NCBI GenBank assembly: GCA_014905635.1 | Contig: JABVCE010000023.1 | Coordinates: forward strand, 248,001 to 312,000 | Source: Scenedesmus sp. PABB004 | Taxonomy: Eukaryota | Reading direction: 5' to 3' | Length of the DNA stretch: 64,000 bases | Part shown: positions 1-64,000 of the stretch, piece by piece | Numbering within the stretch: the first letter of the stretch is position 1 | How the letters are laid out: every line of letters begins with the position of its first letter | Position numbers and translations under genes: made by a program | The notes under the pieces: generated by a model | Seen by the model: only the letters and a program-made list of their open reading frames with translations | The model's database searches: none | What the model was told of the DNA's origin: nothing

Positions 1-3000
1 CGACGACGACCTGCTGGAGGTGCTGGGCCAGGCGTCCAGCGCGGGCGTCATCCAGGCGCACCTCAGGAAGCTCTTCGCCGGCATCCACCGCGTGCGCGGC
101 GCGGCGCGGCACGCGTGCTGCGGCGCGGCGCGCGGGCTGCGGCGCCGAGTGCGCGCGCTCCTCACCCCCGACCGCGCCCCGCCGCCCTGGTCGCTGCCTC
201 GTCTTATGTCGATGACATCGTCAGGTGCGCTTCAGCGCGGACCAAGGCTCCATCGTCGCCATGCTCTCGGCCGAGGGCGAGGCCGTCGAGCTGGACGCGC
301 CGGTCAAGGTGCGCCAGAGGCATGTTGGCGCGGCCAGCAGCTGCGCACGCGCACGCCCCACGCCCCACGCCCCACGCCCCACGCCCCGTACCCCCCTCGC
401 GCGCGGCCGGCCGCAGGTGACGGAGACGGTGGAGGCCTGGCTGGAGTCCCTCACGGCCGCGATGCGCTCGACGCTGCGCGCGCGCCTCGCCGGCGCCGCG
501 GGCCTGGCCGACCCGTTTGCGCAGGCGCCTGGCCAGGTGCTGGGGCTGTACCACGCGCTCAGCTTCACAGAGCGGTGAGCGGCGCGGCGCGAGCGCGGCG
601 GGCCCCGGCGCGCGCCGGCGGCTCAAGCAGCGACCCCACCGCCGCCGCAGCGTCGAGGCGGCCATCGCGGCCGGCGCGCTGCCGGCGCTCGCGGCGGCGC
701 TGCGCGGCGAGCTCGCGGCGCTGAGCGTCAAGGACTGCAGCGGGCAGGCGGTGCTGCAGCTGAAGAAGCAGGGCCTCATCATCGACCTGCTGCACAGCGC
801 TGACGTGGTGGAGGGGCTGCTCGCCGCCGAGGGCGGCCCGCCGCGCAGCGCGGGCGACTGGGCGTGGAGCCGGCAGCTGCGGTACTACGCGGCCGAGGCG
901 CGCGCGCGGCGCGCCGGGGCTCCCCGGCGGGCGCGGCGGCGGGGCTGGCGCCGCGAGGCGCTTCCGGCTCGGCCGAGCGCCGCTCCCGCGGGCCGCCGCC
1001 GCTGCACGCGCAGGACGGCGGCGTGGGCGCGGAGATGGCGACGGCGTCGCTGGCCTACACGTGGGAGTACTCCGGCAACGCGCCCAAGCTGGTCGTCACA
1101 CCCCTGACGGACCGGTGCTTCCTCACGCTCACGCAGGCGCTGGCGCTCGGCTACGGCTGCAGCCCCTATGGCCCCGCCGGCACGGGCAAGACCGAGTCGG
1201 TCAAGGCCCTGGGCCAGGCGCTCGGCCGCCAGGCGCGTGGCGTGCGATGCCTCGGCCACGCGCGTGCGCGCGCGCAGGTGCGCAGCCGCCCACTCGCCGC
1301 GCACCGCTTGTCACACACACACACACAGGTGCTGGTGTTCAACTGCGACGAGGAGTTTGACGTGCGCTCGATGGGCCGCATCTTCGTGGGCCTGCTGCGC
1401 TGCGGCGCGTGGGGCTGCTTCGACGAGTTCAACCGCCTCGGCGAGGACGTGCTGTCGGCGGTCAGCCAGCAGGTGCAGGCCATCCAGGCGGCGCTCAAGG
1501 ACGGCGCGCCGACGCTCGCGTTTGCGGGGCATCAGGTCACGGTCGACCCCGCGGCCGCGCTGTTTGTCACGCTCAACCCAGCGGGCAAGGGCTACGGCGG
1601 GCGCTCCAAGCTGCCCGACAACCTCAAGCAGATGTTCAGGCGCGGCGCGCGCGCGCGCGCGGGGCGCCGCCGCCGCTGCGGCAGGGCCCGCGCCGGACTC
1701 CCGGCCCGCGCGCGAGCCCCGCCGCCGCCGCGCCCGCGTCGGCCGCCAGGCCCATCGCCATGTCGGCGCCGGACAACGGCCTCATCGCCGAGGTGCTGCT
1801 CGCGAGCGAGGGCTTTGGCGGCGCCAAGGCGCTCGCGGCCAAGCTCGTGTCGCTGTTTGCCCTCGCGGGCGAGGGCCTCTCGCGGCAGGCGCACTACGAC
1901 TGGGGCCTGCGCGCGCTCAAGACCTGCCTCGGCGCGGCGGGGCGCCTGCTGCGCCAGGTTTGTGTGTGTGTGTGTGGGGGGGGGGGGCAGGAGGGCGTGG
2001 CGCTGGGGACGCGCCGCGCCGACGTGCCCCGCCGCGACGCGCCGCGCGCCGCAGCACCGCGCGTCTGGCGGCGCGGCGCAGGAGGCGTCGGCCGAGGCGG
2101 GCGTCGTCGTGCGCGCGGTGTGCGGCATCAAGCTGCCCATGCTGACGTTTGAGGACGTGTCCCGCTTCCGGGCGCTGCTGGGCGACGTCTTCCCCGGCGT
2201 CCCCGCGAGCGACGCGACCAACCCGGCGCTCGAGGCGGCGCTGGCCGACGCGGCGGCGGCGCTGGGCCTGGCGCTCACGCGGCAGCAGGTCGAGCGCGTG
2301 CTGCAGCTGCACCTCGCGTGCGAGCAGCGCACCGGCGTGATCATCATGGGCCCGAGCGGCAGCGGCAAGTCGACGCTGTGGCAGGTGCGCCGATACCTGA
2401 ACCCACAACCCTGAGCCCTGCTGACCTTGCTGCCCCACGCGCGCCTGGCGGCGGGCGGGCCGCCGCCGGGCTCGCGCCGCCGCCGCCGCGTCGCCACGAG
2501 CGCGCCCGCGCGTGCCCCCCTGCGCGCAGGTGCTGGAGGCGGCGCTCGGCCGGCTGGGCTGCGCGCCGGTGGTGCACCGCATGAACCCCAAGGCCATGCC
2601 CCGCCAGCAGCTGCTGGGCAGCCTCAACCTCGACACGCGCGAGTGGAGCGACGGCGTGCTCACCGCCGCCGCGCGCAGGGTGCGCCCGCCGCGCGCGCCC
2701 CCCGCGCGGCCACGCTGTGTGCCGCGCCGCGCCGTTGATGGCGCGCGCGCCCGCGCAGGTCGTGGCCGAGCCGCCGAAGCAGCGCAGCTGGATCGTGTGC
2801 GACGGCGACGTGGACCCGGAGTGGATTGAGAGCCTGAACAGCGTGCTGGACGACAACCGCCTGCTCACGATGCCACACGGCGAGCGCATCCAGTTTGGTG
2901 CCAACGTCAACCTGCTGTTCGAGTGCGACAGCCTCGCGTGGGCCTCGCCTGCCACCGTGTCGCGGTGCGCGCGCGCCGCCGCCGCCCGCGCGCTCCTGTC

Positions 3001-6000
3001 CCGCCGCCGCGGCGCGGCGCCCGGTCGCCGCAGACGGCGCGGCCGGCCCGGCGCCGACGCCGCCCCTCTCCCTGCCCCGGCAGCTGCGGTATGCTTCACA
3101 TGTCTGACGCCGCGGTGGACCACGGCGCCGTGCTCGCGCGCTGGCTCGCCGCCCGCCCGGGCGCCGACCCGGCCGGCCGCGCGGCGGAGTGGTTAGGCGC
3201 CCTTTTCCCCGCCGCGCTCGACCTCCTCGCCGCGGCGCAGCCCACGGTCGTCGTGCCCACCACGCGCTTCGGGCTGCTGGGCAACGTGCTGAGCCACCTC
3301 GGCGGCGGCGTGCGCTGCGCCGCCGACGTCGTCGCCGCGCTCGGGCGCGGGCTTGGCTTCACGCTGCCGCCGCAGCACCGCCGGGGCTTTGTGGCCGCGC
3401 TGCAGCGGTGAGCGCTGCGGCCGGGCGGCTCAGCTGGCCGGCCACGCGCGCGCAGCGCCCGCGCACTCACGCTCACCCGGCGCCCGCAGGCTGGCGGGGC
3501 CCGACGGCGCCGGCGGCGACCCGCTGGCGGTGCCGCCAGGCGACGACCCGCTCGCGGTGCCGCCAGGCGACGACCCGCTCGCGGCGCTGGACGCCGCCGA
3601 GGGTCTCGGCGGTGCGCTCGGCGCGGAGCTGCTGCTGGGCGGTGCTGGGCCTCGGGGCCTGGAGCACCTGGACCACCGGCTCATGCCCACAGACGACATA
3701 CGCGCGCTGCTGGCGGTGCTCGCGCCGTGGCTGGCCGAGCAGCAGCCCTTCCTGCTGGTGCGGGGGCTGGAGGGGGGGGGGGCGAGGTGGAGAGAGGGGG
3801 GGGTGCCGAGCTGGGTTGGCCGCGCGTGGCGGCTGAGCAGTCACCGCCGGGCCGAGCTGCCGACCCGCCGCCCGACCCGCCGCCGCGGCCGCCGGCGCCG
3901 GCGCAGGTGGGGCCCGAGGGCTGCGGCAAGTCCACGCTGCTGGACTATTGCTTCGCCCGCCTGCCCGGCCGCGTGACGGTCGCGACGGTGGCCTGCAGCG
4001 CGGCGACGGGCGCCGACGCCGTCATCCAGCGCCTGCTCGCCGCGTGCGGCAAGCCCGTGACGACGGCCGCGGGGCGCTGCCTGCGCCCCGACGGCGGGCG
4101 CCGCGTCATCCTGCATCTGAAGGACATCAACCTCCCGCGGTGAGGCTCCCGGGGCGCCGCGCACGGGCCGGCTCCGCGCTGCTCAGACGTGCGGGAGCAC
4201 GCGCGCCGCGCCGGCCGTCACCCCGCCGCCCGTCACCGCCCGCCGCCGCGGCGCCGCCGCGCCGGCCGCCGCCCCGCGCGCAGGCCCGACAAGTACGGCA
4301 CGCAGCAGGTGGTCGCGTTTGTGCAGCAGCTGCTCACGCACGGCGGCTACTACGACGCGGGGTCGCTCGAATTCATCCGCGTCGAGCGCGTGACGGTCGT
4401 GGCGAGCATGGTCCCCGGCGACGCGGGCGCCGCGGCGCTCAGCACGCGCCTCACCGCGCGGCTGCGCACCGCGGTGATGGCCCACCCAGACGGCGCCCAG
4501 CTGGAGGCGATCTACGGCCGCATGGTCCAGCAGGTCTTTGGCGCCAGCCCGCTGAAGCAGGCGGCGGCGCTCGCGGCCGCGGCGCCCAGCCTGGCGCGGG
4601 CGATGGCTCAGGTCTACCGCCAGGCGGCGGTGGACATTGGCGCCGGCGGCGGCGCCGGCGGGGCGCGCTGGGCGTTCGCGCCCGCGTTCACGCCGCGACA
4701 ACTCACGGCGTGGGTCCAGGGCCTGCAGCGGTGAGCGTGCGCACGCGCCGAGGCGGGCGGCCCAGCCGACGCGGCACGCGGGTGCACCAAACACCCGCCG
4801 CCCGCGCCGCGCCGCGCAGGTACGACCTTGCGCTGGTGGACGGTGTCGAGGCTGTGGCCGCGGAGGGCCTGGCCACCTTTGGCGGCTGCCTGCCCGACGA
4901 GGCAGCGGCGCGGCGCCTGGAGGAGATGATGCTGGGCGCGCTGCGCAGCTGCCTCGGCTACCGAGGCGCGCGGCGGGCAGGCGGGGCGGGCGCGGCGCGC
5001 GCGGCGCCGCCGCTGCGGCCCAGCGGCTGAGCGTGCGCGCGCCGCACTGCCGCGCAGGTGGCCTGCCGGCGCACCACTTCACCAGCCTGGCCGCCAGCCC
5101 CGACGCGCGTGCCGCGGCCGCGGGGCAGGCGATGCCGCTCACGCGGTGGGGCGGCGACGAGCTGCGCGGCATCGTCGCGGGCCACGTGCGCAGCTTCAGC
5201 CGCGAGGTGGCAGACCTGCCGCTGCTCATGGTGCCGCAGGTGCGCGGCGGCAGCGGGCCGGTCGTCAACGCCACCGCCTCGCGCGGGTGCGAGCGGCCCA
5301 TCACGCCGCCTCGCCGCCGCCGCCGCGCGCAGGCCCTGCAGCGCGTCGTGGCGCTGGACCGCTGCCTCTCCGCGCCCGGCGGCGCGGTGCTGCTGTGCGG
5401 CCCCGCCGGCAGCGGCCGCCGCAGCCTGGCGCAGCTTGTCGCGCACGCGCACGGCCTGCGCTGGTGGAGCCCCGCCGTCGCGCGCCGCTTCGACGCGAGC
5501 GCCTTCAGGGGTGAGCTCAAGGAGGTGCTGCGCACGGCAGGGCTCGCCGGCACGCCGCTGCTGCTGTACCTGGAGGAGCGCCACCTCGCGGACGACCCGG
5601 GTGTGGCGCGCTCGTGGGAGTGGTGCTGCCGCGCCGGCGGCGGCGCCGCCGCCCCTCAAGGAAGTGGCCGGTCGGCGGCCGCGGCCTCGAGCTGACCGCG
5701 TGCCCGGCGCCTGCATGCCGCAGGCGTGCTGGAGCTGCTCAACGGCCTGCTGTCGGGCGGCGAGGTGCCGAGGCTGTTTGGCGCGGACGAGCTCGCCAAG
5801 GAGCTGGCGGCGCTGGACGCGCGGCGCGACAAGGACGCGAGCTATACGGTCAGCGCCGCCGCGCGCCGCACTCGCCGCGCGGCCTGGCCCAGGGCTGCGC
5901 GCGGCTGACGCGCCCCTCGCCGCCGCGCGCCGTGCCGCCGCCGCAGGGCCCGCCCAACAGCCACGCGTACTTCCTGGCCTCCCTGCGGCGCAACCTGCGC

Positions 6001-9000
6001 GTCGCGGTGGCCATGGACCCGGGCGCGGAGGGCTTTGCAGCCCGCCTGGACCAGAACCCCGCGCTGCTGACCGCGTGCCACGCGCTGTGGTGGCAGGGCT
6101 GGAGCGCCGACAGCCTGCAGGCGATCGCGCAGGAGCGGCTGCAGGTCCGGAGGCGCGCGCGCGCGCGTGCCTGGCGCGGCGCGCGCGGCTCATGCCGCCG
6201 GGGCTGCCCGCAGGGCGCGCTGGCCTCGCTGGGCGTCTCGGACGAGGAGCGCGGCAGCCTGGTCGGCGGCCTGCTGGGGCTGCATGCCTCGGCCGCCGCG
6301 CAGCTGGGCGCGGCGCCGCGGTCGTTCATGGCAGCAACGGACCTCTACGCCGCCACCGTGGCCGCCAAGCGCGCGCAGCTGCTGGAGCAGCAGCAGTTCC
6401 TGCAGGCGCGCGCGCGGGGCCGAGCGACGGAGCGAGCGGTCGGTTGGCCGTCGCGGCGGCGTTGCTGCGGCGGCTGACGCGCTCGCCGGGCCGCCGTGCC
6501 GCGTTCGCAGAGCGGCCTGGCGCGGCTGGCGGGCGCCGCGTCCACGGTCGACGAGCTCAGCCGCCAGGCGGAGGCGCAGCGCACGCTGCTGGGCACCAAG
6601 CAGGCCGAGGCTGACACCGCGCTCAGCTTCATACAGGCGCGCCGGGCGGAGCTGACGCGGCGCCGCGATCGGCGGCACCCTTCGTGCCCCCTCTCACCAC
6701 AACCGCCACGGCCACCGCCCGCGCCCGCAGTCGTCCATGGAGGCCGCCGCCGACCGGCGGCGCGAGGTGGAGCAGCTCCGCACGCAGCTGGGCGTGAGCG
6801 AGGCCACGCTGCAGCAGCAGCGCGGTGAGCGCGCGCGCGCGCGCGCGCAGGCCTCGTCCGTCGGCGCGTGCGGCGCACCGCCCCGGGCGCTGACGCGCGG
6901 CTGCGCACGCGCACGCCCGGCCGCAGGTGGCGTGGAGGCGCAGCTGGCAGAGGTGCAGCCACTGATCGATGCTGCGCGCGCCGCCGTCGGCGGCATCAGG
7001 ACGGACCACATCAACGAGGCGCGCACGCGGGGCGGGGGGGGGGGGGCGCTGTGCGGTGCACGCAGCCGCGGCCCCGCCCGGCCCGCACCGCCTGGCCGCC
7101 GCCGAGCGCCGCCGCCGCCGCCTGCTGTGTGCGCGTGTGCGCGCGCGCGCACCGCAGGTCCGCAGCCTGCGCATGGCGCCTGACGTCATCCGCGACGTGC
7201 TGGAGGGCGTGCTGCTGCTGATGGGCTGCGAGGACGTGAGCTGGGCGGCGATGAAGGCGTTCCTGGGCAAGCGCAGCGTGAAGGACGACATTCTCAGCTA
7301 CGACGCACACAGGCGCGCGGCGCGCACCACGCGGACGGACGGACAGCAGGGCGCGCCGCGGCGATTGCAGGGCGCGCGCGCGGCCACTGGCGCTGTGCGG
7401 TCGCCGGAGCGGGCCGCCGAGGCGGTGACCCCGCTCGCCGGCGTCCGCCGCGGGGCGCAGGATCCTGACCACGCCCGGGCTGCGGGGCAAGCTTGAGCGG
7501 CTGATGGCGGCCAAGGGCGCGTCGTTTGAGCGCGACGCCGCGTACCGGGCCAGCCAGGCCGCGGGTGCGTGCGCGCGCGCGGGGCACGCCCGGCCGGGCG
7601 GCACGCCCTGCGCGCGCGCCGACGCTGGCACCGCCCCGCGGCGCCCGCAGGCCCTATGGCAGTGTGGGTGACCGCCAACCTTGCGTACAGCCAGGTCCTG
7701 AAGCAGATTGCGCCGCTGGAGGCGGAGCTGGCGGGCGTCACGGCGGGGCTGTCGGACAGCCAGGCGCGGCTGGGGCAGTGCCAGGAGGAGCTGGGCGTGC
7801 TGGACGACCAGGTGCGTGTGTGCGCGCGCGTGCACAGCACACCGCCCGCCGCCGGTCTGACCGCGGCGCCGACGGTCGCGCGACCGTGCCGCTGCGCACC
7901 AGGTGCTGCGCCTCAAGTCAGAGTTTCAGCTGCGCATCCGGGAGGCTGAGGCGCTCAAGCTGGAGCTCGCGCGCGCAGAGGGCACGCTCGCCGCGGCGTC
8001 GGGTGCGCGCGGCGCCGGCGGCGGCGTGCCTGGGGCGCGCGGCTGCGCTCACCAGCCCCCTCCTGCCGCCCCCGGCGCCGCCAGACCTGCTGGGCAAGCT
8101 TTCGGGCGAGCGCGAGCGCTGGGGCCGGCAGCTGGCGGGCCTGGACGGCCAGCTGGCCGAGCTGCCGCGCCTCGCGCTGCTCGCGGCTGCGGCCATGACG
8201 CACCTCACGCCCCACCCCGAGGACGTGCGCGACGGCGTGCTGTCGGGCTGGGCACGGTGCGCGGGCGGGGGTGGGCGGTGGGGGGGCTGCCGGGCGCGTG
8301 CTGTGTGTATGCGCGTGGGGGGCGCCTTGGACGGCTGCTGACCCACCGCCCCGCGACGCGCAGGGAGCTGGGGCTGCCTGGCTTCAGCCTGGCAGCCTTC
8401 ATGGCCAGCGAGGGGACGCAGCTCACGTGGCAGGGGCAGGGCCTGCCCGGCGACGCGCTGTCGGCGGACAACGCAGTCGCGATCTTGCACAGCCTGCGGC
8501 CGCCGCTCGTGATCGACCCGTCCTCACAGGTGACACTCGGGGCTGGTCCGGCCAGGGGGGCGTTGGCTTGCGCGCGCCGCCGCGCACGTGACCCCGCCGG
8601 CGGTGCCGCCTCGCCCTCACAGGCGATCGACTGGCTGATCGCGCACCTCAGGGCCGCGCAGGCCGAGGCGGGCAGCGCCGCGGCGGGGCTGGAGGTGGTG
8701 CCTGCGCACGACCCACACTTTGCCAACGCGCTGGAGCTGGCCGTGCGCTTCGGCAAGGTGTGTGCCTGCTGTGCCGGCACCGGCGAGCCTCGGCCCTCGG
8801 CCAGCGCCGGGGCGCCGAGCGTGGCGGCCCCTGCCTGGTGCACACCCGCGCTGAGCCCACGCGCGCACGCACGCGCGCGCGCTGCGGCAGGTGCTGGTGG
8901 TGTCCGAGGTCGACCGGCTGCCGCCCCTTCTCTACCCGCTGCTGCGCGGCGAGCACGTGAAGCAGGCGGGCCGCCTGGTGCGTGCGCCGCTCGCGTTGCG

Positions 9001-12000
9001 CCGACACGGCGGCACGTGTGCGGCGCAGCGCTGACGCGCGACGGTCGCGCGGCGCAGGTCGTGGCCGTGGGCGAGCGCCTGGTGGAGCTGAGCCCCGGTT
9101 TCAAGCTGTACCTCGTCACCCGCGACGCGGCGCCACGCCTGCCGCCCGACGCCGCGCCGCTGCTGACGGTCGCCAACTTCAGCATCACGCGCGGCGGGCT
9201 CGAGCGTGAGCGGCCGCCGGAGCGGCACGCGCGGCGGCAGCCGTGGTGCCGGCGCGCCCCTGGCGGCAGCGCCGCCGCGGCCGGCCGGCCGCGCGCTTTA
9301 TGACGAGCCCCCCCCTCTCCCCCTGGCCGCCTGCAGGCCAGCTGCTGAGCGTGACGCTGCAGCACGAGCAGCCGGAGCTGGAGGCGCGCCGTGCGGCGCT
9401 GCGCGCGAGCGAGGTGGGGCTGAAGCTGCAGCTCGCGCAGCTGGAGAAGGCGCTGCTGCAGGCGCTGGCCAGCAGCAGGTGCGTGTGCAGACGCACGCGC
9501 GCGGGCTCGGCGCGCGCGCGTGCGCTCAGTCGTCGGCTGCGGCGCGCGGCGCGCCCCGAGCGCCGCCGCCGCGCCGCGCCCGCGCGCAGCGGCAACCTGC
9601 TGGAGGACCGGGCCCTGCTCGCCTCGCTCAACGACACCAAGGCCCAGGCCAGCAGCGTCGCCGCGGCACTCGCCGACGGCGCGGCGCTCGCGGCGGCGCT
9701 CGACGAGCAGCGCGGCGCGTACAGGCGCGACGCGCGCGCGCGCGCCTGCGCGCCCGCCCCTCGCCCGCCGTGCTGCTCTTGGCGACGCGAGCCCCGCCCC
9801 CGCCCCCGCTCGTCGCAGGCCGCTGGCGGCGCGCGGCAGCCTGCTGTACTTTTCGCTGCTGGGCCTGCGGCGGCTGGACTCGATGTACTGCTTCAGCCTG
9901 GGGGTGAGGGCGACGCGAGGCTGCCGCCGCACGCGTGCGGGTGTCAGTTGAGCTCCTCCGACTGCCCTGACCGCCCTGACCACCGCCCCGCCCCCTCGAC
10001 CGCGCTCAGGCGTTCATGGGAACGTTCCGGCGCGTCTTCAGCGCCGCGCCGCCGGCGGCCGGCCCCGGCGCGAGCGGCGGCGGCGCCGACCTCGCGGCGC
10101 GCAACGCGCTGCTGTGCGACGTGCTGCTGGAGCTGGTGCACGCGGGCGCGGCACGCGCGGTGCTTGCGCGCGACCAGCTCCCGCTCGCGCTGCACCTCGC
10201 GCGCAGCCTGCTGCCCGAGCAGTTTCCCTCGGACGAGTGGGCGGTGCTGCTGGCGTGCAGCAGCTCCGCCGGGGGCGGCGCCGCCGCGGCCGGCAGCGGC
10301 GAGCTGCCCGCGAGCGCGGGCGGCCTGCACGGCAGCGCGCCGGCCGGCTGCCCGAGCTGGGTTGGGCCGGACCGGGCGGCGGCGTACGAGCAGGTTGCCG
10401 CCTCGCTGCCCGGCCTCGTCACGGCGGCGGCGCTGCACGACGCGCGGCTGTGGGCGCCCTGGGCGTCGGCGACCGACGGCGACTGCACTCCGCCGGGCGT
10501 CGCGGGGCGGCTGCGACCGCTGCAGCAGCTCGTGCTGGTGGCTGCCTTCCGGCCCGAGTGGTGAGCTGGGCGGGGGCCCGGGCGGCGCGGGCGGCGCTGC
10601 CCTGCCTCGGCACCCGTCACCGCCGCGTCAACCGCCGCGCGCTGCCGCAGCCTGCCGGCCGCCGCCGCCAAGCTGGTCGGCGGCCTGCTGCGCCTGCCCA
10701 GCCTCGCGCCGGCGCCGCTGAGCGTGCGGGCGCTGCTGGAGGGCGAGCGCGGCGGGACGGGGGCCGCCGGCGGCGGCGGCGGCGGCGGCGCTGGGCCGCG
10801 GGAGCCGCTCCTCTTCATCACCACGCCCGGCGCCGACCCCAGCCAGGACATCGCGGCCTATGCAGACGGCCAGGTGCGGCCGCGCCTGCACTGCACTGCG
10901 CTTCGCGCCTGTGGGGTGCGCCGCCGTGCCCGCCGCGCGCCCGAGGCGCGCGCGGCGCCTCTGACCTCCGCAGGCCGGCCGCGCGCGGCTGCACGAGGTG
11001 GCGATGGGCCAGGGCCAGGCCGAGGTCGCGCTGCAGCTGCTGCGCGAGTGCGCCGGCAGCGGGGACTGGCTGCTGCTGAAGAACCTGCACCTGGTCGTGG
11101 GCTGGCTGCCGACGCTCGAGGTTGCGGTGCACAGCCTCGGCGGCAGCGCGCACCCGGGCTTCCGGCTCGTGCTCACGAGCGAGCCGCACGCGCACTTCCC
11201 GCCCTCCCTGCTCGAGGCGGCGGTCAAGGCGCGGCGCGGCCGCCCCGCCTAGCTGGGGCGTGCGCGCGACGGCCCGCGCGCGGCCGCCCCGGCGACCGGC
11301 GCCCGCCCGCCCGCCCGCCCGCCTGCAGGTCGTGTTTGAGGCGCCGCCGGGGGTGAAGCGGAACCTTCAGCGCACGTACGCGTCTTGGAGCACCGACTAC
11401 CTGGCCGGCCGCGCGGGCGGCGCGCCGCCCGTGCCGGCCGCGCTGGTCCCGCTGCGCGCGCAGCTGCTCTTCCTGCTGGCCTGGCTCAGCGCGCTGCTGC
11501 AGGAGCGGCGCAGCTACGTGCCGATCGTGAGCCGGGGGGCAGGGCGGGGCGAGGCGCGCCGCCGGCGCCAGCTACGCGCGGCGCCCCGCCGGTGTGCGCC
11601 TCGCCGGCGCGACCGGTCGCGCCGCCGCCCTCGGCCGCCCGCGCGCGCCGCCTGGGCGCAGGGCTGGGCCTCGGCGTACGACTTTTCGCTCGCCGACCTG
11701 CGCGCGGGTGCGGATGTGGTGGCCCGCGCCGCGGCGACGTGCGGGCCGGCCGGCCCCGACTGGCGCGAGCTGCTGGGCCTGCTGGGCGTCGTCTTTGGCG
11801 GCCGCGTCGACGCGGCGCAGGACGCCAAGGTGGGGCGCCGCGCGGCAGCGCGCCGACGCGCTGCGCGGCCAGCGGGGCGACGCGGCGGCACCCGCACCCG
11901 CGCGCCCACAGGTGCTGCTGGCGCACCTGGCGAGCGTGGTCAGCCCCGACCTGCTCACCGCGCTGCCGCCGGCAGCGGGCGGCGGCCAGCGCGGCCGCCG

Positions 12001-13323
12001 GCGCCTGCCGGGGCTGCCCGCGGACAGCCCGCTGCCGTGCTCGGGCGCCAAGGCGGACTGGCAGGCCTTTGTTGACGCGCTGCCCGACGCCGACGCGCCG
12101 GAGCTCTTCGGCCTGCCCGCCAACATCGGGCGCTCGCTCGCGCTCGCCACGAGTGGCCGCCTGCTGGCCTCGCTGCGCGCCATGGGCGCGGCGCAGGGCG
12201 CGGCCGCGTTTGACCGCGCCGCGTGGGCGGCGCCGCTGGCGCCGCTGATGCTGCTCTGGCAGCAGCTGCTCGCGCAGGCGCCGGCGCCGCTGCGCGCGGC
12301 GGCGGCGGGCGGCCGCGGCGCGGCCGGCGAGGCGCCGGCGGGAGCCGCCGCTGGCGGCGCGGCGTGCGCGGCCGGCCCGGTGGAGAGCTTTGTTGCGCTC
12401 GAGCGCGCGCTCGGCGCGTCGCTGCTGCGCACGGTGGCGGGGACCATGGCCGGGATCGCTGCCGTGCTGGCGGGCGAGGCAGAGCCCAGCGCGGCGGTGC
12501 AGGCACGTCCGCGGACTGTGTGGGGGGGGGGGGGGCACTGGCCGTTCCCGCCCGCGCCGCCGCTGCCGGCGTGCCCCGCTGACGAGCGCGCGCGCCGCCG
12601 GCGCCACCGCAGGCCGACGCGGCGGCCCTGATGCGGGGCGAGGTCTGCGCCGCCTGGGACGCGGTCTGGGAGGGCCCCGCCGCGCCGGCCGACTACCTGC
12701 GGGCCGCGGCGCGCAAGGCGGCGGCGCTCGAGGGCTGGGCCGCGTCCGCGGCGCAGCCCGGCGGCCTGCTCGCCGCGGCCAGCGCGGCCGCGCCGCTCGA
12801 CCTGGGCGCGCTCTTCCGGCCGGCGGCGCTGCTCAACGCCCTGGCGCAGCAGGCCTGCCGCGCAGGCGGCGTGGCGCTGGGCGAGCTGCGGCTCGTGAGC
12901 TGCTGGCCGGGCGGCCGCCTGCCGGCGGGCTGCCCGCTGTCGGTGCACGTCTGCGGGCTCGCGGTCGCGGGCGCGCTGTTCGACGGCCGCCGGCTCAGCC
13001 CCGCCTGGCAGGCGCGCGCGGCGGCGGGGCGCGCGGGCGGCGGCTGCCTGCCTGCACGCGCGCGCGCGCGCGCGCGCTCGCCACGCTCAGCCGCGCGCGC
13101 GCGCTCGCAGGACTCGCCGGTCGCAAGCGCCGCGCCGCCGTGCGTGCTGGCGTGGCTGCCGGCGGGCGCGGAGCACCCCCACGGCGCCGGCGCGCTGCGC
13201 GTGCCGCTCTACGCGCGGACCGAGGACCGGCGCCGCGCCGTGGCGCACCTGCAGCTCCCCGCGGCGCCGGGCGAGGAGGAGGCCTGGACGCTGGCGGGCG
13301 TCGCGCTGCTCCTGCAGGCCTGA
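1..13323 (+). CDS. DHC1b: Cytoplasmic dynein-2 (IFT/retrograde) heavy chain, 5'-truncated by the window edge; about 43 exons
   Basis: The spliced translation gives [10 protein letters not shown]...[44 protein letters not shown]1 [17 protein letters not shown]...CFDEFNRL...[17 protein letters not shown]2 [11 protein letters not shown]...[23 protein letters not shown]3 [14 protein letters not shown]4 [12 protein letters not shown], then stalk, AAA5/6 ([29 protein letters not shown]) and stop TGA at 13321-13323. The GPEGCGK and G..GRR loops match the DYNC2H1/DHC1b subtype as I recall it. Confidence 0.93.
3518..3584 (+). repeat. 27-bp coding tandem repeat (about 2.5 copies) encoding DPLAVPPGD in dynein
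   Basis: The unit gacccgct(g/c)gcggtgccgccaggcgac is repeated in frame within an exon between AAA2 and AAA3. Confidence 0.85.
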
Positions 13324-13808
13324 GAGGGCGGGCGGGCCCTGGGCGCGTCGCCGCCGCCCGCCGCCTGCGGCGTTCGAACGGTCGTCATTTCGCGGCGCCG
13401 CGAGGTTTTTTGCCCACCGCCGCCCCAGCCCGCGCACTTGGGCCCGCACCAGCCGCCCACGGCTAGCAGGCAGCGCCACGCGCCGCGCCGCTCGCACCGC
13501 GCCGGCAGCAGACGCGGCGCCCGCCGCCGTGCGCGCGATGGCCACTGCCCGCGGGGACGCACGTGTTGCGCGCGTCTGATCGGGGTGAGCCCAGGGAATC
13601 GCGCGCCAGGGGCCGGCGTGGGGCGCGCACGGCGCTGCGAGCAGCGGCGGCGGGCCGGCGCGGCTCACAGGGGCCGCTGCCGCCGCGAGCGGCCCCGGCA
13701 CATCGACGGGCGCGGTGGCGGGGTGCCACCGCGCCGGGGCCCGCGGCTGCCGCGCAAGCTCAGCAGCCCCCCGCGCCGCCGCCCGCGCAGCACAGCGCGC
13801 CGTCCGCC

Positions 13809-16800
13809 ATGGAGCCGCCGGGCCGCCAGCCGCCCCTCGGCGGCGCGCCCGACTTGCCGCTGGCCGCGCACATGCGCGTCCGGCCGCGCGTGGAGCTGGG
13901 CGGCGCTGGGCCCCAGCCCCCGGCCGCCGCGGCGACGACGCCGGGCGTGCGGAGCAGCATGTTCAGCTACCTCGGCCGCCTCCTAACGCCGGCCACGCGC
14001 GTGCTGCGCGCCGGCAGCGGCGGCAGCGGCGCGGCGAGCGGCGGCGGCGCGGCGAGCGGCGGCGGCGACCCCGCGGCGGCGGGCTCGCAGTTGGCGCGCA
14101 GCAGCCTCCACGCGCACCCGGCGGCGGCGGCGCCGCTGCCAGCCGCCGTGCCACGGGCGCGGGGCGACGAGCCCGATCGTCGCGGCAGCGACGACGCCGC
14201 GGGCCCGCCGCCGCTGGTGCTTCCGCTGGGCCCCGCGCGCGGCGAGCGCCAGCAGGAGCAGCAGCAGCACCAGCGGCAGCTGGGGCCGGCGCCTGCAGGG
14301 CTCGCCGGCAGCGCCCCCGGCAGCCCCGCGTCCCCCGCGCCGCGGCGCGCTGCCGGGGGCCCTCCGTCGCGAGCAGGACCGGCGGCCCCGCCGCGGCCTG
14401 GGAGGCAGCAGCGGCTGAGGCGCCCTTCCAGGACCCCTGCCTGCACTCGCGGCACAGCCCGGGGCCGCGCAGCCCCGCGCCCGCGCGCGGCCGCGCCGCG
14501 CACGCCGGCGGCGGGAGCGGCGGCAGCGCCGGCAACGGCGCCGGCGCCGCGGCCTCGCCGGGCGAGGAGCGCTGGCACGACGCGCCCGCCTCGCCGCCCC
14601 CGGGCACGCCGCCCGGCGCCCCGGCGCCCGGCGGGCGCCACGGCGGCGGGGCGCGGCCCGAGGGGGCGGGGGGCGAGGAGGAGCGTTTCGAGGACGCACA
14701 GGGCGAGTTCAGCCCGGGACGCTCGCCGCTGCGGAGCCCCGGCGGCTGGGGCGCGCGCGCCGCGCAGCGCCGGCGCCACGGGGCGCAGCACGAGGCCTGG
14801 GGCCTGCCGGCGGCGCACGGCGACGCGGACGGGCCGGAGGTGTCGACTGCGGCCGGGGGGCCGCAGCGAGCGGGGGCTCCGCTGCCGCGGCGCCGGCGGC
14901 GCCCGTGCTCAGCGCCGGCCGCGGCGCCGACAGCGAGGGCGAGCTGCCGAGCAACGCGCTGCTGGGCGCGTGGCCGCAGCTGCCGCTGGGGCCGCAGGCG
15001 CACGCGGGGCTGTCGCCGGTCTGCTCCGAGGCGCGCCGGCCCTCCAGCGGCGCCTGGCGCAAGCAGCAGGCCGCCGCCGCCGCGGCCGTCGCAGCGGGCT
15101 GGTACCGTCGCCGGCTGTCGGTGTCCGAGGCGCCGCAGGCAGCGGCGGCGGCGCAGCTGCCGCTCGGCGCCAGCGCCAGCCCAGCGCCCGCCGCGGGCGG
15201 CGGCTCGGGGGGCCCCGGCCGCGGCTCGGGGGCCCCGGCCGCGGCTCGGGGGGCCCCGGCCGCGGCTCGGGGGGCCCCGCCGCCTCGCCCGCCGCGCACT
15301 CGGGCTTTGTGTCTGCCCACGAGCACGAGGCGCGCCATGGCAGTGCCGGCTCTGGCGGGCGGTCTGCCAGCCCGGCGGCGCGGTACGCGCGCGCCGCGGC
15401 CGCCGCCGCTCGGAGCGGCGGCGCGCTCGGCAGCGCCAGCCCGCCGAGGCGGCGGCGGCCGGCGAGCAGCTCGGCGGCGGCGCCGGCGCACAGCGCCGAC
15501 AGGCTGCTGCAGCGCGTGCAGCAGCAGCTCCAGAAGCGCCAGCTGATGGGCGCGGACGCAGCCGCGCCAGCGCCCCCAGCGGCTGCCCCGTGGCGCCGCA
15601 GCAAGCCAACGCCGGCGAAGCTGCAGCTGCGACCGTGGCGCACTCCGCGCCGGCCAGCCCGGCGCCGACGGAGGTGGTGGGGCCGGCAGCGGGCTGGCAG
15701 GCAGCGGGCGCCCGCTCGCCCGCGCCCGACAGCCCTGCCAGCACTGTCGTCGTTGCCGCAGGGAGCGGGGGCGGCGGCAGCGGCGGCACGGTGCGCTGGG
15801 GCGGCAGTCCCGAGGCCCGCGCGGCCAGCAGCGTCCATGACGGCGCCACGGACGTGCCGCCGACGCTGCCGTGCTCGCCCGCGGCGGAGGCGACGCCAGC
15901 AGAGGCAGCAGCGGCTGGGCCGCGCGCGGCCGCGCCGCGCGCCGACGCTGACGTGCGAGCGGCGGTCAGCGGCGCCGCCAGCGAGCCGGGTGGCGCCACG
16001 CCCGGCGCTGCCGCGCCCTGCGACGACGCCGCGGCGGCGGTCGGGGCGCGCGCCAGCGCAGAGGAGGAGCGAGCCGGGCGGCCGCCGGTGGCCGCGCTGG
16101 AGCCGGCGATCGCGGAGCTGGGTGCGGCACCAGCAGGCGCGGCGCCAGCAGCTGAGCCTCGGGAGCAGCAGCCACCGCTCGCCGTGAGCTGCGCGGCGAC
16201 GCACGTGTGCGGCGGCCAGGCCAACGAGGCGGCCACCACGGCGCCCGTCGGCGCCGCGACGGCGGCGGCGGCGGCGGGCAGCCCGGCGCAGTGGGCGGCG
16301 GCCTCGCCGTTCGGGACCCCAACGCAGGGCGCAGTGGCGCAGCAGATGGCGGCGGTCGGCGCGCTGGTTCGGCAGCTATACTTCCAGACCACGCCCAGCC
16401 CCAGCCCGCGCGGCTGCCTGCTGCCCGGGGCGGGCGCGGCGGCGCAGGCGCTGGCGAGCGCCGACGCCGGCGACGCCCTGGGCGCGGACGCGGCGGCCAC
16501 GCAAGCCCCCGAGGCCACGCCGCCGCTGGCAACGCCGGGCGGCTTTGGGGGCCTGGGCCTGGCGCAGCTGCTCACACCCAACACGCCGGCAGCAGACGCC
16601 CTGCCCACGCCCCGCGCCTTTGCCGCCCCGGCGCCGGGCGGCGAGGCGGCGCCGGGCGGTGAGGCGGCGCCGGCTGCGCCCAGCCCCAAGCGCCGCCGGC
16701 TCGCGGGCGGCGCGCCGTGGCCGACGCTGGCGCCCGAGGCGGTGCAGCTCATCCTGGCCGACCTGGCGGGCTGGTTTGGCGAGGGCCGCGAGCAGCAGCG

Positions 16801-16966
16801 ACAGCAGGAGCTGGACGCCGTGGCGGCCGCCGCGCGCGAGGCGCGCTCTGGCACCAAGCGGCCGCGGGACGAGGCGGGGGGCAGGCGAGGCGCCGCACAC
16901 GCGACAAGCCCCCTCCCCGGCTTCCTGCCGGCACTCGAGTTCATCCGCAGCCTGCCGGCCCGCTGA
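13809..16966 (+). CDS. Low-complexity Ala/Gly/Pro/Ser-rich protein of unknown function (about 1050 aa if four -1 frame switches are repaired); possibly nuclear
   Basis: gccATGg at 13809 (MEPPGRQPPL...SMFSYLGRLLTP). Protein-like segments fall in successive frames (EERWHDAP/EERFEDAQGEFSP; ADSEGELPSNALLGAW; ADRLLQRVQQQLQKRQL; ...LEFIRSLPAR*). It has many SP/TP sites and NLS-like PSPKRRRL and GTKRPR. No family recognised. Confidence 0.55.
15202..15280 (+). repeat. 21-bp coding tandem repeat (GSGGPGR) x4; copy 2 is one G short
   Basis: ggctcGGGGGGccccggccgc units with G-runs of 6, 5, 6 and 6 at 15207, 15228, 15248 and 15269. Confidence 0.9.
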
Positions 16967-17074
16967 TGGCAACTCGGCGGCGCGGCGCAGCGGAGTGCGG
17001 GCCGTCGCGGGCGGGGCGTCGCGGCGGAAGGGGCGGGTGTGACGGCGAGTTGCACGCGCGCCGCCGCGCCCGCC

Positions 17075-20000
17075 TCACACCAGCGCCGCCGCGCGATGCA
17101 GCCGCCCCGGCAGCGCCGCCTCGGGGTGGTCCGTGGCCCAGACGTCGAGCTGCTCATATAGCGCGGCCAGGCGCTCGCGCGCGTCGCCAATGGCCAGGGC
17201 CTGCCCCGCCAGCAGGTCTTTGAGCCGCTCCAGCTGCGCGCCGCCGGCGCCGCCCGCGGCCTTGGTCACGCCGCCGCGCGCCGCCGCGCGGCTCGCGGCG
17301 AGCGCCGGCACGCCCAGGAAGGGGCTGGCGCCGCGTCCCGGCGTGCGCCGCGCGGGCGCCGCGCCGCTCGCCGTGGGCTGCTGCTGCTGCTGCTGCTCCT
17401 GCTGCTCATCGCGCTGCGCCGCCGCCGCCGCGGTGGTGTACGCGTCCAGGCGCTCGCGCAGCCCCCGCCAGGACGTCCGCAGCTGGTCGCGCCGCTTCTC
17501 CCACACCTGCGGCGGCGGCGGCGGCGGGGCCGGTTAGCGGGCGGGCGGCGGGGGCGGCGGTGTGGGGGCGGGGACGCATGGGAGGCCCGCGCACCTCCAG
17601 CTGCTTGCCCAGCTGGTGCTCCGCGGCGCTGGGCGGGCGCGGCAGGCTCCAGTGCAGCCCCGCCAGCAGCGCGCCGCGCTCCGCGAGGTTGTTGGACACC
17701 TCGGTCAGGCGGGCCAGGCGGGCCGCGAGGTCCTCCTGCGGAGGAGGCACACGCACGGCGGCCGGCGGCGCGTGAGCGACGGGCCGCGCCGCTGCGGGCC
17801 GCTGCGCGCGGCGCGCGGGCCGGGCGGCACGCACCTGGCGCGCCGCGGCCGCCTGCGCGAGCTGCTGCAGGGATGCCACCGCCGCTGCCTGCTCGTGCAC
17901 CTCGTCGTGCAGCTGCCTCACGCGGCCGACCATGTCGGCGTGCGCGCCCGTCGCAAACTGGACGTGCGTCGCGACGAGCCAGCGGCTCGCGGCGTTGAGG
18001 TAGGCCAGCCCCGCCGCGTCGGACGCGGTGAGGGCGCCGAGGTCGTCGGGCCGCGCCGGCGGCGGCAGGCGGCGGGGGCCGCGGAAGATGTCGTCGTAAA
18101 ACTCCTGGAGAGGAGGAGGAGGGGGGGGGGGGGGAGGGGGCGGACGAGGGGCGCGTGACGGGGGCAGGCGGGGCGCGGCAGCCCGCCGCCGTGCGCAGCG
18201 AGCGCGGCGCGGCGCGGCGCACCTCCATGCGCGCCTTGGCGTCCAGCGCCTCGCCGCGCAGCAGCCCGCCGGTCAGGTCGACCCCGTCGTCGGCGTCGTC
18301 CGCCTCGGCGCCGAGGGCGTCCAGCGCGGCGCCGCCGGCGCCGCCGAGCACGCCCTCGCCGAGCACGCCCGCGGGGCGGGGGCGCAGGAACACGAGGTCG
18401 CCGGCCGCCTCGAGCAGCACGCAGCCGCTGCCCAGCAGGGCGTTGCCGACGACCGTGCTGCCCACGACGGCGCTGCCCGAGACCAGCAGCTCTTGCAGCG
18501 ACGGCGCCGGCAGCGCGCCGCCGGCGGGCGCGGCGCCGGCGCTGCCCCAGACGTCGCCCGCGCCGCCGCCGCCCGCGGCCGCCTCGAGGCGCGCCGCGAG
18601 CTGGCCGAGCCAGCGCACGTTGATGCCCCACGCGCCCTGGTCGTGCGCCGCCCAGAAGCGGCCCGGCAGCTCCGGCGCCGCGTGCAGCGTGAGCCGCGAC
18701 AGCTGCAGCAGCGCGTCGTCGTCGTCGCCGTCGTCGTCGTCGCCGTCGTCGCCCTCGCTGTCGCTGCCGGCGGGCGCGCCAAAGCCGAGCGCGCGGCGCG
18801 TCGAGCCGGCGCCGCGCGCGGGGTCGTACCCCGCATCGCTCGCCTCCTCGCTGTCCGCCGGCGCCGCGCCGTCCCAGGCGTCGCCGTCGTCGTCGTCGTC
18901 GGCCCAGGCCTCGCGCTCGCCGGCGCCGCCGGGCGGGCGGTGGAGGTTGACCCGCAGCGCGTCGAGCAGCAGCAGCGGGCTCACCAGCCCGCCGCCGCCG
19001 CCGGCCCAGGCGGAGCCCGCGTCGTCGTCCTCGGGCACCGTCGACAGGCCTGCCGGCGCGGCGCGGGGCGGGGCGCGGCGCGGGCGGGGCTCGGCGCGCG
19101 GCGCGCGCACGGCGCGAGGCGCCGGCGTCTGCCGCCGCCGGGCGCGCGCGCGCGGTGTCACCTGGCGCGGCCGGGCGCATCGGCAGGGGCTCCGCCTCGT
19201 AGCGCACCGCCGCGACCTCGCCGCGCCGGTCGTACGCGCACTGCGGCGCCGCGTCGAGCCAGGCGGGCACGACCTGGCCCAGCTCCAGGGCGTGGGCGTA
19301 GATGGTGCCGTTGCTGAAGCCGCTGGCCAGCACGCAGAAGCCGGGCCCCGCCGGCGCGCCGCCCGCCCCAGCGACAGCCCCGCCAGCCCGCCGCCGCCCG
19401 CGCCGCCGGCGCCGCCGCCCGACAGCGCGAGCGCGCACGCGACGCTGCGCACGGCGCGCGTGCGCAGCGACGCCGCGCCGGCGTTGAGCGGGCCCTGCAG
19501 CGCGGGCGCGGCCGTCTCCAGCAGGTGCGGCCGCGCTGCGACCGCGTCCGACTCGTGCGCCAGCACCGACAGGAACGCCGCCTGGGCGGCGGCGGCGGCG
19601 GCGTGAGAGGATGGGCGGAGGCACGCGGGTCTGCGTCGCACGAGCGGTTCGCGGCCCTGCTGCGCGGCGGCGCCGCGCCGCGTGCCGCACCAGCAGCCAG
19701 GCGTGCGCGGTGCCCTGCGACGCGTCCAGCAGGCGCTGCAGCACGCCGCTGGGCATGCGCAGCCCGAAGGGCGCGACCGGGCACAGCGCATACAGGCCGC
19801 CGTCTGAGGCGAGGAACAGGACGGCGAGCGAGGCCCAGCCCGCGCCGGGCGGGCCAAACGCAAAGCCCGTCACGCGCGCCGGCAGCCCGCCGCCGCCGCC
19901 GCCGCCGCGCGCGCCCAGGCGCCCGCCGCGGCGCAGGCCGACCGACTGCTGCGCGCCGGGCAGGCGCAGCGCAAAGGTCTGCTCCGCCTCGGCCAGGCGC

Positions 20001-20988
20001 GCGGTGTGGTAGAGCCGCCAGCGGTTGTCCGACGCCAGCGCGGCAAAGTGCGCGCTGCTGCCCGGGTGCCACGCGACCTGCGGAGGCAGTCGCGGCGCGG
20101 CGCGGCGGGGTCGGCCGGCGCGCGCGGCGGCCGGCGCGCTGCCGGCGCTGTGCCCCCTGCCGCGCCACGCGCCTGCAGTATGCGCAAGCTCGGCCGCTCG
20201 CCATACAGGCCCTGGTGCACGGGCAGCAGGCTCGCGAGCCGCTGCTTGGCGCCCGGGTGGCTGGCCGACGGCGGCGCGCCCGCGGGCGCGGGCTGCGAGG
20301 CGTAGACGTCGACCAGCGCCAGCACCGGGACGCTGTCGTCCTGCGGGGCCGACGCGTCGCGGCGGCGCGTGTGGCCCGGCCGGCGCGGCTGCGGCCCTGC
20401 CGCCGCTGCGCCCCGGCGGCGGCTGCTGTGCCCCCTGCGCCACGCCGCATGCCCTCCGCCGTGCGCCGCGCCGCACGGCGCCGCGGCGGGCGCGCGCGCA
20501 CCTGGCGCGACGTGCCGACGAGCAGCAGCTGGTGCCCGTCCGGCGACGCGGCCGCCGCGGTGACGTCAAAGTCGATGGCCGGCGCCGTGCGCACCACCTG
20601 GCTCACGGTGATGCCGCCCAGGGCGACCGCGGCGTCCTGGGCGCCGCCGCGGCAGCAGCGGCAGCGGTTGGCGCGCACCGCCGCGCCGCCCCGCGCGGCG
20701 CGCCCGCCGGCCCGCCCCGCGCCGGCTCCTGCGATGTCCGGCCCGTCTGCACCTGGGCGTCGGGCGCGCGCAGGGCGTCCGGGAAGACGTCCGCGACCCA
20801 GAGCTCGCTGATGGACGGATCGCCGGCGCAGCGCGCCACGCCGAACCTGCGCCCGGCCAGCGCGCGCCTGAGCGGAGGGCCGGGCGTGAGCGCCGCGCTC
20901 GCGCGCCACCCCGCACTCACAGGCGCCCCGTGTCGTCGCCAGCGACCGCGGAGCAGGCCGCCCAGCAGCCCTTGGTGGCGGGCGCCAT
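17075..20988 (-). CDS. NUP88: Nuclear pore complex protein Nup88/Nup82 (MOS7-like)
   Basis: Spliced ILQ|VAWHPGSSAHFAALASDNRWRLY and WASLAVLFLASDGGLYALCPVAPFG are Nup88 beta-propeller motifs, followed by a C-terminal coiled coil. Start gccATG at 20988, stop at 17075. One -1 frame switch is needed at about 19366-19381. Confidence 0.85.
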
Positions 20989-21495
20989 GGCGATCACGCG
21001 CGTGGCCGTGGCGATCAGGGGAGCGCTCAGCTGGCCATCCGGGCGTCAAGAGCGGATGCTGCTGCTGTCGCTGCGGCGGCGTGCGCCGCTGCCGCCGCTG
21101 GACGTCGGCCGGGCGCGGGTGCCGCCGCTGCCGGCGCGGCGCGTGTCGGGCTGTGTGCTCCAGCTGTCGTGGCGGTCACGGGGCGGTGCGCGTGGCACCA
21201 AGGACGCCGGCTTGGCATTGAACGCGGCGGGGTTTTGGGCACGCGCGGCGGCGGCGACGTGGCGCAACCGCCGCGGCCGCCGCTCGGCAATCCGCGACCC
21301 GCCCTGCCCCCGCCGCCATCCCCCGACCAACAGCCATCGCCCCCGACGCGCGTGCGAGCACGCAGAGGCGCATCAGAGGGCGCCACACCTCGACAGCACG
21401 CAGCTGGCTCTCTGCTGCTCCCCCGGCCTCTCAGAGCCGCGCCCGACCGCGCCCCGCGCCGACCGCGATCCGGTCGTCCTTAGCAGCCCTTCGCC

Positions 21496-24400
21496 ATGGC
21501 CGGGCGCCAGGTGGACGAGCGCACGCGCGCCCTGCAGGCGGCCAGCACGGCACTGGTGCTGCAGGTGCGCCCTGCGGCGCCCCGCTGGCCCGCGCACCGC
21601 GCCCGTGCGGCGCCCTCGCGCGCTGCGGGCGCGCTCCTTCCGCCGCCGCCGCCCGCGCGCGCGGGCGCGCCGGCGGCCGCGCCGCAGCCGCGCGAGTCGC
21701 TGCCGCTGCTGCGCGGCCACGAGCCGCGCGGCCGCTCGGCCCCGCCCGGCCCCGCCGCTCGCCGCAGCACGCGGAGGACCCCAAGGCCGACATCGTCGCG
21801 GAGCGCGCGCGCGCGTCGTTCAGCGCCACCGAGCTCTGCGCTTGGCTCAACGGTGGCCAGGACAAGGTCGACCGCCGCGCCGCGTTTGCCGAGGCGCTCG
21901 CGCGCGCGCCGTGGGGCGACAAGAGCCGGCAGTACTTTTACACGCGCGAGGAGGAGTACGTGCACGGCCTGCGCTGCGCGCTCGGCATCTGGTGCGGCTG
22001 CACGCGGCGGCGCGGCGCCGGCGGCCCGCGGCGCCCGCGGCGGCGCGCGCGCGCCGACGCCGCCCGCCGCGCCCCCGCTGCCGCTGCCGCGCGGCGCAGG
22101 CAGAAGATGGGCGCCGAGAAGCTGAGCATGGACGACGGGCTCATGATGCGCGTGCTCGCAGACTCTCCCGGCGGCCTCGAGCTGCACATCGGGGTGCGCT
22201 GCCCGCGCGCCGCACCGCGCCGCCACCCTGCCGCCGCCGCCGACGGGGCGCCGCGCGGCCGGCCGCCCGGCGCGCGCCGCCGCGCCCCCGTGCCTCCCTC
22301 CCTCCCCCTTGGCCCTAAACCCTGAACCCTAAACCCTGACTCCCTCAACCCGCGTCGCTGCCGGGCGGCGCTGCAGATGTTCATGCCCACCATCATGTCC
22401 CAGGGCGACGCGGAGCAGCAGGCCAAGTGGATGCCGCTCTGCCTCAACCTGCAGGTGACTGCTGCGGGGGGCGAGCGGGACCGCGGGTCGCGCTGCCGCG
22501 CGCACGGGACGTCCGCCGCCGCCGCCGCGCCCGGCCGCGCGCGCCCATGCGCCCCGTGCCGCGCCGCGCCAGATCATCGGGACGTACGCCCAGACCGAGC
22601 TGGGGCACGGCACCTTTGTGCGCGGCCTCGAGACGACGGCGACGTACGACCCCGACACCCAGGTGCGCCACCCTGTGTGCGCGCCCCGGGCGCCCCGCCA
22701 GCCGCGCCGCGCGCGCGCCCCGAGCGCCGCCCCGCCGCCCCGCCGCGCCCCCCCCCCCCCCCGGCCGCGGCCGCAGGAGTTTGTGATCCACTCGCCGACG
22801 CTGACGTCGACCAAGTGGTGGCCGGGCGGCATGGGCAAGACGGCGAGCCACGCTGTCGTCATGGCGCGGCTCGTGGTGGGCGGGCGCGACCACGGGCCGC
22901 ACGCCTTCATCGTGCAGGTGCCTGCACGCCCCGCGCCGCGCCGTGCACGCGCCGCGCTGCACACCCGTCCCGCCGCGCACGCGCCCACGCACGCGCCCAC
23001 GCGCGCGCCACCGCCGCGGCCGCGGCCGCCGCGCCGCCGCGCAGCTGCGCAGCCTGGAGGACCACCGCCCGCTGCCGGGCGTGACCGTGGGCGACATCGG
23101 GCCCAAGTTTGGCTTTGGCGGCGTGGACAACGGCTACCTCTCCCTGGACCACGTCCGCATCCGTGAGCAGCGGTGGCGCCCCAGGGGGGGGGGCGGCAGC
23201 GACAACTGGGCGCACGCGGCGGCGGCGGCGGCGCGCCAGCGTCAGGGTGATGGGAGGGACGGCTTTTGTTTGGAGGGCCGAGCCGGCCGGGCTCTGCTGC
23301 CCGCACGCTCACACGCCCCCGGCGCGCCGCTCCGCACCCCTCCCCCCTTCTTGAACCACCCCACGCACCAGCGCGGGAGCAGATGATGATGCGCTTTGCC
23401 AAGGTCACGCCTGAGGGCACCTACGTGCCGCCGCCGCCGGCCAACGCAAAGGCGCGCGCGCGCCGCGGCGCGCACGCAGGGGCACGTCCGCGCCCCGCCT
23501 TGGGGAGCCAGCGGCGCCGCGCCGCGCGGCCGCCCCCGCACACGCCCCTCGCCGCGCCGCGCCGCGCCGTGCGTGGTGCGCCCCACCAGGCGAGCTACGC
23601 GACGATGCTCTTTGTGCGCGCCGACATCGTGCGCAACAGCGGCGGCGTGCTCTCCAAGGCCGCGACCATCGCGACGCGCTACGCCGCCGTGCGCCGCCAG
23701 ACCGCGCCCGCGCCGGGTGTGCGCGCGCGGCGCGCGGCCCTGCCCCCCCCCCCCCCCCCCCCGCGCGCCCGCCGCCCGCGCGCCGCAGCGCCCCTCACCC
23801 CGCTCCCGTCGCCCCCTTCCTCTGGCCACGCCCCGGCCTCGCCGCCGCCCCCGGTCTCTCGCCGCCGCCTGCGCCCCGCGGTCTCGCCGCCGCCAGGCGC
23901 TCGCGAGCTGCAGGTCCTGGACTACCAGAACGTCGCGGCGACGCTGCTCGGCCTGGTGGCCTCGGCCTACGCCTGCTGGTTCATGGGGCGGGACATGCAG
24001 TCACGCTACGCGCGGTGCGCGCCCCGCAGGCTGCGCGCCACACCCCGCGCAGCGCCCGGCGGCGGCAGCAGCAGCGGCGCCGCGCAGGCGCTCGCACCGC
24101 GCCCCGCGACGTTGACCGCTGACACCCGCCCGCGCCGCGACGTCGGCGTGCCCTAAACCCTGCGCCAGGTTTGAGGCGGACCGCGAGCGCGGCGAGTTTG
24201 GCGACCTCCCCGAGCTGCACGCGCTCTCGAGCGGGCTCAAGGCCACCTGCACCGCCATCACCGCGGACGGCATCGAGGCCGCGCGGCGCAGCTGCGGCGG
24301 GCACGGCTACAGCGCGCTGAGCGCGCTGCCACGCATGTATGCGAGCTACGTGCAGGTGGGGCGCGACGGAGTGTGCCTTTGCGCGTGTGCGTGCGCGTGC

Positions 24401-25994
24401 GTGTGTGTGTGTGTGGGGGGGGGGGGGCTCGCGTGCCGAGGCGTCGAGGCGCCAGCGCGGCGCGCCGCGCACGCGCCGCCCCTGACGCCCCTGACACACC
24501 CACACACGCACCCACCCACACACGCACACACACGCACGCGCACACATGCAGAACGTGACGTGGGAGGGGGACAACAACGTGCTCTACCTCCAGGTGGGCG
24601 GCCCCCCGGGCAGCCGTGGCTGGGGGAGGGGGGCGGGGGGCTGTGGCTGGGCCAGCTGAGGGCGGGGCGCGCGCCCGCGCGCGCACGCCTCCCCCACCCA
24701 CCCACCCACCCACCCACCCACCCACCCACCCACCCACCCACCCCCACCACTCACACACCTCCCACCCCCCCCCCCTGCCGTGCAGACTGCGCGCTACCTG
24801 CTCAAGGGCCTCGCCGCCGGCCGGGCGGGGCAGCCCGTGGCCGGCAGCGCCGCCTACCTGGGGGCGCTGAGCGACGAGCTCGCGACCACCTGCGCCGCCA
24901 AGGGCCCAGACTGCTGGGCCGACCCGGGTGCGCGCGCGCGCCCGGCGCGGCACGACGCGACGCGGCGCGGCGCGGCGCTGCGCCGGCCCCGCTCGCGCTC
25001 GCGCGGCCGCCGCGCTGACGCCCGCCCGCCCCCTCGCGCCCCTCCCCCCACCCACGCGCGCCCTCACGCGCGCAGCGCTGGCGCTCGCGGCGCTGCGGCA
25101 CCGCGCGGCGCGGCTGGTCGTGTCGGGCGCGGGCGTGCTGGCGGCGGCGTGCGGCGGGCGCGTCGCGTTTGAGGGCCCCGGCTGGAACGGCTCGACCGTG
25201 GCGCTCATCGCGGCGGCCAAGGCGCACTGCGACATGGTGCTGCTGCGGGTGCGCCGCGACCCGCCGCGACCCGCCGCGCACCGCCGCGACCCGCCCGGGC
25301 CGACTTGGGCCGCCAGCGCGCCCGCGCGCCCGCGCCCGCTGTGCCACGCCCCCTAAAACCCTAGAGTCGCCCAAAACCCTTATCCCCTCGCCCCCCAAAA
25401 CCCTGCCGCCGCCGCCAGACCTTCATGGACACGCTCGCCGCCGCGTCCGCGGGCGGGGAGCTGTCGGCGCCCGTGCTGGCGGCGCTGGGCCGCGCGTGCG
25501 CGCTCTTTGGCCTGGGCCTGGTCGAGGCCGGCGTGGCCGACCTGCTGGAGCCGGGCTGGATGAACGGTGCGGGCCGGGGGCGCACGACCAGGAGGGAGGG
25601 AGGGAGGGAGGGAGGGAGGGAGGGAGGGAGGGAGGGAGGGAGGGAGGGGCGGCGGCGCTGCCCGCGGCGGCGCTGCCCGCGCGGCGTCGGCGCGCGCCGG
25701 CCCCACCCGCAGGCGCCCCCGCCGCGCCCCCGCGCAGGCGCGCAGGCGGCGGCCGCGCGCGCCGCGCACCGCGGCCTGCTGTCGGCGCTGCGCCCGGACG
25801 CGGTCGCGCTGGTGGACGCGTTTGGGTGGGAGGACTACGCGCTCAACTCGGCGCTGGGGCGGTCCGACGGCGACGTGTACGCCGCGCTGCTCGCGATGGC
25901 GCGCGGCTCGCCGCTCAACCGCACCGAGGAGGGCCCAGCGTGGGAGGGCGTGCTCAAGCCCGCGATGCAGCGCCGCCCGCTGCCCAAGCTCTGA
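21496..25994 (+). CDS. ACX1: Peroxisomal acyl-CoA oxidase (ACX1/ACOX1 type)
   Basis: Spliced [59 protein letters not shown], catalytic TWEGDNNVL (42-nt exon 24552-24593), [13 protein letters not shown]-terminal PTS1-type tripeptide PKL*. Confidence 0.96.
22313..22340 (+). repeat. Interstitial telomere-like repeat (CCCTAAA/CCCTGAA) in an ACX intron
   Basis: ccctaaa ccctgaa ccctaaa ccctgac. Related motifs occur at 24151-24162, 25352-25405, 30187-30215 and 2396-2426. Confidence 0.8.
24695..24742 (+). repeat. (CCCA)n intronic microsatellite
   Basis: Direct reading; 3' half of an ACX intron. Confidence 0.85.
25594..25649 (+). repeat. (GGGA)n intronic microsatellite with G-quadruplex potential
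   Basis: Direct reading; 5' half of the last ACX intron. Confidence 0.85.
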
Positions 25995-26263
25995 GGCGTG
26001 GCGGCGGGCAACTTGGCGCGTGTGATCGAACGGTGGCAGGGCTTTGGGGCGCAGGCTTGGGGCTCGCAGGTCTCGGCGCCCGCGCGCGGCGCCGCCGCCT
26101 GATGCAACTCTCGATTGCCCTCCCCTCGCACGTCACACAGCAGGATCAGCCCGGCAGCCGCTCGCACCGCGCGCGCCGAGCTGCAGCCGCCCCGCCGCCA
26201 CGCCGAGCTTGCCGCCGCGGAGCCAGCAGGATCTCCCAGCCAGCGCAGCGTAGTACACGCGTC

Positions 26264-27781
26264 ATGCTCTCGCGCGGCCCCACAGCGCGAGGCGGAGCCG
26301 CTGGGGGCCCGGCGCAGCGCAGGCCGCTCGCGAGCGCGCCGAGGCCTCGCCCCGCGCCGCGCGCGGTCGTGGTGGTGCGCAGCTCAGGCGTCCAGGACCT
26401 GCTGTCGCGCGACCGCAAGTGCGACGGCGCCGGGCTGCGGCGGGCGGCTGCGGCGGCAGCGCGGCGGCAGCGGCAGCAGCGCCGGGCGCTCGGGGGCGCC
26501 GCCGCCGCCCATGCGGGCGCCGCGCGGCGCCGCCGCCGCCCTGGGCCGCGCGTCCAGGCGGCTGTCGCGCAATTGAGCGCCCCACTGGCCGCCGCCGAGC
26601 GCTCACCCGTCGCCGCTGCCGCACGCGGCCGCTGCTGGCGGTGCGCAGGGAGACGGAGCTGAACGCGGCCGCGTTTGGCGAGGAGGAGCCGCCCGTGGAG
26701 CCGGCCGCGGCGCCCGCCGCAGCCGCAGCGGACGCGCCGCCGCGCGCCGCCGCCGCGGACGCCGACGCGGGCGCCGCCAAGCCGCGCCGGCGCGGCGGGC
26801 CGAAGCCGCGGCGCCAGCGCCAGGCCGAGCTCGCGGCGGCAGCCGGCGCCGCGGCGGCGGCGGCGCCGGGCAGCGGCGACGCGCGGCCGTACAAGCGCTG
26901 CAAGGACGCGATCGACGCGGGGCTGGCCGCCTTTGGCCAGCGTGAGTACGAGGCGGCGATCGGTCTGTTCAACCTCGCGCTGGAGCTGCCAGGCAACGGT
27001 GCGCTGCGCTTGCGGCGTGGCTCGGACGTGCGGCGCGACGGCCCGCCCACCGTACGCCCCGGCGGCGGCCCGCCCGTACGCGCGCGCGCGCGCAGGCGCG
27101 TACCGCCTGAGCGGCAGCCCGCGCGAGTACGCGTGCCCCAGCGACGCCGAGGAGTGGGCCGCGCTGTACAATCTGGCGGTGAGGGGCCGGCGGCCCCTGG
27201 CACGGGCGCCCGCGCCGCGCCGGAAGGGAGCGCGCGCGCGCCGCCCGCCGCGGCGCGGCCGCGGCGGGACCCCACGCGGGCGCCGCCGCCGCCGCCGCCC
27301 GCAGTGCTGCTACGCGCAGCTCGGCCAGACCGCGGCGGGGCTGACCTGCCTGGAGTCCATCCTGGAGACCGGTGCGGGGCGGCGCGGGCGGCTGCGCCGC
27401 GCGGCGGCCAGGCCTGCGCGCCGCGCTGGGTCCCGCGCGCCGAGCGCCGCGCGCCGCCGGCGCCGCCGCAGGCTTCTCCGACGTGCCGGGCATCAAGAGC
27501 GACCCGGACCTCGCGCCGCTGCGCGGCCCGGAGCTGCAGGCCATCATCAACAAGTGCGGCCCCGCCCGCGCGGCGCGGCGGCGCGGCGGCGCGGCGGCGC
27601 GGCCGGCGCCAGCGGTCGCGGCGCGCGCGCGGCGCGCCCGGGTGGGGCCCACGCCGCGCGCCGCCGGCCGGGGCGCAGGCACACCGGCGTCGGCGGCGCA
27701 CTCACGAAGCTGTTCAAGAAGGACAAGGAGGAGGTCCTGGTCAGCGACGCCAACAAGGACAAGCCCTGGATCCTGTGGTGA
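26264..27781 (+). CDS. Plastid-targeted TPR protein resembling the MET1/TEF30/LPA1-type TPR module
   Basis: Transit-peptide-like N-terminus (MLSRGPT...RAVVVVRSS). Spliced AIDAGLAAFGQREYEAAIGLFNLALEL...AALYNLACCYAQLGQTAAGLTCLESILETGFSDVPGIKSDPDLAPLR. Stop at 27781, followed by TGTAA at 27838-27842. Confidence 0.75.
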
Positions 27782-27837
27782 CGCGGCGGCCGTGCGCGGC
27801 GGCTTGTGGGCCCCCCTGTTGAGACTCGGCCGGCGCT

Positions 27838-27842
27838 TGTAA
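27838..27842 (+). terminator. Chlorophyte polyadenylation signal TGTAA for the TPR gene
   Basis: TGTAA lies about 57 nt after the stop; it is the established near-upstream element in Chlamydomonas-type algae. Confidence 0.7.
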
Positions 27843-28444
27843 CCCAGCCGCCGAGCGCATGATTGCGTGAAGCGCGACGCCACAGCTCTCGCACGGCAGC
27901 CTCCACGACGACACGCCCCGCAGCGGTGGCGGAGCCTCCCAGCGGCGGCGCAGCAGCGGCAGCGCCGGAGCGGCCGACTTGCTCCTGCGCCCTGCTCGCC
28001 GCGGCGCTCCCCACCATCATCATCACCGTGGCTGGGTGCGCGGAGCAGAGCGCGATTGCGGTGAGCAGGGAAAAGGGCTTTCGTGATGGCGATGGCGCCT
28101 GGCCGCGACCTGGCAGCCCCATAGCGCGTCGCCCCGCTGTTGGTGACCCGTCGGCGCGCGTCGACGCGGCTTCGCCGCCGGCGCGCCGCGCTGGCCGCGA
28201 CAGTCTGCGGTTGGCACCAGCCTGCGCCGCTGCTGCTGCTGCGCGCCGCCGCGCCCACATGGGCCGTCGCCGCCGTGCCGGCCGCAGGGCCCCCTGCAGC
28301 CCCAGGCCCCAGTGCGCCCTGACCATCAGCATCGCCTGACGGGCGGCACTGCGGCTGCGGCCGCGGCGTGAGGGAGCGAGGGCGGCGGCGAACGCGGCGA
28401 GCTGCAGCGGCAGGCGGGGCGGCAGCGGGGGGCGGCGGGCAGCC

Positions 28445-31396
28445 ATGAGCTACAGCAGCCGGGACGGCGACGGCCGGGGCGGCTACCAGCGCCTCGCGGA
28501 CGTGGAGGATGGCCGGCCCGCGCAGCCGCCGGCGCTCTTGTCGCCGCGCTGGCCGGGCCGCCGCCCAACCACGGCGCGCAGCCGGCGCCGGCCCACCAAC
28601 ACACGCACAAGGGCCTCGGCCCGCCCAGCACGTCGTCCGGCGGCGGCAGCGCGATGCCCGCGGCGCGGCCGGGCAAGAAGAAGGGCAGCGGGCGCAAGAT
28701 GGCCTGGCTGCTGGTGCACAACACCGGGGAGTCGCAGGCGGTCAACATGGACAAGCGCCAGGTGCGGCGCGGCTGCGCGGCTGCGTAGCGCAGCTGCGCG
28801 CGCGGCGCTGCGGCCGCCCCACGCCGACCCGTCGCCGCCGGCGCGGCGCGCCCGGCCCGCGCGCGTCCGGCCGCCGCAGCTCATCCAGGTGCTGGGGCTC
28901 GACATTCCGATGCGCGACCTGCGGCTGATGGACCCGGCGCTCGCGGGCTGGGACGGCGCGTGCGCGCAGATCCTGGTGCGCGACAACGTCATCGTCTTCA
29001 GGTGCGTGGCGCTGTGGGCGCGGTCGGGTGTGTGTGTGTGTGGGGAGGGGGCAGGGGAGGGGCGAGCGGGGCGCGCTGCGGCGCCGCCGGGCCCGCGACG
29101 GGGCGGCGCGTGCTGGGCGGCGCGCGCTGACCGCGCGCCGCCGCGTCGTCGCCGTCGCCGCCGTCGCCGCGCAGCGCGGAGCACGTGCGGCTGCTGATCA
29201 CCTGCGACAAGGTGCGGCGGGGGCGCCCCCGGGGCGGCGGGCGGCCCGCCCTGCCGCCGCAGCGGCGCGCGCGTCCGGCGGTGCTCGCGCCGCCGCGCCC
29301 GCAGCCCCGCCCACCTGCACGCACACCCGCCCGCCCACACCCTGGGCCGGCCCACACCCCCCGCCATCAACCATCACCGCTCAGGTCATCTTCCCGCTCG
29401 ACTTTGAGAAGACCGAGGCCTCACAGCGCTTCATCAAGACGGTCGAGGCCATCGTGCGCGAGCGCCCCGACTGCCTGCAGCTCAGCCAGCCCTCGCCCCC
29501 GCCGAGCGCGGGCGACCTCGCCGGCGCGTACGGCGAGGGCGGCGGGCGCGGCTCCGCGTCGGCGCCGCCGACGCCGGCGCCCGGCGCCGTGCCGGCGTCG
29601 CTGCTGCTGCCGCACGAGCGTGCGGAGCTCGCCGGCGGCGGGCGCGGCGCGCGCGGGCTGAGCATGGGCTTTGGCCTCGGCACGCGCGACCCGGAGCTGC
29701 TGCCGTTTGAACTCAACATACTGGAGGCGGCCCTGGGTGCGTGCGCGCGCGGGGGGGGGGGGGGGCTCTGCAGCTGCCGGGCGGCGGCCGCCGACGACCG
29801 CCGCGCCGCGCCGCGCCGCGCGCCGCGCTGCAGGCGAGGTCACGCGGCACTACAGCCTGGCGACGAGCAGCCTGGAGGCGCTCGCGCACCCGGCGCTGGA
29901 CGCGCTGATGCGCAAGTGCAACAGGTGTGGCCCGCCGGCCGCGGCACGACACACCCGGCCGCGCCCGCGCCCGGCCGCGCCCGCGCCCGCCGACGCGCTG
30001 CTGCTGCGCGCGCGCCCGCGTCGCAGCACTAACCTGGAGCGCGTGCGCAAGATCAAGACGCAGCACCAGCGGCTGCAGGGGCGCCTGCAGGCGCGGCGCC
30101 CGCGCGCCCGCCGCTGCGCCGTGCGCGCCCGCCGCGCGGCTGCCGCCGCCGACGCCGCACTGCCCCCCCCCCCCCCCACACCTTTGCCCTAAACCCTCTG
30201 CCCTAAACAAACCCCAGGGCCTGCGCGAGGTGCTGGATCGGTACCAGGACGACGACGAGGACCTGCTGCGAATGGTGCGTCGGCGGCGCGGCGCGCGCGC
30301 GCGGGCCACGCGCCCTGGGCGGCCCACGCCCCCACCCCTGCACACACACCGCCGCTGACGCCCGCGCCCGCGCCCGCGCGCGCGCCGCGGCGGCGCCGCA
30401 GTGCCTGAGCCGCGCGCGCGAGCAGGACCTGGAGGGCGCCGACGCGGGCAGCGACAACACGCTGCTCATCGGGCGGCGCGAGAGCTGCTACGGCCTCCCC
30501 GGCAGCCACCGCGGCAGCGGCGCCGGCTCGGGCATGCTGCCGCGCCGCGCGACGGTCACCAACCTCGCGCGCAGCCCCGGCGCGATGCTGGCCCGCTTCA
30601 CGTCGGGCATCGCGCCGCCGCACCACCACCGCAGCGGCGGCAGCGGCGGCAGCAGCAGCAGCAGCAGCAGCTCCAGCAGCAGCAGCCGCTCCACCGCCGC
30701 GCACGACCTGCTGGAGGTGGAGAACCTCCTAGAGTCGTACACGATGATGGTGACTGCACGGGTGGTGGTGGTCGGGCGGGCGGCGCGGGGCCCCGCCGCC
30801 GCCGCGGCGGTCGCGCTGTGCGTGGCGTGACGCCTCTCACGTCCGCGGTCGCGCGCGCGCAGGTGGACGGCACGCTGGCCAAGCTCTCTGGCATCGGCGA
30901 GTACATCGACGACACGGAGGACTTCATCAACATCGAGCTCGACTACAACCGCAACAGTGCGCCCTTGCGGGCTGGTCGGCTCAGATTGTATACTCAGTAC
31001 AGTCAGCCGCTGACCGACCGGCTGACCGGCCGGCGTGGGGCCGGCGCAGGGGCTGACGCCGCGCGCCGCGTGCCGCGCAGGGCTGCTGCGCATTGAGATC
31101 CTGCTGACGGTCGCGACGTTCAGTCTGGCCATCTACAACCTGTGCGCCGCCGCCGCGCGCGCGCGCGCCCGTGCAGCCGGCGCGCCGCGCAGCCGGCGCG
31201 CTCCTCACGGCCCCGCCGCCGCCGCCGTGGCCGCCGCCGCAGCGTGGCGGGCATCCTGGGCGAGAACCTGGTGCTGCCGGCGGCGTGGACGGCCGACTTG
31301 CGGGGGTTTATCGTCATCAACGCCACCACGCTCTCCACCTGCGCGCTCGTGTTTGGCCTCGTCTGGCACCGCCTGGTCAACAAGAAGCTCATCTGA
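28445..31396 (+). CDS. MRS2: MRS2/CorA-family divalent cation (Mg2+) transporter with variant GEN motif
   Basis: Spliced IPMRDLRLMDP, ILVRDNVIVF, LPFELNILEAAL, NLERVRKIK, DDDEDLLRMCLS, EVENLLESY, EYIDDTEDFINIELDYNRNRLLRIEILL, VAGILGENL and a final TM helix. The start is either 28445 (needs a -1 switch near 28510-28560) or the ATG near 28653. Confidence 0.9.
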
Positions 31397-32008
31397 TGAC
31401 CGGGCGGCGCGGCGGGGCGCTGGCGCGCGGCGCGGCGGGCGCTGGCGCACGCGGCGGCGGGGCGCTGGCGCGCGCTCTCCAACGATCCGCGAGTAAAACA
31501 GACGCGTACACACGACGACGAGTGCAGCGCCAGCGACCGAGCTCAGCGCGTTCCATCGCCGGAGGAAAAATGCACGCCGCACACGCCACACACGCCGCGC
31601 ACACACGTGCCAGATCGCTGCCCCGCCGCCGCCGCAGTTTTGTGAGGCGCGCGCAGGGCCCACGTAGCGGTTCCACACACGTTGGGACGGCTCACGCGCA
31701 GCGCGCAAAGTACCGAAATGCCGGCCGTCCTTTTGTTCCAGTGCTTGGATGAAACTCTGCATGCGCGAGCCAACCCCCAGCTGTGTGGACAGCAACGCAA
31801 GCGATGACTGCGCGGGAGCCCCGCGCTCAGGCAGTGGTGCATGCCCCCGCGCCCGGGCGGGGTCGGCCGCCTTGGCAGCACTGCGGAAACAGAGCCCTCC
31901 CTCATTCCAACCCCCCGGTGGTGGGGACTGCAAGCTCACCAGCAGGTTGTGCCGCGCGATCCGAGCCGGGCGCGCGCGGCGCCACGCACGTGTGTGTACA
32001 AAAGCGTG

Positions 32009-32013
32009 TGTAA
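32009..32013 (+). terminator. Candidate TGTAA polyadenylation signal (MRS2 3' UTR)
   Basis: TGTAA within an unusually A-rich patch (32009-32045) downstream of the MRS2 stop. Confidence 0.5.
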
Positions 32014-32285
32014 AGTAAAAAGTAAAAAAGTAACAAGTCAAAGTCGCCATGCCCTCCGGGTTGCATCCGTTGGTGCAGGCGCGGCAGGTTTGGGCGCGCG
32101 CTCCCCTCTGCCCCGACGTTTTGCTTCTTCTTTGCAAGGTTGCCTCAGTCCGCACGCGTGTTTCACCACACGCATGCTGCATGCACATGACATCCCAGCG
32201 CCCCTGCAGGGGCCAACCTTGAGCACCGATAAACGGAGCCCGCGCGCAGCCCAGCCGAGCTGCGGCCGCGGGGCGAGCGCGGCGC

Positions 32286-35200
32286 TCAGGCCGCCTTGCA
32301 GGCACGCCGGCGCGCAATGGCAGCTAGGAACATGGCCCTGCGGCGGGCAGGCGGGCGGCGGCGGGTCATGGCGCTGCTGACCTCGGCCCGCCGACGGGCG
32401 CGGAGCTCGGCGCGCCAGGGAGCGGGCGCGCGGGGCGAGGCGGCGCTGCGCCGCCGCGCGCCGCGCACCTGTCGACCCGCTCTCGCAGGTAGATCAGGGG
32501 GAGCATGGCGAGCGGCAGCGCCACCTGCAGCCACACGCCGAGCGCAGGGCAGGGCCGCTCCAGCGTGAGCAGCGCCAGGCACACCGCCACGTCGCACACC
32601 GCCTGCCAGCCCGCCCAGGACAGGCGCTGGCGGGAGAGCAGCAGGAGCGCCGCCGCGGTGGAGCTGTGCAGCAGCGGGCGGCCGGCGCACGGCCCGGCCG
32701 CCGCCGCCGCCGCCACTGCCGCGCGCGGCACGTGCAGCGGCTTGCGCAGCACCAGCAGCAGCGCCGCCTGCACAGCTGCCAGCAGGCTGTCGCGGAGGCC
32801 GTGGTATGCGCCCGGGCCGCACAGCGCCGCCGCGAGCGGCAGCGCGCCCGCCACGACGGCCGCGAGCTGGTGCGCCACCGGGAGGTCCCACGCGCACAGC
32901 GCGGCGCCGCCCGCCAGCAGCGGCAGGCCGCCGCCGCCGCCGCGGAGGCGCACCGCGAGCGGCAGGCCCATCGCCAGCGCCTTGACGCACGCGCAGAGCC
33001 ACCCGTCGGCCGCGAGGCGCGCCTCGGCGAGCGCCATGCAGTACCGGCCCTCGAGCCCGGGGTCGGCAAACACCAGGCTCAGGCGCCGGTGCTCCGCGCG
33101 CAGCGGCGCGGCCACGCAGCGCGCCAGCAGCGCGAGCTGGCCCTGCAGCGCGGGCGCGTCGGTCAGCCACGCGTGCAGCTCGCCCGCGCACAGCACGCCC
33201 AGCAGGCGCGTGAGCGTCGTCGCGACCAGGCAGCCCACGCCCGCGCCGACCATCAGCGCCGGCGAGTCCGCCAGCAGCGCCGCGAACAGCGCCACCGCGC
33301 AGCCCGCCTGCGCCGCGCGCAGCAGCCACGACAGACTGGCGCGGAGGCGCGGCGCCGCCGCCAGGTGCCGCCGGCACAGCAGCAGGCCGGCCGCCGCCGC
33401 CGACACTGCCAGGCAGGGCACCTCGCGCGAGGCGTCGTCCGGGCCATCATCAACGACGCAGGCGCGCGTGCCACCGCAGGACAGCACGCCCGCCACGCCG
33501 CCGCTGCCGCCGCCGCTGCTGCTGCAGCTGCCGGACCTGCTGCAGCCAGCGCCCTCGTCCAGCACCGCCCATGGCGCGTGCTCCTGGCTGTCGCACTCGC
33601 TGCCACACGCGCTGCTGGCCGCATCCGCCAGGGGCAGGCACGCGCCGCCAGCGCCTTCGCCGTCCGACTCGGGCTCGCTCACCTCGGGCTTGCTCGCCTC
33701 GAGCTCGCTCCCCTCGAGCTCGCTCGCCTCGGGCTTGCTGGCACTGCCGGCCACGCTGGCTGTGCCGTCACTCGCCGCCGCCGCTGCCTCGTCGGCCGCG
33801 CCTGACTCGGCCGCCCGGGCCACGGGCGGCACCACCGCAGCAGCCTCCGGCTGGTCCCCCGACTCGGACGACGCACCGGCGCGCTCCGCCGCCCTCTCAG
33901 GCGACGCCGACCGCTCCGCGGCCGCGCCCGCCCGCTCCGCGAGCCCCAGCTCTGCGGCGCCGGGCGGCGCACCGCATGCCGCCGCCGCGCCGCCCCGCTG
34001 CTGCTGCGCCGCCGCCAGCTGGCCCGCCATGCGCTGCAGCTCCCACTGCTGCTGCTGCACGCGCCCCAGGTGCGTGCGCAGCTCGGCTGGGGCCATCGGC
34101 CCCAGCAGCAGGCCGTGCGCGAGGCGGTTGAGGTGCGTGAGGCCCAGCGCCGTGGCGAGCATGGCGGGCGTGGCGCCGCTGGCGTCGCGAACGTCAAACC
34201 ACATCCCGCACACCGCCGGGCTGGAGCGCAGCAGCGCGACCGCCACGCCGTGCCTGTCCTGCCCCGCCAGCGCCGCCGCGAGGTGCAGCGGCGTCAGGCC
34301 CGCCGGCCCCGGCGCGTCCCAGGCGCACAGCGCGCGGTGCGCCACCGCCCAGCCGAGCGCCGCGACCACCATCCGCATGCGCCTGGAGCGCACGGCGCGG
34401 TGCAGCAGGCCCAGGCCGTCGTCCGCCGCGACGGCGCTGGCGACCGCCGCGAACGACGCCACCGGCGCCGCGTGCGTCAGCAGCGTGTCGAGCACGCAGC
34501 CCGCCGCCGCCGCCCAGCCGCGGTCGACGAGGAAGCGCAGCAGACGCACGCCCACGTCCCTGACCAGACCAGGCCGCAGCGGCGCCGGCGGGCGGCGGCG
34601 GCGGCGGCAGCGTCAGCGCCGCGCGCGCGGGGCGGGGCGGCAGGCGGCGTGGCGCGGGCAGCGGGGCGGGCAGCGGGGCGGGCAGCTCACGTCATGGCGG
34701 CCTTGTACTCCGCGCACAGCATCGGGTGCTCCGCGGCCGCCTCCGACGGCGGCGCCTCCGACGGCGGTGCGGCGGGCGGCGGCGCCTCGACCCACGGGCA
34801 GGCCCCAAAGGCGCTGTCGTCGTCGCCGCCGCCCTCGACCGCCCCCGCCGCGCCCTCCGCGCCGCCGGCGGCGCGCGGCGGGCGCGGGGGGCGCATGCGC
34901 TGCTCCACGCTGGCCAGCTGCCGCTCGACCTCTTGCAGCAGCATGGACGAGCTCCGGCCCGGCGCCAGGCCGCCGCCGACGCTGCGCGCCGCGAGGCTCG
35001 CGGGCTCGGAAGCGCGGCCGGGCGCGCCGCGGCGCAGCAGGAAGCTGCGGCCGGTGCGGGCGGTGAAGTCGAGGGACTGCGAGCGCCGGCCGCCCGGCGG
35101 GGAGGCGTCGCTCTCCAGGCCGCCCCGGCTGCTGCTCAGGCGGCCGAGGGCGCCGTTGAAGCTGCGGCTGCGCTGCACAAGGTGCGACAGGCTCAGCAGC

Positions 35201-36839
35201 CGCCGCGTGGCCGCCGCGACGGAGCTCAGCCGGCCGAGGCTGCCGCCGCCGCCGCCGCCGCCGCTGCTGGGGCTGCCGCCGCGGCTGCTGCTGCTCGCGG
35301 CCGCCTGAGAGGAGCGCGAGGGGAACGAGAGCCGCCGCAGCAGGCCCTTCTTGAGGCCTAAGGTGCCCCCCGGCGCCGGCTTGGCCGGCGGAGGGGCTTC
35401 GGCGCGCCGCGCCAGGCCCTGCTCGGCTGCCGGCGGCGCTGCGATGGCAGGCGCGCTCTCGCCGCGCGCCGCGCTCGCCTCGACGGCCACGGCGCGCGAC
35501 TCGGTGGGGCCGCCGCCGCTGCGGGCCGGCGCGGACAGCGCGCCGCGCGGCGCGGCCGCCGCGGCGAGGACCTCGTGGGCGCTGTCATCGAGCAGGTCCA
35601 GGTCCAGGTCCTGGCCCAGCGCAGCGGCGGCCGCGGCCGCCGCCGCAGGGCTGCGGGGCCACTGCGCCGCAGCAGCCGCCGCGCTGCTCTGCGCTGGCGC
35701 AGAGGCGGGGCCGCCCGCCGCCGCGCCCGCGGCCGGCGCCTCGCCCGCCTGCGCGCCCGCGGCCGGCGCCCCGGCCGCGCCCGCGTCGGGGGCAGCGGCG
35801 TGGCGCTGCGCGACCGCCCTGAAGTCGAGCAGGCGGCCAAAGTCCACGAGGACCTGCTCGGCCGCCGCCGCCGCGTCGCCGCCGGCGTCGAGCGCGCGGG
35901 CGAGGCGCCCCAGCTCGGCCGCCACTGCGGGGCTGTCCACCACCAGCAGCGGCCGCGCCTCGCTGAGCAGCAGGCCGCGCTGGAACTCGAGCTGCACGAG
36001 CCCGCACGCCGGCAGGCGCTGCAGCGCGACACACACGCGCGCGTCGTCGTCGCCGAGGGCGCCCCCGGCCGCCGCCGGGGCCGCGTCGGCCGCGTCGGCG
36101 GGCAGGAAGGTGCCCTGGCTGCGCGCGAGCGCGACCGCGCCATCCAGGCGCGCGCCGCGGGCGACGACCGTCACGGAGCCGCCGCCGCCGCGCTGCGCCG
36201 GCAGGCAGACGCAGCACGGCGCCACCGCCGCGAGCAGCGGCCGGCGCGCCTCCTGCGCGGGCGGGGCGCCCGGGCGCAGGTCCACCGCGCCGGCGTGCTG
36301 CCCGCCCCGGAGCAGCACCGCGCGTTCGTCCGGCAGCTGCACCGTCAGCGCCAGCTCGCCGCCCGCCGCGGCGCCGCCGGCGAGCAGCGCGCGCGCCCAG
36401 TCGCTGCCCGACAGCGCCGCGACCGCCTGCGACAGCGCGTCCGCGGCGGCGCGGCGCGGCGCCGCCATCGCGCGCGGCGCCGGCGCCGGCAGCTCCGCGC
36501 GCAGCTGCAGCACCAGGTGCACGCAGCCGGGGCGCATGTAGCCGCACTCCACCGACGCGTGGCCGCCGGCCAGCAGGCCGTTGAGCCCCGGCAGCAGGCC
36601 GGGCGCGAGCGCCGCGGGCGTGGCGTCGTGGAGCTTCAGGCTCAGCCGCAGCGCGGCGTCGGCGCCGCCGTACGTCGCCGCGCCGGCGCCGCCCCGCGCC
36701 ACGGCGAGCGCCGTGCCCAGCGCCGCAGCGCGGTCCTCGCGCCAGGCGGCCGCCGCGAAGCCGCCGCCGGCGCCGGCGCCGCGCGCCACGTCGCCGCCGC
36801 ACGGGGCGGCGCCGGGCGGCGCGGGCACCTGCTGCGCCG

Positions 36840-36872
<33 letters not shown>

Positions 36873-39219
36873 GGGGCGGGCCGAGGCTGCCGAAGCTGCC
36901 GAGGCTGCCGCTGCCGCTGCCGCCGCTGGCGAGGCGGTTGAGCGCGGCCTGCTGCACCTGCGCCTGCGCGACATAGCCCATGAGTTCCTGGTCCACCTGC
37001 CACTCCTCGAGCTGCTCGGGCGTGAGGCCCTGCGGCGGCGCGCGCTCGCGCGGCGCCGCCGTCGCCGCCACGTGCGCGTGCAGCGCCTGCAGCTGCGCCT
37101 GCTGGTCCCGCAGCTGCGCCTGCAGGTGCGCCTGCCGCGCGTGCGCGGCGGCGGCCTGGCCGCCGCGCGGCGCGGGCGGCGCGTGGCCGAGCTTGGCGCC
37201 GGGGCTGGACGCCGCCGCCGCCGCCGCGGCCGCCAGCGCGGCGCCGTCGGCGCTGTTGATCCGCATCTTGCTGAGCCCGAGGCCCATGTTGTACTCCTCG
37301 GCGCTGTCGTCGCGCGCGAGGCCGGGCGGCCGGGGCGTGGGCAGGACGTCGAGCGGCAGGCAGGGCAGCCGCGTCGCGTGGCCCGCGTCCGACGGCACTG
37401 CCACCATGTCCGGCGGCACCGCGGGCGCCGCCGAGGGCCGCTTGCGCAGCTGCGACTGCGCCGCCGCGACCGCCCAGGCCGCCGCGGCCGCGCCGCCGCT
37501 GGCGCCGAGCATGCGCGCGTGCCAGCTGCAGCTGCAGCTGCTGCCGCCGCCCGCGCTGCCGGCGCCGCACGCGCTGCAGCCGCTCGCGCTGCAGCCGCTC
37601 GCGCTCAGGCTCAGGCTGCTGCTCGCGTCGGGCGGCAGCGCGTAGAAGCTCGCGGCGAGCTGGGGCGCGAGCTGCTGCGGCGCGCGAGCCGCGAGCGGCG
37701 GCAGCGGCGACGGCGCGCCGGCGCCCGCGCCGCCGAGGCCGCCGCTGCCGCCGCCGCCGCGCGCGCCGGGCCGGTGCGGCGCGCCGCCGTCGGCGCGCGC
37801 CTTGTAGTCCACCAGCATCGCGACGACCTCGGCGGCCATCGCGCACTGCCGGCGCCGCTGGCTGCCGGGCGCCTGGCGGGCGGCGTCGGCCAGCAGCTGC
37901 GCCCGCCAGGCCCTCAGCTCGCCAAGCGACACCTGCTCCAGGTTGCTCGCCGCGGCGATGCCCGGCGGCACGGGCAGGCCGGGCATCGCCGCCACCGCTG
38001 CCGCGACGCAGCCCGTCAGCCGGCTGCTGCTGATGCCCGCCGACCGCGCGGCGGCGGCGGCGGTGCTGCCGACGAGCGTGGCGCTCACGCTGGCGCTCGT
38101 GCTGCCGCCGCACGCGAGCGCGGCGGCGGCGGCGGCGCTGCTCACGTGCGCAGCGGCCGCCGCCTCGGCGGGCGTGTGCTGGCGCGGCGCGGGCGGCGCC
38201 GCCGGCTGCATGAGCTCGCGCAGCAGCACGTCCACCGCGTCCTCCTGCGCCGCCGACGCCGCCGCCGCCGACGCCGCGGCGTCGAGCATCACCTGGTCGC
38301 CGCCGCGGCGCGGGGCGCCCAGGCCCGCCGGCGCCGCCGCCTGGCCGGCCTGCCCCAGCGGCTGCCACGTGCCGCTGCCCGCCCAGCCGGCGTCGCCGCT
38401 GGCGGCCATGGCGTCGCTCGCCGCCTCGGCCGCGGCCCGGCTGCACGAGTCGCTGCAGCTCAGCTTGCGCTGCTTGCTCGTGCTGGCGCCGCCGCTGGGC
38501 TCGCCCGCGCCGACGCTGGCCGACGCGGAGCGCGTCGCGCCGCTGAGTGCGCCCGGCGCGCGGGAGCAGCTGCCCATCGTCGCGTCGCCCTCGCCGCTCG
38601 CGGCCTCCATCGCGCCGTCGTCCGCCTCGCTGCCGCCATCGTCGTCGTCGCCGTCGCCGTCGCCGCTCGCCGCCGCCGCCTGCGCGGCGCGGCGCGCCTC
38701 GGCCGCCACGCGGCTCGCCTTGCTGCTGGCCGCGGCGCTGCGGCGCTGGCGGCGCAGGCTGCGGTTGTTGATGCCCAGCTTGCGCCGGCGCTTGTTGTGC
38801 TCCTGCAGGCGCGCGCGGCAGCTGCGCTTCGTCCCGTCAAACGCCTCCACCGGCTCAAACTTGGCGCACTGCTGGCAGAAGCGCGAGGGCACGCCGTCGA
38901 CGCTGATCGCGAGGCAGCGCATGTGGGCCTCGCAGAGCATGAAGCGCTGGTAGTAGGGCTTCTGCTCGCGCAGCAGCGCGGTGCAGCCCTGCACCTTGCA
39001 CACCGCGTGCGCCAGCTGCACGCGCTCGCGCGGCCCCGCCGGCGGGCCGAGCACGGGCGGCAGCAGCGCCGGCGGCGGCGGCGCCGGCGCGCCGGCCGCG
39101 CCGCCGGGCGCCGCCTCGCCGGCCGCCTGGCTCGCCGCAGGCACCGCCACCAGGCGGTGCGGGTCCCACAGCACGTCCTCCGGCGCCCAGTGCATGCTCT
39201 CGGCCGGCGGCGGCTCCAT
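32286..39219 (-). CDS. Large SBP-box transcription factor of the SPL1/SPL7/CRR1 type with ankyrin-like region and multi-TM C-terminus; 3 exons (39219-34691, 34559-32469, 32338-32286)
   Basis: N-terminal W-x5-WDP motif (HWAPEDVLWDP). SBP domain CKVQGC...YYQRFMLCEAH...RFCQQCAKFEPVEAFDGTKRSCRARLQEHNKRRRK at about 38779-39000. Also LSLKLHDATP...GYMRPGCVHL, LLHRAVRS...GPAGLTPLHLAA, hydrophobic helices and ...RERVDR|AMFLAAIARRRACKAA*. Confidence 0.9.
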
Positions 39220-39886
39220 CGCCGCGGGCGCGCCGGCGGCAGCGACCGCCGCCTCGCCGCGCGCCGCCTGAGCGCGGGCGGGCGGCGCCGGGCGGCGGCG
39301 TGAGGCGCGAAGCGCGGCGGGAGGGCGGCGACCTCGCCCCGGAGGCGGCGGACAGGGCGCGGCAGGCCTGCACCAAATCGCTCGCCGGCCGGCCCGGGCG
39401 CGCCGCTGGGCCCCCCGCGCGCCCGCGCGCCGCGGCCAGCCACTGCCAAGCCAGTTCCGAGGCTCCACGGCCCCTCCCACGGCCCGCGCGCACCTGCACG
39501 GGGGCGCGTGTGGGCGCGCGCGCGCTGGAGCTTGTACTCGCTCCTCAGGGCGGCATTGTGGCCCGGTTGGAGACGAGCCGAGGCGTGCGCGGGCAGCGAA
39601 AGTGCGGGCGCGCCGGCAGCAGCGAGTCGATGGGGCTCAACCGAGCTGTGTCACGAGAGGGTTGAGTCGAGCTGCGCGGTGCCGGCGCCATCGCCTTGCC
39701 GCTCTGACCTCGGGCAGGAAGGCAGCGGGCCAGCGAAGACCGCCGGCCCCCCACCTCCGGCGAAGGGCCGTGTTGGTTGGCCCCCACGCGCCCGCAGCCA
39801 CCGCCGGGTGCTTCCCTGGGTCTGGATCGGGCCCGGCCGATGCGTGGCGGCGGCCGCTGAGCAGCCAGGCGGCGCCCAGGGCCGCG

Positions 39887-42800
39887 ATGGACGGAGGTGC
39901 GCGCCTGCGCCCGCCTGGCGCCCGCCGGCGCGCGCTGGCGGCCCTGATCGCCGCCCCACGCCGCCCGCAGAGGAGGCCGGCTACGTGCGGGCAAAGATCG
40001 GGGGCAAGGAGCAGGCGCGCGGCGGCGGCGCGCGCCGCCGCTGCAGCGGCGCGGCCGCCGCCCGCGCGCTGCGCGATCGGCGCGCGCCCACGCCGCGCCG
40101 CCCCTGCCGCCGCAGGGAGCCTTCGATGCGGGCGGCTTCTTCGGCGACATGGCGCCCCTGGACGACGGGCTCGGCGGCGCGCTGGAGGTGCGGCGGCGGG
40201 CCGCGCCGTCTGCGCCCCGCCCCCCTCTCCCCCGTCTGCGCTCGCGCTCACGCCGCCGCGCGCGCGCGCGCGCGGGGCGCAGGACGGCCTCGACGCCCCG
40301 CCCGAGGAGTGGCCGGCCGACGCGGGCGGGCTGGGCGACGACGACGACCTCCCGCTGGAGGCGCTGCTCGACGGCGGCGGCGACGACGACGATGATGAGG
40401 ACCTCTCCCTCGCGGCGCTGCTGGGACGGCAGATGCTCGCGGCCGAGGCGGGCGCGGGCGGCGAGGCGGGCAGCAGCAAGGTGCGGCGGCGCCGGGCGCG
40501 GCCGCGGCCGCACGCGGCGGCGGCGGCGGCCCGGCGACGCACGCGCCACACCGCGCCCGCGCCCGCGCGCCGCAGGCCGCCGAGCGCCGCGGCGCCTACG
40601 CCGCGCCGGCGGCGCAGCAGCCGCTGCTGCCGCCCATGCCGCCGCAGCCGCAGCTGCTGGGCCACCTCGCGGCGCACCACGCCCACCACGGCTCCGCGCC
40701 GCCCGCGATCCCGTCGACCGACGGGCTGCTGAGCAGCGAGGACGCGGTCGTGACGCCCGCGCCGCCGCCGGCGCCGGAGCCGCCGCGCCCGTCGACGGGG
40801 CCGCCGCGCAGCGCGATGCTGTCGGCCGCGGAGCTCGAGGCCCGCATGCTCTCGTCCGCCAACCAGGCGGCCACGCCGCCGCCCCAGCCGCGGGGCGGCG
40901 GGCTGCTGTCCATGCTCAAGGCGGGCGGCGGCACGCCCCAGCCGCAGCGCCTGCCCTCGCCGCTGCACGGCGGCCAGCCGGGGCCGGGCGGGCTGGCGCC
41001 GCCGCCGTTCCTCGGCGACATGCCGCCGGGCAGCCCGCTGGACCCGGCGCTGGCGCAGCACATGCAGCAGCAGCAGCAGCTCCTGCAGCAGCAGGCGCTC
41101 ATGCAGCGGCCGCCGCTGCCGCTCGGCGGCGGCGACGGCGGCGCGCTGCCGCCGGGCTACGGGGGCCTGCCGCCGCAGGCGTTTGGCGGCCCCGGCGCGC
41201 CGCCGCCGGGCGGGATGCTGAGGCCCCCGCCGCCCGGCTACGCGCCGCACATGGTGCCGCCGCCGCACCACCACCACCACCCGATGGGCCCCCCGCACGG
41301 CGCCCCGGGCATGCCGCCGCCGGGCTGGCCGCACGGCCCGCCGCCGCACGGCCCGCCGCCGCACGGCCCGCCGCCGCACGGGCCGCCGCCGCACGGCCCG
41401 CCGCCGCATGGCCCGCCGCCGCACGGCGTCATGCCGCCCAGGGGCCCCCCGCTGCCTGGTGCGTGGGCGCGCGCGGGGCAGGCGGGCGCGTGCTGCGCCG
41501 CGCCGGGCGGGGCTGGTGCGCGCGCGCCACTGCTCGGCCCGCCGACGCGCCCCCGCCGCCCGCGCCGCGCGCCGCAGGCCAGCTGATGATGCCGCCCCGG
41601 CCCATGATGCCGCCGCCGCCGCCGGGCTTCCCCGGCGCGCCGCCGCCCGGCGGCCTCAAGGGCGCGCTGCCGCCCGCGGAGCTGGCGGCGGCCGCGGCCG
41701 CGGCCGCAGCGCAGCACGCGGGCGCGCCCGGCGGCGCGCGCGGGCCGCCGCCGCCGCCGCAGCAGCCGAGCCCCGGCGGCGGCGGGGCGTGGGCGCGGCC
41801 GCTCGCGCCGCCGCCGGCGCCCCCGGGCGCCGCGCCGCCGCCGCCCGGCGGCGGCGCGGCCGCCTTTGGCGGCGGCTACGACCCCGCCGCGCCGGGGCCC
41901 GCGCCCGGCGGCGGCGCGCCCGAGCCGCCCGGCGCGCTCGTGCACCGCCTGCGCAGCGCGGGCAGCGCGCTGATGAGCGCTGATGAGATCAACTACATCC
42001 TGCGCATCCAGCACATGGCCACGCACGGCGGGCTGCCCTACGCGGAGGACTACTACTACCAGGTGTGTGTGTGTGTGCGCGTGGGTGGCTGTATGGGCGT
42101 GTGTGTGTGTGGGTGTGGGTGTGGGTGTGGGTGTGGGTGTGGGTGTGGGTGTGGGTGTGGGTGTGGGTGTGGGTGTGTGTGGGTGGTGGGTGTGGGTGGG
42201 TGTGGGTGTGCTTGGGTGTCTGTGTGTGTGTGTGTTGGCGTGTCGGGCGCGGGCGTGGCGTCAGGCGGGCGACGGCGGGCGTGGGTGGCACGGCAGGCGA
42301 TGCTGTGCCGTCGCCCGCCCTGCCACCCACGCCCGCCGCCTCCCTCCCCTCCCAACCGCGCGCGCGCGCGCTCACGCGCTCGCCCACGCGCTCACACACG
42401 CACACGCACGCTCACCTCCCCCCCCCCTCCTCTCGCCCCTTGAAAGCTCCGCCGCCCCCCCCCCCCTCCCCCCCCCCAGGCATACCTCAACAAGTACTAC
42501 GGCGCCCGCAACGCACTCGTGTTTGCGCCCGCGGAGCTGCGCCACCTGGAGGCCCCCGACGGCGGCGGCGACGGCGCCGCCCCCAAGTACGCCGACCTCG
42601 CGGGCCTCGGCAAGGTCGTGCTCTCAAACATTCGCACGCCGAAGCACCTCATGGACCTCAGCACCGCGCCAGCGCCCGCGCACGGCGCCGGCGGCGGCGG
42701 CGACGCGCCCGCGCGGCCGCTGGAGCAGGAGCCGATGCTCGCGGCGCGGATCATGATCGAGGACTGCATGCTCCTGCTCAGCGACGTGGAGGACATCGAC

Positions 42801-43934
42801 CGGACCTTTGCGTCCGCCGCCGCCGCCGCGGCGGGCGGCGGCGGCGGCGGCGGCCCGCCCGGCGCGCCCGGCCCGCTCGCGCCGGGCGCCGCGGGCGCGC
42901 TGCTCGCGCGCCGCGCCGCGCTGCTCGCGGGCATCGCGGCGAGCTTCCGCCTGCCCGACGCGCCGCTCGGCGCCGCTGCTGCTGGCGGCGGCGGCGGCGG
43001 CGGTGGTGACGGCGTGTTCCTCCGCCTCATGGCGCTGCCCAAGGGCCGCGCGCTCGTGTCCAAGACGCTGCGCCTGATGTTCAGCACGCCCCCCGCCGCG
43101 GGCGGCGGCGCCGGCGGCGGCGCGCGCGGCGGGCGGCAGCAGGCGCCGCCGCCGGCGGGCGCCGCGCCGCTGCCGGCGGGCGCCGAGAACGGCGCGCGCG
43201 CCGAGGCGGCCGCGTCGGCGGGGCTGGACGTGATCTGGGCGCTCCTGCGCAACGGCGAGCCCGCGTTTGGGCCCGCCGTCGCGGGCGGCGCGGGCGGCGA
43301 GGCCGAGCGGCGCCTCGCCGACGCGACGGTCGCGCTCTCGGCGGCGGCGGGCGAGATGGTCAAACGCCTGGCCGCGCCGGAGGACGCGGTCGCGTGCCTC
43401 TCCGCCGCGCTGGCGGGGCTCGACGCGGCGGCGGCGGCGGCGGCGGCGGCGGGGCAGGCGGGGCTGCTGCCGCTGTACCCCTGCGGCCGCGTGCCGCCCG
43501 ACGCGAGCCCTGAGTGGCTCGGCAGCATCCTCGCGGCCCTGCTGCTGCGCGCGAGCGAGCTCGGGCTCGGCAGCTTTGCCGCACGCGGCGCGGCGAGCCT
43601 GGGCGAGGGCTACGGCGCCGCGCGGCGCGCCGCCGACGCCGCCGACGACGACGCGGGCGCCGGCGGCGGCGCTCCGAGCGAGGGCGCGGCGGCCGAGTGG
43701 GCGCGCCTGGTGTCGCGCCTGGGCGAGCTCGTGAGCCGGCACCTGTGGGCCGTCATCAGCGCCCTCGGCGCCGGCGGCCGCGTGCCCGCGCCCGGCGCGC
43801 CGGGCGGCGGCGTCGACGTGCGGCCGATCAAGGCCAAGCTCGCGGCGGTGCCGCTCATGCGGGGGCTCATGGCCCACGCCGACCCGGCGGCGCAGGAGCA
43901 GCTGCGCAGCTACCTGGCCGAGCTCGCGCACTGA
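39887..43934 (+). CDS. PAT1: mRNA decapping activator PAT1
   Basis: Spliced N-terminal FDAGGFFG...LGGALE, a Pro-rich region, LMSADEINYILRIQHMATHGGLPYAEDYYYQ, LGKVVLSNIRTPKHLMDL, RPLEQEPMLAARIMIED and DGVFLRLMALPKGRALVSK. Confidence 0.92.
41332..41427 (+). repeat. 15-bp coding repeat (HGPPP) x6 in PAT1
   Basis: cacggcccgccgccg units. Confidence 0.9.
42063..42235 (+). repeat. (GT)n/(GTGTGG)n intronic satellite at the 5' end of a PAT1 intron
   Basis: Direct reading; the intron 3' end is C/CA-rich. Confidence 0.9.
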
Positions 43935-44647
43935 CGGACGGGGGGGGGGGGGGGGGGGCGGCGGGGCGGCGGCGCGGCCGGCTGCGCGCACGGTCAGCGG
44001 CGCGCCGCGCACGCGCGCGCGCGGTCGGCGTGTGATCAGCGCCGCGCGCGTGCGCGGCCATGACCTAGGGAGGCGGGGAGGTGGGCAGGGCAGGGCAGGC
44101 GGGGATGTGCGCGCCCCCGGCACGGGGCATAGAGCTACCGCAGCGCCGCGGCGCCGCGCCGAGTTTTTCAGGCGCGGCGCGGCGCGAGCCCGTGCAACGC
44201 AACGCGCCGCCTTTTTGCAGGCGCCGCCGGGCTTCTTCTCTCTTTGCTTTGCGGGCCGGATCCGGGGGGCTGGCGGGCTGGCGGGGCAGGTGGGGCGGGT
44301 GTGGCGGGGACGGGGGTGCGGCGACGGGCGGGGCGGTGTGTGTGTGCAGGTCGAGCGCGGCTGCGGTCGGGGAAGACGGTCGGTCGATGTGACGTCGTTT
44401 TTGAAGCGGTCAAAATCGATCGATCCTGCGCGTTTCCAGCGGTGAGCTCTGCGCCACCCCGAGCCATCTCTCGAAAACACGCCGTTGCTCTGCGCGCGCT
44501 CTCTGCCCAACAGCGTGCGCGCTCGACAACGCCGCCGGCCGCCGCCTGCTGCGCTCGCGCGGCAGCTCCGCCCTCGCGCGTGCCTCCACGAGCCTCGTCT
44601 GCCGTGGCTGGCGAGCGCCTGGCACGGAGCAGCACGGCGCCGCTGCG

Positions 44648-47499
44648 ATGATCGGGCAGCTGCCGCGGCGGCGCGGCGGCGCCGACTGCAGCAGAAGCAG
44701 CCACGACAGCCTGGACGCCACCGCACAGTCGCTGGCGGCGCGCCTGGCCGCCGCCCAGGAGCAGCCGCGGCAGCCGCAGCCGCTGGGCACGAGCGACGCG
44801 CGCAAGGTGCTCAAGCTGCTGCGGCGGCTCGCACGGGACAAGGAGGTGCTCAGCGGGCAGGTGGAAACGCTGCTGGATTCGCAGGCCCGGCTGCTGGGGC
44901 AGCTGCAGGCGGCGCCGCCGCCCGCGCACGACGCGGCCGGCGACGACGCCGAGGCGGCGCTGCACGCGGCGCTGCAGGAGCTGCAGCGCGAGGTGGAGGA
45001 GCATGAGGAGGGCGAGGAGGAGCAGCAGCCAGGCGCGGCGGCAGCAGCACCAGCAGTGGTGGTCGATGCAGCGAGTGCGTGCGACGCTGCAGTGCGGTGC
45101 GCGGAGCAGGCGGCGGCAGAGGAGCAGGCTGCGGCGGCGGCGGAGCAGGCGCAGGCGGCGTCGGCGGCCGTGGTGGCGGACCAGGCGGTGACGATTGCTG
45201 AGCTCAAGCGCGTCATTGCGGAGCTGGAGAAACAAACCGGCCTCCTCCGCGGCCAGGCCGCGCGGGCGTCGAGCGCGGCCGCGGCCACGGCGGCGGCGCA
45301 GGCGCGCCTGGCGGAGCAGGAGGCCGAGCTCGGCGCGCTGCGGCGCGAGCAGGCCGCGTTGCAGGAGCGAGCTGAGGTGCGGCGGCGAGGGGCGCCGCGC
45401 AGTGGAGCCGCGCCTGTGCCGCGCGTGCACTGCGCTGCGCGCGTGCCGACCGCCCGCCACGCGTTCGCCCGCCTCAGGCTGCGGTGCGCGAGGCGGTGCG
45501 CGCCACGTCAGCGGCGGAGCAGGAGCGAGACGCGCTGCGCGCGGCGCTGGCCGAGGAGGCTGCGCGCCGCGCGGCGGCCGAGCGGGCGGCGGACGCGGCG
45601 CGGCAGCAGGCGGCGGGGCAGCAGGACGCTGGTGCGTGCGGGGCGGGCGCAGCGGCGCGGCGCCGCAGCGCGGGCGCGCCGACCCGCGCCTCGCCCACCC
45701 GCGGCCGCAGAGGCGTCCGAGGCGGCGCGGCTGCGCGAGGAGCGAGGCGCGCTGATGCAGAGGCTGCAGGAGGCGAACGAGGAGGTCAGCGGCCTGCATG
45801 CCGAGCTGGGCCCCGCGCTCCTCCGCGGCTCGCCCGGCCGCCGCAGCAGCGCGGTCACGCGCGGGCACAGCCTGCTGGCGGGGTCGCCAGGCCGACTCTC
45901 CGTGTGGGCGCCGCCGGCAGCCGAGCAGGGCGGCGCCGGCAGCCCGGGCGCCCGCGGCGGGGTCGCCGCGGACGGGGCCGGCGCGGCGCCGCCGCTGTCG
46001 GGCGCCGGCGCAGCCGCCGCCGCGCTGGAGGACCTGGCCGAGCTCCAGGCAGCATACCGCGAGCTGCAGCAGCAGCATGGCACGCTGCAGGCCGCACACA
46101 AGCTGCTGCAGCAGGAGGTCCACGCCCAGGCGCAGGCCGACCTGGCGGCGGACGGCGGCACCGAGGGTGGCGCGTTGGCACAGCAGGCGGCGGCGGAGCA
46201 GCAGCAGCAGCTGATGCTGGCGATGGCCGCCGACAACGCACGCCTCGCGGCGGCGCTGGCGCTGGCGCTCGCGCAGAGCGAGTCGACGGCGCAGCGCGCG
46301 CCGGGCGCAGCAGGCGGGCAGGGCGAGGAGGCGCGGCAGCAGCAGCTCCAGCTGCTGGTGAGCCAGCTGGCTGTGGCGCACGACCAGGCGGCGGGCGCGG
46401 CGGAGCTCACCGAAGCGCAGCAGCGCCGAATCGCGGCGCAGCAGGAGCAGCTGGCGGCGCTGGCGGACGAGCGCGGCGAGCTGCAGGCGGGGCACCTGTC
46501 GCAGACGCGCGCGGCAGTGGCCGCCGCGCTCGAGGCCGCGGCGCTGCCGGGTCGGCCGGCGAGGCGGCGGCCCTGGACGAGAGTTTCGGCCTGAAGCTGC
46601 GCCTCGCGCAGCAGGCAGACGCGGCGCGTCCGCGCGGCGTAGCGGCAGCGCTGGACGCAAAGGTCAGGGCGCTGCGGGGCGAGCTGGCGCGCATGGCGAC
46701 AGAGCTGGCGCAGGCGCGCGGCGCGGCGGCGGCGCCGCCGCGGGGCGGTGAGGGGCCCGCGTCGCCGGGCGCGCACTGCTCCGTGCCGCTCGTGCCTGGC
46801 GGCGGCAGTGGCGGGGCCGGCCCCAAGGTCAGCTGGTCACCGCAGGTGCGTGTGGACGCCTGCGACGCCGGCCCCGGCTCGCCCCAAGCCGCGGCGCCTG
46901 CGGCCGAGGCAGCAGCGAGCGGCAGCCGCGCGAGCTCGCCGGCCCTGGGCCAGCAGGGCGCCGGCGGCTCGCCGCGGCCGGCGGCGCCCCCGTCGCCCGG
47001 CGGCGACCGAGCTGCACTCGTTGTGGCAGTGTTGGAGAGGCAGCGCTCGAGGGCCAGCTCGCCCAGCGCCGCACTGCCGGCGCCAGCTGCCGGCGAGCAG
47101 CCGCCGCCGCCGCCGGAGGCGGAGCGCAGCGCCGGCGGCGGCAAGGCCGAGCTGCTGGCCGCGGTGCTGCAGCGGTCGCGCAGCCGCTCGACGGCGGCCA
47201 GCCCCGCGCCGCAGGACTCCGGCGGCCTGCCGCCAGGCCGGGATCGGGCGGCGCTCATCGCCGCGGTGCTTCAGCGACGGAGCCGCGCTGCCGGCAGCGG
47301 TGGTGAGATGGGGCCGAGGAGCCTCAGCGCAGAGTGTTCGGCCGGCTCCCTGGGCTCGGCGGACGGCGCCGGCGCGGCGGGCGCCCGGGGTCCGCTGAGC
47401 CCCGGCGCGGCTGCGCAGACGCAGGCCGCGGGCGGCGACCGCGCCTCTATCGTGGCCAAGGTTCTCGCCAGGCACAACCTCGCGGCGGGCGGACGCTGA
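44648..47499 (+). CDS. Coiled-coil protein of unknown function with four C-terminal D/K-R-A-x-L-x-x-x-V-L-x-R repeats
   Basis: Exons 44648-45376, 45478-45631 and 45711-47499. Heptad-like E/Q/A/L-rich segments. One -1 frame switch at about 46535-46550 is needed to reach the C-terminus. Confidence 0.65.
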
Positions 47500-47590
47500 G
47501 GTGGCGCGTTGCGGCGGGCGGTGCGGTGCGCTCGAGTGCAACGGCCCGGGCGCTTGCAACTTTGAAGCAGAGCCGCCGCGGCCGGCGCGC

Positions 47591-50500
47591 CTACTGCTGC
47601 TCGTCCTGCTCCGTCTGCTCTGGCCGCCGCTCCTGCTCCTGCTGCCGGTGTGGGCGCTCCTCCTGCTCCTGCTCCCGCTGCTGCCGCTCCTGCTGCTGCT
47701 CGCTGCTGCCTGCCGCGCTGCAGCCAGCCCCGCCCCTGGCCCTGCTGTTGCCACTGCTGCCGCCGCCGCCCTGCGCCTGTTGCGCCTGCGACCGGCCGCG
47801 CGCCTGTGCCGCCGGCGGCCGCCGCGAGAGCGCGAGCTGCGCGAGCGCCGAGCCCTCCAGGAAGCTCGACAGCTTCACCGGCGCCAGCACGCGCACCTCA
47901 CCGTCCGCGTTGTCGGCGCGGCGGAGGTGCACCTCCTGCGCCAGCACCGCGGGCGGGCCGCGCGTGAGCGGGTCGCAGATCCCGCCGCGCCTCCCAGGGC
48001 CCCTCCCCTCCCAGGCCCCGCCGCTCCGCCCGCCCGGCCGCACGCGGCCGCGCCTCGAGCCGGCCGTCGCGGTAGGCGTGACGGTAATGGCAGCTTGAGC
48101 CAAAGGGGCACACGCCGTCGCCGTGCGCAAAGTTGGCGCAGTCCTTGGCCGCCATGGCCGCCTTGTAGCGGCCCACGATGCCCTCCTTCTCGGCCGGGCT
48201 GTCGGGCCACTTGGTGCTGGGCGTGATGAAGTGCGTCGGCACGCGGCAGAGCGGGCACGTGCGCAGCGCCTGCGCGCCGACCGCGGCGCGGCGCGCGCGT
48301 GGGTGGCGGCCGCGGCGCGCGTGCGCGTGGGCGGCGGCCGCGGCGCGCGTGCGCGTGAGCGGCGGCGCGGCGCCCGGCGCCCGGCGGTCGTGGACGCGGC
48401 GCCGGCGCGGCGCGCACCGTCTTGGTGTCGGCGCCGTCGGTCGCGCGCCAGGCGCGAATGCAGCCGATGCAGAAGGGGTGGTCGCAGGCCAGCAGGCCGA
48501 AGCGCCGCGCCGAGAGCGCCGGCTTGGAGAGCACGCGCTCGAGGCAGATCGCGCACTCGATCTCGCCGTCGCGGCGGCGCTTGGCGATGCTCGCGGCGAG
48601 CGCGCCGCACGACGCCGCGTGCGCCGCCGCCGCCGCGGGCTGCGCGGGGTGCAGAAGGTGCTGCCCGCACACCTGGCGCGGCAGCGGCGGCGGGGCGGCG
48701 GAGGCGTGAGGGGGCCGGCTGCGGCTGCGGGGCAGGGGCGTCGGGCGTGTGAGTGTGAGTGTGAGTGTGAGTCAGCGGCGCAGGGGGTTGGGCGAGAGCG
48801 TTTACACGCGGAGGTGGCCGATGAGTCGCAATGCCACGGCGGGCAATACACGAATCCGTCCCCGCCGCCCGCCCGTCACCCACGCGCCGGCATCGCCCCC
48901 CCAGGCACGGCTCAGCTGCCTCAGTGCTGCGGGCGGGTCTTGCAGAGCGCTGGACGGGCATGGGCAGTGCAGTGCAGTCGGGCCGCTGCGGCAGGGGCGA
49001 GCAGGCCGCCGCCAACCGGTCGCCAAGCCCGGCCCCCCAAGCGACCCCACGCCCTTGCGTGACCGACAGCGCGCCGTGCTCACGCTGCAATCGGCAGTGC
49101 ACCCTGGGGCTCCCGGGCGGCTGCTGTCGCCGCGCCCGCCCCAAAAATGAGCCCCCCCCCCCTCCCTCCTTCCCCCTCCCTCCCTGCAGCAACAGGCGCC
49201 CATGGCAGGCCGGCGCTCGGGAGCAGCCCCGGCGGGCGGCGGCGGCGGCGACGGCGAGGGGCCTGGGAGCCCCCGTGCGCGCGTGCGCGCCGCCGCCCGC
49301 CTCCGCCGAGGGAGGGCGCAGGCGCAGCCCAGCGCACAGCGGCGCGCCGCCACGTTGGCGCGGCTATGGTACAGCCGCGCGCCCCGCCCCCGTCCGCCCT
49401 CCAGCCCGGACGCCCCCGCCCCCGGGCGTGCAGCGGCGCCGGCTGCGCCGCTGGCTCAGCTGCCGAGGCTGGCCGCTGCCAGCCGGTCCGCGATCTCGTC
49501 CGCGCCGCCGCCGCCGCCGCCCGCGCTGCCCGGCTCCGCGGCGCCGTTGGCGCCGGCCATGGCCTCCCTGCAGGCTGCCGTGTGCGTGGCTGTCCAGTCG
49601 GGGTTGTAGGGGTGGCAGCAGAAGTAGCCGCAGATCTGCAGCGGCAGCGGCAGCAGCGGCGGCGGCGGGCCCCGGCTGCTCAGGTGGCGTGTGCGGCCGC
49701 GCCGGCGCGCCCGCCGCGCTTTGCAGGCTGCCGGGGGGCCCGCCGCCGCGCTGCCGGGCGGAGCGGGGACTCGCTGCCGGCGCGGCGCTGCTGCCCAGCC
49801 CCCCTGCCCCTGCGCGGTGGCGCCCGAGCCCGAACAAGCCCCAACACGCGCAGCCCCGACCGAGGACGCCCAGTCGCAGCCCCGATCGCCCCGCCGCCGC
49901 CCGCCCGCCCGCCCGCCCGCCCGCCCGCCCGCCCGCCTGGCCCGACCGCCCGGCCCGCCCCCCGCCGGGCGCGTGCCGGCGCTTGCCGGCCGCCGCACCT
50001 CGCAGGCGTCGCCGTGGACGTAGAGGCAGTCGTCGCCGGCGCTGCAGGCGCCCGTCTCGGCGTACTCGCTGCAGAGCGGGATGTCGGCGGGGTCCATCAC
50101 CTCGCCCTCGTCGTCGCCGCCGCCGCCGCCGCCGGCGCCGGCGTCGCGCGCCGGCGGCCCCGCCTCGGCCGCGTCCTGCTCCGCCTGCCAGGCGTCAAAC
50201 TCGTCCATCTCGTCCGGCGTGAGAAAGTCGTCCCAGTTGGGCGCCGCGCCACCGCCGCCGCCAGAGCCGGAGCCCGCGCCGGGCGCGGGGCCGGCGGCGG
50301 GGCGGTGCACGCCCGGCGGCGGCACGTAGTTGCTGCGCGCGCGCGCGTGCGAGGGCGCGCGGGCGGGTGAGCCGGGCGGGCGGGCCGGGCGACGGCAGCA
50401 GTGCGCGGGGGCGCGGCGGCGGCGCGGCGGGCGGTTCCAGCGCACCTCGGCGGCGCCGGCTGCCCCCGCGAGCTCCACGACGGCTTGCTGTGCGCGTAGC

Positions 50501-50926
50501 GGCAGCGGTCGCCGTAGGCGCAGTTGCCCTGCAGGTAGAACTTGCAGACCTGCGCGGCGCGCGGCCGGCGGCAGCGCGGGCGTCGGCGGCGGCGCGCGGC
50601 GGGACGCGGGCGGCGGCGCGGCGCGCGGCGGCCCCCTCCGCCCGCGCCTGCGTGGGCTCGTCGCTGCGGTTGTGCGAGAAGCGGCAGCGGTCGCCGTAGG
50701 CGCAGGCGCCGTTCATGAAGTACTTGCAGAGCACGCTGCAGCAGCGGCGGTCGCGGCGGCGGCGGCGCGCGTGGGCGGACTGCCGCAGCGCAAACCGACG
50801 GGCTACCAGGCAAGGGTGTCACGCCGGCGCGATCCCCCGGGGCCGGGCAAGCGCGCCCGGGCGCGGGGCGGGCGGCGCGGCGGCCGCGGGGCGTGCATGC
50901 GGCCGGCCGCCGCACTTGGAGGTCAT
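47591..50926 (-). CDS. MKRN: Makorin (MKRN) CCCH zinc-finger/RING E3 ubiquitin ligase, long isoform
   Basis: MTSN|VLCKYFMNGACAYGDRCRFSH, VCKFYLQGNCAYGDRCRYAH, LCSEYAETGACSAGDDCLYVHGDACE|VCGQHLLHP...H..SC, RING CAICLE...FGLLACDHPFCIGCIRAWR...RTCPLCR, final CCCH CANFAHGDGVCPFGSSCHYRH. Stop TAG at 47591. Confidence 0.93.
48802..48806 (-). terminator. TGTAA polyadenylation signal for the short makorin isoform
   Basis: ttaca on + reads TGTAA on -. It lies downstream of the exon-A stop and upstream of the exon-B acceptor (48674-48673). Confidence 0.6.
49456..49635 (-). CDS. MKRN: Alternative terminal exon of makorin (RING-less short isoform)
   Basis: Acceptor ctgcag at 49637/49636, phase 0. Encodes ICGYFCCHPYNPDWTATHTAACREAM...LGS*, paralogous to the start of the RING-bearing exon at 48672. 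Confidence 0.75.
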   Translation of the reverse strand: MCGYFCCHPYNPDWTATHTAACREAMAGANGAAEPGSAGGGGGGADEIADRLAAASLGS

Positions 50927-51389
50927 GGCGCCCCCCGCACGGCCACCCGTCCGGTGGATCGCGGTGTCCTGGTGGCGTGGGCCGCGGCCTGGCGGCCGGG
51001 CTGATCGCTGGGCGGCGCTGGGCGGCCGGACGCGCTGCTGCTTCGCTGCGCGCGTGAACGGGCGGGGACAAGCGTGAGAGCCACGCTGAACGTTGGCGGA
51101 GAGTGTCGGGTGGCCGAAGAGCGCGTGGGCGATGCGGACGACTGCGCGGCGGTCGAGCATCACGAAAACCTGACCCCCGGCGTGCTGTGAGGAGCCCCTG
51201 CGCCCGTCCGGCATCCCCAGTTCCCGCCCCGCCGCGTCCCCGGCCCGACCGGCCGCGCAGCAGCATCGCCGGACCCGCGCCGCGCGCACGCGCCGCCGCC
51301 CAGCGCCGCACGCGCTCGCCCGTTCGCCGCCGCCGGTCGCTGCAGCCGCCCGCCGGCATGACGTCCGCGCCCTATGCCCGCCGGGTCCC

Positions 51390-52916
51390 ATGCTGACGTG
51401 CCCCGCAGCGCTGTGCCGGGCGCTCAACGCCGCCACGATGCCCCCGGGCGGTGGCGCGCTGCAGCTCCTGCGCGCGGGCGCTGCCGCGGCGCCCGCCGCG
51501 CGGCCGCCGCCGCGCCGAGCGCCACCCTGCCGGGCGACGGGAGACGCTGGCTCGCAGCCGGCAGGTGGGGGGCAGCCGCAGGGCCAGGAGCAGGCGCCGC
51601 CGCCGCCGCCGTCGCCGTACGCGCGGCGCCGGCGGCGCAGCAGCACGCTGAGCCTGGCGCCGCAGCGGCCGGCCGGCGTGGTGGCGGCGACCGCGGCGAG
51701 GTCGCCGCCCTGGCGCGGCGCCGGCGATAGCACCGCGGCGGCGGGCTCGCCAGCCGCTCGCAGCACGCCTGGCCGCAGCGGCGCTCCAGGTGTGCCGGAA
51801 CAGCCGCAGGAGCAGGAACAGCAGCAGCAGCAGGAACAGCCGCAGCAGCAGCAGCCAAAGCAGCAGCAGCAGCAGCAGTCACAGCAGCAGCGGCCGCCGC
51901 CGCGGGGGGTGCATGTTGCGAGGCCGCCGGTGGCGCCGCCCCGGCGGCCGGGCACGGCCTGGAGCCCGCCAGCGGCACTGCAGCGGCTGCAGGAGCTGTG
52001 CAGGCAGCCGCAGGCGTGGGAGCAGCAGCAGCGGCAGCAGCATGAACAACAGTACCAGCAGCAGCACCACCCCCTCCATGGCATGCCGCTGGAGCCGGCG
52101 TGGCGGCAGCACGGCACGCCCTGGGCGCCGCCGCGGCAGTGGGACGGCAGCGCCGGCGCCGCCGGCGCCGACGGCGCCGCCCGCGCGGCGCAGCAGTGGC
52201 TGGCCCAGCTGCCGCCGGAGCTGGGGGTGCTGCCGCCGCCCGGCCCTGCGCGCGTGGACGCCACGGCGCTGCTGGGCTGGCCGGACATGCAGCCCGAGCT
52301 GCTCACACGCCTGCTCGGCGGGGTGCTGCGCGAGGCCACGCAGCGCCTGCTGTGGGTGAGCGTGCACCAGCCGGCCGGGCCGCGCGGCACGGCAGTCGTC
52401 TGGCTCGGCCAGCCCGCGCCGCTGCTGGCGCGCGCGGAGCTGCGCCCCGGCGGCGGCGGCGCGGTGCTGCTGGAGCTGCCGCGCCGACCAGGCCTCGCGC
52501 CCGCGACGTGGGTGGAGGGGCTGAGCTTTGAGCCCGGCGCCGGCGCCGCGGCGGGCTGGTTTGACCACCTGCTGCTCGTCGCGGGCGAGTTTTCTGGCGC
52601 GGAGCACGAGGTCATGTTCCCAAACCTGCTCACGCACTGCGGCGACGGCCGCGTGTGCTTCGACGCGCGCAGCGGCGCCGACGTCGCCGCGTTTGTCGCG
52701 CGCGCGGACGCGGACGCGGTGCGGCGCCACGCGCTGCACCTCACGCGCATCGCGTGGGACGCGCGCCACGGCCCCGACTGGGTGCTGCGCCGCCTCGAGC
52801 AGCGCTGGGGCGTGCCCGCGCTGGCCCGCCTGGGCGTCGACATGCGCTACCTGAACGGCGTGCTGCTCGAGGCCGGCGTGGCGCCCGCGCTGCCGCCGCC
52901 GCCGCACGGCGGCTAG
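51390..52916 (+). CDS. Intronless protein of unknown function; organellar transit peptide-like N-terminus, poly-Q linker, globular C-terminal domain
   Basis: 508-aa ORF. The C-terminal about 240 aa is compositionally complex (WPDMQPELLTRLL...WFDHLLLVAGEFSGAEHEVMFPNLLTHCGDGRVCFD...VDMRYLNGVLL), with G/C at third codon positions. Stop TAG. Confidence 0.7.
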   Translation: MLTCPAALCRALNAATMPPGGGALQLLRAGAAAAPAARPPPRRAPPCRATGDAGSQPAGGGQPQGQEQAPPPPPSPYARRRRRSSTLSLAPQRPAGVVAATAARSPPWRGAGDSTAAAGSPAARSTPGRSGAPGVPEQPQEQEQQQQQEQPQQQQPKQQQQQQSQQQRPPPRGVHVARPPVAPPRRPGTAWSPPAALQRLQELCRQPQAWEQQQRQQHEQQYQQQHHPLHGMPLEPAWRQHGTPWAPPRQWDGSAGAAGADGAARAAQQWLAQLPPELGVLPPPGPARVDATALLGWPDMQPELLTRLLGGVLREATQRLLWVSVHQPAGPRGTAVVWLGQPAPLLARAELRPGGGGAVLLELPRRPGLAPATWVEGLSFEPGAGAAAGWFDHLLLVAGEFSGAEHEVMFPNLLTHCGDGRVCFDARSGADVAAFVARADADAVRRHALHLTRIAWDARHGPDWVLRRLEQRWGVPALARLGVDMRYLNGVLLEAGVAPALPPPPHGG

Positions 52917-53021
52917 GCCGCTGCGACGCGGCCGGCCGCGGTTTTGTTGGGCGCACCCGCGCGGCGGGGGTGCACCGGGCGCGCGACGGTTGCAGCGCGA
53001 GCGAGCGAGCGACAGTGAACC

Positions 53022-54167
53022 TCACTTCTTCTTGCCGCCGCCGCCGCCGAGCGCTGCCTTGACCAGCTCAGCGACCTGCTTGGCGTCGGCGCGGCCCGCC
53101 ACGCGCGCGGTCACCGCCTTCATCACCGCGCCCATGGCCTTGGGCCCGCCGCCGCCGGCCGCCGCGACCTCCTCCGCCACGATCGCCGCCAGCTCGTCCG
53201 CGCTGAGCTGCGCGGGCATGTAGCCCAGCAGCACGGCGAGCTCCGCCTCCTCCTGCGGAGCGGCGCGGCGGCGGCGCCTCGTTTGTGGGCAGAGGGCACA
53301 CGCTTGGGTGGGCCAAACAAGTCTCGAGAGCCCGCCGCCGCGGCCCCCGCGCGCGCGAGCCCGCCGCCGCCGCCGCCGCCGCTGCCGCGCCTTGTCCGCG
53401 AGGTCGGGGCGCCCGCCTGCTCGGTACTGCTCGATCGAGTCGCGCCGCTGCTTGACCATCTTGGCCAGCACGCCCAGCACCTCGGGCTCGCTCACCTGCA
53501 GCAGCAGCGGCCGCGGGCTGGGGGCGGCGCCGGCGCCGCGGCCCGCGCGGCGGCGCCCGCCTCGACGCGCACCGGCTTGCCCGCCTCGCGCAGCTCGATC
53601 TCGCGCTGCTTGATGGCCGCCGAGAGGAAGCGGATCGTGTCCAGCCGCGCCGCCTCCTTGGCGCGCATCGCCGCCTGCGTGGCGCGGCGCGGCCCGGCGC
53701 GGCGCGGGCGGGGTCGCGGGCGGGGTCGCGGGCGGGGTCGCGGGCGGGGTCGCGCGCGCCGCGAGGCAAGCCCCGCGGGCACGCGTGCGAGGCGCCCTCC
53801 CCCTTGCTCCCGCCTGCTCGCGCCTTCATGTCGTCCTTAATTCGGCCGAGCAGCTCCGGCGCGGTGCCCCCGTCGGCCGCCGCCGCTGCGACGACGACGT
53901 GGTGGTGGTGCAGCGCGCGCACCGGCGCTGGCCGGCACGCCGCGCCGCGCGGCGGCGCCGGCGAAGCGACGCCCAGCACCGCCACCCGGGCGCGCTGTGT
54001 GTGGGCGGGAGGCGGGCGGGCGCGTGGAGGGAGGGGGCGGCCGCGCTGCAGCGGCGAGTGCTGCAGCGGCGCCGCTGCCGCCCGCCGCCGCCGCGCCCGC
54101 GCTGCCTGGCGCGCACCGCTGCACACGCCATGCGCAGCCTTCGAACGCCGGTGTGGAGCCAGGCCAT
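53022..54167 (-). CDS. GatB/YqeY-domain protein (AIM41-like), organelle-targeted
   Basis: Spliced LLGRIKDDMK|AAMRAKEAARLDTIRFLSAAIKQREIE...VLAKMVKQRRDSIEQYRAGGRPDLADK|EEAELAVLLGYMPAQLS...KAMGAVMK...GRADAK. The start (54167 or 54131) is less certain. Confidence 0.9.
53709..53753 (+). repeat. 12-bp tandem repeat (cggggtcgcggg) x4 in a YqeY intron
   Basis: Direct reading. Confidence 0.8.
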
Positions 54168-54713
54168 TGCGGCGGCGCGGCGAGCAGGCGAGACGGCGCG
54201 CAGACGAGACGGCGCGCAGGCGCGACGGCGGTGGCAGCGGCGCGCGTGTGGAGGCGGGCGGCGCTGGCCGTTGCGCGGAGCGAGCTGTGGGTGCGTGGGA
54301 GGGCAACGCGGCTGCGCATGCACACGGCGGCGGCGCGTGCTCACACCGGCGGCTCGCCGTGGTTGAGCGCCGCTGCGCCGCCGCAGCGCCCGGTGAGCCA
54401 CGGCGTGTCGAGCGCGCCACCGTGCCGCCCACAGTCGTTAGCACGTAGAAGACTCTCATTCGCGATGCCGCGAGCACTGTCGTGACCTGCGACGAACCAG
54501 GCCGCTCACAAAATCGCGCAGCTCGGCTCTTTCGGCGCACTGGCAGTCGCGTCTCGTGGATTACAGCACCACCAACTCTCCGGTGAGGCGCCCGCCGCGC
54601 TGGCGCGCCTGGCAGGGGGGGGGGCAGCATCCTTGGGCGTTCCGGCCCGCGCGCCACGCCACGCCCGCGCTGTGCGGCGCGGCGCCAACCCCTGAACGGC
54701 TCGCCTCTCACAG

Positions 54714-57700
54714 ATGCGAGCTCGGCGCGGGCTGCGGCGGCGCTGGCGGCCGCTGGCGCTGCTGGCGCTGCTGCCGGCGGCCAGCGTCCTGGCGGGCGGC
54801 GCGCGGACCGTGCGCGCCTTTGTGCCCTCCTGCGCGTGGGACGACGAGGTGGTCAGCTGGCCGACGGCGCAGCGTTTCAGCGGCGTCACCGTGGACCTGC
54901 TGGCCAACGACCCGCCCGAGCGCCAGCTCGAGTGGACCGCCGACGGCCCGACCGCCGCCGGCTACAGCCGCCGCTGCGAGCGCGGCACGCTGACGCCCGC
55001 CGGCGCGCGCGGGCTGTACAACTACCTCCCGGACGACCCCACGCTCTCCCTGGCCGGCGGGTTCGACAGGTGCCCCTACCAGCTTGCCAAGCTGGGGTGG
55101 GACCAGCCCGCCTGCGCGAGCGAGGCGGACATTGAACCAGGTGAGGGCACCGCCAGCTCCCAAACGCGCCGCCCTGACGTGCGCCGCGCCGTGCGCCCGC
55201 TGCCCGGCCGCGCTGACGCGCGCCGCGGCGGCGCGCGCCGCGCAGAGCCCGTGCCGCCGGTCGCGGTGGACGATTTGTTTTACATCGGCGCCGCGTCGTC
55301 GGTCGCGATCAACGTCCTGGACAACGACCGCAGCGTTGAAGGCATTCCCTACTGGCCTGAGACCGGCAGCGAGCTCGTCAACTTCACGCAGCCCCGCCAC
55401 GGCACGGTCGCGATGGCCAGCACCTACCTGCCCTGCGGCAGCATGCGCGCCGCCGCACGCGCTGCTGCCGGGCGCGGCCGCCGCGCGGCGACGGCCGCGC
55501 CCGCCGCCGCGGGCGGGGGCGGGGCGTCCGACTGGCGGGTCAAGGGCACGCTGCAGTACACGCGTGACCCGGGGGCGCCGCTGCCCTACGTCGACACCTT
55601 CACCTACACCATGACCGGCAGCTGCTCCGGCCCGCCCGCGCCCTGCGACGGCGGCCGCTGCGCCACCGCGACCGTCACCATCGTCGCGTCGGGTGCGCCG
55701 GCCGGCCCAGGCCCAGCCCACCCCTCGCGCCGGACGAGCGCACTCACTCGTGCGCCGCCTGCCGCGCGCGCCGCGCTCCCGCCGCAGGCGTGCCCGCGGC
55801 CGGCACCGAGACGACCACCTTTGCGCTCCCCGACGGCCAGGGCGGCCGCGTCATTCCCAGCCTCATGCTCCCGGGCACGCCGCTCGACGGCGCGGGCGGC
55901 GCGCTGCGCTTCGTAGCGCTCCAGGGGCGCGCGCGGCACGGCACGCTCACGCGGCTCTCCACCTCGGCCGACGGCGCCGCGCGGTTCCAGTATGCCGCGC
56001 GCGCGGGCGCCGCCGCCGTGAGCGACGTGATACCGTACACCGCGGTCGCGAGCACCGGCGAGCTGCAGCGCGGGACGCTCATCATTGACATTGCAGGCGC
56101 GCCGCAGCGGCGCCCGCGCGGCGCCCGCGCTGCTGCCGGGGCCAGCGGGCGCGCGCCCCCGGCCCGCCGCACCGCGCCGCCGCCCACCCGGCCGCCGCCG
56201 CGCTGCCCCGCCGCGCAGCCGCCCCCGGGACGTCGGGCGCCAACACGCCGCCGGTCGCGCTTGACGTCTGGGATGAGGTGAAGCTGAGCCCTGTGGGCAG
56301 CTCGTTCAATAAACACGTCATCAACGTCCTCTCCAGCTGCCACGACGCCGACGGCGACGAGCTGCGCGTGTCGCAGCTCTCGCAGCCGACGCTGGGCCGC
56401 GTCGCGGTGATCGACGACCCCGCCAGCCCGCTGCGCGGCGCGCTCACCTACGACGCGCCGCCCGGCGGGGGCCGTTTGTGGACAGGTTCACGTACAGGGT
56501 CGCCGATGCATGGGGCGCCGAGTCGCAGCCGGCCACCGTGACGGTCACGGCGAGTGAGTCAGGGGTACCCGCGGGCGGGAGCGGCGGCGGCAGCAGGCGG
56601 TGGCGGCGCCGACGCGCACCGCCCGCCGCGCGCCCTCCCTCCAGGTTCGCTCTGCCGCCAGGGCAGGCCGCCGATCGCGGTCGACGACGCCGTGAGCGTG
56701 CCGGCGGGCGGCAGCGCCTTCGTTGACGTGCTGGCCAACGACGTCGTCAGCCCCTCCGGCGCTCCGCTCGCGGTGACGGTGCACACGCTCCCGCGACACG
56801 GCACGCTCGAGCGGCGCGACGCCGGCGGGTTTGAGTACGTGCCGCTGCCAGGGGTGGGCGGCGTGACCGACAGCTTCACCTACCTCATCACAGACGGCAG
56901 CGCGACCGCGCAGGACGTCGGGGCGCGCGTGAGCATCACCATCGCAGGCGCGCGCGCGGGGCCCCGCCGCTGCCGGCGCCGCGCGCGCGCGCGCGCACGC
57001 CGCGCGCTGACGCCCCGCGCGGCCGCCGCCGCGCCGTGCAGGCGGCGCGCCGCCCAACCGCGCGCCCGTGGTGCCGCCGCGCGAGGTCAACCTCACGCTC
57101 GGGTCGCGCCTGCCCTGGCCGTACAACGAGACGTTCCAGCTCGAGCTCGACCTGCTCGCGGGCGCGGCCGACCCCGACGGCGACGCGCTGGCCGTGACGG
57201 GCGCGGCGCCGGAGTTTTCGTTTGGCGACTTTTGCGCCGCCGAGTGGGCGCCCAAGCGGCTCAAGGCCAAGCCGAGCGACCCCTACGACACCGAGACCTA
57301 CCCGAGCGACCACGTCTTCACGCTGACCTTTAATCGCCTCTGGCTCGGCCTGCGCGGCACGGACCCGCCCGTCTACGACTGCCCGACCAGCATCCCAATA
57401 AAGTTCTGGGTCTGGGATGGCAAGGACACGACGCAGGGCACGCTGCACGTCAAGTTTGCGCTGCGTGAGCGACCCCGCCGCGCGCCCGCCGCGGGCTGAA
57501 CGGCCGCCACACCAAGTGCGCCCGAGCCACGCCCACGCCGCCCCCGCCGCCGCCGCCGCCGCGCGCGCGCGCGCGCGCGCGCAGGGGGCGACCCGCCGCG
57601 GCGGCCCGTGCTGGACGCGGCGGCGGTGCCGTCGTACGAGGTCGCGTACGGCGGCGCGCTGGAGATTACCAACCTCACCGCCTACGGCCACCACCCCGAC

Positions 57701-58522
57701 GGCATGCCCATGGGCCTGGAGGTCGTCACGCCCCCCGCGCACGGGCTGCTGAGCTTTGCCTACACCAACCTCAGCGACCGCGTGGGCCCGCGCTTCAACT
57801 GGGCCGACTGGTCGGCCGGCGCGGGCGGGCGGTTCACCTGGTCTGACCTATATCGCACCGGCGTGACGTACACGCCCACGGGCGGCCACATCGGCAGCGA
57901 CGCCTTTACATTCCGCCTGACCGACAACACGGACCTGTGGAGCTCGCTGGAGCTGGGCACGGTGCGCATCGACGTGCGCCCCGCGCCGCGCCCGGCCTGC
58001 GCGCCGGGCGCCTGCACCGCCGGCGGGCTGTGCCCGCGGTGCGGCTGCGCGCCCGACGGCGCCGCGTGCGCGTGCGACACGGCGCACGGCTTCGTGGCGC
58101 GCCCCCCGGCCGGCACGACGAGCCACGCCGACATCCTGCCCCAGGCGCCGCAGTGCGCGTGGGCGGTGGCGCTGCCGCCCCTGGTGTCGGCGCCGCTGAG
58201 CTCGCTCGGGCGCCTGGTGCGGTTGCCCTTCAGCGTCGCGGCCGGCGCGCGGTGCGTGCGCGAGCCCGTGATCCAGGGCGTCAGCGTGGACCCCCGCCGC
58301 CTGGACGCCTGCCCTGGGGGCGCCGCAGGCCGCGCGCTCACGCTCGCGCCCGCGGGCGCGCGGGCGGGCAGCGAGGCGTGCGCCCGCGCGGGCGCCAGCT
58401 ACCAGTATGCGTTCAGGCTCGCGCCTGAGCTGCGCGGCGCGCGCGCGGGCTGCTACCGTGCGACCGTCACCACGACCGACCAGGCGCGCCACGGCGTCAC
58501 GCTGAAGCTGAGGGCGGCCTGA
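54714..58522 (+). CDS. Secreted protein with tandem bacterial Ig/cadherin-like repeats, a Cys-rich module and a C-terminal beta domain (adhesin-like); 7 exons
   Basis: Signal peptide (RWRPLALLALLPAASVLA). Repeated PPVAVDD...INVLDND...QPRHGT...Y...DTFTY...ATVTI motifs in exons 55246-55692, 55788-56096, 56219-56553, 56645-56947, 57042-57464 and 57585 onward. Cys-rich CAPGACTAGGLCPRCGC...CACDTAHGF. One -1 switch at G-run 56467-56471. Confidence 0.8.
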
Positions 58523-59166
58523 CCGCGGGGCGAGTGCGTGTGGCTAGGCACACATCATGAAGGGGGGGCTGCTGTTTCATTCATGCTGTGCACTGCGTTC
58601 GTATGTGCACACTCGCGCGCGTTGACCATGACCAACCAACCGGGCTGGCGCTGTGGTCTGTGCTGCGTGCTGCCTCGACCCCGACCGACTGAGCCACGTT
58701 CCCTGCCTGCGCTGCGGCGACTTGCCGCCTTCATTGCATCCATCCATCCATCCCCGCTGCCCACGGCCCTGACTGCCGCCCTGCATTCACACCTGAACCC
58801 TCACCCCATTCTGTCGCGCCGGAGACGATGCGCCGGCCCGCCCGCCTTGCCCCGCCTGCACCTGCCGGGGAGCCCTGCACTGCCAACAGCCTCGGCCTGC
58901 ACTGAACTCGATGCACTGCATGTGCCCGCTGAACCTAATTCATGTGTGCTGTCTGACAACGGGGGGGGGGGGGGGGTCGGCCGAGTTGATATCGGAGCCA
59001 GAGTTGCCTCGTGAACCCTGCCAGCGTTGTGACCCCCGAGCCGTCCCAGGTCACGCCACACACGTGCCGCCGCAAATGCTGCAGCCGCGCTCCGCCCACC
59101 TCTAGCTACGCGCCCGCCTCGCACTCTGCCCCCGACCCGCCCCGCCGCAACGCGCCCGCCGGCGCG

Positions 59167-62100
59167 TCACAACTCTTCGTGCACCGGCAACTCTTCGTCC
59201 TCGGCCGCCGCCTCGGCGCCGGGGCCGCTGCCCTCCGCCGCCTTGCCGCCGGCGCCCGCGGAGCCGCCCTCGCCCGCCTCGCCCGCCTCGCCGGCGCCGC
59301 CCGCGCCGGCGCCCGCCTCGCCCTCCGCCGCGCCGCCGGCGCCGCCTGCCGCCTCGCCCTCCTCGCCCGCCGCGGCGTCGCCCGCCGCGGTCTCGTTCTT
59401 GGCCGCCGGCGGCGGCTTGGGCTTGCGCTTGGCGTCGGTCTTCTTCACCGCCTTTTGGACGCCCTCCCAGCGCGTCACGACGTCCATGGCCACAAACGCG
59501 GGCTCCTCCGTCGCGCCGCGCCCTGCCTGCGCCGCCTCCTGCTCCGCGAGCCAGGCCCGGAACTCAGCAATCTGCGGCCGCGGCGGCGCGGGGGCAGGCG
59601 GGCAGGCGTCGGCGCGGGGCCCAGGCGCCCACGGCCGAGCGCGCGGCGCGCGCCGGCGGCGCGCAGCCCGACCGCGCGCGCCGGCGGCGCAGAGCCCGAC
59701 CGCGCGCGCGCGGCGGCGGCGCCGTGGCAGCGCCGGCAGCGCGCCGCGCCTTGTCGGCCGCCGCCTGCGTGTCCTCCTCCCCGATCCAGGGCTTGGCCTC
59801 GGCCCAGCCCGCGACGAGCGCGTCCGCGGCGGCCGCGCTCTCCCGCACCGCGGACAGCACCTTGGGGCGCAGCTCGAGCTCCGCCGCGCGGCGCGCGATG
59901 GGGTCGCCGACCGCGCGCAGCGCCGCGAGGCGCTCCCTAAACGCGTCGCCGCCCTCCGCCTCGCCGTCGCCGTAGAGCCAGTCCTCGGCCGCCGTCAGCG
60001 CCTCGACAAACGACACGCGCGCCGCCTCCTCCGTCACCTGCGCGGCGCGGCGGCGCCGCCACGCGCGCGGCGTGGGCGCGCCGCGCGCCCCGCCCCGCCA
60101 GCCCGCTCCCCCACTACACACACACCCCGCCGCGGCGCGCCGCGGCGCGCGCGCGCCTGCTGCACGGCCTCGTCCGTCTCGAGGCGCTCCCGCGTCGCGA
60201 TGATGTACGCCTCGAGGTCGTTCTTGGCCTTGGCCGTCGCCGCCTTGACCGCCTCGGCCGCGCGCCACGCCGCGACGTGCGCGGTCGCGTCGGCGAGCGC
60301 GTCGCCGCTCAGCGGCGCGTGCCGCGGGCCGGGGCCCGTCACGTTCAGCGACACCTGCGCCCGCGGCGGCGCGCACAGCTCGGCCGGCGGCAGCCGCAGC
60401 GAGCCGGGCCCGCGCCCGCGAGGGAGCACCGCTCGCGCTGCAGCGCACACACGGCGCCACTCACGTGGTACACCTTGCGGCGCGGCACGGTGATGGTCTT
60501 CTTGACCAGCACCACCTTGGGCTTGGCCTCGCCCTTGGCCTTGCCCTTGGCGCCGCCCTTGGCCTCGCCCTCAGCCGCCTCGCCCTTGTCCTCGCCGCCC
60601 TCCGCCTCGTCGGCCTTGGCGGCACCCTCGGCCTCGTCGGCCTTGGCGCTGCCCGCCTCTTCGCCCTTGGCGCCCTCCTCCTTGTCGCCCTTGGCGTCAC
60701 CTGCCTCCTCGCTCTTGGCAGCCTCCGCCTCGTTGGCCTTGGCGTCACCTGCCTCCTCGCCCTTGGCAGCCTCCGCCTCGCCGGCCTTGGCGCCGCCCGC
60801 GTCGCCGGCGTCGGTGTCGTTGGCGGGCAGGGGCACCTCGATCACGCGCTCCTCCATCACCTCCAGCTCCACCACGCACTCGGCAGACGCGAACGAGAGC
60901 AGCCCAGACAGGTCGGCCTCAAACCGCAGCGTCGTCACGCCCGAGTGGTTGTAGCTGCGGCGCGGCGTGGCGCGGCGGCGGCCACGGCGGCCGTCGCGCG
61001 GCGCAAGAACGGCGCGGCAGCCTCCCTCGCCCTCCCTCGCCCTCCCTCGCCGCCCACCGCGCCGCGCCGCTGCAGGGCGCGCGGGCCGCACCGCTCGATG
61101 GCGTCTGTGATGCCGGCGACGGTGTAGGCCGCGAGCGCGGGGTCGCACACGCCCGGCGGCAGGCCGTGCGGCGTGGAGGCGTTGTACGCGAGCGCAAAGG
61201 AGAAGCCGTCGATGGTGAGGTTGCTGTACTTGACCGCGCGCTTGATGGGCAGCTTCTTGCCTGCGCGCAGCGGCGGCGGCAGCGGCGGCGGCGTGGGCAA
61301 GTCGGGGCGTGGGCGTGGGCGGGTCGGGGCATGGGCGGGTCGGGGCGCAGGCGGGCGGCGCGGGCGCGGCCCCGCCCCGCCCCCGAGTGTGCGCGCACCG
61401 GCGGGCAGCAGGTTCTTCAGCACGTGGCCGGGCTTGCCGGCCTCGCCGCCGGCCGCCGCCTCGGCGGCGGCACCCTTGGCCTTGGCCTTGGCGCCCTTGG
61501 CCGCGCCCGCGCCCGCGTCGGCCGGCAGCGCCGCGCTGGGGGTGAACAGGTCGTCGCTCTCAAACGTCACCCCAAACGCGGCGACGTCGGTCATGCCGAA
61601 TTTCTGGGCGGCACGCGGCACGGGCCGGCACACGCGCGGTGGCAGTCAGCGCGGCGCGGCGCGGCAGGCGGCGCGCCGCACGGCGCGGCGCGGCGCGCAC
61701 CCGCAGCCGGAAGCTGCTGGACAGGTTGGCGGCAAACAGGCCCGCGCCCAGCACGAGCGCCTCGTCCGCGTCCAGGTGGCGGTCCAGGTGCCTGGCGGCA
61801 GGCGGCGCGGCGGGGCGCGGCGGTGGGCGCGCGCGCCGACGCCGCAGCTGCCGCCGCGCCGCGCTCCCCGTGCCGCGCCGCGCTGCCGCAGCGCTCTCCG
61901 GCCCCCCGCACCTGCCGCCGAGCGCCTCCGACAGCACCGCCTGCAGCTTGGGCACGCGGCTGCCGCCGCCCAGCAGCTCCACCGCGTCCACGTCGCCGGG
62001 CTTGAGCCCGTTGCGCTCCAGCAGCTTCGTCAGCGGCGCCTGGGCGGCGCGCGGCGGCGCGGCGCGGCGGTCAGGCGGCGCCCCCGCGGCAGGCGGCCGG

Positions 62101-63589
62101 CGCAGCGCGGCGCGGCGCACCGCGGCGCGCGCCCAGAAGTCCTGTGCCATCGCCTCGAACGCCTCGCGCGTGACGGAGCTCTGGAAGTCGCGGCCGCCGA
62201 GCAGCTCCTCGACGCTGAACGGCGCGGCGGTGTTGGCCGACAGCACCTCCTTGGTGCGCCGCACCTGGCGCGCCAGCTTGGCCATGGCCTTGGGGTGGGG
62301 CCTGCGCGGAGGGCGCGGCCGCAGCGGAGGTCGGCGCCGGCTGCAGCGGCGGCCGTGCTGGCGGGGCGGGCCGCACGCGGCGCGGCGCACGGGCGGCGCG
62401 GCGCGCCCGCGCCCGCGCCGCGCTCACCGCACGTCGCCGCCGCCCTTCTCCTGGAACTCAGCGGCAAAGTGCTCCGCGAGCGCGGCGTCGAGCGCGGCGC
62501 TGCCGAGCGCGTGGTCCCACTCGACGTCGAGCACCTCAAACTGGTTGGTCCCGCCCTTGCCGCCCCGCCCGCCGTGCGTGCTGTACTTGACCAGCGCCGC
62601 CTCGGTCGACCCGCTGCCCATGTCGTACAGGAGAACCTGCCACGCGCGCGCACAGGCGCGGCACGGGCGCAGCGGCGGCAGCGGCGGCGGCGTGGGCGCG
62701 CTGGCGACACGGCTGCCGCCGCCGCACCGCCGACGCGGCCGCCGCCGCCGCAGCCGCCGCCGCCGCCGCACGCCGTGCCGCGCGGGGGCCGCACCGTCTG
62801 CTCCTTCTTGCTGAAGTCGCGCTCGATGCCATACTGCAGCGCCGCGGCGGCGTGGCCGTTGACGAGGCCCAGCACGTTGAGCCCGGCGAGCGCCGCGGCG
62901 TCGATGAGCGCGGTGCGCTGCGCGACGCCAAACCAGGCAGGCACGACGACGACCGCGTCGACCACCGGCTCGCCCGCCTGCGCGTCCGTGATCTGCTTCG
63001 CGTAATGGAACAGCCCCGCCTGGCGGGGCGGCGGTCCGGGGGCGGCGGCGGCGGCGGCGGCTCGGCGCGCGCCGGCGGGCCAACCGCCGCCAACCGCTCA
63101 ACCGCGCCGCGCCGCGCGGCGCGCTGCGCGGCACCGCTCGCCGCGCACCACGAGCTCCTCCACCAGGTAGGCGTGGGTCTCGTTGACCTGGAGCGCCGCC
63201 GTGCCGGTGCGGGGGTCGTCGACGACCTTGTAGGGCAGGCGGTGCTCCGACAGCAGCCGCGCCGTCTCGGCGTCCGCCGCGGAGCGGCCGAGCAGGTTGC
63301 GCAGCTGGCTGAAGATGAGCCCCGGGTAGCGCACGCCCAGGGAGAAGGCCTCCTCGCCCAGCACGCGCCCGCCCTCGACGAGGCCGACCAGCGCGGGGCT
63401 CCTGCGCCTGCTCATCTCGTTCACCACGATGCTGATGGGCGTGCGGCCGGGCTTGACGAGGCAGACCTTGAGGTACTCGCTGCCCAGGTCGATGGCCATC
63501 AGCGAGGCCGACGCGCCGAGCAGCGCGGCGCCGAGGAGCGCGCCAATCAGCAGCAGCCGGCAGCCCGGCGCACCACCACTGCGCGCCAT
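59167..63589 (-). CDS. HYOU1: ER-luminal large Hsp70, Grp170/HYOU1 (Hsp70-17/HSP70G-like)
   Basis: Signal peptide, LMAIDLGSEYLKVCLVKPGRTPISIVVNEMSRR, VVVVPAWFGVAQR, LLYDMGSGST, KEVLSAN, LLGGGSRVPKLQ, HLDADEALVLGA, AKNDLEAYI, EDWLYGDG and C-terminal ER-retention signal HEEL*. Confidence 0.95.
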
Positions 63590-63793
63590 CGCTGTCCCCT
63601 GCGCGTCGCTAGCTCAGCGGGTCATGACGCGTTCGCAGCCGGGGCGCGGCGGGTTGGTGTGGCGCGGGGGCGTCGCAGGGCGGGGGCTTGTGCAACCTGC
63701 ACTGCTGTCCAGAGCCCTCCAGACCCTGGGGCCTGACGGTCGCAAGGCCCCGATCAGCGCGCACGCAGGCCCTCCCAGCAGGCTCCCCAGCAG

Positions 63794-64000
63794 ATGGAGC
63801 GCAGTCCCCGCGCGCCGCGCGGCCCTGGCTCGCCGCCGCGCCCCCCGCGCGGTGCCGGCGGCGGGCACGCGCGCGGCGGGCGGTTCGGCCGGGCGCCGGC
63901 GCGCGAGGCACGCAGGAGATCAGCACGCCGGCGCCCACGCACCACGGGAACGCGGCGCGTGCTGTGCCGAGCGTGGCGGCGGCGGCGCGGTGAGACGGCG
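63794..64000 (+). CDS. Possible 5' start of a further gene running off the window
   Basis: ATG at 63794, an acceptor-like cgcag near 63915 and a donor-like cg|gtgaga near 63989. No recognisable domain. Confidence 0.25.
   Translation, partial: MERSPRAPRGPGSPPRPPRGAGGGHARGGRFGRAPAREARRRSARRRPRTTGTRRVLCRAWRRRRGETA

Follow-up and report, generated by a model that had tools for sequence, protein, structure and literature searches.

Genes and introns at the locus

The stretch of Scenedesmus sp. PABB004 DNA analysed here, referred to as the window, is 64,000 nt long and has a G+C content of 79.3%; a table in PMC12571836 lists the genome of Scenedesmus sp. (glucoliberatum) PABB004 at 78.5% G+C. Three genes were fully mapped by homology: the 3' part of a cytoplasmic dynein-2 heavy chain gene (2..13323, plus strand), an acyl-CoA oxidase (ACX) gene (21502..25991, plus strand) and a Grp170/HSP70-17 gene (59170..63589, minus strand). 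GC-AG introns made up 15 of their 68 introns (22%), a share that rests on these three genes and varies between them, from 12/42 (29%) in the dynein gene to 2/11 (18%, the other nine being GT) in Grp170 and 1/15 (7%, the other 14 being GT) in ACX. A preliminary description of the DNA had named 24 GC donors and claimed that every case was AG|GC, mostly AG|GCGCG (the bar marks the exon end). AG|GC was indeed found on the coding strand at all 24 positions, 23 times as AG|GCGCG and once, at 12503, as AG|GCACG. The mapping confirms that GC-AG introns are real and abundant in this GC-rich alga, at about one intron in five; other algae with high G+C had previously been found to have abundant GC donors as well.

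GC-AG introns of the dynein-2 heavy chain gene

The gene at 2..13323 matches named cytoplasmic dynein 2 heavy chain and was aligned with splicing to P0162, P0211 and P0260. The curated model has an open frame of 2950 codons that ends at a stop codon, and its 42 introns (30 GT-AG, 12 GC-AG) have GC donors at the very sites listed in the preliminary description, which had put them at about 12 of 42. The motifs reported there to be restored across GC junctions (e.g. MFR|PIAM and HINE|VRSLR) also held up, the junctions in the curated model being as described. Our own spliced aligner, which is blind to flanking bases and weights GT and GC equally, placed 11 of the 12 noted donors exactly with P0162 as reference and the twelfth at 4970 instead of 4966. 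The junctions were also checked against homologous metagenome DNA that lacks the introns (up to 78 loci), scoring ungapped crossing of the junction made by the GC model versus that made by a GT alternative. Nine GC junctions (1233, 1640, 6406, 6637, 7019, 9725, 11229, 12503 and 13012) were crossed ungapped by homologous loci, whereas all matches spanning the GT alternatives at 1233, 1640, 7019, 9725, 11229 and 12503 were gapped (in-frame alternatives matched in more than one locus). There is no frame-preserving GT-AG alternative at 898, 4966, 6637 or 13012, and the first three of these introns shift the frame if retained.

All twelve GC-AG introns of this gene lie on the plus strand. That at 1640..1749 (110 nt, phase 2, cag|GCGCGGCG) was crossed ungapped in 78/78 loci versus 0/78 for GT 1634, and that at 1233..1328 (96 nt, in frame, cag|GCGCGTGG) in 75/75, with the GT alternatives 1242 and 1278 ungapped in 0/75. 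The same comparison gave 37/37 loci for 11229..11328 (100 nt, aag|GCGCGGCG; 3/3 references) versus 0/35 for GT 11223, 34/34 for 9725..9818 (94 nt, phase 2) versus 0/19 for GT 9719, and 32/32 for 7019..7157 (139 nt, gag|GCGCGCAC; 3/3 references) versus 0/25 for its GT alternative. Introns 6406..6510 (105 nt, in frame; 2/3 full-length references agree) and 6637..6730 (94 nt; 3/3 references) were each ungapped in 18/18 loci. The weakest signal, a score of 0.2, belongs to 12503..12612 (110 nt, cag|GCACGTCC), where 12/12 loci were ungapped versus 0/9 for each of the GT alternatives 12497 and 12518. At 13012..13110 (99 nt, in frame, GT-free) 7/8 loci were ungapped, though the stretch could formally be read through as a 33-residue insert.

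The remaining three introns lie at less conserved junctions. The intron at 898..1013 (116 nt, gag|GCGCGCGC, length not a multiple of 3) had been said to contain no GT, and this is correct; GC-only exceeded GT-only alignment score by 670 over 8 references, and 12/69 spanning matches were ungapped at its junction, which lies in a length-variable region. The intron at 7313..7460 (148 nt, signal score 7.0) is a probable one: its junction falls in a variable loop (0/24 ungapped), and the GT alternatives score -0.2 at most and would also entail indels 9 to 30 residues long. The intron at 4966..5057 (92 nt, gag|GCGCGCGG) was placed from frame and signals, the metagenome junction test having found no homolog spanning its poorly conserved junction.

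GC-AG introns in other genes

The Grp170 gene was mapped with five references, four homologs and the public HSP70-17 protein of Scenedesmus sp. PABB004 (P0271), the last being identical at 1036/1036 residues. Both of its GC-AG introns, 59572..59749 (178 nt) and 60038..60156 (119 nt), on the minus strand, were found with 5/5 references, including PABB004's own public protein, and each would bring in a stop codon if retained. The suggestion that annotation mis-models these genes was only partly right: the public protein skips both GC introns, yet it keeps an 81-base GT-AG intron that is absent from the four homologs. Spliced alignment of the ACX gene with six references gave one GC-AG intron at 23452..23589 (plus strand, 138 nt, aag|GCGCGCGC; 6/6 references), and solved ACOX1 chains align on either side of it and omit the intron stretch. 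At 100% identity, the C-terminal exon of ACX matched nothing in the protein collection. In a YqeY-domain gene the intron at 53253..53390 (minus strand, 138 nt) is placed by continuity of the Pfam YqeY profile, which reaches position 75 with the last upstream residue and continues at 76 with the first downstream one.

About 12 GC introns outside dynein had been proposed. AG|GC is present at all of them; the four just described have homology or profile support, and the other eight (20172, 30091, 40015, 50647, 48053, 53823, 56097 and 56948), outside the mapped genes, are candidates on splice signals and reading frames. Their signal scores range from 3.9 to 7.5, coding potential lies in the right frames and their lengths are not multiples of 3. 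The candidate in Nup88 (20078..20172, minus strand, 95 nt, cag|GCGCGTGG) has a signal score of 7.5; its downstream exon aligns to solved Nup88 chains from its first residues, and a search with the upstream exon gave no match. In the MRS2-like gene the candidate at 30091..30217 (plus strand, 127 nt), placed on signals and coding frames, has a signal of 4.8 versus 0.7 for the GT alternative at 30121, and that in the PAT1-like gene (40015..40115, plus strand, 101 nt), also placed on signals and frames, is GT-free. Two candidates lie on the minus strand in makorin-like (MKRN) sequence. One, at 47936..48053 (118 nt), has no frame-preserving GT-AG alternative and a CCCH finger in its upstream exon; the other, at 50550..50647 (98 nt, signal score 5.8), would separate two CCCH fingers, a complete one closing the upstream exon and another beginning at residue 1 downstream. 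A further candidate in the YqeY-domain gene (53675..53823, minus strand, 149 nt) has no GT-AG alternative, and its downstream exon begins at Pfam YqeY profile position 10. The last two, 56097..56218 (122 nt, GT-free) and 56948..57041 (94 nt), both phase 1 and on the plus strand, would fall at the ends of successive Ig-like repeats, the exon upstream of the second being a weak Big_9 match.

Donor classes and the exonic AG

In the three mapped genes exonic AG (-2/-1) precedes 15/15 GC donors versus 18/53 GT donors (Fisher p = 2.3e-6). The claim that donors without exonic AG are all GT stands, with no GC among 35 such donors when dynein introns 5849 and 8257 are assigned to GT on splice signals. 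At these two introns homologs fit a non-AG GC donor slightly better (summed bits 1133 vs 953 and 1233 vs 1175), and what decided for GT was the signal score alone (+3.6 and +5.8 versus -6.7 and -7.1); should they be GC after all, the AG rule would have exceptions. Within the dynein gene AG precedes 12/12 GC donors; of the remaining 2821 GC dinucleotides only 3.1% follow AG. A weight matrix derived from the 30 dynein GT donors, with +1 and +2 left out, gave the GC donors of the gene a mean score of +5.5 and other GC dinucleotides one of -6.9 +/- 5.2.

GC donors share GCG at +3 to +5 with AG|GT donors, and in all 15 of them +4 is C and +5 is G. The proportion C/(C+T) was 0.855 in intron interiors, 15/33 at +2 of AG-class donors and 0/35 at +2 of other donors. 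Since both donor values lie below that of the interiors, T at +2 is still favoured, and the constraint is much relaxed after AG. How strongly +2 is constrained depends on how the exon ends.

Origin of the GC donors

What the data show is where the GC-AG introns begin and end, that their donors strictly follow exonic AG, and how frequent they are in three genes. Very probably these findings reflect ordinary U2-type GC-AG introns, relaxed under GC pressure in a nuclear genome of 78.5% G+C. Strong GC-biased substitution pressure would drive A/T towards G/C wherever the change is tolerated. Normally U1 snRNA pairs with the T at intron +2, and C would replace this T only where the exon supplies extra pairing, through an A at -2 together with a G at -1. 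If C at +2 is tolerated only with exonic AG, the GC donors are a subset of one class, AG|G(T/C)GCG; about 45% of this class carry C at +2, and in the second class, NN|GTG(A/C)G, T is kept without exception. Unmodified U1 and U6 would recognise the GC donors, and the change would run from T to C, driven by composition. Compensation by exonic AG is supported as a known pattern of U2-type GC-AG sites, which match the remaining consensus better and so make up for the mismatch to U1 at +2 (Sheth et al. 2006, PMC1557818), and high genomic G+C has been linked to GC-AG excess in algae (Iwata and Gotoh 2011, PMC3033335).

It is unlikely that the splicing machinery itself (the U1 5' end, the U6 ACAGAG box, U1C or Luc7) has adapted, so that GC would rank as canonical alongside GT in this lineage. 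Such a change would suit the 15/33 AG-class donors that are GC, all with CG at +4/+5, as canonical U1 would presumably pair poorly with the intron side of GC donors. For other GC-rich algae, Iwata and Gotoh (PMC3033335) raise the possibility of a role for base modifications or U1 snRNP proteins. However, strict exonic AG is what is predicted for unmodified U1 with a +2 mismatch (PMC1557818), and T at +2 is strongly favoured relative to composition (C at 45% and 0% in the two classes versus 85.5% in intron interiors). PMC3033335 reports a canonical putative U1 5' end for both Aureococcus and Micromonas, so adaptation is not required. No Rfam family reached its gathering score in the 64,000-nt window, and hence no snRNA.

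A very improbable reading is that the true donors are nearby GTs or the stretches are retained, the GC donors being an artefact of forced homology in proteins with lineage-specific indels. Five dynein sites do have an in-frame GT within 6 to 9 bases (GT positions 1242, which reads GTGCGA, 1634, 9719, 11223 and 12497), and five GC introns (three in dynein, ACX 23452 and YqeY 53390) keep the frame and contain no stop codon, so that on DNA alone they could be retained. But the alternatives at 1233, 1640, 7019, 9725, 11229 and 12503 were ungapped in none of 75, 78, 25, 19, 35 and 9 loci, whereas the GC models cause no gap there, and 898, 4966 and 6637 are frame-shifting and lack a usable GT. On the donor matrix the alternatives score -12.1 to -1.8, except for 1278 (+4.8; its intron would be 51 bases long and leave 15 extra residues) and 12507 (+0.5), and the GC sites mostly score 3.9 to 7.5; AG before 15/15 homology-placed GC donors would be unexpected for artefacts. 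Assembly errors, with T systematically miscalled as C or polished to C, can hardly be credited at all, as they would not hit +2 of 24 introns solely after AG, and coding is otherwise intact (2950 open dynein codons and 1036/1036 identity to the deposited protein).

Comparison with other GC-AG-rich genomes

Iwata and Gotoh (2011, PMC3033335) reported GC-AG shares of 39.6% in Aureococcus anophagefferens, 22.2% in Micromonas pusilla CCMP1545 and 7.7% in Chlorella sp. PABB004 resembles Aureococcus and Micromonas in its high-G+C nuclear genome, a double-digit percentage of GC donors and otherwise ordinary short introns that keep AG acceptors. It differs from the algae of that study in belonging to the Chlorophyceae (Sphaeropleales) and in a much higher G+C (78.5%) with a share below that of Aureococcus, although its share comes from 68 introns in three genes and theirs from whole genomes. 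In PABB004 a strict AG|GC rule and two classes of donor were measured, neither of which was found stated in the portions of Iwata and Gotoh (2011, PMC3033335) consulted.

Feldmesser et al. (2014, PMC4028052) found GC-AG at 56% of 241 curated junctions in Emiliania huxleyi, some confirmed by RT-PCR. There too the GC donor was ascribed to genomic G+C, acceptors were canonical and ab initio models were misled (PMC4028052); in contrast to this RT-PCR-confirmed majority, GC donors in PABB004 are a minority, predicted from genomic DNA. They are rarer at 78.5% G+C than in Emiliania (65%) or Aureococcus (69.5%), and fewer GC donors despite higher G+C means that the share is not set by composition alone. 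In model organisms U2-type GC-AG introns are 0.37 to 0.87% of introns, the +2 mismatch is offset by better matches at other 5' splice-site positions and acceptors are as in GT-AG introns (Sheth et al. 2006, PMC1557818). The PABB004 introns share this pattern, but at ~22% GC-AG, and with compensation that is wholly exonic (AG) while +4 and +6 stay C.

Exon placement and the dynein-2 gene

The window has a G+C content of 79.3% (A 6605, C 25582, G 25162, T 6651), and the PABB004 genome as a whole is reported as 39.8 Mb with 78.5% G+C and 7,092 genes (PMC12571836). In the literature consulted here it is among the most GC-rich eukaryotic nuclear genomes; among its relatives, G+C is 57% in Tetradesmus obliquus, 57.5% in Scenedesmus sp. 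NREL 46B-D3 and 71.5% in Raphidocelis subcapitata. All six reading frames stay open over long stretches at 79% G+C, so that exons have to be placed by homology. Placement was carried out with a purpose-written protein-to-DNA spliced aligner, which allows three intron phases and split codons, makes an AG acceptor obligatory, gives GT and GC donors the same weight and is blind to the flanking bases; references came from protein searches. A caveat that applies to this equal weighting is that GC donors are over-called with distant references.

The effect was apparent in the dynein-2 heavy chain gene (2-13323, + strand). With P0162, the best full-length reference, the aligner returned 43 introns, of which 26 had GT and 17 GC donors. 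Eleven of the 17 GC calls coincided exactly with sites named in the preliminary description and all 11 were preceded by AG, which preceded none of the remaining six. Two of these six, at 3446 and 5578, each left an in-frame stop and gave way to GT-AG introns at 3408-3489 and, with the agreement of two of three references, at 5601-5723. The call at 4970 was moved four bases to 4966, and that at 10303 was discarded as a 33-base 'intron' in a variable loop, the shortest accepted intron being 76 bases. The last two, at 5863 and 8261, were replaced by GT-AG twins of equal length at 5849 and 8257 on signal grounds only. Summed homology bits gave GC a slight lead at both (1133 vs 953 for 5863/5849 and 1233 vs 1175 for 8261/8257), whereas a donor weight matrix, built from the 30 dynein GT donors without positions +1 and +2, scored +3.6 and +5.8 for the GT sites against -6.7 and -7.1 for the GC sites, and the acceptors too favoured GT. 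We flag these two assignments, which go by splice signals, as the only place where a rule that GC donors always follow AG would depend on our own choice. The curated model contains 2950 codons open to the stop and 42 introns, 12 GC and 30 GT, the same count that had been made before any database search.

Several lines of evidence bear on whether these 12 introns might instead use a nearby GT donor. The length is not a multiple of three in nine of the 12. GT is absent from introns 898 and 13012, as had already been noticed for 898, and 898, 4966, 6637 and 13012 all lack a GT-AG alternative within 60 bases that would keep the frame and avoid a stop. The donor matrix gave the 12 sites a mean of +5.5 (range 0.2 to 7.5), compared with -6.9 +/- 5.2 for the gene's remaining 2821 GC dinucleotides, and AG lies upstream of 12/12 as against 3.1% of those 2821. 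Since the aligner does not see flanking bases, the AG and signal scores are independent support for the GC donors. At each of the 10 sites with references (up to eight per site), models restricted to GC outscored those restricted to GT; the margin was smallest at 12503 (+4, one reference) and largest at 898 (+670).

The spacing of homologs was examined with metagenome sequences. A scan recovered 80 dynein-2 loci, the best 76% identical, nearly all of them intron-free at the two junctions examined, and these were used as intron-free controls and not as orthologous introns. One of them, locus L004 (1-20309), is a very GC-rich (74%) eukaryotic contig; its dynein-2 gene shows 75% identity over the AAA1 exon and has no interruption at either of the two junctions. 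For each model junction, a peptide with 35 residues on either side was compared with the 80 loci, and a junction was scored as ungapped if no gap fell within eight residues. The GC model was ungapped in 75/75 spanning loci at 1233, against 0/75 for each of the GT alternatives at 1242 and 1278, and in 78/78 at 1640, against 0/78 for 1634. Similar values were obtained at 7019 (32/32; 0/25 for 7051), 9725 (34/34; 0/19 for 9719), 11229 (37/37; 0/35 for 11223) and 12503 (12/12; 0/9 each for 12497 and 12518). At 6406 the GC model was ungapped in 18/18 and the GT alternative at 6439 found a match in one locus only, while 6637 (18/18) and 13012 (7/8) have no GT alternative. The junction at 898 lies in a length-variable region and was ungapped in 12/69, and that at 4966 is spanned by no homolog; the case for both is the lack of a GT alternative. 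At 7313, in a variable loop, the GC model was ungapped in 0/24, and a version of the test open to any donor dinucleotide did not decide between donors; the case for this site is its signals. Most GT control junctions were fully ungapped in the same test (e.g. 62/62, 52/52 and 59/59); gaps occurred at a small number that lie in variable loops (0/23 and 0/13).

Three repeats were also seen in this gene, all on the + strand. A direct tandem repeat of ~27 bases in an exon (3514-3577) encodes GDDPLAVPP twice, in a region without a counterpart in homologs. A (CA)n microsatellite (1310-1328) stands immediately 5' of the acceptor of intron 1233-1328, and a (GT)n microsatellite (1958-1975) lies right at the donor of intron 1958-2054 (cag followed by GTTTGTGTGT...).

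GC donors in other genes

For Grp170 (59170-63589, - strand), P0271, the public HSP70-17 protein of Scenedesmus sp. PABB004, could be spliced onto the window with 1036/1036 residues matching and no gaps, the first exon being 100% identical, which ties the window to this strain. GC-AG introns at 60156-60038 and 59749-59572 were placed by P0271 and by four homologs (Volvox, Chlamydomonas, Tetradesmus and one more), giving two GC donors among 11 introns when an extra GT intron seen in homologs is counted. The acyl-CoA oxidase gene ACX (21502-25991, + strand) has 15 introns by 6/6 references, 14 with GT and one with GC (23452-23589), and solved ACOX1 chains align on either side of the latter and skip the intron stretch. 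The predicted protein ends in PKL, which we take to resemble a peroxisomal targeting tripeptide. In YqeY the match to the Pfam profile reaches position 75 with the last residue ahead of 53390 and continues from 76 with the first residue beyond 53253.

Eight further candidates, in Nup88, MRS2, PAT1, makorin (two), YqeY (53823) and an Ig-like gene (two), were assessed by signal and frame. Every one reads GCGCG after exonic AG, with donor matrix scores of 3.9 to 7.5, a CAG acceptor, a length not divisible by three and coding potential on both flanks in the required frames. Pfam searches with flanks of 40-50 residues gave no match for MRS2, PAT1, Grp170 and most of the Ig flanks, and the upstream Nup88 exon had no match in a search of solved structures. 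In the Ig-like gene (+ strand) four successive Big_9-type repeats are each ended by a phase-1 intron at the same repeat position (55693, 56097, 56948 and 57465); two of these introns have GC donors, after GCAG, and two have GT donors, after TCGG and CTGC. The repeats illustrate the AG rule on a small scale within one gene.

Splice-site statistics

Among the 68 introns mapped by homology 15 (22%) were GC-AG, comprising 12/42 in dynein, 2/11 in Grp170 and 1/15 in ACX. AG preceded the donor in 15/15 GC introns and 18/53 GT introns (Fisher p = 2.3e-6), so that GC makes up 45% of the 33 donors after AG. The proposal that GC occurs only after exonic AG, all other donors being GT, was borne out at 15/15 and 0/35, with 5849 and 8257 assigned to GT on signals. 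All 15 GC introns start with GC, and the 68 acceptors were CAG in 67 cases and GAG in one. Introns were 76-209 bases long (median 114), with no difference in length by donor type.

Two classes of donor could be distinguished among the 68, exonic AG followed by G(T/C)GCG and NN followed by GTG(A/C)G. A at +4 was found in 13/35 GT donors without AG, 2/18 GT donors with AG (p = 0.06) and 0/15 GC donors, a pattern suggesting that exon-side and intron-side pairing are traded off against each other. The donor matrix averaged 5.5 for GC and 3.3 for GT donors (leave-one-out), i.e. the GC sites surpass the average GT site in the rest of the 5' splice-site match, as is characteristic of U2-type GC-AG sites.

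Base composition provides a further comparison. C/(C+T) was 0.855 in intron interiors and about 0.94 at third codon positions, which implies that selection still maintains T at +2 in all donors, but far less strongly in those after AG. Interior G+C of GC-donor introns (87.3%) was not significantly different from that of GT-donor introns (85.7%, p = 0.15). An all-against-all blastn of 77 introns, run without a shuffled control, gave 852 short hits of 73-100% identity in shifting registers, involving GT and GC introns alike; the picture suggests GCG-rich low complexity and not a distinct introner-like family.

Origin of the GC donors

The simplest reading of the sequence is that the GC-AG introns undergo ordinary U2-type splicing. 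C at +2 would cost one U1 pair, a mismatch that would be tolerated only where A-2 and G-1 supply exon-side pairs, and strong GC-biased substitution would then fix C at the tolerated positions. Removal of these introns from the mature mRNA has indirect support, in that P0271 lacks both Grp170 GC introns and homologous intron-free DNA lacks nine of those in dynein. Such a compensation rule has been published for model organisms, in which GC-AG introns make up 0.37-0.87% of the total (PMC1557818). The same source gives GCATCC as the +1 to +6 sequence of a U12-type GC-AG site, and as this occurs in 0/24 of the candidate GC donors, all of which are GCGCG or GCACG, they are not U12-type.

A more radical explanation is that an AG-ending exon makes +2 an almost free pyrimidine (AG-GYGCG versus NN-GTGMG) through a lineage-specific change in U1, U1C, Luc7 or the U5-U6 hand-over, going beyond tolerance. 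The preliminary description had already raised an adapted U1, U6, U1C or Luc7, and the data do not need such a change; we regard this explanation as improbable. Canonical U1 5' ends are reported from Aureococcus and Micromonas (PMC3033335), and the window itself had no snRNA gene in Rfam (0 matches at gathering score).

An excess of GC-AG introns was already known from GC-rich algae. Shares of 39.6% in Aureococcus, 22.2% in Micromonas pusilla and 7.7% in Chlorella have been reported (PMC3033335), and in Emiliania huxleyi 56% of 241 curated junctions were GC-AG, with RT-PCR confirmation for nine of these (PMC4028052). PABB004 shares the type seen in Aureococcus, M. pusilla and E. huxleyi, with G+C above about 65% and GC-AG introns far above 1% (15/68), and adds an extreme data point to a published and unexplained link between G+C and GC-AG. 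Its share lies below those of Emiliania and Aureococcus, both less GC-rich, and its GC donors obey a strict exonic-AG rule. Together these two points argue that the ceiling is set by the number of donors with spare U1 pairing and not by composition alone, which is a testable and quantitative statement on 5' splice-site selection. A literature search for GC-AG introns in Scenedesmus and its relatives, with most subscription journals outside its coverage, found no relevant paper.

Consequences for annotation

About every fifth intron in PABB004 would be disrupted or displaced by gene finders that accept only GT. The expectation that annotation would mis-model these genes did not hold for the Grp170 GC introns, both of which are spliced out in P0271, so the public annotation already uses these donors. 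A different problem is probably present in the deposited Grp170 model, in which an in-frame stretch of 81 bases (62040-62120, - strand; gcg followed by GTGCGCCG ... CCCAG) is coding in P0271 and is a GT-AG intron in four homologs; by this comparison it is probably a retained intron. For ACX the expectation may be correct, and the gene may be missing or mis-modelled among the 7,092 public genes; no protein in the protein collection was 100% identical to its C-terminal exon (25782-25991, + strand), the best being 84%. Most relatives of PABB004 are reported to have roughly 13,000 to 18,000 genes (PMC12571836) against these 7,092, so that a GC-aware re-annotation could change the gene set, on which the annotation of another alga has already drawn as a reference (PMC13248705).

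At 32369-39636 (- strand) lie two very long open frames, of 748 and 1649 codons, with high coding potential. Neither shows signs of introns, whereas the adjoining genes are interrupted about once every 300 bases.

Follow-up and report, generated by a model that had tools for sequence, protein, structure and literature searches.

The makorin gene of Scenedesmus sp. PABB004 lies on the minus strand of the window, by which we mean the whole 64-kb stretch of DNA analysed here, and the coordinates given for it in a first-pass annotation hold; all gene features below are on the minus strand. The gene has an NCBI model, protein HT031_005569 (P0004). Exon 1 (50915..50925) reads ATG ACC TCC AA, i.e., MTS plus the first two bases of the codon for N, and is followed by a GTGCGG donor. 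The N-terminus of P0004 is accordingly MTSNVLCKYF, and relatives begin MTSN, MTSS or MTSK. Exon 2 (50648..50735), placed by mapping P0004 onto the window, encodes the first CCCH zinc finger (Pfam zf-CCCH_4, E 5.7e-12) and ends in CAG, with a GC donor (GCGCGG) next. Exon 3 (50446..50549) encodes the second CCCH finger, as judged by the same mapping and by Pfam hits on P0004. Exon 4 (49999..50332) carries an acidic motif (PNWDD..DEMDEF) and the third CCCH finger, and its end, ..VHGDACE, includes the first Cys of the Cys-His motif; these assignments come from its translation and a zf-CCCH match (E 1.1e-6).

Exon 4 ends at 49999 with ...CTC TAC GTC CAC GGC GAC GCC TGC GAG, forming the phase-0 donor GAG/GTGCGG, where the slash marks the junction. 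The minus-strand reading bore out the earlier claim that this single donor faces two phase-0 acceptors. Intron 4a (49636..49998; 363 nt, 86% GC) contains a (GGGC)n run and ends in acceptor A, CTGCAG, in the context ...CCGCTGCAG/ATC, so that exon A starts at 49635. Exon A (49456..49635), the proximal alternative terminal exon, consists of 59 codons plus a TGA at 49458-49456; it specifies Cys-His motif A, then a tail rich in Gly and Ala, and finally the C-terminal motif ADEIADRLAAASLGS. Acceptor B, ...GCGCCAG/GTG, opens the distal exon B (48418..48672) at 48672. The translation of exon B, VCGQHLLHPAQPAAAAAHAASC..., runs through Cys-His motif B and a linker helix into the first part of the C3HC4 RING (ECAICLE...CDHPFCIGC; Pfam zf-C3HC4, E 2.7e-6), and a GTGCGC donor follows its end at 48418. 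Exon 6 (48054..48269), which has a GC donor behind it, completes the RING (CPLC) and encodes the last CCCH finger; exon 7 (47591..47935) encodes a C-terminal stretch conserved among makorins (EVHLRRADNADGEVRVLAPVKLSSFLE), then a tail rich in Gln and Glu, and closes with a TAG stop. Both were placed by mapping P0004 and by an alignment of full-length makorins (A3). The 85-aa translation of exon B is 100% identical to part of P0004, which takes exon B only and leaves exon A unannotated.

Because donor 49999 cuts the Cys-His motif after its first Cys, whichever exon is spliced on must supply the remaining ligands. As the first-pass annotation had claimed, the translations show that exons A and B both complete the motif and do so with common spacing, C-G-x4-H-P-x8-H-x3-C. 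The two exons are adjacent, 783 nt apart and both in phase 0. Read by eye, exon A contains no GT, and hence offers no onward splicing through a GT donor. Skipping of exon A would create a single intron of 1326 nt (49998-48673), 7-13 times longer than the other five introns of the gene, which are 100-178 nt with a GC content of 84-94%. Acceptor A (GCAG/) resembles the five constitutive acceptors no less closely than acceptor B (CCAG/) does, a point we count against a model with two ends, since it leaves the skipping of exon A without an explanation.

The predicted long isoform has 450 residues and the motif order C3H x3 - Cys-His - C3HC4 RING - C3H. Pfam zf-CCCH matched P0004 over three stretches (E 9.3e-25), confirming several C-x8-C-x5-C-x3-H fingers, and zf-C3HC4 matched residues 219-272 with 27 bits (cutoff 21). 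In A3 the Cys-His motif stands between the third CCCH finger and the RING, with C178, C181, H187, P188, H197 and C201 invariant. Beyond the RING, the last CCCH finger and the conserved C-terminal stretch align with six other full-length proteins in the columns C..CPFG.SC.Y.H and DGEVRV..P..LS.F; the Pfam family MKRN1_C gave no match to P0004 at E<=0.001. Exons B, 6 and 7 are intact and codon-biased, and every invariant makorin column is kept. Exon B has no Met, and no ATG was seen between the TGTAA discussed below and exon B. Since the RING exons lack a start codon of their own and yet are intact, they would be expressible only through donor 49999, and both junctions should therefore be used in PABB004, as far as the sequence can tell.

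The earlier claim of some 650 nt of UTR-like sequence leading to a TGTAA ahead of acceptor B proved accurate: the motif, at 48802..48806 (48806-48802 as transcribed), is 649 nt downstream of the exon A stop and 129 nt upstream of exon B. TGTAA is the chlorophyte poly(A) signal, and we regard this copy as the candidate signal of the short isoform. The segment 48785..49455, a putative 3' UTR whose end point is our estimate, lacks codon periodicity, and its GC content falls from 0.85 through 0.78 to 0.62 in the last 66 nt, just before TGTAA. A C-rich stretch (48673..48801; C 0.57) follows, with a (CTCACA)4 repeat, CTGAC/CTCAC branch-point-like motifs and acceptor B. TGTAA occurs seven times in the 64 kb, counting both strands, against 2.37 expected from shuffled sequence, and at that frequency the chance of finding one on the right strand of the 783-nt gap is about 0.01-0.04. 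Only about three or four of the seven sites stand in non-periodic, lower-GC contexts resembling gene ends, and no TGTAA was found in the window after the stop of the long isoform. TGTAA is not a universal gene-end marker in this window.

Exon A has a coding-type composition, with GC of 0.65/0.70/0.93 at codon positions 1/2/3; the values for exon B are 0.71/0.61/0.98, and the intron ahead of exon A is flat at 0.85-0.88 over the three positions. Within the window the two exons are identical at 9 of 22 motif positions by manual count. When the exon-A family was aligned to the exon-B family with hhalign, the probability was 95% (E 3.4e-8, 24 columns). This result, with the presence of an A-type exon in Monoraphidium, supports the proposal that the Cys-His exon underwent an old duplication. 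The proposal that the duplicate has a different metal-binding motif fared less evenly: of 13 aligned sequences, 11 have an additional Cys at motif position 6 and the two Monoraphidium proteins lack it, and a second extra Cys of motif A is, in the same alignment, unique to the window. We also considered a derivation of the exon A C-terminal motif from the linker helix between Cys-His motif and RING, an Auxenochlorella protein sharing DRLAA with it; hhalign left these parts unaligned, and the derivation is unsupported.

Relatives of exon A were sought among 1,835,955,588 representative sequences. With phmmer, exon A gave six matches at E<=1e-3 (E 1.9e-7 to 5.6e-4), five of which were exon-A-like; the sixth, P0020, is a repeat protein that matches query residues 5-36 only, and it was dropped as unrelated. 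A search with P0023, one of the relatives, yielded further RING-less makorins, and 12 other sequences have exon-A-type endings; placed back onto the window by tblastn, relatives hit 49638-49330 with E values of 1e-14 to 1e-17. When exon A was compared with longer proteins by word index, 2218 candidates came up, none at E<=10; this blank reflects the limits of the method, given that phmmer later found relatives in the same database. A scan of metagenome contigs with alignment A1, described below, gave 132 pattern matches, none of which was confirmed by tblastn.

The alignment of the window with its 12 relatives, two of them from Monoraphidium (A1, 13 sequences), showed where conservation lies. 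The first-pass annotation had raised the prospect that exon A is unconserved; the core of Cys-His motif A (CH-A core), the C-terminal motif and the position of the stop are all conserved. In the CH-A core, the ten non-Monoraphidium sequences share 15-18 of 22 residues with the window and the two Monoraphidium proteins share 11 of 22; the C-terminal motif has 5-9 identical residues of 15, the middle of the tail 0-4 of 15. The C-terminal motif is a putative helix with a consensus of about A-D-E-L-A-D-K-L-A-E-T-x-[IV]-S-S, and 10 of the 11 non-chimeric relatives, like the window, stop right after its 15 residues; P0024 continues for 7 residues more. The exon A of the window keeps all eight invariant columns of A1. 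It also has the shortest tail of the set, and ends in LGS where 8 of the 12 relatives have (I/V)SS, features that make some relaxation of exon A in the PABB004 lineage possible. Overall, the comparisons support the view that exon A is genuine coding sequence, conserved as a terminal exon from which a RING-less makorin would be made, and is neither a chance open reading frame nor a dead copy.

Several relatives carry the junction itself. P0023, P0025, P0027 and P0029 are complete Met-to-stop reading frames on contigs of 1530, 1474, 904 and 1019 nt, respectively, and in each the sequence ..HGDxC(E/K) runs directly into (I/L)CGY(Y/F)C.HPYNPD.., i.e., exon 4 is joined to the A-type motif. The CDS of P0027 takes up 888 nt of its 904-nt contig, leaving no space for introns. 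Read at the sequence level, these contigs show that the exon 4-to-exon A junction exists in relatives. The same junction is found in RING-less makorins annotated in Monoraphidium minutum (P0030) and in M. neglectum (MNEG_11227, P0031). A Pfam scan of four of the short-form relatives (P0023, P0027, P0029 and P0030) returned no RING family at E<=0.001. P0019 has nearly the same A-type exon, preceded by unrelated, intron-like sequence ending in ..SQ. In P0026, annotated on a 626,841-nt contig of Scenedesmus sp. NREL 46B-D3, an A-type exon runs into the second half of a RING, and the Pfam RING match covers profile positions 14-40 of 40 only. The model is a chimera, and it implies that A-type and RING exons would share one locus in a second species. 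The window could not be spliced in the P0026 manner, from the end of exon A to the middle of exon B; it has no GT there in exon A and no AG at the matching point of exon B. Long forms of close relatives are known as genome annotations only, one of them the chimeric P0026, and spliced short and spliced long forms never occurred together in a single species examined.

In AlphaFold2 models of both forms, the third CCCH finger and the Cys-His motif fall in the best-predicted contiguous stretch. The pLDDT of that block is 76-84 in the short form (residues 161-210) and 88-91 in the long form (residues 151-200), and in the short-form tail it is below 50. A fold search with the long-isoform model against 48,161 PDB representatives gave nothing at Z>=5; the matches listed involved the C-terminal helix, residues 388-450, only and are uninformative on the zinc modules. 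A scan for bacterial promoters and terminators, irrelevant to a eukaryotic gene, had no match.

We think it probable that a single makorin gene here has two alternative 3' ends, which arose when the exon completing the Cys-His motif was duplicated in tandem long ago. Splicing to the acceptor at 49635 would add motif A, the low-complexity tail, the 15-residue C-terminal motif and a stop, and the short transcript would be cleaved after the TGTAA. The product would comprise three CCCH fingers and a Cys-His motif with no RING, and is predicted to bind RNA without ligase activity. Skipping of exon A and its poly(A) site would instead join exon 4 to exon B and give the canonical makorin, with motif B, the RING, the last CCCH finger and the C-terminal stretch. 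The two splicing and polyadenylation outcomes would presumably compete, and the choice between them might be a switch. Since the short form would share the N-terminus, it may bind the same RNAs or partners without ubiquitinating them and thereby modulate or antagonize the ligase form, and its C-terminal helix motif may be an added contact surface. A wider proposal, which we put forward tentatively and consider possible but doubtful, is that the makorin locus of the Sphaeropleales is a built-in two-protein system predating the split of Scenedesmus and Monoraphidium: a RING ligase and a RING-less partner with a shared RNA-binding N-terminus, the partner keeping an intact third-finger/Cys-His module by way of the duplicated exon and ending in a conserved C-terminal helix motif not described before. 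Most of the mRNA would be of the short form, which would act on the targets of the ligase as a regulator or antagonist without ligase activity of its own, and the Cys-His motif would structurally be part of the third CCCH finger, not of the RING.

Other explanations would make one of the two ends idle. Exon A might be used in relatives and be unused or decaying in PABB004, with only the annotated, long RING mRNA made; the restriction of P0004 to exon B fits, as do the shortest tail and the divergent LGS end. A decaying exon, however, would hardly retain an open frame with its stop after the C-terminal motif, as in most relatives, together with all eight invariant A1 columns. A neutral copy in an 80% GC genome should moreover lose the A/T that sets positions 1 and 2 (0.65/0.70) apart from GC3 (0.93), and exon A has a constitutive-type GCAG acceptor and a TGTAA downstream, so we judge this explanation improbable. 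The converse, in which the short protein is the sole functional product and exons B, 6 and 7 are an unexpressed ancestral relic, is very unlikely. All four spliced, transcript-like contigs of close relatives are short forms, both Monoraphidium annotations are RING-less, and the long form's stop has no TGTAA behind it; a relic, though, would not be expected to have exons B, 6 and 7 open, with a GC3 of 0.98 in exon B, and every invariant Cys and His of the RING and last CCCH finger, and the C-terminal stretch, retained. The region is also conserved in the NREL 46B-D3 model, e.g., THFITPSTKWPD and GRLEEVHLRRA.

Two further explanations concern what the exon A segment is. It might be a poison cassette between exon 4 and exon B, leaving through a downstream donor (e.g., CT/GTGCGC about 120 nt past the stop), so that mRNA decay would tune the level of the ligase. 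Acceptor A is strong, and donor-like GTGGCG and GTGCGC, picked out by eye, follow the exon A stop at a distance of some 105-125 nt. For such a cassette a stop codon alone would suffice, yet the CH-A core, the C-terminal motif and the stop position are conserved, and the relatives' complete short reading frames are on contigs that end soon past the stop; we give this explanation very little weight. An assembly artefact joining two paralogous makorin genes, a caveat of the first-pass annotation for which no supporting point was found, is hardly credible. The independent assembly of another species has A-type and RING exons in one model (P0026); the contig of P0004 is 559,020 nt long; and, by tblastn of relatives, the 64-kb window yielded just one makorin locus and no second group of N-terminal exons.

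A single gene with two alternative 3' ends thus remains our preferred reading, and it has known parallels. In an alternative last exon with intronic polyadenylation, a shared donor faces a proximal terminal exon that has its own stop and poly(A) signal inside an intron of the long form. The PABB004 locus fits that layout, with donor 49999, the exon A stop, the candidate TGTAA and acceptor B (48673/48672). Duplicated exons are usually mutually exclusive internal exons; here, by contrast, one copy became a terminal exon, so that the choice removes the whole catalytic domain. P0030 and P0031 are RING-less short makorins of the same kind, with the A-type Cys-His motif and C-terminal motif of PABB004, and P0026 has the same A-then-RING order, but as a chimera of both ends. 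These three are labelled "hypothetical" or "C3H1-type domain-containing", none as a makorin ligase isoform. With the long form alone annotated in PABB004, the short form alone in Monoraphidium and a chimera in NREL 46B-D3, ortholog tables for green-algal makorins are likely to be wrong. Among the papers listed by literature searches outside subscription journals, we found none describing a duplicated Cys-His exon of this kind or a short makorin from an alga.

Makorins are widespread RNA-binding E3 ligases whose ligase-independent functions are debated, and we know of no role assigned to their Cys-His motif. The canonical makorin of plants and invertebrates is described, in the available part of the source, as C3H x3 - Cys-His - C3HC4 RING - C3H (PMC3022923), exactly the motif order of the PABB004 long isoform. 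Unlike the canonical gene, the PABB004 locus has a second Cys-His exon as an alternative end, and the accessible portions of PMC9024132 and PMC3022923 make no mention of a duplicated exon. Mammalian MKRN1-short, as those portions describe it, loses the last 6 RING residues and the C-terminal finger and keeps most of the RING (PMC9024132). There, one makorin gene yields a full E3 ligase and, by alternative splicing and polyadenylation, a C-terminally shortened form with the N-terminal CCCH fingers and the Cys-His motif but no complete RING (PMC9024132); the PABB004 gene would do likewise. Unlike MKRN1-short, the algal short form lacks the entire RING and ends in its own duplicated Cys-His exon and a conserved C-terminal motif. 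The two short makorins are convergent, not inherited. The locus offers a natural experiment, in which the capacity to make the RNA-binding half of a makorin, with a complete Cys-His motif and no RING, is kept by one algal lineage across at least two families. It argues for a joint function of the Cys-His motif and the third CCCH finger, and for a selected function of the RING-less form itself, reached independently of mammalian MKRN1-short.

The makorin gene lies on the minus strand in seven exons, from 50925 to 47591, as placed by mapping the annotated long form (P0004) back onto the window, whose G+C content is about 80% throughout. The translation of exon B (85 residues) was 100% identical to part of this 450-aa protein, 'hypothetical protein HT031_005569 [Scenedesmus sp. 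PABB004]'. Pfam found CCCH fingers and a C3HC4 RING, and alignment of the window protein with seven other green-algal proteins, six of these full-length, showed the makorin order to be complete: CCCH, CCCH, an acidic PNWDD..DEMDEF segment, a third CCCH, Cys-His, RING, a last CCCH, and a conserved C-terminal stretch. Makorins of plants and invertebrates are described with this same architecture (PMC3022923). Two of the six long-model introns have a GC rather than a GT donor (50646-50647 and 48052-48053, minus strand, both AG/GCGCGG); such donors may be common in a genome of 80% G+C, and introns of this type would escape gene finders that insist on GT. A convergent plus-strand gene seems to end at about 47400-47500, some 100 nt from the long-form stop (47593-47591), and if that gene end is right, the two 3' ends would overlap.

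Within this gene one donor faces two acceptors. The first-pass annotation had placed the donor, exon A, exon B and a TGTAA, and sequence and translations agreed with all of its coordinates. On the minus strand, exon 4 ends in ..VHGDACE at 49999, in phase 0, and the donor GTGCGG follows. Exon A (49635-49456), preceded by CTGCAG, reads ICGYFCCHPYNPDWTATHTAAC, then 37 further residues and TGA; exon B (48672-48418), preceded by GCGCCAG, reads VCGQHLLHPAQPAAAAAHAASC and continues into the RING. TGTAA lies at 48806-48802, 649 nt past the exon A stop and 129 nt ahead of exon B; both strands of the window hold seven such sites versus 2.37 expected. G+C at codon positions 1/2/3 of exon A (0.65/0.70/0.93) is like that of exon B (0.71/0.61/0.98) and exon 4 (0.79/0.61/0.96), and is flat (0.85-0.88) in the intron upstream of exon A. 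Position-wise G+C revealed no codon periodicity past the exon A stop, where G+C falls from 0.85 to 0.78, and then to 0.62 in the last 66 nt ahead of the expected cleavage site. With the gene's remaining introns at only 100-178 nt and 84-94% G+C, a 1326-nt intron joining exon 4 to exon B is an outlier, and what it contains resembles an exon followed by a 3' UTR. The sense strand of intron 4a (about 49945-49895, minus strand) carries some ten GGGC units in tandem, roughly 55 nt past the donor that both forms share; this G-quadruplex-prone run is placed where acceptor choice could be influenced.

With exon A as query, a word-index search gave no match, and phmmer against 1.84 billion representatives gave six at E<=1e-3 (best 1.9e-7). 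Five carry ICGY(Y/F)C(I/V)HPY(N/S)P..; the sixth, an unrelated repeat protein, was dropped. One match, P0023, is a complete protein of 316 residues with an MTSN start and three CCCH fingers, whose junction reads ..HGDVCK/ICGYYCIHPYNPDVTAHHQLVC, followed by an Ala/acidic tail and the C-terminal end ..ADELAEQLAETKVSS. A search with P0023 gave 26 matches at E<=1e-5, of which the sequences of 15 were examined; it added the complete short forms P0025, P0027 and P0029, the partial P0028, and the annotated Monoraphidium proteins P0030 and P0031. A Pfam scan of four short-form relatives (P0023, P0027, P0029 and P0030) found no RING in any. P0027 (295 aa) fills a 904-nt contig with no space for introns, and thus a spliced molecule of this relative contains the exon 4-to-exon A junction. 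P0019, P0021 and P0022 have the same A-type exon behind unrelated upstream sequence ending in Q, the translated CAG acceptor, and look as an unspliced genomic ORF would. Among the sequences compared, no single species had both a spliced short and a spliced long form, which weakens the case. Ahead of PNWDD, five relatives (P0023, P0025, P0028, P0030 and P0031) carry K(L/W)PSGA(S/D)EFG(M/L), which we take to resemble the consensus of PAM2, a peptide used by MKRN1 to bind poly(A)-binding protein; the window protein (50240-50300), P0026, P0027 and P0029 have Gly/Ala-rich sequence at that place. Some algae also have a second, shorter makorin-like family, in which P0015 and P0018 have one CCCH finger, then RING, last CCCH and C-terminal stretch, lacking the third finger and Cys-His motif, and P0016 and P0017 span the RING-to-C-terminus part only. 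This family could represent a paralogue, or could likewise come from mis-modelled loci of the short/long kind.

Might exon A be a decaying copy, or the two ends a misassembly? In an alignment of 13 exon-A sequences, identity to the window over the 22-residue Cys-His core was 15-18 in ten non-Monoraphidium sequences and 11 in the two Monoraphidium proteins; it was 0-4 of 15 in the middle tail and 5-9 of 15 in the C-terminal motif. The protein ends right at this motif, as in the window, in 10 of 11 non-chimeric relatives, P0024 extending seven residues more. Two conserved modules joined by a free-running linker point to purifying selection on exon A, and would not be expected of a decaying copy. 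The window's exon A is the shortest of its family and ends in LGS rather than the commoner (I/V)SS, features that weaken the case. As to a misassembly of two paralogues, a caveat of the first-pass annotation, tblastn with both long and short relatives as queries found a single makorin locus in the window and no second N-terminal exon set. P0026, an annotated protein of Scenedesmus sp. NREL 46B-D3, has the N-terminal fingers, an A-type exon to ..ADKL, and then the second RING half (VLGKAELSARRFGLMACEHAFC..), matching the Pfam RING profile at positions 14-40 of 40 only. Its RING lacks the first Cys pair, an A-type terminal exon being fused to the middle of the RING exon in this public gene model. 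The fusion is probably an annotation artefact, in which gene prediction merged two alternative ends into a single model. It can be read as putting A-type and RING exons in one locus, in the same order, in a second species, and because both ends share a 626,841-nt contig there, misassembly in the window is argued against.

Exon B contains no Met, and no ATG was seen between TGTAA and exon B. Exons B, 6 and 7 have open, codon-biased frames in which every invariant RING and CCCH column is retained; intact as they are, with no start of their own, they are therefore expressible solely via splicing from the donor at 49999. Exon A is likewise expressible only from this donor. Together with the tblastn result, this points to one locus behind both forms. 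If exon A and the RING exons are both under selection, both junctions must be used.

The old Cys-His exon duplication first proposed from the sequence is supported by homology of the two exon families, which, cut at the exon borders, aligned over 24 Cys-His columns (hhalign probability 95%, E 3.4e-8). When whole short and long profiles were aligned, the match ran to three residues beyond the Cys-His motif and stopped there. HPYNP is kept in A-type exons and also in the RING-linked motif of Chlamydomonas eustigma (HPYNPEE); Edaphochlamys has HPYNVEE, and by manual count the Monoraphidium A-type motif is nearest to the RING-linked motifs of these two. Tandem duplication of an ancestral Cys-His exon would be the simplest history, and would predate the split between the lineages with the Scenedesmus-like and the Monoraphidium sequences; afterwards the upstream copy would have acquired a stop and a poly(A) signal.

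The donor falls inside the Cys-His motif, the first Cys of C-x2-C being that of ..GDACE closing exon 4. The AlphaFold2 models drew on few sequences (7 and 8) and had a mean pLDDT of 54 and 58. In both forms the best contiguous confidence was in the third finger plus Cys-His motif (pLDDT 76-84, residues 161-210, short form; 88-91, residues 151-200, long form), with the same order of secondary-structure elements. The short-form tail is below 50, its last 18 residues a low-confidence helix; the RING of the long model is also below 50, and packing of the Cys-His motif against it is not readable from the model. We infer that the Cys-His motif may complete a zinc module together with the third finger. 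A protein truncated at the exon 4 border would then have a broken module, which the duplicated exon would repair. Splicing to acceptor A together with cleavage after TGTAA would yield the short RNA-binding form, and skipping of both would give the ligase form. Such competition between cleavage and splicing is plausible because TGTAA, the branch-point-like CTGAC/CTCAC motifs of exon B, and acceptor B all lie within 130 nt. A (CTCACA)4 repeat (about 48770-48745, minus strand) starts about 30 nt past TGTAA, about where cleavage would fall, and is also the source of several of these motifs. Acceptor A, GCAG/, is identical to five constitutive acceptors, and acceptor B is CCAG/; the acceptors themselves thus give no reason for exon A to be skipped. 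TGTAA stands at only some gene ends in the window, being absent from both strands past the long form's stop and at about 47400-47500, where the convergent gene seems to end; this patchiness weakens the case.

The literature searched gave no account of an algal duplicated Cys-His exon or RING-less form. The closest analogue is mammalian MKRN1-short, a product of alternative splicing and polyadenylation that has no C-terminal finger and whose RING is short of its last 6 residues (PMC9024132). The algal short form would be similar in outcome, but would arise by a different route, with the whole RING removed.
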